Assembly: GCF_963921235.1 (NCBI RefSeq)
Contig: NC_086097.1
Coordinates: forward strand, 28,522,001 to 28,586,000
Reading direction: 5' to 3'
DNA from: Mobula hypostoma
Lineage: Eukaryota
Length of the DNA stretch: 64,000 bases
The position numbers and the translations under genes are program-made. Below the pieces are notes generated by a model. The model worked only from the letters and a program-made list of their open reading frames with translations. It did no database searches and was not told the origin of the DNA. Shown one piece after another: positions 1-64,000 of this stretch (position 1 is the first letter of the stretch; every line of letters starts with the position of its first letter).

Positions 1-280
1 ACTCCAAGTTCAATCTAATGGTTAGACTGATCTTGGAGAAAGGCAAAAGGTCGATGAAAGAAAAATGCGGGGTTAGATTCTAATCCTTCCCTCCCACATA
101 AACGTCTATTTCTTTATCATCCCTGTGCCTATCTAAGAGTCTCTAAGATGTCCCTAATGTATCTGCCTCTAGAACAATCCCTGACAGTGTGTTCCACACA
201 CCCACCACTCTCTCTGTGAAAAACAACCCCCCTGCGTTTCAGGTTGAAACCCTATATCAGGATTTAACCCTATATCAGCA

Positions 281-1055
281 AATGTGCGCACGCGCTGGTC
301 GTGCATGCAGCCTGGTACAGCTGTTCCGATCTATTCTTTTACTTTCTTCTTACTTTTTAATTTACGTTATTTTTTGTATTTTTTTCTCACAATAACACAT
401 CGAAGCTGCACCCTCTCTAATATGCTGGTAGAGAGAGGTTTATTTGGGTTTTCTTTAGCGCTGGAAATGGTTACATCCCGACACGTGGGACAGAAGCAAG
501 GTCACATTGTGTATTCCACGGACCAGCAAATTCCGGTCGGCTGAAATCCGGAGGAAAACACACAGAGGGGGATCACAAAGCCGAGGAAAGAGGACCGGGT
601 CGAGACAACAGAGACTTTTGGAGAAGAGCAGTTCAGTGGGTAATACCGTTCCGGCTGACCGGAAGTGCACTGAGAGCGGTAAGCGTGAAGGGTTGGGGTG
701 ATTACTGATCTGGCTAACAATGGATGGTGCAATCTGGGGTATATTACGATCGAGGAATGTGTTTGCAGACTGGATATTGAACTTTTTACTGTTGGACTTC
801 GGCCACATTCCACCGAGATACAACACTGGGTGGCACAGGAGGTCGTTCCTGCCTGTGGCCATCGAACGTGCAGCTCCTCCCGTGGAGGGTCAGACACCCT
901 GAGCCAATAGACTGGTCCTGGACTTATTTTCCATCTGGCATAGTTTGCATTTTGTTGTTTGATTGTTGGTGGTTTTTGTATTGCTATATTTACGCTCTAT
1001 TCTTGGTTGGTACGGCTGTAACGAAACCCAATCTCCCTCAGGATCAATAAAGTAA

Positions 1056-1096
<41 letters not shown>
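281..1096 (+). mobile_element. Internally deleted Rex1/Babar-like LINE with (TCTA)n tail
   Basis: 830-1056 matches the 3' end of the Rex copy at 11620-11830. The 5' part encodes a basic segment RRKTHRGG..RGKRTGSRQQRLLEK. 5' edge approximate. Confidence 0.6.
1057..1096. repeat. (TCTA)10 microsatellite, LINE tail
   Basis: Read directly; follows AATAAA. Confidence 0.95.
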
Positions 1097-1654
1097 ACAT
1101 AGAACAACAGGCCATTCAGTCCAAGATGCTGAGTTGATCTTGATGCCAGTTTATACTAAATGCCCTCCCCCTGTTAATCATCCATTTCCCTTCATTCTTT
1201 TCATATTCACTTCCTCTTGAACTCCACCAAAGTGTCTGCTTCCACTACTAACCCCAGTAACCCAGTCCAGGCACCAGCACAAAAACTCACCTCTCACGCC
1301 ACCTTTAGACACCTCACCCTCTAACCTTAAAAGCATGCCCTCTGGTGTCTGACACTTACACCCAGGGGAAAGGATTCTGACTGTCTACCCTATCTATGCT
1401 TCTCAGAATTTTTGAAAATCCTCCATCAAGTTTCCCCTCAGGCTCCAAAGCGCAGGGACAGCAACCCAAGTTTGCCCAACCTTTCCTCATAGATCATTCC
1501 CTCTAGTCCAGCACCATCCTGGTGAACCTCTTCTGCACCCTCTTCATGTCCTTCCTGTAGCAGGGCTAAGATTTGCCAAGATTCCTCACTGGCTTCCCCA
1601 GCATTGAAGACATCTTCAAAAGGCCACGCCTCAGAAAGGTGTTATCCATCATTA

Positions 1655-1968
1655 GGCATCCGTTAGTCTTGTGAGACCATGGATCCATGCCTGGAAAGTC
1701 TTCACTCTCCAGGGTGCAGGCCTGGGCAAGGTTGTATGGAAAACTGGCAGTTGCCCATGCTGCAAGTCTCCCCTCTCCACGACACTGATGTTGTCCAAGG
1801 GAAGGGCGAGGGCCGATGCAGCTTGGCACCAGTGTCGTCGTAGAGCAATGTGTGATTAAGTGCCTTGCTCAAAGACACAACACACTGCCTCGGCTGGGGC
1901 TCGAACTCACGACCTTCAGATCGCCAGTTCAAAGCCTTAACCACTTGGCCACGTGCCCACACTAAGGA
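1655..1968 (-). mobile_element. tRNA-derived SINE, copy 1
   Basis: Head gggcacgtggccaagtggttaagg...gagttcgagcc has A and B boxes. TSD ccatcatta at 1646-1654 and 1969-1977. Confidence 0.85.
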
Positions 1969-2313
1969 CCATCATTAAGGACCCCCTTTACCCAGGATAT
2001 TCTCATGGCTGCCATCAGGGAGGAGGCACAGGACCTGAAGACACACACTCAATGCTTTAGGAACAGCTTCTTCCCCCAATGTATTGCACCATACTGCTGC
2101 TGCAAAACAACAAATTTCACAACATACAATGACATCAAACCTGATTCTGAGTCTGATTCTAAGGTTCCAGCATGGACACCCTTGCAGCGTACAATCATGC
2201 CAACGTACGCGACCCAGAGGGTTACAATACTACGTCTCTCCTCCTCTCTGCCCATGCATGATATCCCCGGCCCTCGTGGGGCTACACCTTGGGGTCCCAC
2301 CAGCCGGACTCAC

Positions 2314-2493
2314 GTTCCTCTCCACCTCGATGACAGTGTCCTTCACTTTCAGCAGCTCCAGCGTGGTCTCCCGGCTTTCCCTCTCCCACTTCTCCTTCTC
2401 TGCGCCGCTGGGCGGGCAGGCAGCTACCGGGGAGTTCAGCGAATGCTTCTCCTCCTCCTGACGCTGCAGTAGCGCTTCCAGATTCCACTTCAC
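2314..2493 (-). CDS. CCDC88C: CCDC88-family exon 10 of 10 (180 nt); gene continues beyond position 1
   Basis: tcccag| and |gtgagt. VKWNLEALLQRQEEEK...KWERESRETTLELLKVKDTVIEVERN. Confidence 0.92.
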
Positions 2494-2789
2494 CTGGGAA
2501 ACGCGGGGCATGATGAGAGAGTTACAGACTTTAAAGGAAAAGGTTTGAAAGGTTAGCCTTACTTGCAACAACAAAACGTACAGTGAAATGTGCCGTTTGC
2601 ATCAACGACCAACACAGTCTTAGTCCACTTGATTACTTATTCAGATCGATTTGCCACACGCACATCGGAACATTGAAATGTGGTGAAATGTTTCATCTTG
2701 TGTCGATGACCGACACAGTCAGAGAATGTGCTGGGGGCAGCCCGCAAGTGTCGCCATGCTTCCAGCACCAACGTAGCATGTCCAGGACT

Positions 2790-2935
2790 CCCTGAGTCTT
2801 TGGACTGTGGGAGGAAACCGGAGCACCCGGAGGGAACCCGAGCGGTCACGGGGAGAACACACAAACTCCTTACAGACAGCAGCAGGAATTGAACCCCAGT
2901 CACTAACACCGTACTAGCATTACACCAACTGCTAT
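2790..2935 (-). mobile_element. V-SINE/HE1-like SINE fragment (relatives at about 4125-4320, 13235-13505, 55950-56120, 57850-58040)
   Basis: Conserved core tgtgggaggaaaccggagcacccgga...ggagaacacacaaactcc, repeated in the window. Confidence 0.75.
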
Positions 2936-2953
2936 GCTACAGAAGATAAGCAA

Positions 2954-3078
2954 ACAACAGGAATTCTGCAGATGCTGGAAATTCAAGCAACACACATCAA
3001 AGTTGCTGGTGAACACAGCAGACCAGGCAGCATCTCTAGGAAGAGGTACAGTCGACGTTTCAGGCCGAGACCCTTCGT
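2954..3078 (-). mobile_element. Short PLE terminal-repeat insertion with hammerhead core
   Basis: TSD cagaagataagcaa at 2940-2953 and 3079-3092. Near-identical to 25369-25470 and 63777-63881. Confidence 0.8.
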
Positions 3079-3460
3079 CAGAAGATAAGCAACCTGGTTA
3101 GCGGATACTGAGTCACACTACAGCTTTGCAGACGAAGGAACCCAAGGGCAAGGCACTGGGTATGGTTAAAGCAGAGTTTGACAAGTTTATGATTATTAAG
3201 GGTGTCAAAGGTTGTGGGAGAAGGTGGGAGAATGGAGTTGAGGGGGAAAATAATCAGCCATGATGGAATGGCAGAACAGACTCGATGGGCCGAAAAGCCT
3301 AAACCTGCTCCTACGTCTTATGGTCTAAGTTACGAAAAGTTTACAAACAGGTGATTTTACAAACTATAAGGAAGCATAAAGCAAGCTAAGATCACCAGGA
3401 AAAACACAATAAAAATAACAACCTGGGCCCTAATCCAACAGGAGAGATCTTCCTCCTTAC

Positions 3461-3602
3461 CGTGCTCAGCTCACTACGCAGTTGCTGGTTCAGGTTGCTG
3501 GACTCAGCCAGTCGGGACTCGAGTGCCTGGACTTTCTCCTCCTTGATGTCTAGTGTTTTCTTCAGCGTAGATTCAATCCTGGTCTCCAGGAGCCTGTATT
3601 TA
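3461..3602 (-). CDS. CCDC88C: CCDC88-family exon 9 of 10 (142 nt)
   Basis: cttcag| and |gtaagg. (N)KYRLLETRIESTLKKTLDIKEEKVQALESRLAESSNLNQQLRSELST; entry phase matches. Confidence 0.92.
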
Positions 3603-3984
3603 CTGAAGACAACATAAAAAACCAGAAATGTTGGTCTTTGGCATGTCAAACTCACCCTTGTGATTAATACATGAAAGAAGCCAAGATTTTTATTCTTCAG
3701 CCTCCCGACAAATCCCTTCTCCATCAATTGCTCAACTCCAAGCAACTGCTGGGTCGGTCCCCTTCTGCACGGAGAAATCGACCTTTTTATTGTCACATGT
3801 ACCTATGTACACTGAAAAACTGTTCTGCATGCCGTACTTTATTGATCCATACTTTATTGATCCCAGGGGGAAATTGGTTGTGGTAGTTGTGGTATTGGTT
3901 GTGACATTGTGGTAGTACACAGGAAAACAATAACAGCGTGCAGAATAAAATGTTACAGTTACAGAGAAAGTGCACTACAGGAAG

Positions 3985-4066
3985 ATTGCGATGGCTGAGT
4001 GGTTAAAGTGTTGGACTTGAAATCCAATGAGGATATCCCACACAGGTTCAAAGCTTGCTCACAAAA
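3985..4066 (+). pseudogene. tRNA-Ser(TGA) pseudogene
   Basis: gcgatggctgagtggttaaagtgttggacTTGAAAtccaat...caggttcaaagcttgctc is colinear with vertebrate tRNA-Ser(UGA). Acceptor stem is broken and TTCGA has become TTCAA. Confidence 0.85.
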
Positions 4067-4596
4067 CTTACACTGCAGGCACCAGGACTGGGCAACTGAC
4101 TACCTCTAGTAATTTTAGAGTGCCACTGTAGCACAGGTGCTAGTGCAACGCTATTGCAGTTTAAAAAGTTCCCAGTTCATTTCTGGCACCGCCACTAAGG
4201 AGTTTGCACATCCTCCCCGTGAACAGAGTGGGTTTCCTCCACAGGCTCCAGTTTCCTCCCACAGTCCAAAGACGGACTGGTTAGTAGGATAATTGGTCAT
4301 TGTAAATTGTCCTGTGATTTGCCAATGCCCCCCACTCTGTAAGAAGGGAGGAAGACAGAAGAAACAAAATAATTAGCCTGTTAGCCTGACTTCAGTGGTT
4401 GGAATGGTTGCTTTCTATTGTTAAGAATGATGTTTCAGGGTACTTGGAAGCACATGATAAAATAGGCCAAAGTCAGCAGGGTTTTCAGAAGGCCTTCGAC
4501 AAGGTGCCGCACATGTCCTTGCCCACGGTATTACAGGCAAGCTACCAGCATGGGTAGAAGATTGGTTGGCTGGCAGGAGGCAAAGAATGGGGGAAA

Positions 4597-4734
4597 GCAA
4601 CACTCACAACACGCTGGAGGGTTCCGGCCCGAAACGTTGACTGATTGTTTTCACGGATGCTGCCCAACCTGCTGAGTTCCTCCAGCATGTTGTGAGTGTT
4701 ACTTTGACCCCAGCATCTGCAGATTATTTTGTTT
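4597..4734 (+). mobile_element. PLE terminal-repeat fragment inside CR1
   Basis: TSD aaagaatgggggaaa at 4582-4596 and 4735-4749. Confidence 0.75.
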
Positions 4735-4786
4735 AAAGAATGGGGGAAAAAGGGGGCCTATTCTGGTTGGCTGCTGTTGACTAGTG

Positions 4787-5438
4787 TAGGGGTCCTCAAC
4801 CTTTTTTGCACCGCGGACCAGTTTAATATTGACAATATTCTTGTGGACCGGTTGACCGGGTGGGGGGTGTTCAGGTAGGGTTGCCAACTTTCTCACTCCC
4901 AAAGAAGGAACAAAAGTAGCAGTCAAATACGGGACACTTGTGTTTACCCAGAGAAAGACTAACATGACCATGAAGCCTTGCGCGGGCACCTGAGCGCGCA
5001 TGCGTGAGTGACGTGCACGTACATGACGTGCGTATGCGTGTACGTGCCGATTTTTTTCTACAAATCGGTTTTGGCTTAATCTTCCCGATTCTGTTAAGTG
5101 AAACTACACTGTACATACATTATTTCTACTTTATGTAGGCTGTGTATTTATCACATCAATCCTGCTTTTACTATATGTTAGTGTCATCTTAGGTTTTATG
5201 TGTTATTTGGTATGATTTGGTAGGTTATGTTTTGGGTCTGGGAACGCTCAAAAATTTTTCCCATATAAATTAATGGTAACTGCTTCTTCACTTTACGCCA
5301 TTTCGGCCTATGGACGGTTTCATAGGAACGTTCTACCTTAGCGGGGGAAATACGGGACAAGGGCAGTCTCATATGGGACAAACCAATTTAGCCCAATATA
5401 CGGGATGTCCCCTCGCATCCAGTGGTTGGGGACTACTG
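4787..5438. mobile_element. Non-autonomous hAT (Charlie-like) element
   Basis: 8-bp TSD gactagtg at 4779-4786 and 5439-5446. Imperfect TIRs taggggtcctcaacc and ggttggggactactg. Confidence 0.85.
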
Positions 5439-7586
5439 GACTAGTGGTGTGCTGCAAGGATCAGTGTTGGGACCACTGCTTTTCACGTTACATGTCAATG
5501 ATTTAGATGACACAATTGATGGCTTTGTGCCCAGTCTTGAGGATGATATGAAGATAGGTGGAGGAGCAGGTAGTATTGAGGAAGCAGCGTGTCTGCAGAA
5601 GGACCAAGACAGATTGGGCAGATAGGCAGAGGAACGTCAGATATAATGTAGTGCAGCGAAGTGTATGGTCATGACTTTGACATTTCCAAATGGGGAGAAA
5701 ATTCAAAAATCAGTGGTACAAGGGGACTTGGGAGTCCTTCTGCAGGATTCCCTAAAGGTTAACTTGCAGTTTGAATCGGTGGTAAGGAAGGCAAATGCAA
5801 TGCTAGCATTCATTTTGAGAGGAATAGAATACAAAAGCAAGGATTAATGCTGACGCTTTATTAAGTATTGGTCAGACTGCACTTGAATTATTGTAAGCAG
5901 TTTTGGCCCCTTTATCTAAGAAAGGATGTGTTGGCATTGGGACGTTGCAAAGTAAGTTCACGAGAATGGTCCCAGGAATGAACAACGTAACATATGAGAA
6001 GTGTTTGATGGCTCTGAGCCTGTACTCGCTGGAGTTCAGAAGAGTGAGGAGGGATCTCATTGAAACCTATCAAATATTGAAAAGCCTAGATAGAGTGGAC
6101 TGTGGAGAGGATGTTTCCTATAGTGTGGGTGCCTAGGACCAGAGGGCACAGCATTAGAATTGAGGGAAGTCCGTTTAGAACAGAGATGAGGAAAAGTTTC
6201 TTTAGCCAGCGGATGGTGAATCTGTGGAATTCATTGCCACAGACGGCTGTGGAGGTCAAGTCGTTAGGTATATTTAAAGCAGAGGTTGATAGGTTCTTAA
6301 TTAATCAGGGCATCAAAGGTTACAGGAGAAGGCAAGAGAATGGAGCTGAGAGGGATAATAAATCAGCCATGATGGAATAGCAGAGCAGACTCAATGGGCC
6401 AAATGGCCTAATTCTGCTCCTGCGTCTATGGTCTTACGTTTAGGCTAGTGCAAAATAGGTGGGTTGCAGGGCAGTGTGGCTCGTTGGACTGGAAAAGCCT
6501 GTTCTACCTGTACCCCGAAATAAATAAAGACAATACAGCCCATGGCCATAATGAGGTCAAAAATCCACCTTATTGTACTATTGCTGTTGTGCGATAGGAG
6601 CTGTCCTTGAACCCAGTGATATGTGCTTTCAGGCTCTTGTATCTTCTGTTGATGGGATGGGGAGGAGAGAAAATGTCCGGTGGGTTGGGGAAGAGGGTGG
6701 GGTTAACTGCTTCACTGAACCAGTGAGCAATGTAGATTGAATCCATGGGGGAGGCTAGTTTCTGTGCTGAGTCCACACCACATTTTCTTGCAGTCACAGG
6801 CAGAGCAGTTGCCATAACAAGCCACGATGTATCTGGACCGGTTGATTTTTATGGTGCAACAATAAAAGTTGACACGCCAAATTTCTTTGGCTACCTGTGA
6901 GAGGAGACGTGCTATGAGCTCATGTGACCATGGCATCCACATGGTAGGACCAGGGCAGACTTTTGGACCAAGAGGAAGGAAGATCAGGGAGGCCAGACTG
7001 ATTGATAAATACTAAAAAGGGGTGCTGGCGATGGGGCTTCCGGATGATAAATGAAATGGGAAGCTACAGCATTTTTATAGCAGCTTTCACTGTACCTCAA
7101 TGTATTTAAAATGGAAGAAATCTAATTCCCAATTTACACTCAGAAAGATCCCACTAACGGTAACCTTTATAATGTCTGGGTAACTTAATTTGGTGTTTTA
7201 TTCATCCAGGAAAACAAGTCGTTCTTTATGTTGGGATCTTTGACTTCTGCTAAGAGAGTAATTAGGCATCTTATAGAGTCATAGAACAGTACAGCACTGA
7301 AACAGGCCCTTCGCCCTTCTAGTCCGTGCTGGACCATTTAAACTGCCTACTATACCCCATCCAAACTTCTCTTAAACGTTGAAATCGAGCTTGCATGCTC
7401 CACTTGTGCTGGCAGCTCATTCCACACTCTCACCACCCTCCGAATGAAGGTAACGGTGGGATTGCAGGGGCGGCACCCCTCTTCGGGTTAGTGGAGGAAA
7501 GTTTGCCCTTGCTAGGTATGGCGTGGCTCTCACCTTGTTCTCTGAGCCGGACACCCCCTCTCTTCACGTTTGCCTCAGGACCACTA

Positions 7587-7892
7587 AATAAAGGCATCCG
7601 TTAGTCTTGCGAGACCATGCATCTGCGCCTGGAAAGTCTTCACTCTTGCAGGCCTGGGCAAGGTTGTATGGAAGACCAGCAGTTGCCCATGCTGCAAGTC
7701 TCCCCTCTCCACGACACCAATGTTGTCTAAGGGAAGGGCATACAGCTTGGCACCAGTGTCGTCGCACAGCAATGTGTGATTAAGTGCCTTGCTCAAGGAC
7801 ACGTTGCCTCGGCTGGGGCTCGAACTCACGACCTTCAGGTAGCTAATCCAATGCCTTAACCACTTGGCCACGTGCCCACTATAACATCTACA
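7587..7892 (-). mobile_element. tRNA-derived SINE, copy 2
   Basis: Same family as 1655-1968. TSD tcaggaccacta at 7575-7586 and 7893-7904. Confidence 0.85.
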
Positions 7893-8994
7893 TCAGGACC
7901 ACTACACCATCATCAAAGAATGAGAGAAACACTCAGCAGAATCACAGGCCGTTATCGTCCACCTCGTCCGTGGCAACTGCGGTACTTCTCTGTTCTAATC
8001 CCAACTGCATGTATCCTCCTAAGCCTCTCCTATCCACCATGAAAGATGAGGAGTGACTTGACGGAGGTGTATAAAATTATGAAGGGCGCAGAGTGGACTG
8101 TCACTGCCCTTCTCCCAGGGTGACAAACAATGTCCATCTAAGATGAGTGGAGGAAAGTTTAAGGGGGAAAGTCAGAGGTAGGTTTAATACACAGAGTGGT
8201 GGGTGTGTGGACTGCACTGCCGGGAATGGTGGTAGAGGCTGATATATTAGGGGATATTTAGAGGACTCTAAGATGGGCACATGGATGATAGAAAAATGGA
8301 GGGTTACGGGCTGTGTAGGAGAGAGAGGATTGATCTTGGTGTAAGTTATAAAGTTGGCACATCTTGGAATGAAGGGCTTGTACTGTGCTATGTTCTAAGA
8401 CAACACACACTCCCTTGGACTCTGTTACAAGCATCAGGATAGATTTTTGTACTCAAACGTCTGACGGGTGAATGGCAAAGACAGAAATGAACTCATAATT
8501 CCATTTAAATAATATATCACTAATACTGTCCTGCTGAAGGGCCCCAACCTGAAATGTCGACTGTAAGGAGCTACACGTGCCTGAATATGCATGCGATGTT
8601 TTAGGAACAGCTTCTTCCTCTCTGCCATCAGGTTTCTGAACAGTCCATGATCACAGCATCACTCTTACTCTTCTGCAGCACTTATCTGGTTTTTTAAATT
8701 GTAATTTACAGTAACTTCTTCTGCATTGCACTGTACTGCTGCCAAAAAAACTAATTTCACAACATACATCAGTGAAAATAAACCTGATTCTGATTTTCCT
8801 ACGTGTCCAAGCGTCGAGGTTCACGTTCTTGAAACTGGAAATTAAAGACTGATGAAATCCATTCAGTTAAACAGGTAACTACGGAGTTAAAAAACAAGGC
8901 CCCAGTCGAATCCAGTGTCATTCATCTGCACAGATTATTGATTGAAGGGTCAAATTTACAGCATACTTTGGCCATGTTTCGTCAATTCCTGCTA

Positions 8995-9013
8995 GAGCCA
9001 CTAGATGGGGCGG
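8995..9013 (+). promoter_or_regulatory. Candidate CTCF site
   Basis: gagCCACTAGATGGGGCgg resembles the CTCF core; lies next to a CpG-rich non-repetitive patch. Confidence 0.45.
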
Positions 9014-9586
9014 TTGACCACAGCGAGAACAGTCCCAGCTCAGACGCCGGACTGACGATGTTATGAGGGCGGCCGCTCCAGAGCCTGGCTAGTCCTGCTC
9101 GCGGCGAGACGCGGCGTCCTGAACAGCTGCTGGCTGCAGAGCCTCATTTCACTATCACCTCACTCACAGTCTCACACCAAAGAAGTTCAGCCTGAACTGG
9201 ACCACAAGAGGACTGGGGGGAGGGGTCCCAGTGAAAGACTGAGAAAGAATTGAACATAGATCTTCAGAATCAGAATCAGATTTAATTTCACTGACTTTGA
9301 AGGCATGAAATTTGCAGTATAGTGCAAAAGCATAACCTTACTAGCTTAGAACAGTACAGTACCTTCGACCCATGACATTGTGCCAACTTTTTAACCTACT
9401 CTAATATCCCTTCTCTCCAACATGGCCTCCATTTTTCTTTCTTCCATGTCCCTATTTAAGAGCCTCTTAAATATCCTGAGTGAATCTGCTTCTATCACCA
9501 ACCCTAGCATCACATTTTACACACCCACACCTCTGTGTAAAATACCTACCCCTGACAAGTCCCTCCCCCAATAATTTCCTCATCCA

Positions 9587-10497
9587 TAAGACATAGGAGC
9601 AGAATTAGGCTATTCAGCCCATCGAGTCCACTCTGCCATTTCATCATGGCTGATCCCATATTCATTCAACCTCATACACCTGCCCTCTCACCATATCCCT
9701 TGACGCACCAGCCAGTCAGGAATCTATCAACTTCCGCTTTGAATATACCCGCGGACTTGGACTCCACCGTGGACCGTAGCAGGACACTCGGGACATTCAC
9801 CACTCTTTGGCTAAAAAAGAAAATTCTCCTTACTTGTGTTCTAAAAGGTCACCCCTCAATTTGAGGCTGTAGCCTCTAGTTCTGGATACCCCCACATAGG
9901 AAACATCCTCTCCACATCCACCCTATCTAGTCCTTTCAACACCTGGTAGGTTTCAATGTGATCCCCCCACTCACATTTTGCTAAATTCCAATGAGTACAG
10001 GCTCAAAGCTGCCTAATGCTCCTTATATGTTAACCTCTTTATTCCCGGAATCATCCTCGTGAACCTCCCTGGACTCTTTCCAATGACAATATATCCTTTC
10101 TGAGTAATGGGGCCCAAAACTGTTGACAATACTCCAAGTGCAGCCTGACTAATGCCTTATAAAGTCTCAACATTATGTCCTTGCTTTTTATATTCTATTC
10201 CCCTTGAGATGAATGCCAACATTTCACTTGCCTTCTTTGACAGACTCAACCTGTGAATTAACCCTCTTGAAGTCCTGCACAAGGACTTCCAAGTCCCTCT
10301 GCAACTGTGAAGTTTGAACCTTCTCCCCATTTAGATAATAGTCCACACTATTGTTCCTTTTACCAAAATGCATTATCATACATTTCCCAACACTGTATTC
10401 CATCTGCCACTTTTTTGTCCATTTATCCAATTTGTCTAAGTCCTGCTGCAATCGCATTGCTTCCTCAGCACTGCCTACCCCTCCACCTATCTTCTTC
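9587..10497 (-). mobile_element. CR1 3' fragment
   Basis: KIGGGVGS...DLDKLDKWTKKWQMEYSVGKC; cttatg tail. Confidence 0.85.
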
Positions 10498-10953
10498 ACC
10501 TTAAAATTATGCTCTCTCAAGTTCACCCTTTCTTCCCTTGCAAAAAGTCTCTGGCTGTCCACTTCATCAATGCCTCTTATCATGTTACAGAAACATAGAA
10601 ATCTACAGCACATTACAGGCCCTTCGGCCCACAGTGTTGTGCTGACCGTGCAACCTACTCTAGAAGCTGCCTAGAATTTCCCTAATGTGTTGCCATCTAT
10701 TTTTCTAAGCTCCTTGTACCTATCGAAGAGTCTCTTAAAAGACCCAATTGCATCTGCCTCTATCACCGTCACTGGCAGTACATTCCTCGCAACCACCACA
10801 CTCTGTGAAAAACTTAGCTTTGACACTCCCCTTGTACCTAATTCCAAACATCTTAAAACTGTGCCCCCTTTTGTTAGCCATTTCAGCCCTGGGAAAGAAC
10901 CTCCGGTTATCCACACAATCAATGCCTCTCATCCATCTTATACACCTCTATAA

Positions 10954-11849
10954 CCTGCACAGAGTCTTGTCATCTTCTGAAGTTTTCGGATGACTCTGCC
11001 GTAGTTGGATGCATCAGCAAGGGAGATGAGGCTGAGTACAGGGCTACAGTAGGAAACTTTGTCACATGGTGTGAGCAGAATTATCTGCAGCTTAATGTGA
11101 AAAAGACTAAGGAGCTGGTGGTAGACCTGAGGAGAGCTAAGGTACCGGTGACCCCTGTTTCCATCCAGGGGGTCAGTGTGGACATGGTGGAGGATTACAA
11201 ATACCTGGGGATACGAATTGACAAAAACTGGACTGGTCAAAGAACACTGAGGCTGTCTACCAGAAGGGTCAGAGCCGTCTCTATTTCCTGAGGAGACTGA
11301 GGTCCTTTAACATCTGCCGGATGATGCTGAGGATGTTCTACGAGTCTGTGGTGGCCAGTGCTATCATGTTTGCTGTTGTGTGCTGGGCAGCAGGCTGAGG
11401 GTGGCAGACACCAACAGAATCAACAAACTCATTCGTAAGGCCAGTGATGATGTGGGGATGGAACTGGACTGTCTCACGGTGGTGTCTGAAAAGAGGATGC
11501 TGTCTAAGTTGCAAGCCATCTTGGTCAATGTCTCCCATCCACTACATAATGTACTGGGTGGGCACAGGAGTACATTCAGCCAGAGACTCATTCCACCGAG
11601 ATGCAACACAGAGCGTCATGGGAAGTCATTCCTGCCTGTGGCCATCAAACTTTACAACTTCTCCCTTGGAGGGTCAGACACCCTGAGCCAATAGGCCGGT
11701 CCTGGACTTATTTCATAATTTACCGGCATAATTTACATATTACTATTTAACTATTTATGGTTCTTTTACTATTTATTATTTATGGTGCAACTGTAACGAA
11801 AACCAGTTCCCCCGGGATCAATAAAATATGACTATGACTATGACTATAA
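10954..11849 (+). mobile_element. 5'-truncated Rex1/Babar LINE inserted in a CR1 fragment
   Basis: KFSDDSAVVGCISKGDEAEYR...LQLNVKKTKELVVD. AATAAA then (TATGAC)n tail; ctataa at both junctions. Confidence 0.85.
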
Positions 11850-13713
11850 GGTCACCTCTCATCCTCCGACGCTCCAAGGAAAAAAGGTCAAGTTCATTTA
11901 AACCTATTCTCATAAAACATACTCTCTGATCCAAGTAGCATCCTGATAAATCTCCTCTGCACCCCATTATTACACTTTTTTGTAACTTATAGTAATTATA
12001 ATTTACTAAGAAAGCATATGGTGTATTGGCCTTCATTATTGTGTTCGTTTCTGATCACCTTGTGATAGGAAGGATGTGGAAGCTTTAGAGTGCAGAGGAG
12101 GTTCACCAGGATGTGTCTTATGAGGATAGGTTGAGCAAATTGGAGTTTTTCTCTTTGGAATAAATGAGGATGAGAGGTGACTTGATAGGGGTGTATAAGA
12201 TGATAAGAGGCATAGATCGATTGGACAGAGAGACTTTTCCCAGGCCATAAATAGTTAATATGAGGGGAGATAACTTTAAGGTGATTGGAGGAAAGTATGG
12301 GAGGAGGGGTGGGGGAACGTCAGAGGTAGGATGTTACACAGAGTGTAATGGAACATGCTGCCAGGGGTTGGTGGTAGAGGCAGATACATGAGGGACATTT
12401 AAGAAACTCTTAGATAGGCAGATGGATGATAGAAAAATGGAGGGCCATGTGGGAGGGAAGGGGTAGATTGATCTTAGCGATTACGTTAAAAGGTTGGCAT
12501 AACATCACAGGCCAAAGGGCCTGTTCTGTGCTGTACTTTTCAATGTTCTATGTTTATTGATTACCTGCTCTGCACTTTCTCTATGGCTATTATGCTTTGC
12601 TCTGTTTTGTCTTACCTTGTGTTACCTCAATGCACTGTGTAATGATTTGATCTGCATGAACAGTGTGCAAGACATGCTTTTCATTGTATCTTGGTACATG
12701 TGCCAATAATAAGCCAACTCCGATTCCAAACTGTCTTAAGATATAAGCACAACAGATTCTGCAGATGCTGGAAATCCAGAGCAACACACACAAGATGCTA
12801 ATCAATGCTCTCAAAAGCATCGATTGATTATTCCCCCCATTGATGATGCCTGACTTGCTGAGGTCCTCCAGCGTTTTGTGTAAGGTGTCTTAAAATATGC
12901 ATGTTTCTAATAGATTGCCAATTTTGTGAAGCCTACCCTGTGACAGCTACCACCTCCCCTCAGTCAGCTCACATGTCATTTCATCTTGCTCTTAAAGGAA
13001 ACAATTGACCCAAAATGTGTTGGTGGTTTCCTGCACACATCCTCAGTGGTAGTAATCACTGGGACGATAGGCAGACATGGGGAGTAAAAACAAGAAGTTT
13101 TGTTTCACAACATCTACCAGTGATTCCCACAGACGATCTGACACTGTTTCAAGGGCTAAAGGTTATAGTGATGGCGAGAGGCTGCTTAGACTGGGCTTTA
13201 ATTTTTTTGGAATAAAAGGTGTATAAAATGATTCTGGGTGGCACAACACTTTCCAGTACAGGTGACCCAGGTTCAATTCCCGCCACTGTCCGTAAGGAGT
13301 TTGTATGCTCTCCCCATGTGACTGTGTGGGTTTCCTCCAGGTGCTCTAGTTTTCTCCCACAGCCCAAAGACATACGAGTTGGTAGGTTAATTGGCCATTG
13401 TTAATTGTCCTGTGATTAGGCTCAGATTAAATCAGGGGATTATTGGGTGGTGTGGCTTCAAGAGTCAGAAGGGCCTATTCTGCGAAGTAGCTCAATAAAT
13501 CAATAAATAAGATGGCGTAAATATGAAAGATCTATTTTCCTTGACAAAGCAGTCAATAACATAGGCTTAAAGTAAAAGGTAGAAGGATTACAGGGGAGTT
13601 TTGAGGAAAGGTATTCTTGCTCTCAATTCTTGAGAGAGGGTCTGGAACTAAGAACTGAGAACATTATAGCACTGAACAGGCACTCCAGCCAATGATGTTG
13701 TACTGACCTTCTA

Positions 13714-15311
13714 CAGTGCCTTGAAAAAGTGCTCAGCCCCCATGACTATCTCCACATTTTGCTGTCTTATTTTCGAAATTTAAAATATATTGAAGTAGGA
13801 TTTTTGAGCTAATCTACAAAACATTGTGCATCATGTCAAATTAAATAAATTATTCCAAAACCTGTCAATAATTTACGAAAAAATTAAAAACCAAAATGGT
13901 GAGGCTGAAAAAGTATTCATCCTCTTTGTAATTACTACACTGACTTTTATCAGGTGAAATATACTGTATTACCTTACCAACTCACCCAATTTGTTGATGT
14001 GGAAAATTGGAGGATCACCTGAATAGATTCCCCCTATTCCCCTCTCTCTGTAAGGTCCAACAGTATTATAGATTTTCAACAGACCAAACCAAAATGAAGA
14101 CAAAAGAGCATTCAAGACAAGTCAGGGAAATGATCATGGAGAAGCACAAATCTGGGGAAGGGTACAAGACCATCTCAAAGACACCGAACAAATCTCAGAG
14201 CTCAGTGCAGTCCATTGTGAAAAAGTGGAAAAAATATGAAAGCACAGCCACACTGCCCAGGTCAGGCTGTCCCTGTTAACTTAGTCGCTGGAGATGAATG
14301 GCGGCTACTGTGATGCCAATGGTCACACCGAGAGAGATCAGAAGTCAGTGTCTGCAACTGGAGATGAAGTTTATGGCTCCACAATCTCCAAGGCCTTGCA
14401 CAAAAAGTGTATTTATGGAAGAGTGGCAAGAAAGAAGCCCTGGCTGGAAAAAAAAAGCATATCCTTGCCCGCAAAGACTTTGCAAAGTGTCACTTAGAAG
14501 ATACTGTAAAGATGTTGAAGAAGGTCTTGTGGTTGGATGAGACTAAAGTGGAACCTTTTGACCTCAACACTAAGTGGTACGTGTGGCATACATCCAATTC
14601 TGCGGATCAGCAAGATGACACCATCCCCACTGTAAAGTATGGCGGAGGTAGCATCATGCTGTGGAGATGCTTTTCAGCAAAAGGTACTGGAAGTCTGGTC
14701 AGGATTGATGGGAAGATGACTGCTACTAAATACAGACAGATCCTAGATAAAAATCTGCTAGCCTCTGCCAGAAAATTTAAACTGGTGAGGAAGTTCATCT
14801 TTCAGCAGGATAACGACCCAAAGCACACTGCCAGAGCAACCATGGAATAGCTTCAAATGAAGAAAAATGATGTGGCCCAGTCAGACTCTTGACCTTCACC
14901 CGACTGAACATCTCTGGCAAGACCTCAAGATTGCTGTGCACCACCACTCCCCAACTAACCTGGCGCAGTTTGAGCAATTTTGCACGGAGGAATGGACAAA
15001 TCTTGTTCCATAATGTTGTGCAAAGCTAAATGAGACTTATCTTAAGAGACTACTGGCTGTAGTAGCTTTGAGAGGTGGTTCAACTAAATGCTGAGCAAAG
15101 GGAAATGAAGACTTTTGAACTGTTGATATTTCAGTTTTGAAGTTTAGTTTTTCATGCTTTACAAATTTCCATGATTTTTGGGCTCTACAGTGAAAAAAAG
15201 GAGCACGAGAGTCACAAATAAAATTCTCAGTTAAATTGATCGAAATCCCTGGTTGTAATACTCGTTTATGTGAACAAAGGGATGTGGGCTGAATACTTTT
15301 GTAAGGCATTT
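13714..15311 (+). mobile_element. Tc1-family transposon, full-length, transposase disrupted
   Basis: TA then cagtgccttgaaaaagtgctcagccc; matching degenerate right [40 protein letters not shown]; frameshifts. Confidence 0.92.
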
Positions 15312-16743
15312 CATCTGACTCCAAGATGAATCTAATACTTCCCTCCCATGTAACCCTCCATTTTTCTTTCACCCATGTGCCAATTCTGTTCCTCCAGTAG
15401 CTCTTTTGTTTTGCACCAGATTCCAGCATCTTAATGCTCCGGTTCCTGTTATCGTTTAGTCAGATAATTACCTGGATGTCAGAGGTAAGTTCTTTACACA
15501 GAGAATAATGGATGCCAGGGATGGTGGTAAAAGCAGATACGCTAGGGACATGGCTCTGAGACAGGCAGATGGATGAAAGACAAACGGAGGTCTATGTGGG
15601 AGGGAAGAGTTGGATTGATTCTCGAGTAGGTTAAAAGGTTGACACAACATCATTGGCTGAAGGGCCTGTACTGTCCATGAAAAGTCTCAACCTGAAATGT
15701 CAGCTGTTCAGTTCCCTCTGCAAATGCTGCCCGACCTGCTGAGTTCCTCCAGCAGTTTGTTTTTTTGCCTTTATGAGGATGAACAATTGACGAGGTCTAA
15801 CCTACAAAGTTACAAACCGTGAGATTCGGGCAATTGCCTTTTTTTTAAGAAAAGCCCAGCATGGACGCAAAGAGCTTCAACACCTCTATCAGCATCAAGA
15901 ATGATTGTTTCAAATTACATCAACACAAGAAGGAAATAACATCGGCCCTTTTGATCCTTTAACCTTCTCCAAGATCAACCTAATCCTTCCCTCCACCATA
16001 ACCTCCATTTTTCTATCAACCATGTGCCTATCAAAAAGTTTCTCAAATGCTCCTAATGTATCTGTTTTTACCACCACCCCTGAAATGAAAGTTCATAGTT
16101 CAACTATGAACTACTATTATCGACATATGTATATGTCAACATATTCTACCTTGAGATTCATTTTCTTATGGGTATTTATGAAAGTCAGGTGCAGGTATCC
16201 ATTTTAAACCGATAGACGCCCGAGAAGAGTTTATTTGTTGCATTCTCTGGGAAAGCACTAGATCCTTTTTCAAATATAATAACATTTATGAAAAACCATG
16301 CATAAACAGATAAAGATGGACAAGCTAAAAACAATGTGCAAAAGGAGAGAAACTATGCAAATAAAAATAAGAACTGAGAGCATGAATTCTTGGAAGTGAG
16401 CCTGTCGGTCGTGGAATCAGTTCAAAGTTGAGGTGAGTGAAGATATTCACTCTGGTTCAGAAGCCTGATGGCTGTGGGGTGATAACTGTTCCTGAACCTG
16501 TTGGTGTGGGACTCAAGGCTCCTGTAGCCCTTGCCCAATGGTTCCAACAAGAAAAGAACAAGGCCTGGATGGTGACAGTCTTTGATGATGGATGCTGCCT
16601 CCTTGCAACAGTGCTCCACATAAATGTTAAAGGCTTGCCTCCCTGAGCTAATCCCATTTTCCTAAATATTCTGTGAAGAATTATAATTACAATTAAGAAT
16701 TATAAAGAATAAATTCTTTGAAGAATTAGGGGATTGCTCTTAC

Positions 16744-16871
16744 TTATCATCATTGTTGTGTTCCTCTTGCAGAAGTCTTTCCTTGGTTAGTCCAATTTTC
16801 TCCAACTCCTGATTGAGCTTTTCCAACTCATTAGAGAGTTCCTGGCTCCTCAGCTTCTCATGGAAGAGTTC
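16744..16871 (-). CDS. CCDC88C: CCDC88-family exon 8 of 10 (128 nt)
   Basis: ttccag| and |gtaaga. ELFHEKLRSQELSNELEKLNQELEKIGLTKERLLQEEHNNDD plus 2 nt. Confidence 0.92.
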
Positions 16872-16959
16872 CTGGAATAGAGACCTACAGTTCAGCAGTG
16901 ACCACTGTAACCAGATTACCAACATTTCCACCACCAGTAATCCAATAACTAGAAAAAAT

Positions 16960-17152
16960 AACATAGAACATAGAACAGTACAGCACAGGCCCTTCGGCCA
17001 CAATGTTGTGCCGACCCTTAAACTCTGCCTCCCATATAACCCCCCCCCACTTTAAATTCCTCCATATACCTGTCTAGTAGTCTCTTAAATTTCACTAGTG
17101 TATCTACCTCCACCCACTGACTCAGGCAGTGTATTCCACGCCCCAACCAATC
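16960..17152 (-). mobile_element. Short 3' fragment of the CR1 family at 33122-35869
   Basis: Near-identical to 33122-33320. Confidence 0.85.
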
Positions 17153-17656
17153 TGTGAAGTATTGTGGATGTGTTTTAAAGAGAACGTTTCAGGGTAGCAT
17201 ATCTCAGACTTAGTAAGAAAGAAGGCAATGCTTCTGGAAATATGATAGAGAGTTATGGGGAAGCTAGAGTCACTGCGGCAAAGAAACAGGCCCTTCAATC
17301 CAACTAATCTGTGCTGAACTATGATTCTCCCCAGACCCATCAACTTGCACCTGGGCCTTAGCACTCCATACCAGGCTAGGTCTTTCTTCCTTTAAAGGTA
17401 GGAGAATAAGAGACAACATCGTGGAAGTGTATACATTTTGAGAGGCAGAGGTGGACAGTAACAGGCTCGGGGAGTCCAAAACTACGGTCATATGTTTAGG
17501 GTGAGAGGGGAAATGTTTAAAAGAGACGTGAGGGGCAACTTTTCCCGCACAGACAGTTTGAGTCTATGGGCCAAAGAGCCAGAGGAAGTGGTCAAGGCAG
17601 GTGGAGCTCAGAGGGATATAGGTCAAATGCAAGAAATTGTGGCTGTCTGGGTGGGT

Positions 17657-18309
17657 GAAGAGAGGAGGGGGAGGGGGAGAGGGGGGAGAGGGGGTAGAGT
17701 TGGGGAGGGGGGGAGAGGGGGAGAGGAGGAGGGGGGAGAGGGGGAGGGGGGAGAGAGGGGGAGGGGGAGAGGGGAAGAGAGGAGGAGAGGGGAGGGGGAG
17801 AGGGGAGAGAGGAGAGAGGGGAGAGAGGGGAGAGAGGAGAGAGGGGAGAGAGGGGAGAGAGGAGAGAGGGGAGAGAGGGGAGAGAGGGGGAGAGAGAGGG
17901 AGAGGGGGAGAGGGGGAGAGGGGGAGGAAGGGGAGGAAGGGGAGGGGGGAGGGGGAAAGGGGGAGAGGGGGGGGAGAGGGGGAGGGGGGAGGGGGATGGG
18001 GAGGGGGGAGGGGGAGGGGGAGAGGGGGGAGGGGGAGAAAGGGGGAGGGGGAGAAAGGGGGAGGGGGGAGAGGAGGGGGAGAGAGGGGGAGGGGGAGAGG
18101 GGGAGGGGGGAGGGGGAGGGGAGAGAGGGAGAGAGGGGGAGAGGGGGAGAGGGGGAGAGGGGGAAGAGAGGGGGGAGAGGGGGGGAGGGGGGAGAGGGGG
18201 AGGGGGGAGGGGGGAGGGGGGAGGGGGGAGGGGGGAGGGGGAGGGGGGGGGGAGAGGGAGAGGGGGGGAGAGGGGGAGGGGGAGAGGGGGAGGGAGGGAG
18301 AGGGAGGAG
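17657..18309. repeat. Polypurine (G/A) low-complexity tract of about 650 bp
   Basis: Almost only G and A on +, in (GGGGGAGA)-like units. Confidence 0.95.
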
Positions 18310-18884
18310 TTTTAATGTATGAGGACCATTTGATGGCTCTGGGCTGTACTCACTAGAGTTTAGAAGAATGAGGGGGGACCTCAGTGAAACCTATCAAATA
18401 TTGAAGGGTCTAGATAGAGTGGATGTGGAGAAAATGTTTCTATTAGTGAGGGCATCTAGGGCCAGAGGGCACAGCATCAGAATATAAGGATATCTCTTTA
18501 GAACAGAGTTGAAGAGGAATTTCCTCATCTGAATCTGTGGAATTCATTGTGACAGACAGCTGTGGAGGTCAAGTCATTGAGTATATTTAAAGCGGAGGTT
18601 GACAGATTCTTGATTAGTAAAGATTTCAAAGGTTATGGGGAGAAGGCAGGAGAATGGGATTGAAAGAGAAGATAATCAGCCATGATGGAACGGTGGAGCA
18701 GACTTGAGGGCTGAATTCTGTTTCTATGTCTCATGGGACTAGAGTAGGGTTTGTGTGAATGGGTGGTTGATGGTTGGCTGTAGGGTTTATTGCAGTATGA
18801 CTGTATGAGGAAAGGCCTACTCTGCTGTAGTGTTCTAATGCTGGCATTCCCGCTGATGTTTGTAGTAACTGAGGGATGTCCTAC

Positions 18885-19955
18885 CTCTCTGAGAGTCGCA
18901 AGTGTCCTCGTGTTGATGGTGGACTGCTTGACCACTTCTTTGTAGTCGACCTCCAGCTCCTTCAGTTTGTTGGTGCTTTCCTTGTACCTGCCCACGTCCT
19001 TCTCCAGCGCTCGCCTCTCCTTCTCCAGGCTCAACAGCTTCTGGCTGTTCTCATCCAGGATTGCGTCCTTCAGCTCTACCTGCTGCCACAGCCGCTTGTT
19101 CTCCCTGTCCAGCGTTGCCTTCTCCTTCTCCAGCTGCGCCGTGTCGTGCTCCAGAGTCTTGTTGTCCTTCTCCAGCACCTCCAGTCTCTTGCTGGAGACC
19201 TTCAGCTCCTCCAGGTTCCTCTGCAGGACATGGTTCTCATTCTCAGTATCCTGGAGCTCCTTTTCTAGTTGGCGGACTTTAGATTCACTGTTGTCTAGCA
19301 CCTTCTGAAGTCTCTGATTTTCTGATTCCAGACCTTGGTAGCTTATCTCCAGCCGCTCCGACTTCCGGTTCAAGGACTTCAACAGCTCCACGCTTTTCCT
19401 GAGTTCATCCTTCTCCTTTTCCAGCTCACGCTTCTCCATTTCCTCTTTGATAAGCTTTGTCCTCGCAAACTTCATGGTCTCCACCGTCCTCCTCAGCTCC
19501 ACGTTTTCCTCGTCCAGCTGCTTATTGTCCTTCTTCACTGATTCCAACTTGATCAGGGAGTTTTGCAGGCTGTTGAGAGACTTTTTCAACTTGCTGTTCT
19601 CCAGCTCGAGGTTCGAAACCTCTTGCTCCAAAGTGCTGACACTCTCACACGTGATCTTCAAGGAAGCAACGTGTTTTTGAAGCTGCTCATTGTCTTGCTC
19701 GAGCCTGGAGACATCCTTCTCCAGCGCTTCAGTCCGCTCCTCCTTCTCCTTGTACTGCAGAATCTCCCTGTGGGCCTGCTTCTTCTCGAACTCCAACTTG
19801 GCTAACTGGTTGGTGGTCTCTGAGATAGTCTTGTGGAGGATTTTGTTCTCCTTCTCGATGTCCTTCACCCTCGCTTCTGCACTGATTTCCGAACGTTCCC
19901 TGAGTGAAGTGATGGCCTGGTTTAAATGTTCATTCTCCTTCTCCAGCGCCTTTAC
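18885..19955 (-). CDS. CCDC88C: CCDC88-family exon 7 of 10, large coiled-coil exon (1071 nt)
   Basis: ctccag| and |gtagga. VKALEKENEHLNQ...SAEARVKDIEKENKILH...RLWQQVELKDAILD...RTLATLRE; lies within ORF 18633..19985. Confidence 0.95.
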
Positions 19956-20079
19956 CTGGAGACAAGAAAAAGGAGAACGTATCAAAAGGTCACTGCACTA
20001 CTGAAAGTTACAGAAAACTCACATGTTGAGCAAGATTAAACACAATCTCTATGCATACAATATTCTTTCCTCTCCTTTA

Positions 20080-20600
20080 TACACACAATGGCCACTTTAT
20101 TGGGTACATCTGTACGTTAATGCACATATCTAATCAGCCAAACATGAGGCGGCAACTCAATACATAAAAGCATGCAGACACTGTCAAGAGGTTCAGTTGT
20201 TGTTCACACAAAACTTCACGAACGTGGGAAAAAAATGTGATGCAGGTGACTTTGACTGAGAGATGACTGTTGGTGCCAGTCAGAGTGGTTTGAGTCTCTC
20301 AGAAACAGCTGATTGCTTGTGATTTTCATGCTCAATCTACTAGTTACAGAGAATGGTGCAAAAAGACACGCAGTGAGCAGCAGGTCTGGGGGCGAAAACG
20401 TCTTGTTAATAAGGGAGGTCAGAGGAGAGTGGTCGGACTGACTCAATCTGACAGAAAGGCAACAGTAATTCAAGTAACCACGTTACAACAGTGATATACA
20501 GAAGAGCATCTCTGAACACGCAACACATTGAACCTTGAAATCGATGGGCTGCAGTAGCAGAAGGCCATGAGCATACACTCAGTCCCCTCTTTATTAGGTA
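20080..20600 (+). mobile_element. Non-autonomous Tc1-like element (relatives at about 43935-44444 + and 58098-58632 -)
   Basis: Shared body ctaatcagccaa...gcaactcaatacataaaagcatgcagac. Transposase relic RRVARLVQADRKATVTQ. Confidence 0.7.
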
Positions 20601-20929
20601 TCAGAGTAGTCTTGATGAAGGGACTTGGCCAGAAACATCGACTGTTTAGTCTTTTCCATAAATGCTGTCCAGTCTGCTGAGTTCCTCCAGCATTTTGTGT
20701 GTGTTGCTTAGATTGCTCTGGATTTCCAGCATCTGCAGAATCTCTTGTGGTTAAACTATACTCTATTATTTTATTGCTTTTCCGTTGTACTTTGCCAATG
20801 AACTGATGAGATGAAATGATCTGGATGGATCTTATGCAGGAGAAAGTTTTTCCACTGTCCCTTGGTACATGTGACAATAATAAACCAATTTAACTTCATC
20901 TCTCTGGGGTATGCCCCTGAACGCACCTG

Positions 20930-21640
20930 AGAAAGTGCCGGAGGAACTCCACATGTCAAATAGCATCTATAGAGAGGAATAAACAGTCAATGCTTTGGGC
21001 CGAGACCCTTCATCGAACCGGAAAGGAAGAACGAAGTAGTCAGAATAAGGAGGTAGGGAAAGGAGAGGAGGACAAGAAGGTAGGGATAGGTGAAACCAGG
21101 TGAGGGGGAAGGTGAGTGGGTGGGGGAGGGAGAATGAAGTGAGAGGCTGGGAGGGTATAGGTGGAAGAGGTGAGGGGGAAGGTGGAGGAATCTGATAGGA
21201 GAGGTGAGTGGACCATGGGAGGAAGGGAAGGAAGGCACTGGAGGGAGATGATAGGCAGGTAAGGAGAAGAAAAGTGGGGAGAGGAGAGCCAGAGTGGGGA
21301 ATGGGAAAACAAGAAGGGGAGGAATTGCTGGAAGCTGGAAGAATCGATGTTCATACCATCAGACTGCAGACTATCCAACAGAATGTGAGGTATTACTCCT
21401 CAAACCTGAGAGAGGCCACAGTGTGACAGTAAACAAGGGCACATTGCAACATCGGAATGGGAATGGAAAGTAAAATTAAAATGGATGACGACCACAAAAT
21501 CTCGTCTATTCAGGTGCTCGACGAATATGCACCAGGTTTCACCGATGTGGGGAGTCTGCACCAGGAGCACTGGATCCAGCAGACAACCCCAACAGACTCA
21601 CAGGTGAACTGCTCGGGGCCCTGAATACCCGCTTTTCAGT
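20930..21640 (-). mobile_element. PLE 3' end: GIY-YIG C-terminus, CT-rich UTR, hammerhead-bearing repeat
   Basis: LQSDGMNID end motif; similar to 45370-45900; degenerate hammerhead core at about 20985-21015. Confidence 0.75.
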
Positions 21641-21947
21641 AATCACATGGTACGGCAGAGCATTTACTAACCAATGCAATCGGCTCACCAGTCGGATTCT
21701 GCAGCTGCTGGAAATCCAGAGCAACAAACACAAATTGCTGGAGAAACTCAGGTCCGGCAGCATCTACAGAGGAATCCTGATGAAAGACTAGGCTCACCAG
21801 GCTGCATGAGACCTGTATCCCCCTGTTCCCTAACGCAAGGGATTGTTCTGATGCTGGAGATGTTAAGTATTCCAGTCCTGATGAGGGTCTTGGTCCGAAA
21901 TGTCACCACACACATTCCGACACAATACTGCTCGTGTTTTGTGTTAC

Positions 21948-22085
21948 CTGCCGCTCTCTCTCAGCCTGAAGAACGTCCAGGCTCTCCTGTAGCCTGGCCT
22001 TGTCCTGCAGAAGTTCCTCGCTCAGGGTGCCCATGTCTTGGTTGCTCTGCTTCTCCTGTTCGAGTTCCGTATGGAGGCTCCCCAC
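21948..22085 (-). CDS. CCDC88C: CCDC88-family exon 6 of 10 (138 nt)
   Basis: gtcag| and |gtaaca. VGSLHTELEQEKQSNQDMGTLSEELLQDKARLQESLDVLQAERERQ. Confidence 0.92.
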
Positions 22086-24012
22086 CTGACGGCAAGGCAG
22101 AGAATACAAGTCAACTTGGTCCCTCTGGAAGGATGAAGCCAACATCTTTAGTGCCTTTCGCCTAACATCCTGAAGTATCTTAGAACTCTTGTTAGGCACA
22201 TGGCAGATAGCAAAAAGGAGGGCTATGTCGGAGGAAAGGGTTAGACAAATCACCTGGGTTAGAGAAGTCACATAAAGGCAAAAATGTAATGCTGAAGCTT
22301 TATAAGGCATTGATCAGACTGCACTTGGGAGTATTGTAAACAGTTTTGGGCCTTTTATCTGAGGTAGAATCCGCTAACAATGGAGAGGGTCCAGAGGAGG
22401 TTCACAAGAATTATCCTGGGAATGAAAAGGTTACATATGAAGAGTGTTTGATGGCTCTGGGACTGTACTCACTGGAGTTTAGAACAATGAGGGGGGATCT
22501 CGTTGAAATTGGAGGGGAGAGATTTAAATCAGAGGCAGTTTCTTCATTCAAAGGGTTGTGTGCATTTGGAAGAAGCTGCCAGAAATAGTATTGTGGTAGG
22601 AAGATGAGCAACATTCAAAACCTATCTAGATAGGTACATGGACAGGAATGGTTTGGAGAGCTATGGACCAAATGTAAGCAGATGTGACTAGCTTGTGGGA
22701 AGACATGAGCTGGGCCAAATGGCCTGTTTCATGCTAAATAACTGTATGACTATGGACTAAGCACACAAGAGTAGCAGATAATATTGAAGACTACTGGAAT
22801 ATTGACCCTTATTACAAGAAAGCTGGTGTATAAACATTGTTAACAGAGACAGATTTATATAGCATGGAGGCAGGCCTTTCAGCCGAACTTATGCGTGATT
22901 CATCTGTAGATTTAATCCTTACTTTCATTGTGTGTTATGTTTATTATGGGTACTTCTGTACTTTACACCCTGGTTCTGAGAAACGTTGTCTCGTTTGACG
23001 GTATACATGTATATAGTTAAATGACAATAAACTTAACTTGAATTGATTTCGCAAGCCTAGGAAAAAAATTCACCTTGTCTATAGTCCTCATGATTTTATA
23101 CACTTCAATAAAATAACTTCTCAGTCTCCAATGAATAAAAGGCCCGCCTGCTCGACCTCTCTCTATCACTCAATCCCTCGAGTCGCAGCAACGTCCCAGT
23201 ATAGATCTGCTGCATTCTTTTCAGCTTAATGGTATCTGAAGCATGAGGAAGAGTAATTTTCTAGTTGGTTTGAGGGCCTTTGTAACTCCTAGTCTCTGAG
23301 TTCTATGGTGACAGAATCTATGTGTGTATTTAAAGCTGACATCGACAGATTCCTGAGCTTAGAGAATCATGTGGCATGGGAAAAAGGCAGGACAGTGGAC
23401 CTGTGGAATAAACACAAGATGCTGGAGGAACTCAGCAAGTCAGGCAGCATCAATGGAGGGGAATCAACAGTTGATGTTTCGGGCTGTGACCCTTCATCAG
23501 GACTCTGAAGAATGTTGGATCAGCCACCATCCCACTGATTGGTGGGACAGACTCAAAGGGTCAAATGGCCTACTCCTGCCCCAACTTCTTAACGTCTTAA
23601 ATGGGGATATAGTCATTTCTTGCTGGAAAGGTTTGAGCAGGTTTGGAATTATCACCAAAGACTCTAACAAATTTTCTACAGACGTACCATGAAGAGCATT
23701 CTAATTGGCCGCATTACCAGCTTGTATGGAGGGGCCACTGTGCAGAATGGGAAAAATCTGCTGAAGGTTGCAAATTCAGCCAGCGCCGTCATGGGCATCA
23801 GCCTCCCCAGGATCAATGATTATCTTCTAAAAGTCACACACACACACACACATGATCTACCCGTCTATCTATTGCAATATACTGTTGCCACGACCAAAGC
23901 CAGTGACATTAAAATTGATTTTGATAATGATTCCTCCCCTCCTGTGAGGGACAATGACATTAGGAACTTGGTAGACTGCTGGAAGCCAGAAGGTTCAGAT
24001 GCCAGTTCAGAC

Positions 24013-24197
24013 CTTGTTGCTGAGGAGCTTGTTCTCCGCCTCCAGCTCCGCAGCTCTGGCCTTGCTCTCCTCCGCCGATAGCAAGGCTTGCCGGAGTTCC
24101 TCAACCCCATTTTGCAGGCTCTGGTTTTCCTTCTCCAGTTTCAGGATCCGGCTCGACGCCGACTCGTTCATCTCAAGGACAAACGACTTGCGGCCAG
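24013..24197 (-). CDS. CCDC88C: CCDC88-family exon 5 of 10 (185 nt)
   Basis: ttgcag| and |gtctga. (A)[28 protein letters not shown]...LLSNK; entry phase matches the previous exon. Confidence 0.92.
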
Positions 24198-25432
24198 CTG
24201 CAAAGGAGATCAAAGCAAAGCCACACTTAGATTACTGTGCTCGGTTCTTGTCGACTCGTCATAGGAAGGATCTGGAATCTTAGTAGAGAGGAGATTTACC
24301 AGGATGCTGCCTGGACTGGAGAGCAAACTGTAAACTCAAGAGATTCTGCAGATGCTGGAAATCCAGAGGAACGCACACAAAATGCTGGAGGAACCCAGCA
24401 GGTCAGGCAGCATCGATGAAGTCTTGATGAAGGGTTTCAGCCCAAAAGTTCGACTGTATTCCCCTCCACAGATGCTGCTCACTTGCTGAGTCCCTCCAGC
24501 ATGTTGTGTGGCTTTAGAGAAAATGTCTTATGAGGATAGGCTGAACAATCTAGGGCTTTAATCACTGGAGTGAAGGAGGTAGGAGGTTGACGAGTGACTT
24601 GATAGAGGTGTATAAAATGATAAGAGGCACTGATAGATTGGACAGCCAGAGACTTTTTCCCGGGATGGCAGTGTTTATACAAGAGGACATAATTTTAAAG
24701 CAATTGGAGCAAAGTATAGAGGGACAGTCGGAGGTAGTTTTATTACACACAGAGTGGTGAGAACATGGAATGTCCTGCTGGGGGTGGTGACAGAAGCAGA
24801 TACATTAGGGACACTTAAGAGACTCTTAGATAGGCACTTGGATGATAGAAAATGGAGGGCTATATAGGAGGGAAGGGTTAAGATTAACCTTAGAGTAGAT
24901 TAAAGAGTCAGCACAACATCATGGGCTATGAACTAAACTTGTAAGTGGAGGCTTAGTGGAGGAACTCATGGAATGAGTGAGAGGAAGGAACTGGGAGTTA
25001 AGGGCTTGGAGAGGCAGTTCACTCACAGATGGAAGGCACAGCAATTGGCAAAAGATCCGAGCGGAAGTGAGAAGAATCTGATTTTACAAAGCTGGAGGTA
25101 CGGTAAAGGTTAAGCCAGAGATCTCGGCCCATGAACCAGAACAGAGCTGCGACAGACCACTGATGTTGACTGACCTTTTATCCTACCCCAAGGTCAATCT
25201 AACCCTTCCCTCCCACATAGCCCTCCATTTCTCTTTCATCCATGTGCCCATCTTAGAGTCTCTTAAATGTCCCTAATGTATCTGGCTTGACCACCGTCAC
25301 AGCTGCTGGAGACATTTGATGTTGACGTTGTGTTGACCTGGTTCAAGAGAACAACACTATTTTTGCTCAGCAACACACGTCAAAGTTGCTGGTGAAAGCA
25401 GCAGGCCAGGCAGCATCTCTAGGAAGAGGTAC

Positions 25433-25468
25433 AGTCGACGTTTCGGGCCAAGACCCTTCGTCAGGACT
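25433..25468 (-). ncRNA. Minimal type-I hammerhead ribozyme motif (PLE-associated), intact core
   Basis: AGUC-CUGACGA-A-GGG-ucuugg-CCC-GAAAC-GUC^GACU. Stem I AGUC/GACU, stem II GGG/CCC, palindromic ACGU stem III. Confidence 0.75.
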
Positions 25469-28400
25469 AACTGAAAGAAGATAGTAAGAGATTTGAAAGT
25501 GGGAGGGGGAGGGGGAGATCCGAAAAGATAGGAGAAGACAGGAGGGAGAGGGATGGAGCCAAGAGCTGGACAGGTGAATGGCAAAGGGGATATGAGAGGA
25601 TCATGGGACAGGAGGCCTAGGGAGAGTGTGAGTATTTTTGCTCTTTTTTTTTGCACTACTTATCTATGTATCTAGAGTGGATATATATATTATATGACAT
25701 TTCTTACTGTACTTTATAGTATTTTATGTGTTGCACTGCACTGCTGCCGTAAAACAACAAATTTCATGACATGTCAGTGATAATGAACCTGTTTCTGAAT
25801 CACTGTTCTCTAATTAATAACCCACAACATGAATCATGTAACCATTTTCTGACGTGACATTGTAAACATTAGATGGAAACTTCTAAACTAAACACAGCAC
25901 AGGAGGGAGAATTTGGCCCATCATTGCTATCCTGGTTCTGTATGTGGGTAATTCAGCTGGTCCCATCTCCCCCACTCTTTCCCGGATCCCGTGCGTAAAC
26001 TATTTGCTTTCAAGATCTTAACCATGCTCTCTACAGAACATGGTAATTGCACCTGCCACCACAAAGCCTTCAGACAATGCATTCCAGATCCTTATCACTC
26101 TCCACATAAAAATGCTCTTCCTTGAGTTACTCTGACATTCTAAGCATGACTGAATGTTCTAACTGGTTGCATCACCATCTGGTATGGAAGCTTCAACGTG
26201 CAGGATTGCAAAAGGTGACACAAAGTTGTCGACTCAGCCAGCTCAATCAGGGGCACAACCATCCCGGCCATCGAGGACGTCTTCAAGAGGTGGCGTCTCG
26301 TGAAGGCGGTATCTGTTGCTATGGACCCTCACCACCTAGGACATGCTCTTTTCTCATTCTTACTATCAGAGAGGAGGTTCAGGAGTCTGTAGTCACATAC
26401 TCAACATTTTAGGAACAGTTTTTTTCCTCTCTGCCATCATATTTCTGAATTGTTCATGATCACTACTGCGTTTCTCCTATTTACGTTTGTAACTTAGCCC
26501 CTAAGACCATAAATATGGGAGCAGAATTAGGCCACTTGGCTCATCAAGTCTGCTCCACCGTTTCATCAAGACTGATCCATTTCCCTCTCAGCCTCGATCA
26601 ATTTATAGTGATTTCATGTCTTTGTACTGTACTGCTGCTGCAAAACAACAAATTTTACATCACATACAGTAAGTCATTGACAATACATCTGATTCTGGCT
26701 CTTTTTTTGCTAATTACTTTCATTGACTCCTCTGGTTTCTGACCCTGTTGTCAAACAACTGAACTCTGTATTTCTTCACAGTTCTAAATATTGATATCAG
26801 AGTCCCACTCAATCTTCTCCACTACAAGAGAACTACAGCTTCGCCAGTGCACCACAAACTAAGGTCCTTCGTTCTTGAAGTTATCCTTCCAACTAGGTTC
26901 TGCCTTCAATCATTACTGAGGCACGTGCCCAGAACTGAACGCCGGCTGTGGTCAAGTCTCTGTTTTGTAAAGGTTCATAAGACCACAAGACATCGGAGCA
27001 GATTCAGGCTAGATGATTGATTGATGTACAAGTTGGTCATCTAACCTGGTATAGAGGCAAAAGAGAGAATTGAACCATCTAGTAGTTAAGTTTCCCGTAG
27101 GATAGCTGGCACTAGATCTGCACGCAGTTTTATCTGGGCGAACCCTTTCTAAAGCAGAGGTTGATTAGTAACAGCATCATAGGTTACAGGGAGAAGGCAG
27201 GGATAGTAAATCAGTCATAATCAAATGGTGGAACAAACTTAATGGGCTGAATAGCCTAATTCTGCTTCTACAGTACATCTTATGGTCTTATTACCATTGC
27301 TTCTTCACTCTACTCTCCCAGCACTCATCAAACAATCTGTTACTCCTGAAGCTTATACAAAAGCACATTCTCCACCACATCCTTGCTTCATAAGACGCAG
27401 GAGCAGAATTAGGCCATTTGGCCCATCGATTCTTCTCCACCATTCCATCCCGTTGATTTATCTCCCCTCAGAACCCCAGACTTCCCACTGGCAACAAAAG
27501 CAACGACACCACTCTTTCCTTTGTAACCTATATACGTGAAGTACACATAAATATGGCCTATAATAAATAAACACATCACAATGTACCAAAGTACCAAAAA
27601 GAAATACTCCAAGTGTGATCTAACTAGAGGGTTACAGAGCTACAACATTATCTTGCGGCTCTTGAACTCAGTCCCATGACTAATGAAAGGCAACACACCA
27701 TTCGACTTCTTAACAACCCTATCAATTTGCGCAGAAACTTTGAGGGGTTGATGGATGTGGACCCTCTGCACCCTCTTTTCTTTCCATTGCCAAAAATCCT
27801 GCTGATAACCCTGTATTCTGCCTTCAAATTCGACTTTCCAAAATCAATCACTTCACATTTTCCCAGGATGAATGGGGTTGAGAGGGATAATAAATATATA
27901 ATGTCAGAGCAGACTCAATGGGCCAAATGGTCCAATTCTGCTCCCATGTCTTATGGTCTAACATTAATAATGAATGAGTATTATCAATTGCAAAAAGCAG
28001 AAGGTTGCAGATGTTGAGTAAATGCATCTCTAATCGGGAACTTTTTTTTACAATGGTCAGAAATGGACAGGAAAGATGTCAATAAGTTTGAAAGAGTGGA
28101 GAGAGAATTTACAAGGATGCTGCTGGGACTTGAGGATCTGAATTATTGGGAAAGATTTGCCCTGGGACTTAGGAGAATGAGGGGAGATTTGATAGAGGTA
28201 TACAAAATTATAGATTGGGTAAGTGCAAGCAAGTTGGGTGAGACTAGAACTGGAAATCATGGGTATGGGGTTGAAGCTGAAATATTTAAGGGGAACCTGA
28301 GGGGAAGCTTTCTGTGCAAGGAGTGGCACCTCACGCAGCCTTCTGATCTGCGCCTTGTAAGGCAAGAAAATGCCCGACGCAGGCTTCTCATGGTCTGAGT

Positions 28401-29299
28401 CGACATTCCCTCCCCGAGGGGAAGCTTCTTCACTCAGAGGGTGGTGAGAGTGTGGAACGAGCTGCCAGCTGAAGTGGTGGATGTGGGTTTGATTTCAAAA
28501 CTTAAGAGATACTTGGATACGTACATAGATGGGAGGGATATGGAGGGCTATGGTCTGGGTGCAGGTTGATGGGATTAGGCAGAAAGATAGTTCAGGACAG
28601 ACTAGATGGGCCAAAGGGCCTGTTTCTATGCTGTAGTGTTCTATGACCCTAAGTAAACAGCATTTCCACAGCTATCAATGTGAGCAAGGAAAGGTTTATC
28701 CACTTGACAGAGCTTGGCTTACTTTGTATGAGATTTCCTATTAAATAAACCAATGGTACCTTCAGGATTAAAACCCACTAAAGGCTTGAGAAGTCAGGTC
28801 ACAAATTCATCACCTGATGAAAATTCGGTACATTCGACCCCAAGGCAGGGGACAATCAAAATCAAACACTGAGCCTACTTTGAAACGAATTTTGAAGGAA
28901 ACCAGATTGCAGCTTTTTGAGGAGCTTTTTGTTGTGGAAGTGAAGAGTTCAGCCACTCTCAGATCTGCAACAAAATACTCTCTCCTGAGAAGTTAAGTCC
29001 TTCTCTAGAACTCATTAATGGGGACTGCTAAAGGGAAAGATTGGTCAGCACTCAATCCATTCTTTCTAAAAGCTCCTGGAATAAAAGGTTTTTGTGCATC
29101 ACAGAGTTTTGTTGATTGCTAAGCTCATGAGGCAATAACTTTTAATGAATTCTCCCGAGTCACGAAACACCAATTCAGACCAGCACTATCCAAATGCTGA
29201 ATAATGTGGCTCGTCCAAAAATATATTCTTTGGTCTGCTTTCTGCTGGTTGTTTTTTTTTGAAGAAATTTGTGGCTTGTTGGCTATCACTTAAGGTCTA

Positions 29300-30372
29300 C
29301 AACAGACAATAGGTGCAGGAGTGGGCCATTCAGCCCTTCGAGCCAGCACCGCCATTCACTGTGATCATGGCTGATCATCCACAATCAGGACCCCGTTCCT
29401 GCCTTCTCCCCATATCCCTTGACTCCACTATCTTTAAGAGCTCTATCTAACTCTTTCTTGAAAGCATCCAGAGAATTGGCCTCCAGGGCCTTCTGAGGCA
29501 GAGCATTCCACAGATCCACAACTCTCTGGGTGAAGAAGTTTTTCCTCAACTCCGTTCTAAGTGGCCTACCCCTTATTCTTAAACTGTGGCTTCTGGTTCT
29601 GGACTCACCCAACATCGGGAACATGTTTCCTGCCTCTAGCATGTCCAATCCCTCAATCCCCTCTCATCCTTCTAAATTCCAGTGTATACATGTCCAGTCA
29701 CTCCAATCTTTCAACATATGACAGTCCCACCATCCCGGGAATTAACCTCGTGAACCTATGCTGTGCTACCTCAATAGCAATAATTTCCTTCCTCAAATTT
29801 GGAGACCAAAACTGCACACAGTACTCCAGGTATGGTCTCACCTGGGCCCTGTACAACTGCAGAAGGACCTCTTTGCTCCTATACTTAACTCCCCTTGTTA
29901 TGAAGGCCAACATGCCATTAGCTTTCTTCACTGCCTGCTGTACCTGCATGCTTACTTTCAGTAACTGATATACAAGAACACCTAGATCTCATTGTACTTC
30001 CCCTTTTCCTAACTTGACACCATTCAGATAGTAATCTGCCTTTCTGTTCTTGCCACCAAGATGGATAACCTCATATTTATCCACATTAAACTGCATCTGC
30101 CATGCATCTGCCCACTCACCCAGCCTGTCCAAGTCACCCTGCATTCTCATAACATCCTCCTCACATTTCACACTGCCACCCAGCTTTGTGTCACCTGCAA
30201 ATTTGCTAATGTTACTTTTAATCCCTTCATCTGAATCATTAATGTATATTGTAAATAGCTGCGGTCCCAGCACTGAGCCTTGCAGTAGCCCACTGGTCAC
30301 TGCCAGCCATTCTGAAAGGGACCCGTTAATACCTACTCTTTGTTTCCTGTCTGCCACCAATTTTCTATCCAT
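29300..30372 (-). mobile_element. 5'-truncated CR1 LINE
   Basis: VTSGLLQGSVLGP, SKFAGDTKLGG, VRPYLEYCVQFWSP, FFTQRVVDLWNALP. Confidence 0.9.
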
Positions 30373-31250
30373 AACAGAGTGGAACCAAATCACATATTGG
30401 ACAGGCTGGGGTGTGCGATGGGCATCTTTTATAATACATCGCCACATCAAACTTCATCTCTGGGGGTTTGAGGAATTCAGTGCGGAGAGAGCAATGCACT
30501 ATTGAAGGTGCTGGCTTCCAGCTGAAGCACTGGACCACAACCTCTGCTGCCCTGACAATGCTTTACAACACCAGCAACCCAGGATCAATTCTGCCATTGT
30601 CTGTGAGGGATTTGTATGTGGCACAGCACAGAAACTTGCCCTTTGGTCCACCTAGGCCACGCTGAGTCGGTGGAGCATGGGCAGAATAAAATAAGATTGG
30701 CCTGGGAGCAATTGGGTACAATGACTGGCACAGACTCGGTGGGCAGAATGGCCTGTTTCTGGCTCTATGTCTCCGTGAGATCTTAATGTAAAAGGCAGGC
30801 ACAAAGGAGGCAAATGGAGTTTAATGAAGAGAAGTGTGTTGGGAAGAAATTGTTGAGGTAAAGAGGGAGATTTAAGGTTATGACCAAAGTGCACAGAGGG
30901 CAGCAAGGCAGGTGGATAAAGAATAAATTTTATGGTAATTGGAGGACATTGATGGGCTATTGGAGGGAAGGGCTAAATTAATCTGAGAGTAGGCTAAAGT
31001 GTTGGCACAACATGGTGAGTCAAAGAGCCTGTACTGTTATATTGTTCCATGTTCCATAACGTTCTATGATGCAGTGACAAATATGTACTTTGATAATAAA
31101 TTTACTTTGAATGTTGAAGTGCATTCTACTTTTTTCTACCCAATTCCAGCCAACTCAATGCAACAATTTCGAGATGATGATTTACTTCTCTCTGACACTC
31201 AGCCGGTCACTGACCGCCTGAACCAAGCAACAGTTTTGGAGGAAACTTAC

Positions 31251-31395
31251 CGTCCAGCAGGTCAGTACTCTTTGACATCTGCTCCAGCTCCCAGCCAAGA
31301 TGAGCAGATTCATTCATGCTCTGCTTTTTCTCAATTTCCAGCACCATATTCTCCTCGACCAGCTCTTCGATACGCTTCCGATCTGCCTCCCGGTC
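31251..31395 (-). CDS. CCDC88C: CCDC88-family exon 4 of 10 (145 nt; absent from the ORF track)
   Basis: gggcag| and |gtaagt. Manual translation [48 protein letters not shown] plus 1 nt. Confidence 0.93.
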
Positions 31396-32212
31396 CTGCC
31401 CAGAAGTGGAATCAGAATCAGAATTCCCAGCATCATTCCTGGTGAAAGGTCTCAGCCTTAAAAGGCAACTCTTTATTTCCCTCCGTAGGTTGCTCCATCA
31501 GCAATTTGTGAGTGTGGATCACCAGAGGGCACAGCCTCAGAGAAGAAGGACGTCCTTTCAGTATAGAGATGAGGAGGAATTTCTTTAGCCAGAGGGTGGT
31601 GAATCTGTGGAATTCATTGCCACAGATGGCTGAGGAGGTCAAGTCATTGAATATATTTAAAGCAGAAGATGACAGGTTCTTGATTAGTAAGGGTGTGAAA
31701 GATTATGGGCAAAAGGCAGGAGAATGGGGTTGAGAAGGATAATGAATCAGCCATAGTGGAACGGTAGAGCAGACTCAATGGGCCAAATGGCCTGATTCTG
31801 CTGCTACATCTCAATGTTTTATGGTCCAGGTGAGAGGCAGATGGAGAAAGGGAGAATGGGGATAGCGACACGGCTGGGAGATGATAGGTAGAGGCAACAA
31901 AAGGCTGCTGATGGTGGGATCCAATAGGAGAGGTAGTTGGAACCAAAGAAGGGTGATGGGCAGGGAAGAGCATATGTGATCAGTGTGGGGAGGGGGCCCA
32001 GTGGGATGGAAGTGTGGGTGATGGGCAGATGGAATGAATCAGAATCAGGCTTATTATCACAATCATGAAATTCATTGCTTTGCGGCAACAGTACAATGCA
32101 ATACATAAAATAAACCATAAATTACAATAAGAAACTTGTATATAAATAATTCAATATGTATAGGAAAAAGAAAGCAAAATAGTGAGGTATTGTTGATGGG
32201 TTCACGAACAGT

Positions 32213-35200
32213 CCAGCTACACCAAAACCATGGCGAAAGTTGTATCACCAGACAGGGAAACAGCAGTGTTCGAGTTCCTAGCTGGTGTGCTGCAAGGAGA
32301 CACTCTGGCACCCTACATCTTTATAATCATCCTTGCTTACGTTCTACGTCAAGCTACCAAAGATCATGACAAGTTTGGTTTTACCATAAAACCAGGACGA
32401 ACCACAAGGGTCAGACCAGTTTTTGCAGATGACATAGTCCTGCTCTCTGACCAGATGGAGGAAGCACAGCAGCTCCTGACAAAAGTGGAAACCGAGTGCA
32501 ATAAAGTTGGACTTCACCTAAACACTAAGAAGAATTCATGGTGTTTAACTGCGAGGCAGGTACTCTCAAGACCGTAAAGAATGATACCATTAAGAAAGTC
32601 TTTGACTACAAGTACCTCGGGTCAAGAATGATGAGTTTGGAGAAGGACATAAAGATACGGAAGGCGCTGGCGTGGAGGGCTATGAACGACATGAAGGAAA
32701 TCTGGAAGTCGAACCTGACCAGAGGGCTTAAAAAGAGGATTTTCATAGCAGTCATAGAGTCCATTCTCACGTACAGATGCGAGATGTGGACACTCACCAA
32801 GACGATGTGGAAGTCTCTAGATGGTTGCTATACACAAATGCTCCGGATGGCTCTTGATGTGAGTTGGCAACAGCACATGACGAACGTTGAGCTCTATAAC
32901 AACCTACCAATGCTCTCCACTAAAATCGAGGCAAGAAGACTGCAACTAGCAGGGCACTGTCTATGCCACCCCGAGCTACCTGCCAGCCTAGTCATCATAT
33001 GGGAGCCCGAGCACGGGAGGATGAACCCTGGGCGCCCTCCCAAGACTATGGTCAACATGCTCCTAGAAGACAGCGGAAAGGCTAATGTAGATGAACTGAA
33101 CACACTGATGAGGGAGAGGGAACATAGAACACAGAACATAGAATAGTACAGCACAGTACAGGCCCTTCGGCCCACAATGTTGTGCCGACCCTCAAACCCT
33201 GCCTCCCATATAAGCCCCCACCTTAAATTCCTCCATATACCTGTCCAGTAGTCTCTTAAACTTCACTAGTGTATCTGCCTCTACCACTGACTCAGGCAGT
33301 GCATTCCACACACCAACCACTCTCTCAGTAAAAAACCTTCCTCTAATATCCCCCTTGAACTTCCCACCCCTTACCTTAAAGCCATGTCCTCTTGTATTGA
33401 GCAGTGGTGCCCTGGGGAAGAGGCGCTGGCTATCCACTCTATCTATTCCTCTTATTATCTTGTACACCTCTATCATGTCTCCTCTCATCCTCCTTCTCTC
33501 CAAAGAGTAAAGCCCTAGCTCCCTTAATCTCTGATCATAATGCATACTTTCTAAACCAGGCAGCATCCTGGTAAATCTCCTCTGTACCCTTTCCAATGCT
33601 TCCACATCCTTCCTATAGTGAGGTGACCAGAACTGGACACAGTACTCCAAGTGTGGCCTAACCAGAGTTTTATAGAGCTGCATTATTACATCGCAACTCT
33701 TAAACTCTATCCCTCGACTTATGAAAGCTAACACCCCATAAGCTTTCTTAACTACCCTATCCACCTGTGAGGCAACTTTCAGGGATCTGTGGACATGTAC
33801 CCCGAGATCCCTCTGCTCCTCCACACTACCAAGTATCCTGCCATTTACTTTGTACTCTGCCTTGGAGTTTGTCCTTCCAAAATGTACCACCTCACACTTC
33901 TCCGGGTTGAACTCCATCTGCCACTTCTCAGCCCACTTCTGCATCCTATCAATGTCTCTCTGCAATCTTTGATAATCCTCTACACTAACTACAACACCAC
34001 CAACCTTTGTGTCGTCTGCAAACTTGCCAACCCACCCTTCTACCCCCACATCCAGGTCGTTAATAAAAATCACGAAAAGTAGAGGTCCCAGAACAGATCC
34101 TTGTGGGACACCACTAGTCACAACCCTCCAATCCAAATGTACTTCCTCCACCACCACCCTCTGCCTTATGCAGGCAAGCCAATTCTGAATCCACCTGGCC
34201 AAACTTCCCTGGATCCCATGCCTTCTAACTTTCTGAATAAGCCTACCGTGTGGAACCTTGTCAATTGCCTTACTAAAATCCATATAGATCACATCCACTG
34301 CACTACCCTCATCCATATGCCTGGTCACCTCCTCAAAGAACTCTATCAGGCTTGTTAGACACGATCTGCCCTTCACAAAGCCATGCTGACTGTCCCTGAT
34401 CAGACCATGATTCTCTAAATGCCTATAGATCCTATCTCTAAGAATCTTTTCCAACAGCTTTCCCACCACAGCCGTAAGGCTCACTGGTCTATAATTACCC
34501 GGACTATCCCTACTACCTTTTTTGAACAAGGGAACAACATTCGCCTCCCTCCAATCCTCCGGTACCATTCCCGTGGACAACGAGGACATAAAGATCCTAG
34601 CCAGAGGCTCAGCAATCTCTTCTCTCACCTCGTGGAGTAGCCTGGGGAATATTCCGTCAGGCCCCGGGGACTTATCTGTCCTAATGTATTTTAACAACTC
34701 CAACACCTCCTCTCCCTTAATATCAACGTGCTCCAGAACATCAACCTCACTCATATTGTCCTCACCATCATCAAGTTCCCTCTCATTGGTGAATACCGAA
34801 GAGAAGTATTCATTGAGGACCTCGCTCACTTCCACAGCCTCCAGGCACATCTTCCCACCTTTATCTCTAATCAGTCCTACCTTCACTCCTGTCATCCTTT
34901 TTTTCTTCACATAATTGAAGAATGCCTTGGGGTTTTCCTTTACCCTACTCGCCAAGGCCTTCTCATGCCCCCTTCTTGCTCTTCTCAGCCCCTTCTTAAG
35001 CTCCTTTCCTGCTTCCCTATATTCCTCAATAGACCCAGCTGATCCTTGCTTCCTAAACCTCATGTATGCTGCCTTCTTCCTCCTGACTAGATTTTCCACC
35101 TCACTTGTCACCCATGGTTCCTTCACCCTACCATTCTTTATCTTCCTCACCAGGACAAATTTATCCCTAACATCCTGCAAGAGATCCCTAAACATCAACC

Positions 35201-35938
35201 ACATGTCCATAGTACATTTCCCTGCAAAAACATCATCCCAATTCACACCCGCAAGTTCTAGCCTTATAGCCTCATAATTTGCCTTTCCCCAATTAAAAAT
35301 TTTCCTGTTCTCTTTGATTCTATCCTTTTCCATGATAATTATAAAGGCCAGGGAGCGGTGGTCACTGTCCCCCAGATGCTCACCCACTGAGAGATCTGTG
35401 ACCTGACCTGGTTCATTACCTAGTACTAGATCTAGTATGGCATTCCCCCTGGTCGGCCTGTCCACATACTATGACAGGAATCCATCCTGGATACACTTAA
35501 CAAATTCTGCCCCATCTAAACCCTTGGAACTAATCAGGTGCCAATCAATATTAGGGAAGTTAAAGTCACCCATGATAACAACCCTGTTATTTTTGCACCT
35601 TTCCAAAATCTGCCTCCCAATCTGCTCCTCTGTATCTGCTACCAGGAGGCCTATAGAATACCCCCAGTAGAGTAACTGCTCCCTTCCTGTTCCTGACTTC
35701 CACCCACATTGACTCAAAAGAGGATCCTGCTACATTACCCACACTTTCTGTAGCTGTAATAGTATCCCTGACCAGTAATGCCACCCCTCCTCCCCTTTTT
35801 CCGCTCTCTCTATCCCTTTTAAAGCACTGAAATCCAGGAATATTGAGAATCCATTCCTGCCCTGGTGCCAGGGAGAAGTGATTCCGTCATCGCACCTAAC
35901 GCCGGCCCCCTAGGCCTGAGTCGACGTAGTAGTAGTAG
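32213..35938 (+). mobile_element. 5'-truncated RTE-clade LINE (32213-33121 plus 35870-35938), split by a CR1
   Basis: GVLQGDTLAPYIF, FADDIVLL, YKYLGS, RRLQLAGH, GRPPKT. (GTA)n tail. TSD tcacgaacagt at 32202-32212 and 35939-35949. Confidence 0.88.
33122..35869 (-). mobile_element. Young CR1 LINE ORF2: part of APE endonuclease plus RT; 757-aa open stretch 33192..35465
   Basis: GDFNFPNIDW, PTRGNAILDL, KSPGPDG, NYRPVSLT, GVPQGSVLGP, FADDTK. Frameshifts upstream of 35465; (TTCTATG)n tail. Confidence 0.95.
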
Positions 35939-36689
35939 TCACGAACAGTTTAGAAATCAGAGTGCATTTGGAAAAGTCTCCCAGCCCTTTCTGAGTTTGT
36001 GACCATGATTCTAGGGTTACTTTGGAATGCCACTTAGTTCAGTAATGTCTGTCAGGAAGAAAACTGAACGGAGTGATGCCCTTGCATATCACTCAGTCTG
36101 AGCACAGATAGGAATGGGGAATTCCTGGCCTAGACAGTGACATCAGAATCAGATTTGTTAACACTGACATTTGTCATTTTGTAGTAGCAGTACAGTGCAA
36201 TACAAAAAACATACAAAATTACAATAAAAACTATACAAAATATATAAGTAGAGCAAAAAGAGAGCAAAAATAGTGATACAGTGGAAACAGAAATGTTTAA
36301 AAGGCATTCAGCCAGGCTCATGAAAACACAGGGATCAGACACAAAATGCTGGAGGAGCTCAACAGGTCAGGGATAATCCATGGAGGGGAATAAACAGTCA
36401 ACATTTCGGGCTGATACTCTTCATCAGGGCTGGGTTGTTTGAGATTTTCAGCATCTTTTCTATGTGTGCTGCTGAAAATTTCCAGCATCTGCAGAATCGC
36501 TTGCGTTTGAGAACAGAAAGATACAGGACACTTGCAGGCTGGAGGTATGAGTTTCAATTGGCATCACATTCAGATGGGATTAGCTTGGGGGGGGGGGCGC
36601 TGTTGAACCACGAGCAAGTAGGACGCACCCTCCTGTAGCTCTGGCAGATTTGATATTAAAACTTCATTTACACAAAGTCAGTTTGAGGT

Positions 36690-38532
36690 TTAGGGTGGCA
36701 AACGAAGGGGAGGTGCTCTTCAATACATACCAGAAGGAGAAAGAGTGAAGGACTGTGCTACAAAATGCCGAGAAGAGGAACGGCTAAGGCAGAGACGAAC
36801 GAAGAAACAGACCCAATTGACGCCTCGGAGCTCACGAGTGAGGGCAACGTGGAGCCACGTGGAGCCACGTCACAGAGTATGGACAAGAATGCGGTATTGG
36901 TGGCCATAGAGTCGCTACATGCAGAGCTAACTACGATGAAGTCAGACATCTGTAAGAAAATCGAAGAAAAAGTTGCAGAGGTAGCGGTTGCTTTGAGAAG
37001 TGAAATGGCTTTGTTGAAAGTGGAAAACGACGCTGTGATTACCGCATTGAATACACAAGATCAAACTCAAAGAGATGCAGAGTCGGCTAACAGAGCTCCG
37101 GACATAGTTGTGGAGCTGGAAAGCAAGGTGAAGCGACTTGGTGGGCACGTTGAACAACTTTCTGAAAAATGCCTGGATTTAGAGGGACGGTTGAAACGAC
37201 AGAATCTGAGAATTGCAGGCCTACGAGAGGGGAAGGAAAACGGGCAGAAGACAAGAAATTTCACGGCACAGATGTTATAACAAGCTCTAAACCTGGAAGA
37301 AGCTCCGGTGACAGACCGGGCACACAGAGCACTTCGTAAGCGCCCGGGGGATGACGAGCTGCCACGACACCTGATCGTAAAGATATAATACAAAAGGTGA
37401 TAGGTACCAAGTACCTACAATATCAAGGGCAAAGGATTCAGATCTTCAGAGACCTTCCATCCACGGTGGCTAAACGACGTGCAGCTTTCACACCAGTCAG
37501 GAGGTTGCTGCGGGATAGACCCAGAGTCAAGTTTGGCCTCGTCTATCCCGCAAAGCTACGAGTGACAATTAATGGAACCAAGGCGGTGTTTACAGATCCA
37601 GAAGAAGCTCGCCGGTATGCGGAACGTCATTTCAACGTCATCTCAACGTATGCTGAGAAGTGACTGTGCACAGTGAGAAGAAACCCCTTAGAGAATGAAG
37701 ATGCCCCAAGTAAAACTCCACGGTAGGAAATTGTGAACGTTTTGAACATTAATGAGGCCCTGCCTCTAATCCCTGTAGAAAACAGGACTCTTTGAGTTGT
37801 ATTTGGATTGTACAATGTCGGATTAAGGCCCTATGAGTGCACAGATAGTAATAAGAGTTGGTCTAAACTGGTGTTTTATGAGGAGTATGTTGTTAATGGT
37901 GCTAGACTTTCTGGTGCTAGAGTAAGTTATAACTTTGAGAATCACACTTACTTTAACATCTTGATAATCTCTGTTTGCTAGTTTTTCTCGTTTTTTTCAT
38001 TCCGATACCAGATTTGGCTTTGTGACCATCTTTTTAACTGGGGAGCTACTAGACTGGTTGAGAGAAGTGTTAGAGATCAAGAAGTTATTCCTAGAGTTTT
38101 GACTAGATGTATTTGTGTGTGGAGATATGGATTTTTTTATTGGTTGTCTCGAGCTTTCAAGGGTGATGGGGGTTGTTGGGAGGGGGAGGGAGGGACAGGG
38201 GTAAGGGAGTGCTATTTAGGGTCCATTCATTTCTAATGACTGATAGATTTACAAGCTCCAGAACAGATCAAAAACATTATCATACAGATGTTAAATACTG
38301 AGATGGAAGGAGGTCAGGGGACAAGAAATCACATTACTTTTTGTTCCTGGAATGTAAATGGGATTAATGAGCCCGTGAAAAGGGGTAAAGTGCTGTCTCA
38401 GCTAAAATCGCTACAGGCCAATGTGATCTTCTTGCAGGAAACACATTTGAAGAATGAAGCTCATTGTAAAATTAGGGGCAAGTGGATAGGCCAAATATAT
38501 TCTTCAAAGTTTCCAATGAAATCTCGGGGTGT
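36690..38532 (+). mobile_element. L1-clade LINE, 5' portion: ORF1p with a stop, inter-ORF spacer, start of ORF2 endonuclease
   Basis: LEGRLKRQNLRIAGL, DRAHR, FGLVYPAKLRV; SWNVNGIN...IFLQETHL. Confidence 0.88.
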
Positions 38533-40040
38533 GGGGTTCCAGTGACGTCATCGTTCAGAATGGCAGCTTAAATCAACAGCTCCTCTGGAAAAATGCACAT
38601 ATTGCTCCGTTAATCCATCAAATATAAGATCTTTCGAAAATATCTGGATTGATAAGGGGGGCGAGAATGGGGAAAAAGAATGGAGATAAAAAAGCATCAG
38701 TGCGGAGCCTATGGAAGAGAGAGGTACAACCAGCGGCTCTCCTACACGTGCGCGTGGTGGCGAGGCTGACGCTGGGCCTCGTTCAGGCGAAGTGGCAAAT
38801 ATGATAAGGATTTTGGAAGCGATAAGGGAAGTCCAAAAAGATATAAAACAGCAACTCAATGATATCAAGTCACAGCTCGCCAACGTCAATCAGAAAATAG
38901 CAGTGGCAGAGACTTGAATTGAGAAGGTGGAAGATCACGCGCAAAACGTGGAACGGATACTAAGTAAGACAATAAAAATATTAAATCAACAGGAAAGTAA
39001 ATTGCTTGACCAGGAGGGAAGATCGCGACAGAAAAATATCAGGATTTATAATGTTCCCGAAGGAGCAGAGGGATTGTTGATGACAGAGTTTGTAGAAAAG
39101 TTGCTGTGGGAAGCACTGGAGAATCCCCCAACTATGGAGATTGAAATTGAGAGGGCGCATCGTGTGCTCGTTCCAAGGCCTCCCGGAGACAGAGAAAGTA
39201 AGCTGCACTCAATACAGGTGTCCCCTGCTTTTTGAACATTCGCTTTACGAAACCTCACTGTTACGAAAGACCTACGTTAGTACCCTGTTTTCGCTAACAG
39301 AAGGTACTTTCACTGTTACAAAAAAAGGCAGCGCGCGATAAAAGGCAGCGCACGCCCCCAGCAGCCAAGCTCCTCCCCCAGAACTGCATTCTAGCCGGCA
39401 TTGCTTAAACACGTGCCTGTGAGCATCCGTTAGGAAGATGAGTTCTATGGTATCAGAACAGCCTAAAAGACCTCGTAAGGGTGTTACACTTAGCGTAAAA
39501 CTAGACATAATTAAGCGTTTTGATCGTGGTGAACGAAGTAAGGACAACGTAAGGGTAATTACACCCTCTCAGAAATCCCATTATGATAGTAACCCCCCTG
39601 TTTGCTGGAGAAATTTGTGGAAATCAAAATGCAAACCATTATCATATTTTCTGGGAATGCCCCGTTATCAAAGGCTATTGGAGTGGGATACATAATGCCC
39701 TACAAGACATCTTTAAATGTGAAATACCCTTAGAGAGTAAGACCATATATTTTGGGTATATACCTCAAGAATGGTTGAAAAGAGATAAATATTTAATGAA
39801 TGTACTGCTGGTGGCTGGTAAAAAGACCCTTACCAGGAAATGGTTATCACAGGAGAGCCCAACTTTAAATGTATGGATGGAAATTACAATGTAATTTAAC
39901 AAAATGGAGGAGATAACAGCATCTGTTAATCATAAGTTGGAACACTTTTATTCATACTGGGAAAAATGTTTTAACTACATAACACCTCATAGGCCTGATT
40001 TTATCCCCACAAGTCAATGAATATGTTGTGAAAAAAAGAT
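38533..40040 (+). mobile_element. Second L1, internally deleted: 5'UTR and ORF1 joined through a Tigger fragment to the ORF2 C-terminus
   Basis: EGRSRQKNIRIYNVPEGAEG, EIERAHR; later CWR...HIFWECP cysteine-rich end. Confidence 0.8.
39215..39550 (+). mobile_element. Tigger/pogo-like left end with CENP-B-type HTH start
   Basis: TA then caggtgtcccc. MSSMVSEQPKRPRKGVTLSVKLDIIKRFDRGERSKD. Confidence 0.75.
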
Positions 40041-41517
40041 GGAGGAAATCAGCAGGCCAGGCAGCATCTATGGAAAAGAGTATTGTCGACATTTTGAGCT
40101 GAGACCCTTCATCAGCCCTCATTAAGGGATCAGCAGTGGAAAGTTCCTGAGGTGTCAAGATCTGTGAAGATCTATCCTGCGCCCAACATATTGATTCAAT
40201 CACATAGAAGGCACGACAGCGGCTATATTTCATTAGGAATTCGAGGATAATTTGTATGTCACCAAAGACGTGCACAAATTTCAGCGGATATACCATGGAG
40301 AGCATTCTAACTGGTTGCATCACTGTCTCATATGGAGAGGCCACCGTACAGGATCAGGAAAGACTGCAGGAAGTTTATAAACTCATCTGGCTCCATCATG
40401 GGGACTAATCTCCCCAGCGTCCAGGACATCTTCAAAAGGCAATGCCTCAAAAAAAGGTGACATCCATCATTGAGGAACCCAAACACCCTGTACATGCCCT
40501 CTTCTCATTGCCACCATCAAGGAGGAGGTAAGAGAGCCTGAAGACGCACACTCATTGATTTGGGAATGAGTTCTTCCATTGCTCCGTATGATTTCTGAAT
40601 GGATAGTGAACCCATGAACACTACCTCACTGTTTTCCTTCTTTTTTTGCACTATTTTATAGCAATTTTGTAATTTGTAGTTTTTATTATTACGTCCTGCA
40701 ATACGTTGCTGCTGCTAAACGAATATCACGACATACGTCAGTGACATTAAACCCGATTCTGATTCAGACTCTTAGGCTGGCACATGAGTGAAGGAAATAT
40801 GAAGGGCTATGTGTGAGGGAATTTTACCTCGTTAAAAAGTCAGCACATCATGGACTGTTCTCTGTTCCAAATACCCCATGAAATGAGCCAGCAAGATGCC
40901 CATTTCTGGGAACAGATCCGTGATGGTCTTGTGGGGGGGTGGGAGTATATTCTGCCAACATGTACGACTTGAAAACTTTTTAAATCTCTGCACGTCCACT
41001 GGGAGGTCAGAGCCCAGTGTGTTTGCAGGCCCAAGAGGCCTGTCCTGGGGTTGAGGGCCTGTGGATGTGCATAGTTGTGAAGGGAGAAATGCGGCTTGTC
41101 TTTGCTGCTGTTGATTTGTTGCATGCCATGCTCTGTGCTGTTTCGCCAAGCACTGTGTGCAGGCTACGTTGGTGCTGGAATGTGTGGCGACTCCTGCAGG
41201 CTGCCCCAACACATCCTTAGGTTGTTGGATGTTAACACAAATGGCACTTAAACTACATGTGTCGATGTACACTTGATAAACTTGAATTGTGTAAAAAAAC
41301 AACAGTTGGAAAAAAAAGACATGGGTAACTGTGGTAAAATGCAACACCCACCAAATGGGAAAGTTTACACAAAACACCACAGATCTTCAGACACATTAAT
41401 TTTTCTTGACTTATTATTTGTCTTGCACTCTGAACAAAAGCGCAATTATGATCTCAACACCAGCTTTGTAGTGGGCACTCTCTCCAAGCTGGGTAGACAG
41501 TGAGAAGCAACACTTAC

Positions 41518-41664
41518 CATCTCCAGGTCCTGAAGTTTGGACTTGAGCTGCAAGTTCTCCTTCTCGAGATCGTGCAGCTTATCACAACGAGCCCGCGCTA
41601 TGATAAGCTGCTCCTCCAGCATGGTCTTTGTCTCGATTAGGACCATGTTGTCCTCACGCAGTTC
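41518..41664 (-). CDS. CCDC88C: CCDC88-family exon 3 of 10 (147 nt)
   Basis: ttgcag| and |gtaagt. [49 protein letters not shown]. Confidence 0.93.
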
Positions 41665-41770
41665 CTGCAACAAGAGAAGCTCCAGTTAGGGCCCCTCATA
41701 TGTTCAATACCCAAACCCTTCCCTCATTCCGAACAAATTTGACAGCTATATTGGTAGAATAGGTTTAGAG

Positions 41771-41851
41771 AGGGGATTCCAAACCTTTTTAATGCCGTGT
41801 ACCTCTACTATTAACTGAAGGGTCCATGAACCCCCAGGATGGGAACTCCTG
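41771..41851. mobile_element. 81-bp hAT MITE
   Basis: TSD gtttagag at 41763-41770 and 41852-41859; Charlie-like imperfect TIRs. Confidence 0.75.
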
Positions 41852-42222
41852 GTTTAGAGGGATACGGGCCCTGAGGGCCTGTTTCCGTGCGGTAGCAGTC
41901 TAACTCTCACTGTCATACATGCTGGATTAGAGAGTAGAAGTGTTATTTTTCCTGTAGTTTAACTTTCCTGTGGTTATTTATAATTTATATATAAACACCT
42001 GTATGTATAATTATTCAGTGAATTTTCTCATAAATCTATATTGCTGATTCGGTATTTTCGAGAAGCTTCTCAGGTTTCTGCAGCAGGTGTCACATCACTT
42101 TAATCTGGCTATTTTGAATGGCAGGTCTTATCAATGGAATGTGTTTTATCTCTAGTCTGAGAATGAGACAATCACGACATACTGTTCGTCTCCTTCTTTG
42201 TTCGTTGTTCTTGTGTCACTTA

Positions 42223-43855
<1,633 letters not shown>

Positions 43856-45369
43856 TAACTACTAATTAACCATCAGGTTTTATGACTTATTCTTGACTTC
43901 CAAAGAACCTCTGGATCAATATCACCAGATTCAATACACATTCAGTGACCCCCTTGTTAGGAACACCTTGTAAATGCAAATATCTGATCAGCCAATCATG
44001 TGGCAGCTACTCAATACAGAAACGCATGCAGACTTGGTCAAGAGGTTCATTTGTTGTACAGAACAAACACCAAAAATGTGATCTAAGTGACTTCAACTAT
44101 CGAATGATTGTTGGTGCTTGATGGGTTGATTTGAGTATCTCAGAAACTGTTGATCTCCTGGCATTTTCACACACAATAGTCTCCAGAGTTTACAGGAAAA
44201 TGAAAAGGTATCGAGTAAGTGGACATTCTATGAGTGAAAATACCCTGGTCAGAGGAGAATGCCCAGACAGTTTCAAGTTGATAGGAAGCTGAGAGTAACT
44301 CAAATAACCATGCTTTACAAGAGTGATGTGCAGAAGAGCATCTCTGAATGTATAATATGTTGAACCTTGAAGTGAGTGGGCTACATCAGCAGAAGACCAC
44401 ACTGGGTTCCACTCCTGTATCCAATAATGCAGCTACCGAGTGTATCCAGACTTAGAAATATATTTCCATTCAGCCCATCTTGTCTGAGGACTCTCAGAGC
44501 AATCTCTTCAAACTCATTTCCCACTTGTGTCTGAAATCTATTTCTCCCTCTCATACCCACACACAGATTCTTGCCCATTGACACCCCAGTGAATCTTCTA
44601 CCACCCACTGACATGACGGACAATTAACCCATCAACATGGGAAGAAACTGGGCAGCACTTGGGTGAAACACACAATGTGGCAGAGTAGACAGACAACTCT
44701 ACATCATCAGCACCAGAGACCAGCGTTCAGTCCAAGTCACTGGAGCTGGGCCACTGTGTTCCCTTCCGGTTATTGATCTATTAAATACTAGACTCTACAA
44801 CAGTTACTTCCCCCCAGGCTGATCAACACCTCCACACATTAACCCTCCCCAAGAGTCCCCACCATCAGCCACATCCACATCAGCCACTCGTCTCCATGGC
44901 CCCTCAGCATCCACTGCCACTTTTACACTTCTAGTCCACACCTCATACCTACACTGACACACACCTACTCACAAACAAGAGAAAATCTGCAGATGCTGGA
45001 AATCCGAGCAACACACACAAAATACTGGAGGAACTCAGCAGGCCAGGCAGCACCTCTGGAAAAGAGTGCAGTGGACGTTTTGGGCTGAGACCCTTCGGCA
45101 GGACTGGAGGAGGGTCTCCGCCCGAAATGTTGACTGTACTCTTCCATCCCAACCTACTCTACTGCCTTACTGTGTTTTCATCTGCCCTGCTGCTACCTAG
45201 AGGAGTTCCTCTTGCCAAGAGTCACTTAGTGACTTTATCATTTCCTGTCTGTCACCTGATGTTCAGATACTTCTGCATCTCATGTCACTTTACGTACATA
45301 CAATCAGTCTATACAAGCTAACCCTATGTATGTACAGCCACACTCAAACAATCACTTCTCAACGTGTGG

Positions 45370-46760
45370 GGCTGAAGTAAGAAGCTGGAAAAGAAGGAAT
45401 CTGATAGGAGATTGGACCATGGGCAAAAGGGAAAGACAGGCAACAGGGTGAGGTGATTGACAGGTGAAGAAGAAGAGGTAAGGCGGGGGGGAGAGTGAGA
45501 ATAGGGAATAGAAAAGGGAAGGGGGAGCTGGAAAATCACCAAGAGTTGGAGAAATCAATGTTCCTGCCCTCAGATCAAGGGCTAGCCAGACAGAATATGA
45601 AGTGTTGCTCTTCCAACCTGAGACAAGCCTCACTGCGGTAGTACAGGATGCCATAGACCAACATGTCAGAATGGGAATGGCGATTGGCCACCAGTAATCC
45701 TGCATTTTATGGATGGATCGAAAGTGCTTGACAACGTTGTCCCTCAACCTACATCAGGTCTTACCATTGTAGCGATTGCATCAGCACCAATGGATACAAT
45801 AGACTGCCCAAAACGATTCACATCAGTGTTGCCTCACATGGAAGGACTTTTAAGGCCCTGAATGGGGTGGAAGGAGGTGAATAGCCAGATGTAGAACTTC
45901 TTTCAATTGTAGGGTTAAGTGTCAGGAAGGAGATTATTGGGAAGGGTCAAGTGGACAAGGGAATCACGGAGGGAACAATCCCTTGGGAAAGTGGAGAGTG
46001 GAGTTGAGGTAAAGGTGTGTTTGGTGGGAGGATCCCATTGAAGATGTGGAATCTGCGGAGAATTGTGTGCTGAATGTGGAGGCTGATGGGTTGATAGGTG
46101 AGGACAAGAGGAACTCCATCTTTGTTAAGGGATGAGGGTGGATGTCTGGGAAATGGAGATGATGCCGATGAGGGCAGCATTAGTGGTGGGAAGGTGGTGT
46201 CCTGACGAGGAAAGCCTCATCCTGGAAATAGATGTGGTGGAGACAAAGGACTGAAAAAAAGGAGACAGGTTGGGAAGAGGTAATGGTCAAGATAGCTGTG
46301 TGAGTCAGTCCAGTTATAAAAGATATTCGTAGACAGCTTGTCTCCAGAGGTAGAGACAGTGAGATCAAGAAAAAGCAGAGGGGTGTCAAAAATGGACCAA
46401 GTGAATTTAAGGTCAGGGTGCAAGTTGGAGGCAGAGTTAATGAAAGTGATGAGCTCAGCATAATGAAAGACATGGAGCAGCACCAATCTAGTCATCACAG
46501 TAGCGCAGAAAGAGTTAGGGAGCTTGGGGAAGGCTTGGAACATGGACTGTTCCACATAGCCAACACAAAGGCACGCATAGCTGGGGCTACGTGGATACCC
46601 TCGGCTAGACTGAGCTTGGAGAAAGTGCGAGGAGCTGAAAGAGAAATTGTTCAGTGTGAGGATCAGTTTTGCCGGATGGAGGTGGGTGGTGTTGTTGGGG
46701 AACTGCTGTTGAGAAAGGAGCGAGGAACTTTACAGTTTTCTTAATGGGGGATAGAATTGT
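45370..46760 (-). mobile_element. Degenerate PLE ORF (RT C-terminal half plus GIY-YIG)
   Basis: LHPDLKFT...FLDLTV...TDSHSYLD; PLVLTYQP; VYCIH; NIDFSN. Confidence 0.8.
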
Positions 46761-47589
46761 ATAGGAACTTATAGTATAAATGTATAGAGAGGAATTTCTT
46801 TAGCCAGAGGGTGGTGAACCTGTGGAATTCACTGCCACAAATGTCTGTGGAGGCCAAGTCATTGGGTATATTTAAAGCGGACATTGATCGGTTCTTAATT
46901 CGTAAAGGTGTCAAAGGTTAAGGGGAGAAGGCAGGAAAATGAGGTGAGAGGGATTATAAGTTAGCGATTATCAAATGGCAGAGCAGATTGGTGGACTGAA
47001 TGGCATAATTCTGCAATGTTTTATGGTCTCAGCTTGCAAAGTTGGTGTTTTCAACTTCCCACTGGGCTACCCGATGTTTATCACCTTTCAAAGGTCTCAA
47101 GACAATCCTGCACAGCCGCCTATCAAATCTCTGACACCTACCAGTTCAAACCAAACCCTACCCAACTAGGGAGCAAAAGTCACCAATAAACTCTGTCATC
47201 AAAGAAAACTTCATTATGTAACTAATAAGGAGAAGCTGTGCAAACACAGCTTATCCAGGGAGATAGGAATAGAAAGAAGTACTATTTGTGCTCATGTGAA
47301 GTTGGGTCAACTAGTCTGGTCTTTATGCCATGCTTTTTATGTTAAAGAAATGCACTCATTCACAGCTTTTACGTTCTATTGTGTCCAACCGACCATAAGG
47401 GCAGACAGCCAGCTACTTACTTAACTTGGCTCTGAGCCAGTCGATAACAACGTAGCGTCCACACAATAAAGCTGGGAACACCTCAGGCACAAAATTTCCA
47501 CATCTGTTTATATCACAATTGACTATGAAAACAAGAACCCATAAAGAGTGTTGGCAAGGATTCAGCCTTAAGAGTTTCATCTGGAAGAT

Positions 47590-47735
47590 CTCACAACCCT
47601 ACTGTTAATCCACCCGAGATCCTCCAAAACACACTGTTAATCTACCCGAGACCCCATTACCTCACTATTTAACCATCGGAAACCACATAACCTCACTCCA
47701 CAGTCACACTGTTTAATAATCAGAGACCCCACTAA
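47590..47735. repeat. Degenerate minisatellite of about 31 bp (continues at 51628-51720 and 52313-52515)
   Basis: Unit approximately ataacctcactgtttaaccaccagagacccc. Confidence 0.7.
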
Positions 47736-47739
47736 CAGT

Positions 47740-50700
47740 TAAAATAGTTGTTTACGAGTGAGCCTCACAAAATTATTCAGAGCCTACCCCAACCAGAAGC
47801 CTGAATGAACCATGAGAACCACAATCTACTGAGGGCCAGATCAGAGGCATTCAAGTCTGGTGACCAAGAAAGTTACAAAAGGTCCAGGTACGATCTCCGG
47901 AAAGCCATCTCATAGGCGAAGTGGGAATTCTGGCCTAAACTTGAACCAACAAAAGGAAGCTCGACAGTTGCAGCAGGGCTTGAAAGCTATCACCACTTAT
48001 AACTCAAAATCAAGTGACGTGGACAACAACAGGGCTTTTCGCTTCCAGGCGAGCTCGATGCCTTCTATGCTCGCTTTGAGCATCAAAACGTGGAGGAACC
48101 ATCACAAGCTCCCACAACACCCAGTGATCCTGTAACTTCAGTCTCTGAGGCCGATGTGCAAGCAGCCCTCAGGAGGGTGAACCCACAGAAAGCATCCAGC
48201 CCAGATGGGGTCTCTGGCGAAGTACTAAAGACCCTCAGCTGGCTGGAGTGTTCACTGATATCTCTAACCTCTTGCTTCGGCAATCTGAGGTACCCACCTC
48301 CTTCAAGCAGGCTTCAATTATACCGGTGCCTAAGAAGAATGTGGTAACTATTATCCAGAGGTACTTACATCTACAGAGATAAGTGTTTTGATGAGTTTGG
48401 TGATGAAACATATCAACTCCTGCCTGAGAAGCGACAATTTGCCTACCGGTGTAACAGTTCCACAGCAGATACCATCTCATTGGCTCTTCACAAACAAAAT
48501 ATGCACACATCAGGATGCTCTTCACTGACTACAGCTCAGCATTTAATACTAGCACCCTCTCAAAACTAACAAATAAGCTTCAACGGCTACAAGCAAATGG
48601 CTACAATACCCTCCTTGTACAGGTGGATCCTCGATTTCTTCACTTGCAGACCCCAGTCGGTTCGGATTGGCAACAACATCTTCTCTACAATCTCTATCAG
48701 CGCAGGTTGACCACGTTTGTGTACTTAGCCCCCTGCTCTACTTGCTTTGCAATCATAACTGTGTGGCAAAGCACAGCTCCAATGCCATATTCCAGGTTTG
48801 CTGACGACACCACAGTCATTGGCTGAATCAACAATGTGACAAATCAGCATATAGGAGGGAGCCTGAAAATCTGGCTGAGTGGTGCCACAGCAATAACCTT
48901 TCTCTCATTGTCAGCAAGACCAAGAAGCTGATTATTGACCTCAGGAAGAGGAAGCCAGAAGCCCACGAGCCAGCCCCCAGTGGAGGATCGGAGGTGGAGA
49001 GGGTTAGCAACTTTAAATTCCTCAGTGTTACTATTTCCGAGGGCCTCTCTTGGGCCCAGCGTATGTACAATTACGAAGAAAGCATGGGAGAGCCTTTACT
49101 TCCTTACAAGTCTGTGAAGATTTGGCATGACGTCCAAAACTTTGACAAACTTCTATAGATGTGTAGTAGAGAGTATATTGACTGGCTGCATCACCTGGAA
49201 AGACCAACGCCCTTGAATGTAAAATCCACAAAAGTAGTGGATACAGCCCAGTCCATCGTGGGTAAAGCCCTCCTCACCACTGTACAGATTTACACGAAGA
49301 GTTGCCGCAAGAGAGCAGTGTCCATCGTCAGGGGCCCCCATCACCCAGGACATGCTCTCTTCTCACTGCTGCCATCAGGAAGGAGGTACAGGAGCCTCAG
49401 GACTCACACCAACAGGTTCAGGAACAGTTATTCCCCCTCAACCATCAGGCTATTGAACCAGAGGGGATAACACCTGCCCTATCATTAAAATGTTCCTACA
49501 ACCTATGGACTCACATTCAAGAACTCTTCATCTCATGTTCTCAATATTTATTGCTTACTTATTTATTTTTGTATTAGAATTTGTTGTCTTTTGCACATTG
49601 GTTGAACGCCCAAGTTGGTACACTTTCATTGATTCTATTAGACCATAAGACAAAGGAGCAGAAGTAGGCCATTCGGCCCATCGAGTCTGCTCCGCCATTT
49701 TATCATGAGCTGATCCATTTTATCCCATTTAGTCCCACTGCCCCGCCTTCTCACCATAACCTTTGATGCCCTGGCTACTCAGATACCTATCAATCTCTGC
49801 CTTAAATACACCCAATGACTTGGCCTCCACTGCTGCCCGTGGCAACAAATTCCATAGATTCACCACCCTCTGACTAAAAAAATTTCTTCGCATTTCTGTT
49901 CTGAAAGGGCGCCCTTCAATCCTGAAGTCATGACCTCTCGTACTAGACTCCCCCATCATGGGAAACAACTTTGCCACATCCACTCTGTCCATGCCTTTTA
50001 ACATTCGAAACGTTTCTATGAGGTCTCCCCTCATTCTTCTAAACTCCAAGGAATACAGTCCAAGAGCAGACAAACGTTCCTCATATATTAACGCTCTCAT
50101 TCCCGGAATCATTCTAGTGAATCTTCTCTGTACCCTCTCCAACGTCAGCACACCCTTTCTTAAATAAGGAGAACAAAACTGCCCACAGTACTCCAAGTGA
50201 GGTCTCACCAGCGCCTTATAGAGCCTCAACATCACATCCCTACTCCTATACTCTATTCCTCTAGAAATGAATGCCAACATTGCATTCGCCTTCTTCACTA
50301 CTGACTCAACCTGGAGGTTAACTTTAAGGGAATCCTGTACGAGGACTCCCAAGTCCCATTGCATCTCAGAACTTTGAATTCTTTCCCCATTTAAATAATA
50401 GTCTGCCCATTTATTTTTTCTGCCAAAGTGCATAACCATACACTTTCCAACATTGTACTTCATTTGCCACTTCTCTGCCCATTCTTCCAATCTATCCAAG
50501 TCTCTCTGCAGGCTCTCCGTTTCCTCAGCACTACCGGCCCCTCCACCTATCTTCGTATCATCAGCAAACTTAGCCACAAAGCCATCTATTCCATAATCCA
50601 AATCGTTGATGTACAATGTAAAAAGAAGCGGCCCCAACACTGATCCCTGTGGAACACCGCTGGTAACCGCCAGCCAACCAGAATAGGATCCCTTTATTCC

Positions 50701-51626
50701 CACTCTCTGTTTCCTGCCAATCAGCCAATGCTCTATCCACGTATGCAACTTTCCTGTAATTCCATGGGCTCTTATCTTGTTAAGTAGCCTCATGTGTGGC
50801 ACCTTGTCAAAGGCCTTCTGAAAATCCAAATATACAACATCCACTGCATCTCCCTTGTCTAGCCTACTGGTAATTTCCTCAAAAAATTGTAATAGGTTTG
50901 TCAGGCAGGATTTTCCTTTAAGGAATCCATGCTGAGTTCTGCCTATCTTGTCATATGCCTCCAGGTACTCTGTAACCTCATCCTTGACAATCGACTCCAA
51001 CAACTTCCCAACCACCGATGTCAAGCTAACAGGTCTATAATTTCCTTTTTGCTTCCTTGCCCCCTTAAATAGCAGAGTGACATTTGCAATCTTCCAGTCT
51101 TCCGGAACCATGCCAGAATCTATCGACTTTTGAAAGATCATCGCTAATGCCTCCGCAATCTCCACAGCTACTTCCTTCAGAACACGAGGGTGCATTCCAT
51201 CTGGACCGGGAGATTTATCTACCTTTAGACTATTCAGCTTCCTGAGTACTTTCTCTGTCGTAATTGTGACTGCGCACACTTCTCTTCCCTGCCACCCTTG
51301 AGTGTCCGGTATCCTGCTGTCTTCCTCAGTGAAGACTGATGCAAAATACTCGTTCAGTTCCTCTGCCATCTCCTCATCTCCCATTACAATTTCTCCAGTA
51401 TCATTTTCTATTGGTCCTATATCTACTCTCACCTGTCTTTTACTCTTTATATACTTGAAAAAGCTTTTAGTATCCTCTTTGATATTACTTGCTAGTTTCC
51501 TTTCATAGTTAATCTTTTCTCTCTTAGTGACCTTCTTGGTTATTATGGTTATTATTCTATTATGCCTGCAAGAAAATGAATCTCAGAATTGTATATGGTG
51601 ACATATATATACTTTGAACTTTGAAC
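47740..51626 (+). mobile_element. Degenerate Rex1/Babar-like LINE, 3'UTR split by a CR1
   Basis: PNQKP, RRVNPQKASSPDGV, FTDYSSAFNT, FADDTTVIG, LLPSGRRYRS; (ACTTTGA)n tail. Confidence 0.75.
49641..51540 (-). mobile_element. Young 5'-truncated CR1 with open RT frame (49729..51432)
   Basis: KSPGPDGMHP, YLDFQKAFDKV, GVPQGSVLGP, FADDTK; tatta at both junctions. Confidence 0.95.
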
Positions 51627-51719
51627 AAACCCACCATTTGATCACTAGAGGCCCTATAACCTCACTGTTTAAACAGCAGAGACTGCACAATGCCACTGTT
51701 TAACCACCAGAGACCCCAT

Positions 51720-52312
51720 GAGAGCAAGGAGATAATGTTGAGGCTTTATAAAGCACTGGTGAGTATTGTGAGCAGTTTTGGTCCCCCATCTAAGAAAGGA
51801 TGTGCTGACATTGGAGAGGGTTCAAATGAGATTCATGAAAATAATCCTGGAAATGAAAGTTACTATATGAAAAGTGTTTAATGACTCAGGGCCTGTACAC
51901 ACTGGAATTCAGAAGAATGATGGGGGAGACCTCATTGAAATCTATCGAATGTTAGAAGGCCACTCTATAGAGTGGATGCGGAGAGGATGTTTCCTATGGT
52001 GGGAGAGTCTAAGACCAGAGGATACAGCTTCAGAATAGAGGGACGTCATTTTAGAACAGCGATAAGGAGAAATTTCTTTAGCCAGCAAGTGGTGAATCTG
52101 TAGAATTCGGTGCCACAGGCAGCTGTGGAAGTCAAATCATTGGGTATATTTAAGGCAGACGTTGATAAATTCTTGATTAGTCAGGGTATGAAGGGTTACA
52201 GGAAGAAGGCAGGATATTGGGGCTGATAGGGAAATGGACCAGCCATGAAGTAATGGCGGAGCAGAGTCGATGGGCCAAATGGCCTAATTCTGCTCCTATT
52301 AGCTATGGTCTT
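51720..52312 (+). mobile_element. CR1 3' fragment (similar relics at about 18322-18735, 22268-22560, 28059-28650, 58876-59440, 63480-64000)
   Basis: MLRLYKALV...; tail tatggtctta. Confidence 0.8.
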
Positions 52313-53462
52313 ATAACCTCACTATTTAACAACCAGAGGTCCCATAGTCACATTGCTTAATCACTAGAGAGCACACAATCCCACTGTTTGATCACCAGAG
52401 ACCCCATAAACTCATGGATTACTCACCGGATAACCTACAGTATCACTGTTTAACCATTAGCAACCCCATAACCACCAGACACCCCACATTACCATTATTT
52501 AATAACCAGAGCCCATGCAATCGTCCATCTCATTGCTGAAAATTCCACAATCACAACCACACTCAAAGTGCTGGATGAACTCAGCACATCAGGCATGGAG
52601 AGGAATAAAGAGTCAAAGGTTCATTTATTATCAAAGTATACAACTCTGAAATTCTTCTCTGATGTTTCGGGCCAAGACCCTTCATCAGGCCCGAAACAGT
52701 GACTGTTTATTTCCCTCCATAGATGCTGCCCGACTTGCTGAGTTCCTCCTGCAATTTGTGTGTGTTCTTCAAGATGCATCTGCGGAATCTCGTGTTTGTG
52801 CCCACAACCTCACTGCGTTGACTGTGCACCCACACTGCCAACACAGTGCCCCAGGGTTGGACACCTTGTCCTCACTGATCTAAGTTGGCAAGGTCACTGA
52901 ACATCATGTCATCAAACTAATGCCATGCGCTGTGCCATCCTCACATTCCAGTCTGTTGATCTCTTTTGGGGACTTCTATTTTCACATTTTAGCTCTCGGT
53001 TCCCTCAAATTAAATATAATTTTAATTTACCTCCAAAAGGTCCTAATTTACCCCCTTGTTTGACACAGTGCTCGTGTGGGTGTCTGTGTCTCTCTGTGTC
53101 CGAGTATCCTCTTCCTATTATGGTTTGCATTCTAACAAAGCCTATAAATCAGAACATTTTATTTCTGTATGTATTATTAAGGATTCAGTTCCCTTTCCAT
53201 GGAAAAAGCTGATACACGTATATGGGAAGATGCTGTCCAGATATACAACAGTGAATGCACAAAGTACAAACAGGATACAAAGGTCCTGGTAAATCAGTTA
53301 ATAAGGTCCCGCCCACAAATTTATCAACATAACTGTGTATATTTTGGCAGGAGTAAGGGGAGGTTTTATTGAACATTAACTGCAGGATACTGGTCCTAAA
53401 ACACAATCCACTGTGCATGCATATAATCTAACCCACTGTTCACACACATAATCTAACACGCA

Positions 53463-53863
53463 CAGTCTTAGGCGCGTGCAAAAAATTCTGTAAAGTGAAA
53501 TGCTTTCAAAAATAATGAATTGAAAAACTTAAGTATCAAAAATACTATAAAGAGCACTGAATAGTAAAAGAAAATCTAAAGCACATCAATATTTGGTGTG
53601 ACCACTCTTTGCCTTTAAAACTCCACCAATTCTCTTTGGCACACCGTCATGCAGTTCTACAAGAAACTCAGCCAGTAGGTTGCTCCAAGCATCTTGAAAA
53701 ACTTGCTACAGTTCTTCTGCAGACTCTGGCTACCTCACTTACTTCTGTCTCTCCAGATAATCCCAGACAGCATTGCTGCTGTTGAGATCAGGGCTCTGTG
53801 GAGACCTTACCATCTTTTACCATATAAATGATCTAGGGTGCCTAAGACTTTTGCACAGTACTG
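53463..53863. mobile_element. Non-autonomous Tc1/mariner-like element
   Basis: Right end cctaagacttttgcacagtactg|TA; partial left TIR agtcttagg. Confidence 0.55.
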
Positions 53864-53977
53864 TAATCTAACCCACTGTGTACGCATATAGTCTAACCCA
53901 CCACTGCGCAGGATCAGACAGACAGGGTAAATTGACTGCACTCAGCTTACTTGCGACAACTGAAATTTGCAACATAA

Positions 53978-54633
53978 TGTAATGCCCTGGTTCATTTTTT
54001 TTTACTGTTATGCCGTATGTATTTCATTTTGTGCTGTTCTGGGAGAGCTGCTTGTGTTCTGCTTATGATTGGGTTACTGTTGAAGACAAGAGATGAGGAG
54101 AAATGTGTGCCATCCAATTAGGATGGTCGGATTAAGGGGAGATTTCTCTGGTGAGGGACACTAAGGTTGGGCTTGGGGCTTTTGTTCGAGAGGTTGATGA
54201 AGACAGAAGACACTGGGGAGAACTGGTTGTAGCATCTAATCCGGTAGCAGACCCGTTTGTGCGAGAAGGATTGTGCGTGACATTCGGAAGGCGGTGTGTG
54301 CTTTCACGTTGACCGAGCGCCCAGCTCATGAGGGACAGAGAAGTTCAAGATGAGCTCCAACTTGTGCACATTTGACTGTTTAATTAGAATGGACCGTTTT
54401 CTTTTTGTTATTCTTCACTAACCCTTTAGTTAAGATTCATAAATATAATTCCTTTAATCATATCAGTGTACCGTCTGTTATTTCATGGTATTAATTTGTA
54501 ACAGGGTAGCAAATGACAGCATCCTCAAACAGGGGTTTGGGGTGGGATCGATCACCCCTCAATCTCGCGAGTTTGGCGGGGCCGGAGGTCATCTTCCCTG
54601 GACTTATGCAGACAAGGGAACCAGGGTGTTTCA
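53978..54633 (+). mobile_element. Solo LTR (Gypsy-like)
   Basis: TGtaatgccctgg...ccagggtgtttCA inverted termini; 4-bp flanks ataa/atag; CCAAT box. Confidence 0.7.
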
Positions 54634-55629
54634 ATAGAAAAATACAGAACAGCAACACATCCTTCAGACCACATTGTCTGTGCTGACTATTACGCCAAAT
54701 TAAACTAATCCTATCTGCCCGTACATGGTCCATATCCCTCCATTCCCTTATGTCCATGTGTCTGTCTAAATGCCTTCGAATCACCATGACCAAGTTCCAC
54801 TTTCACTTCCACTCCCAGCAGCAAGCTCCAGGCACCTTCCACTCCGTGTAAAGAAAACTTACCGCAGATAAATGCACATTTATTTCTCCACTAAAATGCA
54901 TTCTACTGAAGTTAGTTACACAAGTCTAAGGATGCCTACAAGATCAAACCCCTCACTCAAGTCCTGTCAAATTTATTGTCATGTGCACAAAGACAAAATA
55001 AATGTATTATCAAAGTACACATATGTTACCATATACTACCTTGAGATTCATTTTCTTCCAGACATTTACAGAAAAACAAAGAAATACAGTAGAAATTTAC
55101 AAAAACTGTCTGTACATAGATAAAGACTAACAATGTGCAAAAGAAGAAAAACTGTGCAAATAAAAACATTGAGAACACGAGTTGTAAAGAGTCTTTGAAC
55201 GTGAGTCTGTCAGACGTGGAATCAGTTCAGAGTTGTGGTGAGGTACAGGTGCAATGAGAGACTTACTTACAGCACCATCACAGGCACATAAACACACAGA
55301 ATATAAATTATACCACACAGTGAAAAGATAAAAGACTGTGCAAAAACATGACCTCAGTGCATAAAACAAGGACACAATCAGATACAAGTCCGTCGCAGTG
55401 CAAGAGGTGGTCTGTAGAGTTCTGTTGAGATACGTAGGGTTAGAGCTGTACAGGTTGTTTCAAGAACTTGATGGCTGTGTGAAAGTAGCTGTTCCTGAAG
55501 CACCTTCTGTGCCACCTGCCTGGAGGTACCAGCAAGAAAAGAGCATGACATGGCATAACTAACAGGACGATAACTCATATCCATTTTGCCTGGGAATGTT
55601 AGGAATAAATAAAAAGGGAAAAGCCTTAC

Positions 55630-55788
55630 TTCCATCCTAGCCTTGTAGAAATCCACATCGTGTAGCCTCTCTCTGCACCGTATCAGTTCATTCTCCAATC
55701 TGTCCACTCGGTTCGCTTTCTCCCGCAGAGAGTCTACCTCGTCCTGATATGCTCTCACCGAGCGCGCATCTGTGGTCAACTGCATGTT
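55630..55788 (-). CDS. CCDC88C: CCDC88-family exon 2 of 10 (159 nt)
   Basis: ctcag| and |gtaagg. [53 protein letters not shown]; phase 0/0. Confidence 0.93.
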
Positions 55789-57207
55789 CTGAGAAGGAAC
55801 AGAGTTAAACCTTTAGTTTTACTGCCTTCACCCCACTACCAGGTTGTGAATCCAAACAGCAAAATTGAACTGGCAAATTGGTTTATTACTGTCACGTACT
55901 GAAATATAGGGAAAAACTTACCTTGCATGCTGTCCATTTAGATCATTGCATGATTTATTTAAATATAGAGACACAGCACGGAATAGGGCCTTCCAGCTCT
56001 ATGAACCACACTGCCCAGCAACTCTGATTTAACCCTAACCTAATCACACAACAACTTACAATGACTAATTGTCTTCGGCCTGTGGGAGGAAACCAGAGCA
56101 CCTGGAGAAAACCCACGCATAACAATGTATTGAGGTAGTTTGACGGAAAGCAACAACAGAACGCAGAATAAAGTGTTACAGCGACAGAGAAAGTGCACTG
56201 CAGACAGCCAATAAGGTGCAAGGTCATAACAAGGGAGACTGTGAGCTCAAGAGCCCATCTTATCAAACCAGGGAACCATTCAATAGACATCACAGACAGA
56301 AGCTATCCTTGAGCCTGGCGGTATGTATGTTCAGGCTCTTGCTTCTCCTGTCCAGTGGAGGGGGGAGAGAGAGAAAGAATGCCCAGGGCGGGTGGGATTG
56401 TTTATTACTGAGGCAGCATATCAAAGGTCAAGTGAGAATGGGAACTGAAGCAACTAAGTATTAGCCAGAACAAAAGGAATGTAAGAGGATGGTGAGTTTA
56501 AAGGCTGATAAATCCCAAGAACCCAATGATGCATGAGGAGTTTTTTTTGGGGGGGGAGTGCTTCAGAGATGAGGAATGCTCTGGTTAACATCTGATGTTA
56601 CCCTCAGGTGGAATTTCAGCATGATCATGCTGTATGATGGAGCAGACTCTGAGGATTCTGTGGACTATCCCTGCTCCTGGTTCTTAAATCCAGTTTTCCG
56701 GGAACTTAACAACATCTTCTCATTTTCAAAAACCCATTGAACGAAAGTTTCTACTCCACCTGACTCCTGGTCAATGTCTTCTTCACCCATCACACACCTC
56801 GTGCCAGCCCATGTCTCAGAGGGCCAAGTCAAATGTCAAAGAGTTTGAGTCAAGCTCTCCAGAGACCGCTGTAAATGAAGGCCAGACCTTCAATGTGGAG
56901 GGAGCTGGGCATCGCTAAGAGTACTATCTTACACAGCAGTTAAACTGAAGCTGCATCTGGAAATCAAAGCCAATGGCCACTTTTCTGGGGACAGTCAGGG
57001 AAGTTCTAGCCAGTGACTTTAGGCTCATATTCATATTGCACCCAACCACCACAGATTAGCTGCTCGCTATGAAATTATGGCTGATGGGATGAGACCATGT
57101 CCTGTGAAACAACATTTCAGAAAATAGTTCATTAGATGGGAAGACTTTGGGGTGGCCCAAATCCACTAAAGGTGTACAGAATTGGGAGATTTCCTTGAGA
57201 TACCCTA

Positions 57208-57815
57208 CGTAGGGTTCTCAGTAATATTAATTGTAATGTTAATTGTTGAGGCTGACAAAATGACTTCTCTAATGTTAACCGCTGAGTTAAGGGGTTCTCT
57301 GTAGCAGCATGTTTGGGCTATAATTAGTGATAACAGGACTTGTATTCATTTGTTAGCCAATGGACGTCATGTTATTCTATCTGTATATGTGGGAACTGGA
57401 GGGAATGCACGGGCTTTTCGTCGAGGAGAAGAGAAGAGGTCGGACGTGAGTCGAGCGCTCTGGTAGATCACCGGGAGTGATCCCAGCCGAGGGTCGACAG
57501 AGTTCGGAGGAGATCGATGGGTGGAAAGGATACCAGATTTTGTGAGCTCCAACAAATTATTTTGTGCACAGAACTGATAAATTTACTGACTTGGCGCCTT
57601 TATTGTATTTGGTTCTACTAACCCATCACCAAGAAATAATCATAAACTGTAATAATTTAATTGTATATTGTGTACTGTCTGATATTTTATGTCGTGGGCT
57701 TGTACTTGTACCAGGGTACATCACACGGTATCCACACCAACGCGATTACAGTGTTGGCGGGGTCAACGCCAGTTAACCTTAGACGAATGGAAGCAAATTG
57801 GGCAAAGACGCTACA
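57208..57815 (+). mobile_element. Solo LTR (Gypsy-like)
   Basis: cgtagggt...acgctaCA; TSD ccta at 57204-57207 and 57816-57819; CCAAT box. Confidence 0.7.
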
Positions 57816-59630
57816 CCTACTAGTAGTAGATCAGCAATTATCTTAACACTATTACAACACCAGTGACTGGGGTTCAATTCCCACTGTAAGGAGTTTTACA
57901 TTCTCCCTGTAAACACAAGGGGTCCTGTTGGGTGCTGTGGTTGGACATAGGGGGTTAGTAGATTCATTGGTCACACAGGTGTAATCGGGCAATGTGGGCT
58001 CATTGGGCTGGAAGAGTCTGCTACCGTGCTGTGTCTCTAAGTCTAAACTAATTTGGAGCAGAGAAAATAACCAAATAGGTTTATGCTGGCATCTAAACCC
58101 AGTGGCCATGTTATTAAGTACAGGGGTGTGGAGCCCAGTGTGGTCTTCTGGTGCTGTACCCATCCATTTCAAGTGTTGAAGTGTTGTGCCTTCACACATA
58201 CTCTTCTGCATACCATTACTGTAATTCGTTGTTACTTGAGTTACTGTCGCCTTCCTGTCGGCTTGAACCAGTCTGGCCACTCTCCTGTGACCTCTCTCAT
58301 GAACAAGGCATTTTTGTTCATGGAACTGCTGTGTGCATGTTTTTTTTTTGTTTATCACATCATTCTCTTTAAAGTCTATAATAGAGACTGTTGTACATAA
58401 AAATCCCAGGAGATCAACTGTTTCTGAGATACTCAAACTGCCGTCAGGCACCAACAATCTTCCACAGTCAAGGTCACTTAGGTCACATCTCTACCCCATT
58501 CTGATGTTTGGTCTGAACAACTGTGCCTCTAGACCATGCCTACATGTTTTTATGCACTGGGTTGCTGCCACATAATTGGCTGATTAGATATTGGCATTAA
58601 TGAGCAGGTATATAGGTGTACCTACTGAGTGTTTGCACCAATGGTATTCCTTTGAGAAACCTCTTCTCAAACTGAATACCAAGGGAGGCCTCCACTTTTC
58701 CTTGAGAGGCCAGGCATGACTGTGACTTTACACTTCACCTGAAGGACCGCAACTCTAATACCAAAGCAATCCAGCATAGCCGAGACTACACTGTATTCTG
58801 TTTTCTTTTTACTATCTTGATGCCCTTACATATGGCATGAACTGACTGGATGGCATGCGCACAAATGATTTTAGGTCCATAAGACATAGGAACAGAATTA
58901 GGCTATTCAGCCCATCAAGATTTCCCTGTTTATTATTCCCCTCAACCCCATTCTCCTGCCTTCTCCCCATAACATTTGATGCCCTTAGTAATCATGAACC
59001 ATCAACCTCTGTTTTAAGTACACCAAATGACTTACCATCTGTGGAAAAGAATTCCACAGATTGATCACCCTATTTCTAAAGAAATACTGCCTTATCTCTG
59101 CTCTAAAGCAATGTTCTTGTATTCTGAAGCTGTGCCCTCTGGTCCTATACTCACCCACTACAGGAAACATCCTCTCCACACCCACTCCATCTAGCCCTTT
59201 CAATATTCATCAGGTTTCAATGAGATCTTCCCCTCATTCTTCTAAACTTCAGCGAGTACAGACCCACAGCCAAATGCTCCTCCTATGTTAAAATTTCCAT
59301 TCTTGGGATTATTGTCAAACCTCCTCTGGGCCCTCCCCAGAACCAACACATCTTTTCTTAGATATGGGGTACCCAAAACTGATCAGCATTCTCCAAGTGT
59401 GGTCTGGCCAGTGCCCTATAAAGCCTCAGTGGTATGTCCTTGTTTCTCTCTTGGTTCACGTGACGATAATAAACCAACAGACTTTTTGTGCTCAAGTCTC
59501 TGGAATGTGACTCAAACCCACAGCTCCAGCCTCTGAATTCACAGGCAAGGGAGTATGTCCATTTAAATCGTGGTTAACGAAGTGGGCCAAATGCCTTGAG
59601 TTGACAGAACTCTTGCAGCAGACCCCTTAC

Positions 59631-59712
59631 CTCCTGTCGCAACCTCTGCAACTCTGCATCAAGTCGTTCCACTTCATTCCTGGAGTCAATGAGCTGTTCA
59701 GCTTTTTCTTCC
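59631..59712 (-). CDS. CCDC88C: CCDC88-family (Daple-like) gene, internal exon 1 of 10 in window (82 nt)
   Basis: Boundaries ccctag| and |gtaagg. One nt then EEKAEQLIDSRNEVERLDAELQRLRQE. Paralog assignment tentative. Confidence 0.9.
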
Positions 59713-60740
59713 CTAGGGATGTGTTGAGAGAAAGGAAAAGGTATTATTAAGGGCCCAAAGGCCTCATGTTCAACAATTTGTTGTGCATTGTTGAAGCACC
59801 TGCAGCTTTTCAAAGACAACCTCTTTCAAATCCTTCAACACAGGAAACACCCACCCCACCATTGAGCACATCTACAACGAGCACCGTCACAGGAGAGCAG
59901 CATGCATCAACAAGGATCCCTACCACCCAGGCCACGCTCTCTTCTCGCTGCTGCCATCAGATGGGAGGTTCAGCAGCCTTAGGTGCACGGTCCAACATTC
60001 AGTGCAAATGATTGCCTTGGATATCTGTCTTGCGATCGCAAAAGCCTGTTGGACATTGATAAGGTAGAACACTGCAAGTCTTGTCCACTGGTTCATTGGC
60101 GAGACCGACAGTGTAGGAGTTGCACGGCCTGGCTGTTGCGCGCACCAGGCCCTCATACCTGGAGGTCGCCTGTTGCAGCTGCCCAGTGGAGGAGACACTG
60201 AAGGCTGTGTGGTGTGGTATCTATGCTGGGCAGGGGGCTGGGGGCTTGACCTGCCTGTTGGGGCTGCTCTCCAGTGTTCACTTGGTGGAAGACAGGCTGG
60301 ATTGCATTCATTTGCAGCTGCACCAACACACGATGATTGGACTGCTGCAGGCTCGTTCTTGCCGACAGCAACCGATGTCCTATCAGTCTAACGGACATGA
60401 CACGCAGGGACTTGGGCCAAATTTTTTTTCATTTTTGTGACTGTACATTTACTGCTATCATAATTATGGGCTGTGTATGACTGTTGGTACTGTGTTTTGC
60501 AGCTTAGCCCCAGAGCAACGCTGTTTCGTTTAGGTGTATTCACGTATGGTTGAATGACAATTAAACTTGAACTTCAGCTCCCACATCACCAGGTTCAGAA
60601 ACAGTTATTACCCTTCAACCATCAGGCTTCTGTACTGGCGCAGATAACTTCACTCACCTCAACTCTGAATTGATTCCACAACCTAAAAACTACTTTCAAG
60701 GACTCTACAAATCATGTTCAATATTATTTATTTATTATTA

Positions 60741-61210
60741 TTTTATATATTTTTTCTCAGCTCAAATTGGTAAAACCTGAGGTATGGGCATAGCATACTC
60801 ATTTCAGAATTGCTAGGAACTTTTGGACTAATCCAGTAGTGTTTAGTATTGTGACTTTCTGGAGATTTACATGAATATTGCTGTGTAGGCTTAATTGTTT
60901 AATGCTATTGTGTAGTGACTTTGGGATGATACCAGTTGTACAAACATAGATTACTATTGGGACAATGTATACTCTGCTCATGTTCCATAGTCTTTCAATT
61001 TTCTCTTTTAATTCTGCATCTTTCTGGGGGCGGGGTGTCACTTATTGATTTCTGCATGTTATGTATGTTTGGAATGGCTATATCTATTAAGTAATTTGCT
61101 CTTGCTTGTTTATCCTGTAATATTATACCTGGCCAATTATTATGAATTGTCCTATCTGTAATAATGGCTTGTATGGTGTCTTTTATGAGTTTGTGCTTTA
61201 AAGCAAGATT
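60741..61210 (-). mobile_element. 3' fragment of an R4/Dong-like RLE non-LTR retrotransposon
   Basis: ITDRTIHNNWPGIILQDKQARANYLIDIAIPN (degenerate RPD..D) and ELKEKIERLW..VPIVI..TGIIPK. TSD tttattatta at 60731-60740 and 61211-61220. Confidence 0.75.
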
Positions 61211-61388
61211 TTTATTATTAATTATTATTATTTATTTTCTTTTTATATTTGCACAGTTTCTCTTGCACATTAGCTGTTGGTCTATCTTTGTTTATGTGTA
61301 GTTTTTAATCGATTCTATAATGTTTCATTCTTTCTAATGTGAATACCCACAAGAAAATTAATCTGAGGGTAGCATATGGTGACATCTA

Positions 61389-62602
61389 CAGTGGCATGCA
61401 AAAGTTTGGGCACCCCTGGTCAAAATTTCTGTTACTGTGAATAGCTAAGCGAGTAAAAGATGAACTGATTTCCAAAAGGCATAAAGTTAAAGATGACACA
61501 TTTCTTTCATATTTTAAGCAAGAAAACTTTTTTATTTCCATCTTTTACAGTTTCAAAATAATGAAAAAGGAAAAGGGCCTGAAGCAATAGTTTGGGCACC
61601 GTGCATGGTCAGTACCTAGTAACACCCCCTTTGGCAAGTATCACAGCTTGTAAACACTTTTTGTAGCCAGCTAAGAGTCTTTCAATTCTTGTTTGGGGGA
61701 TTTTCGCCCATTCTTCCTTGCAAAAGGCTTCTAGCTCTGTGAGATTCTTGGGCCGTCTTGCATTCACTGCTCTTTTGAGGTCTATCCACAGATTCTCAAT
61801 GATGTTTAGGTCGGGGGGCTATGAGGGCCATGGCAAAACCTTTAGCTTGCGCCTCTTGAGGTAGTCCATTGTGGATTTTGGGGTGTGTTTAGGATCATTA
61901 TCCTGTTGTAGAAGCCATCCTCTTTTCATCTTCGGCTTTTTTACAGACAGTGTGCTGTTTGCTTCCAGAATTTGCTGGTATTTAATTGAATTCATTCTTC
62001 TCTCTACCAGTAAATGTTCCCCGTGCCACTGGCTGCAACACAAGCCCAAAGCATGATCGATCCACCCCAGTGCTTAACAGTTGGAGAGGGGTTCTTTTCA
62101 TGAAATTCTGCACCCTTTTTTCTCCAAACATACCTTTGCTCATTGCGGCCAAAAAGTTCTATTCAAAAGGTTCAAAGGAACATCTAAACAAGCCTGATGC
62201 ATTTTGGAAACAAGTCCTGTGGACTGATGAAGTTAAAATAGAACTTTTTGGCCGCAGAACTAGAAGCCTTTTGCAAAGAAGAATAGGCGAAAATCCCCCA
62301 AACAAGAATTAAAAGACTCTTAGCTGGCTACAAAAAGCACTCACAAGCTGTGATACTTGCCAAAGGGGGAATTACTAAGTACTGCCATGCAGGGTGCCCA
62401 AACTTTGCTTTGGGTCCTTTTCCTTTTTTGTTATTTTGAAACTGTAGAAGATGGAAATAAAAAAGTTTTCTTACTTAAAATATTAAAGAAATGTGTCATC
62501 TTTAACTTTATGCCTTTTGGAAATCAGTTCATTTTTTACACACTTAGCTATTCACAGTAACAGAAATTTTGACCGGGGTGCCCAAACTTTTGCATGCCAC
62601 TG
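61389..62602. mobile_element. Rearranged Tc1 with two 3' ends
   Basis: TA|cagtggcatgcaaaagtttgggcacccc and its inverse. [10 protein letters not shown] on minus; WKQVLWTDEVKIELFG on plus. Confidence 0.88.
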
Positions 62603-63776
62603 TATGCACGTTCTTTGACAATAAATTTACTTTGAACTTTGAACAACACACTTTCGTCTTGGACTGGAGATAATTTCTGTTACACTGTGGGCAACAGGGA
62701 ATAAGCAGGTGCACATTATTCACTCTTCATAATAATGGCTTTAACCGGTGGAACGAGTCTTTCAGTAATTTAGACATGTGCAATTGAGGTGAGATTGGAA
62801 ATCTATCACCTTTCATTTACGATCCTAAAATTACCAGTAATGCTGCCTTTTCAATTCCTTTTCAGCTGAGTCAACAGAAGAAGTTCTGCTTCTTCTATGG
62901 CACCTCTGCAGTTCCTAACCAATGAGAATGAGGCTTCAGAAATACCTGTAACCCAACACCGTATCTAGTTAACCACCGCTCAACCTCTGATTCAATGTCA
63001 TAATAATCAAGGAGTCGGTTTTCACACTGCTCAGACTGGAACAGCCTCCTGGTGCTGAGCTGCTGAGACTGAAGAAGCCGTTTCTGAGTTTCAGATTTTG
63101 TCTTTACATAGTGCCTTTCACTGTAGCACAGCTGGTTTTACAGCCATCTGCATCCTTCTGAAATGCGGCCAGCGTGGGAAACATGACAGATAATTTCCGC
63201 ACAGAAACGTCACTTGTGCGTAACCAAACTTTCTATTTCAGAGATGTTGGTTGGCTGAACGCAAAGGACAAGAAAGGAAAACTCCCCTGCTCTTCGGAGA
63301 ATATTAAGAAGAACCTGAGGGAGAAGCCACAGTCTAAGATGGGCTGAATGGCCTGTTTCTATGTCGCAGTGCTCTATGACTCTATTGCATTGGTAACAAC
63401 TGCATGGGAGGTCAGTTTGGGGTGGGGGGTGGGGAAGGTGGCGGTTCACTTTAACTTTTAAAATGAACAACCCAACCTACAGCAGTAAGTTTGCAGATGA
63501 TACAAAGAAAGGTTGGTGATGTTTTGGATAGTGTAGAAAGTTGTCTGCTACAGCGGGACATTGATAGGAAGCGAGAGTTGGGCTGAGAAGTGATGAAGTT
63601 CAATCCAGAAAAGTGTGAAATGAGTCACTTTGAAAGGGCCAACTTGAAGGCAGGGTACAAGGTTAATGCAGAATTCTTAGCAATGTGGAAGAACTGAGGG
63701 CCCTTGGGGGTCATATCCATAGATCCCTCAAAGTTGTCTCACAAGTTGACAAGGTGGTTAAGAAGCCTTATAGTGT

Positions 63777-63881
63777 AAACAACAGGAATTCTGCAGATGC
63801 TGGAAGTTCAAGCAACACACATCAAAGTTGCTGGTGAACGCAGCAGGCCAGGCAGCATCTCTAGGAAGAGGTAGTCTGTTG
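63777..63881 (-). mobile_element. PLE terminal-repeat fragment in CR1
   Basis: TSD gccttatagtgt at 63765-63776 and 63882-63893. Confidence 0.75.
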
Positions 63882-64000
63882 GCCTTATAGTGTGTTGGCC
63901 TTCATTAGTCAGGAGATTCAATTCAAGAGCTGTAATGTGACTTTGCAACTCTATAAAACTCTGGTTAGACCATGCTTGGAGTAAGGTGTTCATTTTGAAT

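Follow-up and report, generated by a model that had tools for sequence, protein, structure and literature searches.

Short hammerhead-bearing repeats, present at 19 loci within a window of 64,000 nt (the whole stretch of DNA analysed), seem to be the terminal part of the pseudo-LTR of an autonomous Neptune-type Penelope-like element (PLE), and sequence comparison slightly favors the view that they are by-products of this element. Taken jointly, their origin from the 3′ end of a PLE, their two 3′ sites, the outward-facing inversion of some inserts and the absence of any role of cleavage in shaping the unit are very probable. The kind of element, the hammerhead, the tail and the inversions are already published, and finding them is in itself nothing unusual; of more value is a sharp 5′ edge at helix I, which hints at a testable mechanistic lead. 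The transposition cycle of PLEs and the role of their hammerhead are presented as open questions in published accounts (PMC11167929; PMC4209133), and a very high-copy, recently active family with short, TSD-bounded inserts is a natural record of the points at which RT starts and stops. Most pieces begin just before the ribozyme motif and not at its cut site, which is a hint on how they are made.

All of the about 15 starts listed in the sequence-only reading were found by BLAST/nhmmer to be genuine copies; that list lacked the copies 236-260, 12749-12881 and 21692-21790, as well as the PLE body (45385-46710) and one inverted arm (36449-36497). A degenerate core pattern, allowed up to 3 mismatches, matches 11 times in the whole window; shuffled sequence gives 0.05 matches on average and 2 at most. 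Scans with such patterns gave no match in metagenome, viral and prokaryote genome contigs. The majority consensus of 13 copies reads as a complete minimal type-I hammerhead (min-HHR) with core boxes, an extra nucleotide at 9/10.1, palindromic 15.2-16.2 and helices I and II, in line with the hammerhead first recognized in the sequence. In the following, C3 of the hammerhead is position 0, and the predicted cut lies between +27 and +28. The catalytic boxes are intact in six of the 16 arms scored, and the boxes together with helices I, II and III in two (25369 and 36336L), which stand 11 kb apart. From the ATG in the core box, the frame stays open for only about 15-30 codons. No hammerhead match was obtained from Rfam at E values up to 10, and its rows for mir-503 and CLRN1-AS1, which are below threshold, were dismissed as chance. 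Covariation across the copies (0.101 vs 0.129 shuffled, 462 of 500 shuffles being as high) lends the helices no support, as is expected for neutrally decaying copies. The metazoan PLE min-HHRs (PMC4209133) are alike in their CUGANGA and GAAA boxes, the extra nucleotide at 9/10.1, the G10.1-C11.1 pair, palindromic 15.2-16.2 and a short helix I, and also in occurring mostly as single dispersed motifs, ascribed to truncated PLEs, and as close opposite-strand pairs; helix II has 4 bp in the present repeat, whereas it has 7-8 bp in Schistosoma. The available part of this work (Cervera and de la Pena, 2014) names no cartilaginous fishes and maps no copy ends.

The unit corresponds to the element's own 3′ end; it follows a pyrimidine-rich UTR and, before that, the region coding for the endonuclease. 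A decayed autonomous PLE body on the minus strand (45385..46710) retains RT motifs, thumb, endonuclease and the start of the 3′ UTR, has many stops and frameshifts, and misses its own hammerhead end. Its stretch 45554-46702 matches ray and shark RT proteins with E values down to 6e-47, and tblastn of 45385..46710 gives 6e-47 to P0001 and 9e-35 to P0010. The insert at 45070 was considered as the 3′ end of this remnant and rejected: about 240 bp of unrelated DNA lies between them, and the 5′ end of 45070 joins an inverted arm. A longer 5′-truncated copy on the minus strand (20985; 20925..21670) consists of an endonuclease-coding C-terminus at about 21340-21670, the pyrimidine-rich 3′ UTR, the hammerhead and a short 3′ end. 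It aligns to positions 258-350 of P0010 (tblastn E 1.6e-5), and its endonuclease end and 3′ UTR are shared with the 45385 remnant (E 5e-33). In the homologues, RT is accompanied by a CxxxxCxxC linker and, at the C-terminus, by a weak match to GIY-YIG, which is under the curated cut-off in both P0008 (E 3e-4) and P0009 (E 2e-3); pieces of the window align to the corresponding C-terminal region of P0010, and Pfam found no match on the window's own decayed PLE frames. A GIY-YIG endonuclease at the C-terminus is in this way weakly and indirectly suggested for the element. A CX2-5CxxC zinc-finger linker stands between RT and EN in P0008, P0009 and P0010 and is decayed in the window copy; this linker of the Neptune clade is common to Nematis too (PMC8557442). 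Upstream of 25625, contigs extend with agreeing letters in all four public runs (agreement 0.65-0.78). No partial-tandem or full-length PLE copy is found within the window. Derivation from and mobilization by a PLE, as first proposed from the sequence, gains support from the copy running into the endonuclease-coding end and from the RT-endonuclease remnant.

The 3′ ends of 25 arms fall mainly at two sites about 34 nt apart, a short one at +82 to +96 (10 arms) and a long one at +118 to +130 (10 arms), with five arms ending elsewhere; the young copies end at +95 (25369) and at +129 (2954 and 63777). These two classes represent the optional 30-40 bp 'tail' of PLEs. The short site terminates decayed units on the plus strand at 15672..15762 (5′ end about -3, directly after another repeat) and 31437..31512 (5′ end -2), and old units on the minus strand at 23408..23504 (5′ end -4), which lies within a LINE-end repeat whose paralogous flank picks up again at 23507, and at 40034..40115 (5′ end 0). 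It also terminates the young minus-strand copy at 25369..25632, which has 160 nt of upstream pseudo-LTR and an intact minimal hammerhead at 25432-25469. The long site is used by an old plus-strand unit at 20608..20752 (5′ end -4) and by two young minus-strand units. One of them, 2954..3078, starts at the C3 box with 3 nt shared with its TSD; the other, 63777..63881, lies within a LINE and has its 5′ end at +33, 5 nt past the cut site, with 8 extra nucleotides resembling the flank. A decayed piece at 8528..8565 (plus strand, 5′ end -3) is hammerhead only, a hammerhead piece at 21874..21904 (plus strand, 5′ end -4 to -7) is without the extra A, and an old partial hammerhead piece within a LINE-like repeat at 236..260 (minus strand) was excluded from the end statistics.

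PAc, a Poseidon element of Anolis carolinensis, likewise has two 3′ sites bounding a 30-40 nt tail, which lies about 100 nt or more 3′ of the hammerhead in a stem-loop region, and its inserted template is described without sign of shaping by cleavage; PAc belongs to a different clade, and its ORF begins at helix II (PMC11167929). In that system internal RT starts bound the tail, both strands are extended, and cleavage is not needed (PMC11167929). By analogy with the anole enzyme, the two 3′ sites of the present repeat would be two internal RT start sites.

The 12-15 bp TSDs reported earlier at 2954, 4597 and 63777 are exact, measuring 14 bp (at 2940 and 3079, around the 2954 insert), 15 bp and 12 bp, respectively. 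Another exact TSD of 11 bp is found at 25369, one of 10 bp at 21692 and one matching at 12 of 13 positions at 12750, and 45070 has an 8-bp candidate (null 3.3%). A TSD score of at least 10 was obtained for six of 15 scanned inserts, compared with 1.3% of 300 random intervals; eight of the 15 have no TSD. Empty sites are provided by LINE paralogues in the window that are without the insert at 4597, 24335, 23469 and 63777, and paralogue alignments for 2954, 12750, 20608, 31437, 36336 and 52534 contain no usable one.

Self-inverted inserts are found at seven of the 19 loci. They include the three previously described as head-to-head (4597, 24335 and 45070), so that inversion itself is real, but 'many hairpin-shaped' is true of only about one third of the loci. 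Both 3′ sites face outward in these inserts, typically one short and one long. This pairing is seen at 4597..4734 (minus arm 4597-4620 with the short site outward, plus arm 4618-4734 with the long one outward), 12745..12885 (12750; long site at left, short at right), 24337..24510 (24335; left end at the long site, plus arm running from -4 out to the short site) and 36336..36500 (a minus arm that runs from the short site across an intact hammerhead as far as -4/-6, and a plus arm that ends at the long site). Clean pairing is absent from 21692..21790, where the minus arm runs from the long site and a weak second arm of 16 nt on the plus strand runs from -2, from 44972..45151 (45070; the minus arm runs from the long site as far as -4/-7, and the plus arm covers +7 to +42) and from 52534..52798 (a minus arm reaching -1 that is split by 44 bp of foreign sequence, and a plus arm that extends from +15 to the long site). 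Such inserts might arise if priming takes place on both strands of the nicked target and microhomology joins the two cDNAs. Insertions of EN+ PLEs (PMC3846280; PMC8557442) are similar in their 5′ truncation, head-to-head inverted pseudo-LTRs, one-end tail, TSDs and solo pseudo-LTRs. The TSDs are 10-15 bp in this repeat and 8-10 bp in Adineta (Arkhipova et al., 2013; Craig et al., 2021), and many inserts here differ from EN+ PLE insertions in being 90-135 bp arms alone with a fixed 5′ edge.

The subfamily of 2954, 25369 and 63777 is young, as had been supposed: its members are 94-97% identical to 25369 and form a clade supported at 100/100. In the 14-row tree, in the old part of which one of 11 branches is supported, short and upstream-extended copies are mixed, both in the young clade and in the old group. 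Because copies of the same subfamilies continue into the PLE 3′ UTR and the endonuclease-coding end, the separate non-autonomous family that had been postulated is not needed. The defensible form of this idea is a PLE-dependent equivalent of a SINE, in which units from -4 to +130 with an internal Pol II promoter and RT start sites are re-mobilized in trans; we regard it as unlikely. The fixed 5′ end, two fixed 3′ ends and TSDs would suit it, and so would the excess of short units over upstream-extended copies (13 vs 2), the existence of non-autonomous PLE derivatives (PMC8557442; bioRxiv 10.64898/2026.07.22.740005) and the internal promoter in D. virilis (PMC2377424). However, a lineage of short copies apart from the ORF-linked or upstream-extended ones was not found, the young members being so nearly identical, and old and young subfamilies have one and the same 5′ edge. 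The units contain neither a Pol III A box nor an exact B box (B-box-like words with 1 mismatch occur on the opposite strand in two of three units) and have no tRNA-like head, and the description 'SINE-like' fails in its Pol III sense.

The most improbable of the readings is that of a non-LTR retrozyme, in which the hammerhead would cut tandem units into linear or circular monomers that are then reinserted, and in this window it is already largely refuted. Non-LTR retrozymes share with the repeat a type-I hammerhead, non-coding sequence and kinship to PLE pseudo-LTRs (PMC7229834; bioRxiv 10.64898/2026.07.22.740005), they have been reported in one chondrichthyan genome (bioRxiv 10.64898/2026.07.22.740005), the hammerhead consensus is complete, and the young insert at 63777 begins just past the cut site. 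Retrozymes are, however, tandems of at least two complete units processed at the cut site (PMC7229834; bioRxiv 10.64898/2026.07.22.740005), whereas this repeat consists of dispersed singles and inverted pairs that the cut site does not bound. No tandem array of the unit is present among 19 TRF rows for the window, the motif is minimal and not canonical with its two fully intact arms far apart, and 'goes back' joints are single contigs at a depth near 10, against millions for the repeat. Nor are the units permuted at the cut site: of 20 arms, one has its start 5 nt or less from it, where 1.4 would be expected. The label 'retrozyme-like' is not supported, and what stands of the earlier reading is that copy ends are non-random and the core is present, the ends being clustered at the base of helix I and at the two 3′ sites, not at the cleavage site. 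The 3′ ends of 21874, 236 and 52534 at the cut site were rejected as cleavage products; the sequence of 52534 resumes beyond its 44-bp insert, and the other two have decayed too far to be judged.

Thirteen of the 15 arms that reach the 5′ edge of the hammerhead stop within 5 nt, in -7..+3, where helix I has its base, some 30 nt upstream of the cut site. In this analysis of one window and 25 arms, in which some of the ends on decayed copies were placed by eye and the interval -7..+3 was picked after looking, the binomial p is 6e-14 relative to the hazard in +80..+4 and 6e-12 after correction for x100 windows. Seven of nine arms with an independently fixed junction stop in the same interval (p 2e-6), and this strict subset loses significance after correction (0.17) if the background hazard is 3-fold higher. 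The sequence 5′ of the clustered arms is unshared, except where it is the inverted arm, and has a pyrimidine fraction of 0.35-0.58, compared with 0.84-0.87 for the pseudo-LTR. No earlier report of a preferred 5′ stop at helix I was found in the available parts of the PLE literature, including that of Frangieh et al. (2024; PMC11167929) on PAc.

The 5′ edge may be made by an internally priming PLE RT that runs off the 5′ end of its own RNA, as the ends in this one window suggest. Priming at the start sites nearest to the RNA 5′ end would then yield unit-length, 'strong-stop-like' inserts of 90-135 bp. Very probably, the unit is not defined by hammerhead cleavage, and the motifs decay neutrally once inserted. 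The chances are about even that transcription start at the base of helix I explains the stop. In D. virilis the PLE transcript does start inside the pseudo-LTR from an internal promoter (PMC2377424). Its start site at 371 is 45 nt upstream of the intron at 416-491 (PMC2377424; PMC4209133), the 3′ end of which falls at the helix I 5′ end (PMC4209133), and the start there is therefore not at helix I, which speaks against this preferred reading. Initiator-like motifs are common, covering 1.1% of window positions, with 12 in 496 nt of upstream pseudo-LTR. The initiator-like letters fit a splice acceptor and the boundary of helix I equally.

With the same by-product origin, the 5′ stop might instead be structural, either because the hairpin of the nascent cDNA and a weak hybrid on the upstream U/C tract release RT or because a 5′-to-3′ exonuclease trims the RNA back to a protein-bound helix I; the two forms together are rather unlikely. 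The hammerhead region folds as one extended hairpin that closes at helix I with its base at -5, the stop zone coincides with the 5′ strand of helix I, the anole hammerhead is protein-assisted (PMC11167929), and the edge is not absolute, two arms reading through it and three matching a further 2-3 nt upstream of -4. However, the stability of the hairpin is unremarkable (z -1.45 to +0.31 in five copies), and a barrier in the RNA should halt RT as it reaches helix I from the 3′ side (+28 to +32), a stretch in which one of 20 arms ends. Very improbable is a spliceosomal 3′ splice site, with a pyrimidine tract and AG at -4/-3, that would make spliced RNA the template. Both upstream-extended copies do have the pyrimidine-rich tract before AG, and the D. 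virilis intron end (PMC4209133) is suggestive in the same direction, but the 13 clustered arms have no shared upstream exon, in the inverted inserts and at 15675 and 23469 the junction lies directly against the other arm or the flank of the target, and as many as six of the 13 retain AG itself.

If transcription does start at the base of helix I, a more tentative and somewhat doubtful extension is that the first ~135 nt of the PLE transcript constitute a self-contained mini-retroposon with RT start sites at +90 and +128 and integration as single units or inverted pairs, whose solo promoter-keeping copies could be re-mobilized. If true, this would explain the thousands of solo minimal hammerheads in animal genomes and the formation of inverted pseudo-LTRs, and the hammerhead would mark the RNA 5′ end rather than process the template.

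The public runs were examined as assembled contigs, which carry no starts, ends or strand. The best-supported class of loose ends, seen in all four runs, lies at 25468 (= -4) and has long, poorly agreeing tails; it is confounded, as its consensus matches the upstream sequence of an older subfamily that diverges from the reference exactly there. Older subfamilies map only on the conserved part, and for that reason the fall in depth upstream of the hammerhead was disregarded. Summed depth, which gives no count, shows a very high copy number: it reaches millions over the repeat, compared with about 30 over the flank, with 74,380 contigs aligned in run X1.

BLAST, nhmmer and an 18-piece profile located the hammerhead-bearing repeat at 19 loci in the window, and all the copy starts listed in the sequence-only reading were recovered; its core pattern gave 11 matches at three or fewer mismatches, against 0.05 in 100 shuffles. 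The derivation from a Penelope-like element (PLE) proposed in that reading is borne out by a longer copy, 20925-21670, in which the unit is continuous with the endonuclease-coding end: it runs upstream through a pyrimidine-rich UTR into sequence that matches a ray PLE protein at its C-terminus (E 1.6e-5), and this C-terminal stretch is common to a decayed RT-endonuclease body at 45385-46710, which matches ray and shark RTs (E down to 6e-47). Rays and sharks supply the best protein matches of this remnant, which identifies the host as an elasmobranch. The young copy 25369 (inserts are named by their start coordinates) carries 160 nt of extra upstream sequence, and contigs in all four public runs extend upstream past it with agreeing letters. 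The upstream continuity of these two copies indicates that the unit is the PLE's own 3′ end. Set beside it, descent of the short copies from independent solo masters appears improbable; copies 2954 and 63777, which had been grouped with 25369 as a young subfamily, do form with it the sole supported clade in the tree (94-97% identity to 25369). Fuller homologues of the body contain an RT and a CxxxxCxxC linker and match GIY-YIG weakly, the Neptune/Nematis layout according to the available part of PMC8557442. The repeats belong to the EN+ PLE class and work in the manner of that class, and the element would be of Neptune type, a label taken from the layout of homologues.

In the majority consensus of 13 copies, a 5-bp helix I is followed by CUGAUGA, one additional A, a helix II of 4 bp with a 4-nt loop, GAAA, CG (palindromic) and UC. 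This consensus corresponds to the minimal type-I hammerhead, dependent on dimers, that the accessible text of PMC4209133 describes for the pseudo-LTRs of PLEs. Of 16 arms (an arm being one strand-oriented piece of an insert), six retain intact hammerhead boxes and two the complete set of features. No covariation was seen across the copies, and Rfam did not detect the hammerhead in them. Except at loop II positions, the in-motif variants listed from the four public runs lie at CpG sites, a pattern that fits neutral decay. In the 52534 arm, a foreign 44-bp piece (52617-52660), which shares words of 13-16 nt with 31086-31101 and 55005-55017, sits at the predicted cut site; it is likely a later insertion, and its position may be due to chance.

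Exact target site duplications (TSDs) flank 2954 (14 bp), 4597 (15 bp), 63777 (12 bp), 25369 (11 bp) and 21692 (10 bp), and 12750 has one with 12 of 13 bases matching; 45070 has only an 8-bp candidate. Short inserts with TSDs of 12-15 bp, as had been claimed, are real in 2954, 4597 and 63777; in all, the scan of 15 inserts gave a TSD in six and none in eight, compared with a rate of 1.3% in random intervals. Inserts 4597, 23469, 24335 and 63777 are missing from paralogous LINE copies within the window. At the 5′ junction of 63777, eight extra bases (63874-63881) resemble the adjoining flank (TRF period 16), like a templated repair insertion. The hairpin shape ascribed to many copies holds at seven of the 19 loci, one of them with a weak second arm, and not at the others. 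The 3′ ends of 25 arms, a count leaving out the later-found 236 piece, fall at two sites (10 at +82 to +96 and 10 at +118 to +130, with C3 of the hammerhead as 0; five elsewhere), matching the optional 30-40 bp tail of PLEs, and folding predicts a stem-loop between them. For the anole element, PMC11167929 (in its available part) places this tail between two internal sites at which RT starts. Inserts 4597, 12750, 24335 and 36336 have one short and one long outward end, whereas 21692, 45070 and 52534 pair irregularly. Single-ended tails and head-to-head inversions of PLE inserts have already been described (available parts of PMC3846280 and PMC8557442).

The 5′ ends are sharply bounded, and the cut site has no role in bounding the inserts. 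The clustering expected at the predicted cut between +27 and +28 was not found: one of 20 arms, 63777, starts near it, against 1.4 expected. Instead, of the 15 arms reaching the 5′ side of the hammerhead, 13 stop at the base of helix I, at about -4 to 0 (binomial p 6e-14; 6e-12 after correction by 100, the interval having been picked post hoc). Upstream of these 13, no pseudo-LTR-like or common sequence occurs except an inverted partner arm. Removal of six arms without an independently fixed junction leaves 7 of 9 (p 2e-6; 2e-4 corrected), and the corrected p of this set becomes 0.17 if the background hazard is tripled. Among the rows listed, the loose-end class at -4 was best supported in all four runs, with long, poorly agreeing tails; since its consensus resembles the upstream sequence of the older subfamily, the class mixes true junctions with subfamily divergence. 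A retrozyme cycle is highly improbable, as two defining retrozyme traits are lacking: the window contains no tandem units and the inserts lack cut-site boundaries; the repeats also failed the Pol III SINE test, and both of these earlier readings are mostly unnecessary.

At -4 the helix I boundary coincides with two further features, a motif resembling an initiator, of a common kind, and an AG that follows a pyrimidine tract in the manner of a splice acceptor. RT would prime internally at the two 3′ sites and run off the RNA 5′ end at helix I, which would most likely be a transcription start in the pseudo-LTR; priming of both nicked strands would yield the inverted pairs. The helix boundary would also suit a structural stop or an exonuclease-trimmed end, a less probable but still serious reading, and the AG would suit an edge set by splicing, which we consider very doubtful. 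In D. virilis, a promoter inside the pseudo-LTR drives transcription of Penelope (available part of PMC2377424), although the transcript's start lies upstream of an intron ending at helix I, unlike the helix I edge seen here (PMC2377424 and PMC4209133, both in part). Neither this elasmobranch family nor a halt of 5′ ends at helix I turned up in the literature outside Repbase, Dfam, subscription papers and supplements; the supplements of PMC4209133, PMC11167929 and a 2026 preprint may bear on both. The sequence-only observation is real and was correctly spotted, and this kind of element is already known; it is the 5′ edge that carries interest.

The window is vertebrate intronic DNA, with coiled-coil exons of the host gene on the minus strand (55378-55812, 18633-19997 and 3392-3802; one with a weak HOOK-domain match), which we take to resemble the CCDC88/Daple type, surrounded by many LINE, Tc1-like and other repeats. 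Seven simple PLE inserts are host-sense and five antisense, giving no clear orientation bias. An uninterrupted LINE-type RT frame of 758 codons (33192-35468, minus strand; RVT_1 E 1e-33) is a young member of the window's most abundant LINE family. Judged by eye, decayed RT frames at 10878-11694 and 32197-33146 belong to two other LINE types, presumably L2-like and RTE-like, and frame fragments at 14368-14850, 42617-43186 and 57852-58490 resemble a transposase that we assume to be of Tc1 type. A 353-bp inverted repeat (61387-61739 and 62255-62604; 92.6% identical) resembles DNA transposon termini. A tRNA-Ser(TGA)-like sequence on the plus strand (3985-4067; Rfam 38.6 bits, ARAGORN), with several acceptor-stem pairs broken, is probably a pseudogene or SINE head, and a G/A purine-rich simple repeat of 650 bp occupies 17659-18309.

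What the first reader, a model, noticed from the sequence alone, without database searches (positions are those of the whole stretch)
25433..25468. Intact minimal hammerhead ribozyme motif in the sense strand of the pre-mRNA intron
Seen: the minus strand reads AGUC CUGACGA A GGG ucuugg CCC GAAAC GUC^GACU. It has all core nucleotides (C3-A9, G12-A15.1, GUC triplet), a 4-bp stem I, a 3-bp stem II with one extra A before it, and a loopless palindromic ACGU stem III. Known: Penelope-like elements carry minimal type-I hammerheads thought to cleave as dimers through a palindromic stem III. Inference: it is co-oriented with the host gene, so it is transcribed in the intron about 1.2 kb before exon 24197 and could cut the nascent RNA.
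Basis: partly seen in the sequence, partly recalled or inferred. Interest (0 to 1): 0.8.

Follow-up and report, generated by a model that had tools for sequence, protein, structure and literature searches.

The report
Retroelement relic carrying minimal hammerhead motif
The hammerhead-like motif is real, but it is one of tens of thousands of copies left by a Penelope-like jumping gene in a ray-like genome, a known kind of sequence that most likely does nothing to the host gene's RNA when it stands alone.

Summary
It is not a chance match and not a host invention. It lies inside a 264-nt, 5'-truncated insertion (25632..25369) flanked by an 11-bp target-site duplication. That insertion is the 3' end of a Penelope-like element (PLE). 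Longer copies carry a reverse transcriptase plus GIY-YIG endonuclease frame that stops about 300 nt upstream of the motif. The genome holds 66,146 matches to the motif pattern. Other motif families in the same genome keep the core while helices I and II covary, which supports a true hammerhead fold. This is the dimer-type "min-HHR" published for PLEs in 2014. The copy is sense-oriented in a 7-kb intron of Daple (CCDC88C), 1,239 nt upstream of a confirmed exon. Cutting of the nascent RNA is not supported. Published single motifs are inactive, and nearest-neighbour folding favours a closed hairpin that buries the core. Rfam hammerhead models do not match. The RNA data available here could not show RNA ends. 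Verdict: a correct catch of a known kind, of low interest.

The parts
25432..25469 (-). Minimal type-I hammerhead motif (min-HHR). Helix I 5' strand 25469-25465, C3-A9 25464-25458, extra A 25457, helix II with CUUG loop 25456-25445, G12-A14 25444-25442, palindromic ACGU (15.1-16.1) 25441-25438, C17 25437, helix I 3' strand 25436-25432. The predicted cleavage site lies between 25437 and 25436.
   Evidence: Sequence read; pattern matches; pair-by-pair parse.
25369..25632 (-). 5'-truncated insertion of a Penelope-like element: the last ~264 nt of its 3' untranslated region, ending at the shorter of the two 3'-end classes (no optional ~34-nt tail).
   Evidence: blastn to a longer copy gives window 25615..25369 = element positions 974-1222 at 92.4% identity. 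Boundaries come from the flanking duplication.
25633..25643 (-). Target-site duplication, upstream copy (GAGCAAAAATA on the minus strand).
   Evidence: Read directly.
25358..25368 (-). Target-site duplication, downstream copy (GAGCAAAAATA on the minus strand).
   Evidence: Read directly.
24011..24198 (-). Exon of the host gene Daple (CCDC88C), with an AG acceptor and a GT donor. The intron upstream of it (24199..31248) holds the motif.
   Evidence: Splice sites. Contigs of 3,865 and 2,094 nt (runs X1, X2) match exactly 24011-24198 with 0 differences. The exon is 95% identical to a stingray Daple. Exon map.
3054..3081 (-). Second sense-strand copy of the motif. The core is intact, but the element starts at C3, so the helix I 5' strand is missing. 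The element spans 3081..2952 with the optional tail and a flanking direct repeat (ttgcttatctt).
23473..23500 (-). Third sense-strand copy, from a related, older-looking repeat family (CTGATGA...GAAACATC). It has A at 16.2 and A at 1.1 and lies 1.96 kb downstream of the finding, in the next intron.
52661..52688 (-). Fourth sense-strand copy. The core is kept, with T at N7 and A at 16.2. It has no helix I (0 of 5 pairs).

Best explanation
The motif is the dimer-type minimal hammerhead (min-HHR) of a Penelope-like retroelement. A 264-nt, 5'-truncated cDNA copy of the element's 3' end was inserted by target-primed reverse transcription into an intron of Daple, leaving an 11-bp target-site duplication. 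In the parent element, as inferred from the literature, the hammerhead lies in the terminal repeat region. It can become catalytic only when two copies pair through the palindromic ACGU and exchange helix I strands, probably helped by the element's own protein. The intronic copy is transcribed as part of the Daple pre-mRNA (inferred). As a lone monomer it cannot form helix III, and it is predicted to close into a hairpin in which G5-A6-C7-G8 pairs with C15.2-G16.2-U16.1-C17. It is therefore most likely a silent relic with no effect on Daple RNA. Shown here: the sequence, the insertion boundaries, the link to the RT/GIY-YIG frame, the copy numbers, the covariation between families, the host exon and the orientation. 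Inferred: transcription of the intronic copy, the dimer mechanism, and the lack of cleavage.
For: Retroelement context. (1) Longer copies share ~655 nt upstream of the motif, which translates to a GIY-YIG endonuclease C-terminus (Pfam PF01541, 24.9 bits against a cut-off of 22.6). (2) A 576-aa open frame adds a reverse-transcriptase match (RVT_1, E 1.9e-5). (3) Open frames reach 854 aa.

Fixed position of the motif. (4) In 30 loci picked by the protein alone, the motif lies 279-307 nt after the stop codon. It matches the relaxed pattern in 23 of 30, and the other 7 carry it with one or two point changes.

Insertion signatures typical of PLEs. (5) There is an 11-bp duplication around the window copy. 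(6) There are two 3'-end classes: 15 of 31 tail-anchored copies have an extra ~34 nt and 16 of 31 end at element positions 1211-1229. This matches the optional 30-40 bp PLE 'tail' of Frangieh et al. 2024. (7) Among the first 100 tail-anchor places, 13 head-to-head pairs occur.

Fit to published min-HHRs. (8) All four traits listed by Cervera and De la Pena are met: an extra nucleotide between 9 and 10.1, a G10.1-C11.1 pair, a palindromic 15.2-16.2, and a short helix I.

Covariation. (9) A descriptor that excludes the main family (CTGARGA N10-24 GAAACGTC) gives 3,530 genomic matches against 233 for the reversed control. (10) The families fetched keep the core and the extra nucleotide while the helices change. 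Pair 10.2-11.2 is G-C, U-A, A-U or C-G. Pair 10.3-11.3 is G-C, C-G or U-A. Helix I is UAGUC/GACUG, UGCA/UGCA or AGAA/UUCU.

Conservation between lineages. (11) Among 48 copies chosen without regard to the motif, none of the 10 positions that distinguish sub-lineages falls in the 38-nt motif; all 10 lie in the 135 flank positions.

Silence of this copy. (12) Published single motifs are inactive and dimers are weak. (13) The monomer minimum-free-energy fold is the closed hairpin at -14.1 kcal/mol. The double hammerhead scores -17.9, against -28.2 for two hairpins and -38.3 for the best duplex. (14) The exon downstream sits inside long, exactly matching, spliced-looking contigs.
Against: No Rfam hammerhead model matches, even at E up to 10. 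That is expected for a motif without a helix III hairpin and with an inserted base, but it means no curated model confirms membership. In the 576-aa frame, both Pfam matches (RVT_1 at 24.9 and GIY-YIG at 20.8 bits) fall below Pfam's curated cut-offs. Only the GIY-YIG match of L006 passes. The energy model ignores the tertiary contacts of the hammerhead core, so the folding argument is weak. RNA carrying this repeat family appears abundant in the contig sets laid, which are only guessed to be RNA. Three further sense copies lie in the same gene, so pairing in trans or in cis is not excluded. Families C and E show poor helix I pairing. Private mutation rates in the motif do not differ from those in the flanks once lineage-diagnostic sites are set aside, so the copies themselves show no constraint. 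No cleavage or RNA-end data could be obtained.
Confidence: 0.8

Rival explanations
1. The intronic copy is an active ribozyme that cuts the nascent Daple pre-mRNA. It would do so either by pairing with another sense copy in the same transcript (23473-23500 is 1.96 kb downstream, 3054-3081 is 22 kb downstream) or by pairing in trans with the many other transcripts that carry the repeat.
For: The core, helix I and helix II of this copy are intact. All 4 motif copies in the window are sense to Daple. Contig sets guessed to be RNA carry the repeat at very high summed depth. A homodimer could form 5 + 4 + 5 intermolecular pairs.
Against: Published single min-HHRs do not cleave, and dimers cleave poorly and mostly at non-physiological Mg2+. 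A reptile PLE hammerhead needed the element's protein, and no RNA-seq ends were seen at its site. The double hammerhead is about 10 kcal/mol worse than two closed hairpins in the energy model. The nearest partner (23473) has A at 16.2 and A at 1.1, which leaves a C.A mismatch in helix III and a mismatch in one helix I. The exon just downstream sits inside long, exactly matching contigs.
Confidence: 0.06
2. In this element family the conserved sequence serves mainly as a structured, non-catalytic signal. The closed hairpin could be bound by the RT/endonuclease or could act in reverse transcription and end formation. Under this view, the hammerhead core persists for that reason or by ancestry.
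For: The closed hairpin is the predicted fold for both the window copy and the majority form. In the reptile element, hammerhead catalytic mutants did not change insertion in vitro. The 5' ends of truncated copies and the axes of head-to-head pairs cluster in and just upstream of the motif: 14 of 31 at element positions 1097-1144, against 1 of 31 at 1145-1194.
Against: The alternative pairing needs N7 to match G16.2, yet N7 is A or G in the other families while 16.2 stays G. So the hairpin does not covary, whereas helices I and II do. Plant and fungal PLEs carry hammerheads that cleave well, and the reptile motif shows C3G/G8C rescue.
Confidence: 0.12
3. The motif is a chance resemblance to a hammerhead within a repeat.
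For: No Rfam hammerhead model matches. Relaxed minimal descriptors do produce background: 233 reversed-control matches.
Against: The motif holds a fixed position behind a PLE reading frame. All four independent min-HHR traits are met. Several families share the core while their helices covary. Matches outnumber the control 15-fold.
Confidence: 0.02

Closest known systems
Minimal hammerheads (min-HHR) in the terminal repeats of metazoan Penelope-like elements (Cervera and De la Pena 2014, PMC4209133; parts 1-2 of the whole text read)
   Same: It has the type-I layout and the full catalytic core, plus one unpaired nucleotide between A9 and G10.1 and a G10.1-C11.1 pair. It has a palindromic 15.2-16.2 with no loop and a 4-5 bp helix I. 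It lies in the non-coding end of an RT/GIY-YIG element. Most copies are scattered single motifs from truncated elements, and some form close opposite-strand pairs.
   Different: Helix II here is short (4 bp), whereas the Schistosoma families have 7-8 bp. Copy number is far higher: 66,146 pattern matches for one family, against about 4,000 and 9,000 motifs in the paper's 'remarkable' coelacanth and Xenopus genomes. The paper stresses extreme variability within a genome, whereas here one nearly uniform young family dominates. The three long copies examined (L039-L041) showed no upstream direct repeat carrying a second motif.
Poseidon element of Anolis carolinensis (PAc) and its hammerhead (Frangieh et al. 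2024, PMC11167929; passages read)
   Same: It is a vertebrate PLE with an RT plus GIY-YIG frame. It shows two 3'-end classes differing by a 30-40 bp 'tail', and it carries a hammerhead motif in the repeat region.
   Different: In PAc the reading frame starts inside the hammerhead. Here the motif lies about 300 nt after the stop codon, and no frame starting in it was seen. Protein-assisted cleavage was shown for PAc and was not tested here.
Conserved intronic hammerheads of amniotes (for example in RECK and CTCL introns; named in a figure legend of PMC6155905)
   Same: It is a hammerhead motif on the sense strand of an intron.
   Different: Those are described as single-copy, canonical motifs, which is partly recalled knowledge. 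This one is a loopless minimal motif in a recent repeat insertion with a target-site duplication, one of tens of thousands of copies. Nothing indicates host conservation.
Non-LTR retrozymes of animals (PMC7229834, search listing only; bioRxiv 10.64898/2026.07.22.740005, abstract and passages)
   Same: They carry type-I hammerheads related to PLE terminal repeats. They are present in one sampled chondrichthyan. They are reported to be depleted from introns in Xenopus.
   Different: Retrozymes are tandem, non-coding units that give circular RNAs. Here the copies are dispersed, 5'-truncated ends of a coding element.

Membership tests
Hammerhead ribozyme (type I, minimal / dimer type) | Catalytic core C3 U4 G5 A6 N7 G8 A9, G12 A13 A14, A15.1-U16.1, and H17 (not G) | tested here: met
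   All positions were read: CUGACGA, GAA, A...U, C17.
Hammerhead ribozyme (type I, minimal / dimer type) | Helices I and II flank the core and are supported by covariation | tested here: met
   The window copy has 5 of 5 helix I pairs and 4 of 4 outer helix II pairs. Across families, pair 10.2-11.2 takes four Watson-Crick types and helix I takes three different sequences. The sample is small (21 parsed motifs), and families C and E have a poor helix I.
Hammerhead ribozyme (type I, minimal / dimer type) | Helix III | tested here: inconclusive
   No intramolecular helix III is possible, because ACGU has no loop. The palindrome permits a 4-bp intermolecular helix, which is how the published min-HHR class is defined.
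Hammerhead ribozyme (type I, minimal / dimer type) | Match to a curated covariance model (Rfam hammerhead families) | tested here: not met
   No hammerhead hit at gathering score or at E up to 10. This is the expected outcome for a loopless helix III plus an inserted base.
Hammerhead ribozyme (type I, minimal / dimer type) | Site-specific self-cleavage after position 17 | not testable with these tools
   All runs found were kept as contigs, which cannot show RNA ends.
PLE min-HHR (Cervera and De la Pena 2014) | Unpaired nucleotide between A9 and G10.1 | tested here: met
   A at 25457. All 21 motifs parsed show one extra nucleotide (a, t or c) under that parse.
PLE min-HHR (Cervera and De la Pena 2014) | G10.1-C11.1 pair and palindromic 15.2-16.2 | tested here: met
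   The window copy has G-C and C/G. The majority genomic form has G.U at 10.1-11.1, since 11.1 is T in 44 of 48 copies.
PLE min-HHR (Cervera and De la Pena 2014) | Location in the non-coding terminal region of a Penelope-like element | tested here: met
   The motif lies 279-307 nt after the stop of the GIY-YIG frame in protein-selected loci. The window copy aligns to that region.
Penelope-like element | Single frame with reverse transcriptase followed by a C-terminal GIY-YIG endonuclease | tested here: met
   GIY-YIG passes Pfam's cut-off in L006. RVT_1 (E 1.9e-5) and GIY-YIG (E 4.9e-4) fall in one 576-aa frame, both below the curated cut-offs. Placement of the RT in the PLE/telomerase clade was not tested.
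Penelope-like element | Insertion signatures: target-site duplication, 5' truncation, optional 30-40 bp 3' tail, head-to-head partial copies | tested here: met
   duplication; truncation points; 15 of 31 copies with tail; 13 head-to-head pairs in the first 100 places; published tail signature.

The most novel reading that the evidence does not exclude
This genome carries at least 66,000 near-identical dimer-type hammerheads, and the repeat seems plentiful in RNA. Sense-oriented intact copies in introns, such as the four in Daple, might therefore pair with one another or with free element RNA, perhaps helped by the element's protein. They would then cut nascent host transcripts, producing a genome-wide, retroelement-driven layer of intronic RNA cleavage. 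A second, more modest reading concerns the hammerhead hairpin. It may be the place where reverse transcription of this element tends to stop and where head-to-head copies are joined.
Probability: 0.05. Interest if true: 0.6.

Novelty: new member of a known kind. Interest (0 to 1): 0.2.

Why it matters
As it stands, the finding matters little. It is a correct identification of a published class of motif in one of tens of thousands of dead retroelement ends. Two things give it some value. First, the scale is large. One young PLE family supplies 66,146 motif matches, 93,091 tail matches and 191,713 first-look protein candidates in a 3.5-Gb ray-like genome. That makes the genome a good natural data set for asking whether min-HHRs ever cut in vivo. 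Second, many copies sit sense-oriented in introns. A genome-wide comparison of intact and core-mutated sense copies could therefore test for selection against cleavage of host RNA without any bench work.

Tried and rejected
1. Rfam. No hammerhead family matched. I read this as a limit of the models for loopless motifs, not as evidence against the fold.

2. RNA evidence. No RNA holder was listed. All 13 runs found are Logan contigs, typed only as a guess. Laying 4 of the 13 (X1, X2, X5, X13) gave no table of molecule ends, and contigs cannot show ends. So nothing can be said on cleavage. Several unique intron bins beside the repeats had no cover, which proves nothing.

3. Covariance model. A model built from 16 main-family motifs was too sequence-specific. 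With default filters it missed family B entirely. With filters off, the other families scored among noise at E 0.02-9. I dropped it and parsed pairs by script instead.

4. Larger sample of copies. The 5'-end and conservation counts therefore rest on 31 and 48 copies only.

5. Upstream terminal repeat. I looked for a second motif upstream in three long copies and found none. Two of the three showed only an inverted partner.

6. 5' ends at the cleavage site. I asked whether 5' ends of copies pile up there (element position 1155), which would have been genomic evidence of cleavage. None of 31 starts there, and the nearest starts at 1160.

7. Literature. Lunse, Weinberg and Breaker on dimer cleavage is not held and is known here only through a review. 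Three searches found no paper describing these motifs in rays: hammerhead ribozyme + Penelope + shark, a six-term search (uninformative) and hammerhead ribozyme + Chondrichthyes. A 2026 preprint samples one chondrichthyan for retrozymes. Supplements of PMC4209133 were not opened, and bioRxiv supplements are closed. Either may list cartilaginous-fish motifs.

8. Pfam on the exon peptide gave only weak coiled-coil hits. The gene was named from the protein search instead.

Full report
**1. The observation**

Read on the minus strand, window 25468..25433 is AGTC CTGACGA A GGG TCTTGG CCC GAAAC GTC GACT. Every conserved hammerhead position is present: C3 to A9 at 25464-25458, G12 A13 A14 at 25444-25442, A15.1 at 25441, U16.1 at 25438 and C17 at 25437.

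- Helix I is AGUC/GACU plus a U.G pair (25469/25432).
- Helix II is GGG/CCC plus a U.G pair closing a CUUG loop.
- One A (25457) stands between A9 and G10.1.
- Positions 15.1-16.1 read ACGU with no loop.

The 28-mer with up to 3 mismatches occurs 3 times in the window against 0 in 100 shuffles. A relaxed pattern occurs 4 times, all on the minus strand, against 0 in 100 shuffles. Rfam does not recognise it. There is no hammerhead family at gathering score over the window and none at E up to 10 over 25200-25700.

**2. It is part of a repeat**

The window's genome (3,475,679,493 bases, 200 contigs) holds 32,957 + 33,189 = 66,146 matches to CTGAYGAAGGGTCTYGGCCYGAAACRTC. The reversed control gives none. 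A 17-base anchor 68 nt downstream of C3 occurs 46,614 + 46,477 = 93,091 times, again against none. The commonest form differs from the window copy at two positions: loop C instead of T, and 11.1 T instead of C.

**3. The repeat is the 3' end of a Penelope-like element**

- Three fetched copies share about 655 nt upstream of the motif and about 100-130 nt downstream.
- The upstream part translates to a GIY-YIG endonuclease C-terminus (PF01541, 24.9 bits against a cut-off of 22.6).
- With that 120-aa peptide as query, the genome gave 191,713 first-look candidates. The 150 that were scored are 97-100% identical, with open frames up to 854 aa.
- A 576-aa frame carries RVT_1 (E 1.9e-5) ahead of GIY-YIG (E 4.9e-4). 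Both fall below Pfam's curated cut-offs.

A reverse transcriptase followed by a C-terminal GIY-YIG domain is the architecture of Penelope-like elements (PLEs), as stated.

In the 30 loci chosen by the protein alone, the motif lies 279-307 nt after the stop codon. It matches the relaxed pattern in 23 of 30. The other 7 carry it with one or two point changes.

Copies end in two classes: 15 of 31 tail-anchored copies carry an extra stretch of about 34 nt, and 16 of 31 stop at element positions 1211-1229. This matches the optional 30-40 bp 'tail' that Frangieh et al. 2024 tie to two reverse-transcription start sites. Head-to-head pairs are common, with 13 pairs among the first 100 anchor places. 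Cervera and De la Pena noted the same arrangement.

**4. The window copy**

blastn against a longer copy aligns window 25615..25369 to element positions 974-1222 at 92.4% identity. Direct reading shows GAGCAAAAATA at 25643-25633 and again at 25368-25358. The insertion is therefore 25632..25369 (264 nt). It is 5'-truncated and lacks the optional tail.

**5. Is the family's motif a real hammerhead?**

It meets all four traits that Cervera and De la Pena give as independent of their search descriptor:

- families with covariation;
- a G10.1-C11.1 pair;
- a palindromic 15.2-16.2.

For covariation I searched with CTGARGA N10-24 GAAACGTC, which excludes the main family's C or T at N7. It gave 1,718 + 1,812 = 3,530 matches against 122 + 111 = 233 for the control. 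Many are mutated main-family copies, but several are distinct families.

I fetched 14 of the 100 listed matches, chosen by eye for inserts unlike the main family. I parsed them together with 3 main-family motifs from two loci and the 4 window copies.

- Family B (7 motifs including L067) reads CUGAGGA u GUCACC...GGUGAU GAAACGUC, with helix I UGCA/UGCA.
- Family C (4 motifs) has GAUGGC...GUCAUU.
- Family D (2 motifs) has GCCUCUC...GAGUGGC, with helix I AGAA/UUCU in one copy.
- Pair 10.2-11.2 thus appears as G-C, U-A, A-U and C-G. Pair 10.3-11.3 appears as G-C, C-G and U-A.
- One family-B relative (L067) has A-U where the others have G-C at 2.3-1.3.

Against this, families C and E pair poorly in helix I. 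The sample is small and hand-picked from the listing.

**6. Conservation among copies**

I took 48 distinct copies chosen without regard to the motif (protein-anchored and tail-anchored loci). Mismatches to the majority at non-CpG positions are:

| Region | Mismatches | Rate |
|---|---|---|
| 12-position core (10 non-CpG positions) | 9 of 480 | 1.9% |
| Rest of the 38-nt motif | 13 of 960 | 1.35% |
| Flanks | 211 of 6,376 | 3.3% |

Fisher tests against the flanks give p = 0.105 for the core and p = 0.0006 for the rest of the motif. By my own arithmetic from the printed counts, the flank excess comes almost entirely from 10 positions where a minority of 15% or more marks sub-lineages. All 10 lie in the 135 flank positions and none in the 38 motif positions.

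So inserted copies decay alike everywhere, as dead copies should. The lineages that kept amplifying did not change the motif. This is weak support for constraint in the active element.

**7. The host gene**

- The peptide of 24198..24013 is 95% identical to Daple of a stingray. It matches Daple/CCDC88C across vertebrates.
- tblastn of that protein maps exons on the minus strand from 59711 (residue 275) to 2314 (residue 1066).
- The exon 24198..24011 has AG and GT splice sites.
- Contigs of 3,865 and 2,094 nt from two runs match it exactly and stop at its ends.
- The motif lies in the intron 31248..24199, on the sense strand. Its predicted cleavage site is 1,239 nt upstream of the exon.
- Three more sense-strand motif copies lie in other introns of the same gene.

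**8. Would it cut?**

- Published data argue against it for a lone copy. A single Schistosoma min-HHR showed no detectable cleavage, and dimers and trimers cleaved only weakly.
- The Anolis element's motif cleaved only with the element's protein. Its catalytic mutants did not change insertion in vitro, and its authors found no RNA-seq reads beginning or ending at the site.
- For this copy, the minimum-free-energy fold of 38 to 61 nt, and also of the 247-nt fragment, extends helix I into a GACG/CGUC helix. That helix pairs G5-G8 with C15.2-C17.
- For a 45-nt piece the energies in kcal/mol are: monomer hairpin -14.1; helices I and II alone -9.5; double hammerhead -17.9; best dimer -38.3, an extended duplex.
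- The model ignores hammerhead tertiary contacts, so this is only an indication.
- The closed hairpin needs N7 = C or U. Other families have A or G at N7 with G16.2 unchanged, so it is not a conserved alternative.
- The nearest possible partner in the same pre-mRNA (23473-23500) would leave a C.A mismatch in helix III.
- No data on RNA ends could be had.
- From memory and not checked here: ribozymes placed in introns need not block splicing unless they cleave very fast.

**9. A test that could have shown cleavage in vivo**

If cleaved RNA were copied into DNA, 5' ends of copies should pile up at G1.1 (element position 1155). Among 31 tail-anchored copies none starts there, and the nearest starts at 1160. 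Instead, 14 of 31 start at positions 1097-1144, in or just upstream of the 5' half of the motif. Ten of those 14 are arms of head-to-head pairs.

**10. Comparison and verdict**

This is a member of the PLE min-HHR class published in 2014. It shows the insertion signatures described for PLEs in 2024. What differs is the scale and uniformity of the family, a short helix II, and the position well after the stop codon.

Earlier notes of this scan reported the same class in other genomes.

The finding is a correct catch of a known kind. The proposal that it cuts Daple pre-mRNA is unsupported and, for a lone monomer, unlikely.

Noticed in passing
G000 loci L069-L098; first 100 places: The 5' ends of truncated element copies cluster at element positions 1097-1144, in and just upstream of the 5' half of the hammerhead (14 of 31). 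Only 1 of 31 lies at 1145-1194 and 2 of 31 at 1000-1096. Thirteen head-to-head pairs among the first 100 anchor places have axes that, by my arithmetic from the spacings, fall between about 1098 and 1157. The motif's hairpin may be a stop or joining point for reverse transcription.
   Followed up: partly
L069, L071, L073, L079: In each of the 4 head-to-head pairs whose two arms were both aligned, one arm carries the optional ~34-nt tail (ending at 1255-1256). The other arm lacks it (ending at 1211-1222). This looks like two priming events from the two reverse-transcription start sites in one insertion. The sample is very small.
   Followed up: no
window 2952-63872: Of 12 blastn matches to this element family in the window, 10 are on the minus strand (sense to Daple) and 2 on the plus strand. 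Three of the minus-strand matches (44973-46114) look like one older element, giving about 8 against 2 insertions. The number is too small to call a bias.
   Followed up: no
window 24343-24500, minus strand: This is a related repeat in which an antisense copy of the hammerhead region is followed directly by a sense copy of the tail. It is a head-to-head pair whose sense arm starts downstream of the motif. It lies in the same intron, only about 150 nt upstream of the exon's acceptor site. Contig depth over it is very high in all four runs.
   Followed up: no
G000:C1, six of the 100 places listed (e.g. L045, L046): A 25-nt variant (CTGAAGA GTCTC... GAAACGTC) lacks the three bases that form the 5' strand of helix II. 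It looks like a deletion derivative that cannot fold as a hammerhead yet has several copies.
   Followed up: no
window 3985-4066, plus strand: Rfam tRNA match (38.6 bits, E 0.00014) inside a Daple intron. It may be a tRNA gene or a tRNA-derived repeat.
   Followed up: no
L006 967-1443 and 2133-2897, minus strand: One element copy is inserted in a LINE-type reverse-transcriptase sequence, with open frames of 158 and 254 aa on either side. This shows nested repeats.
   Followed up: no
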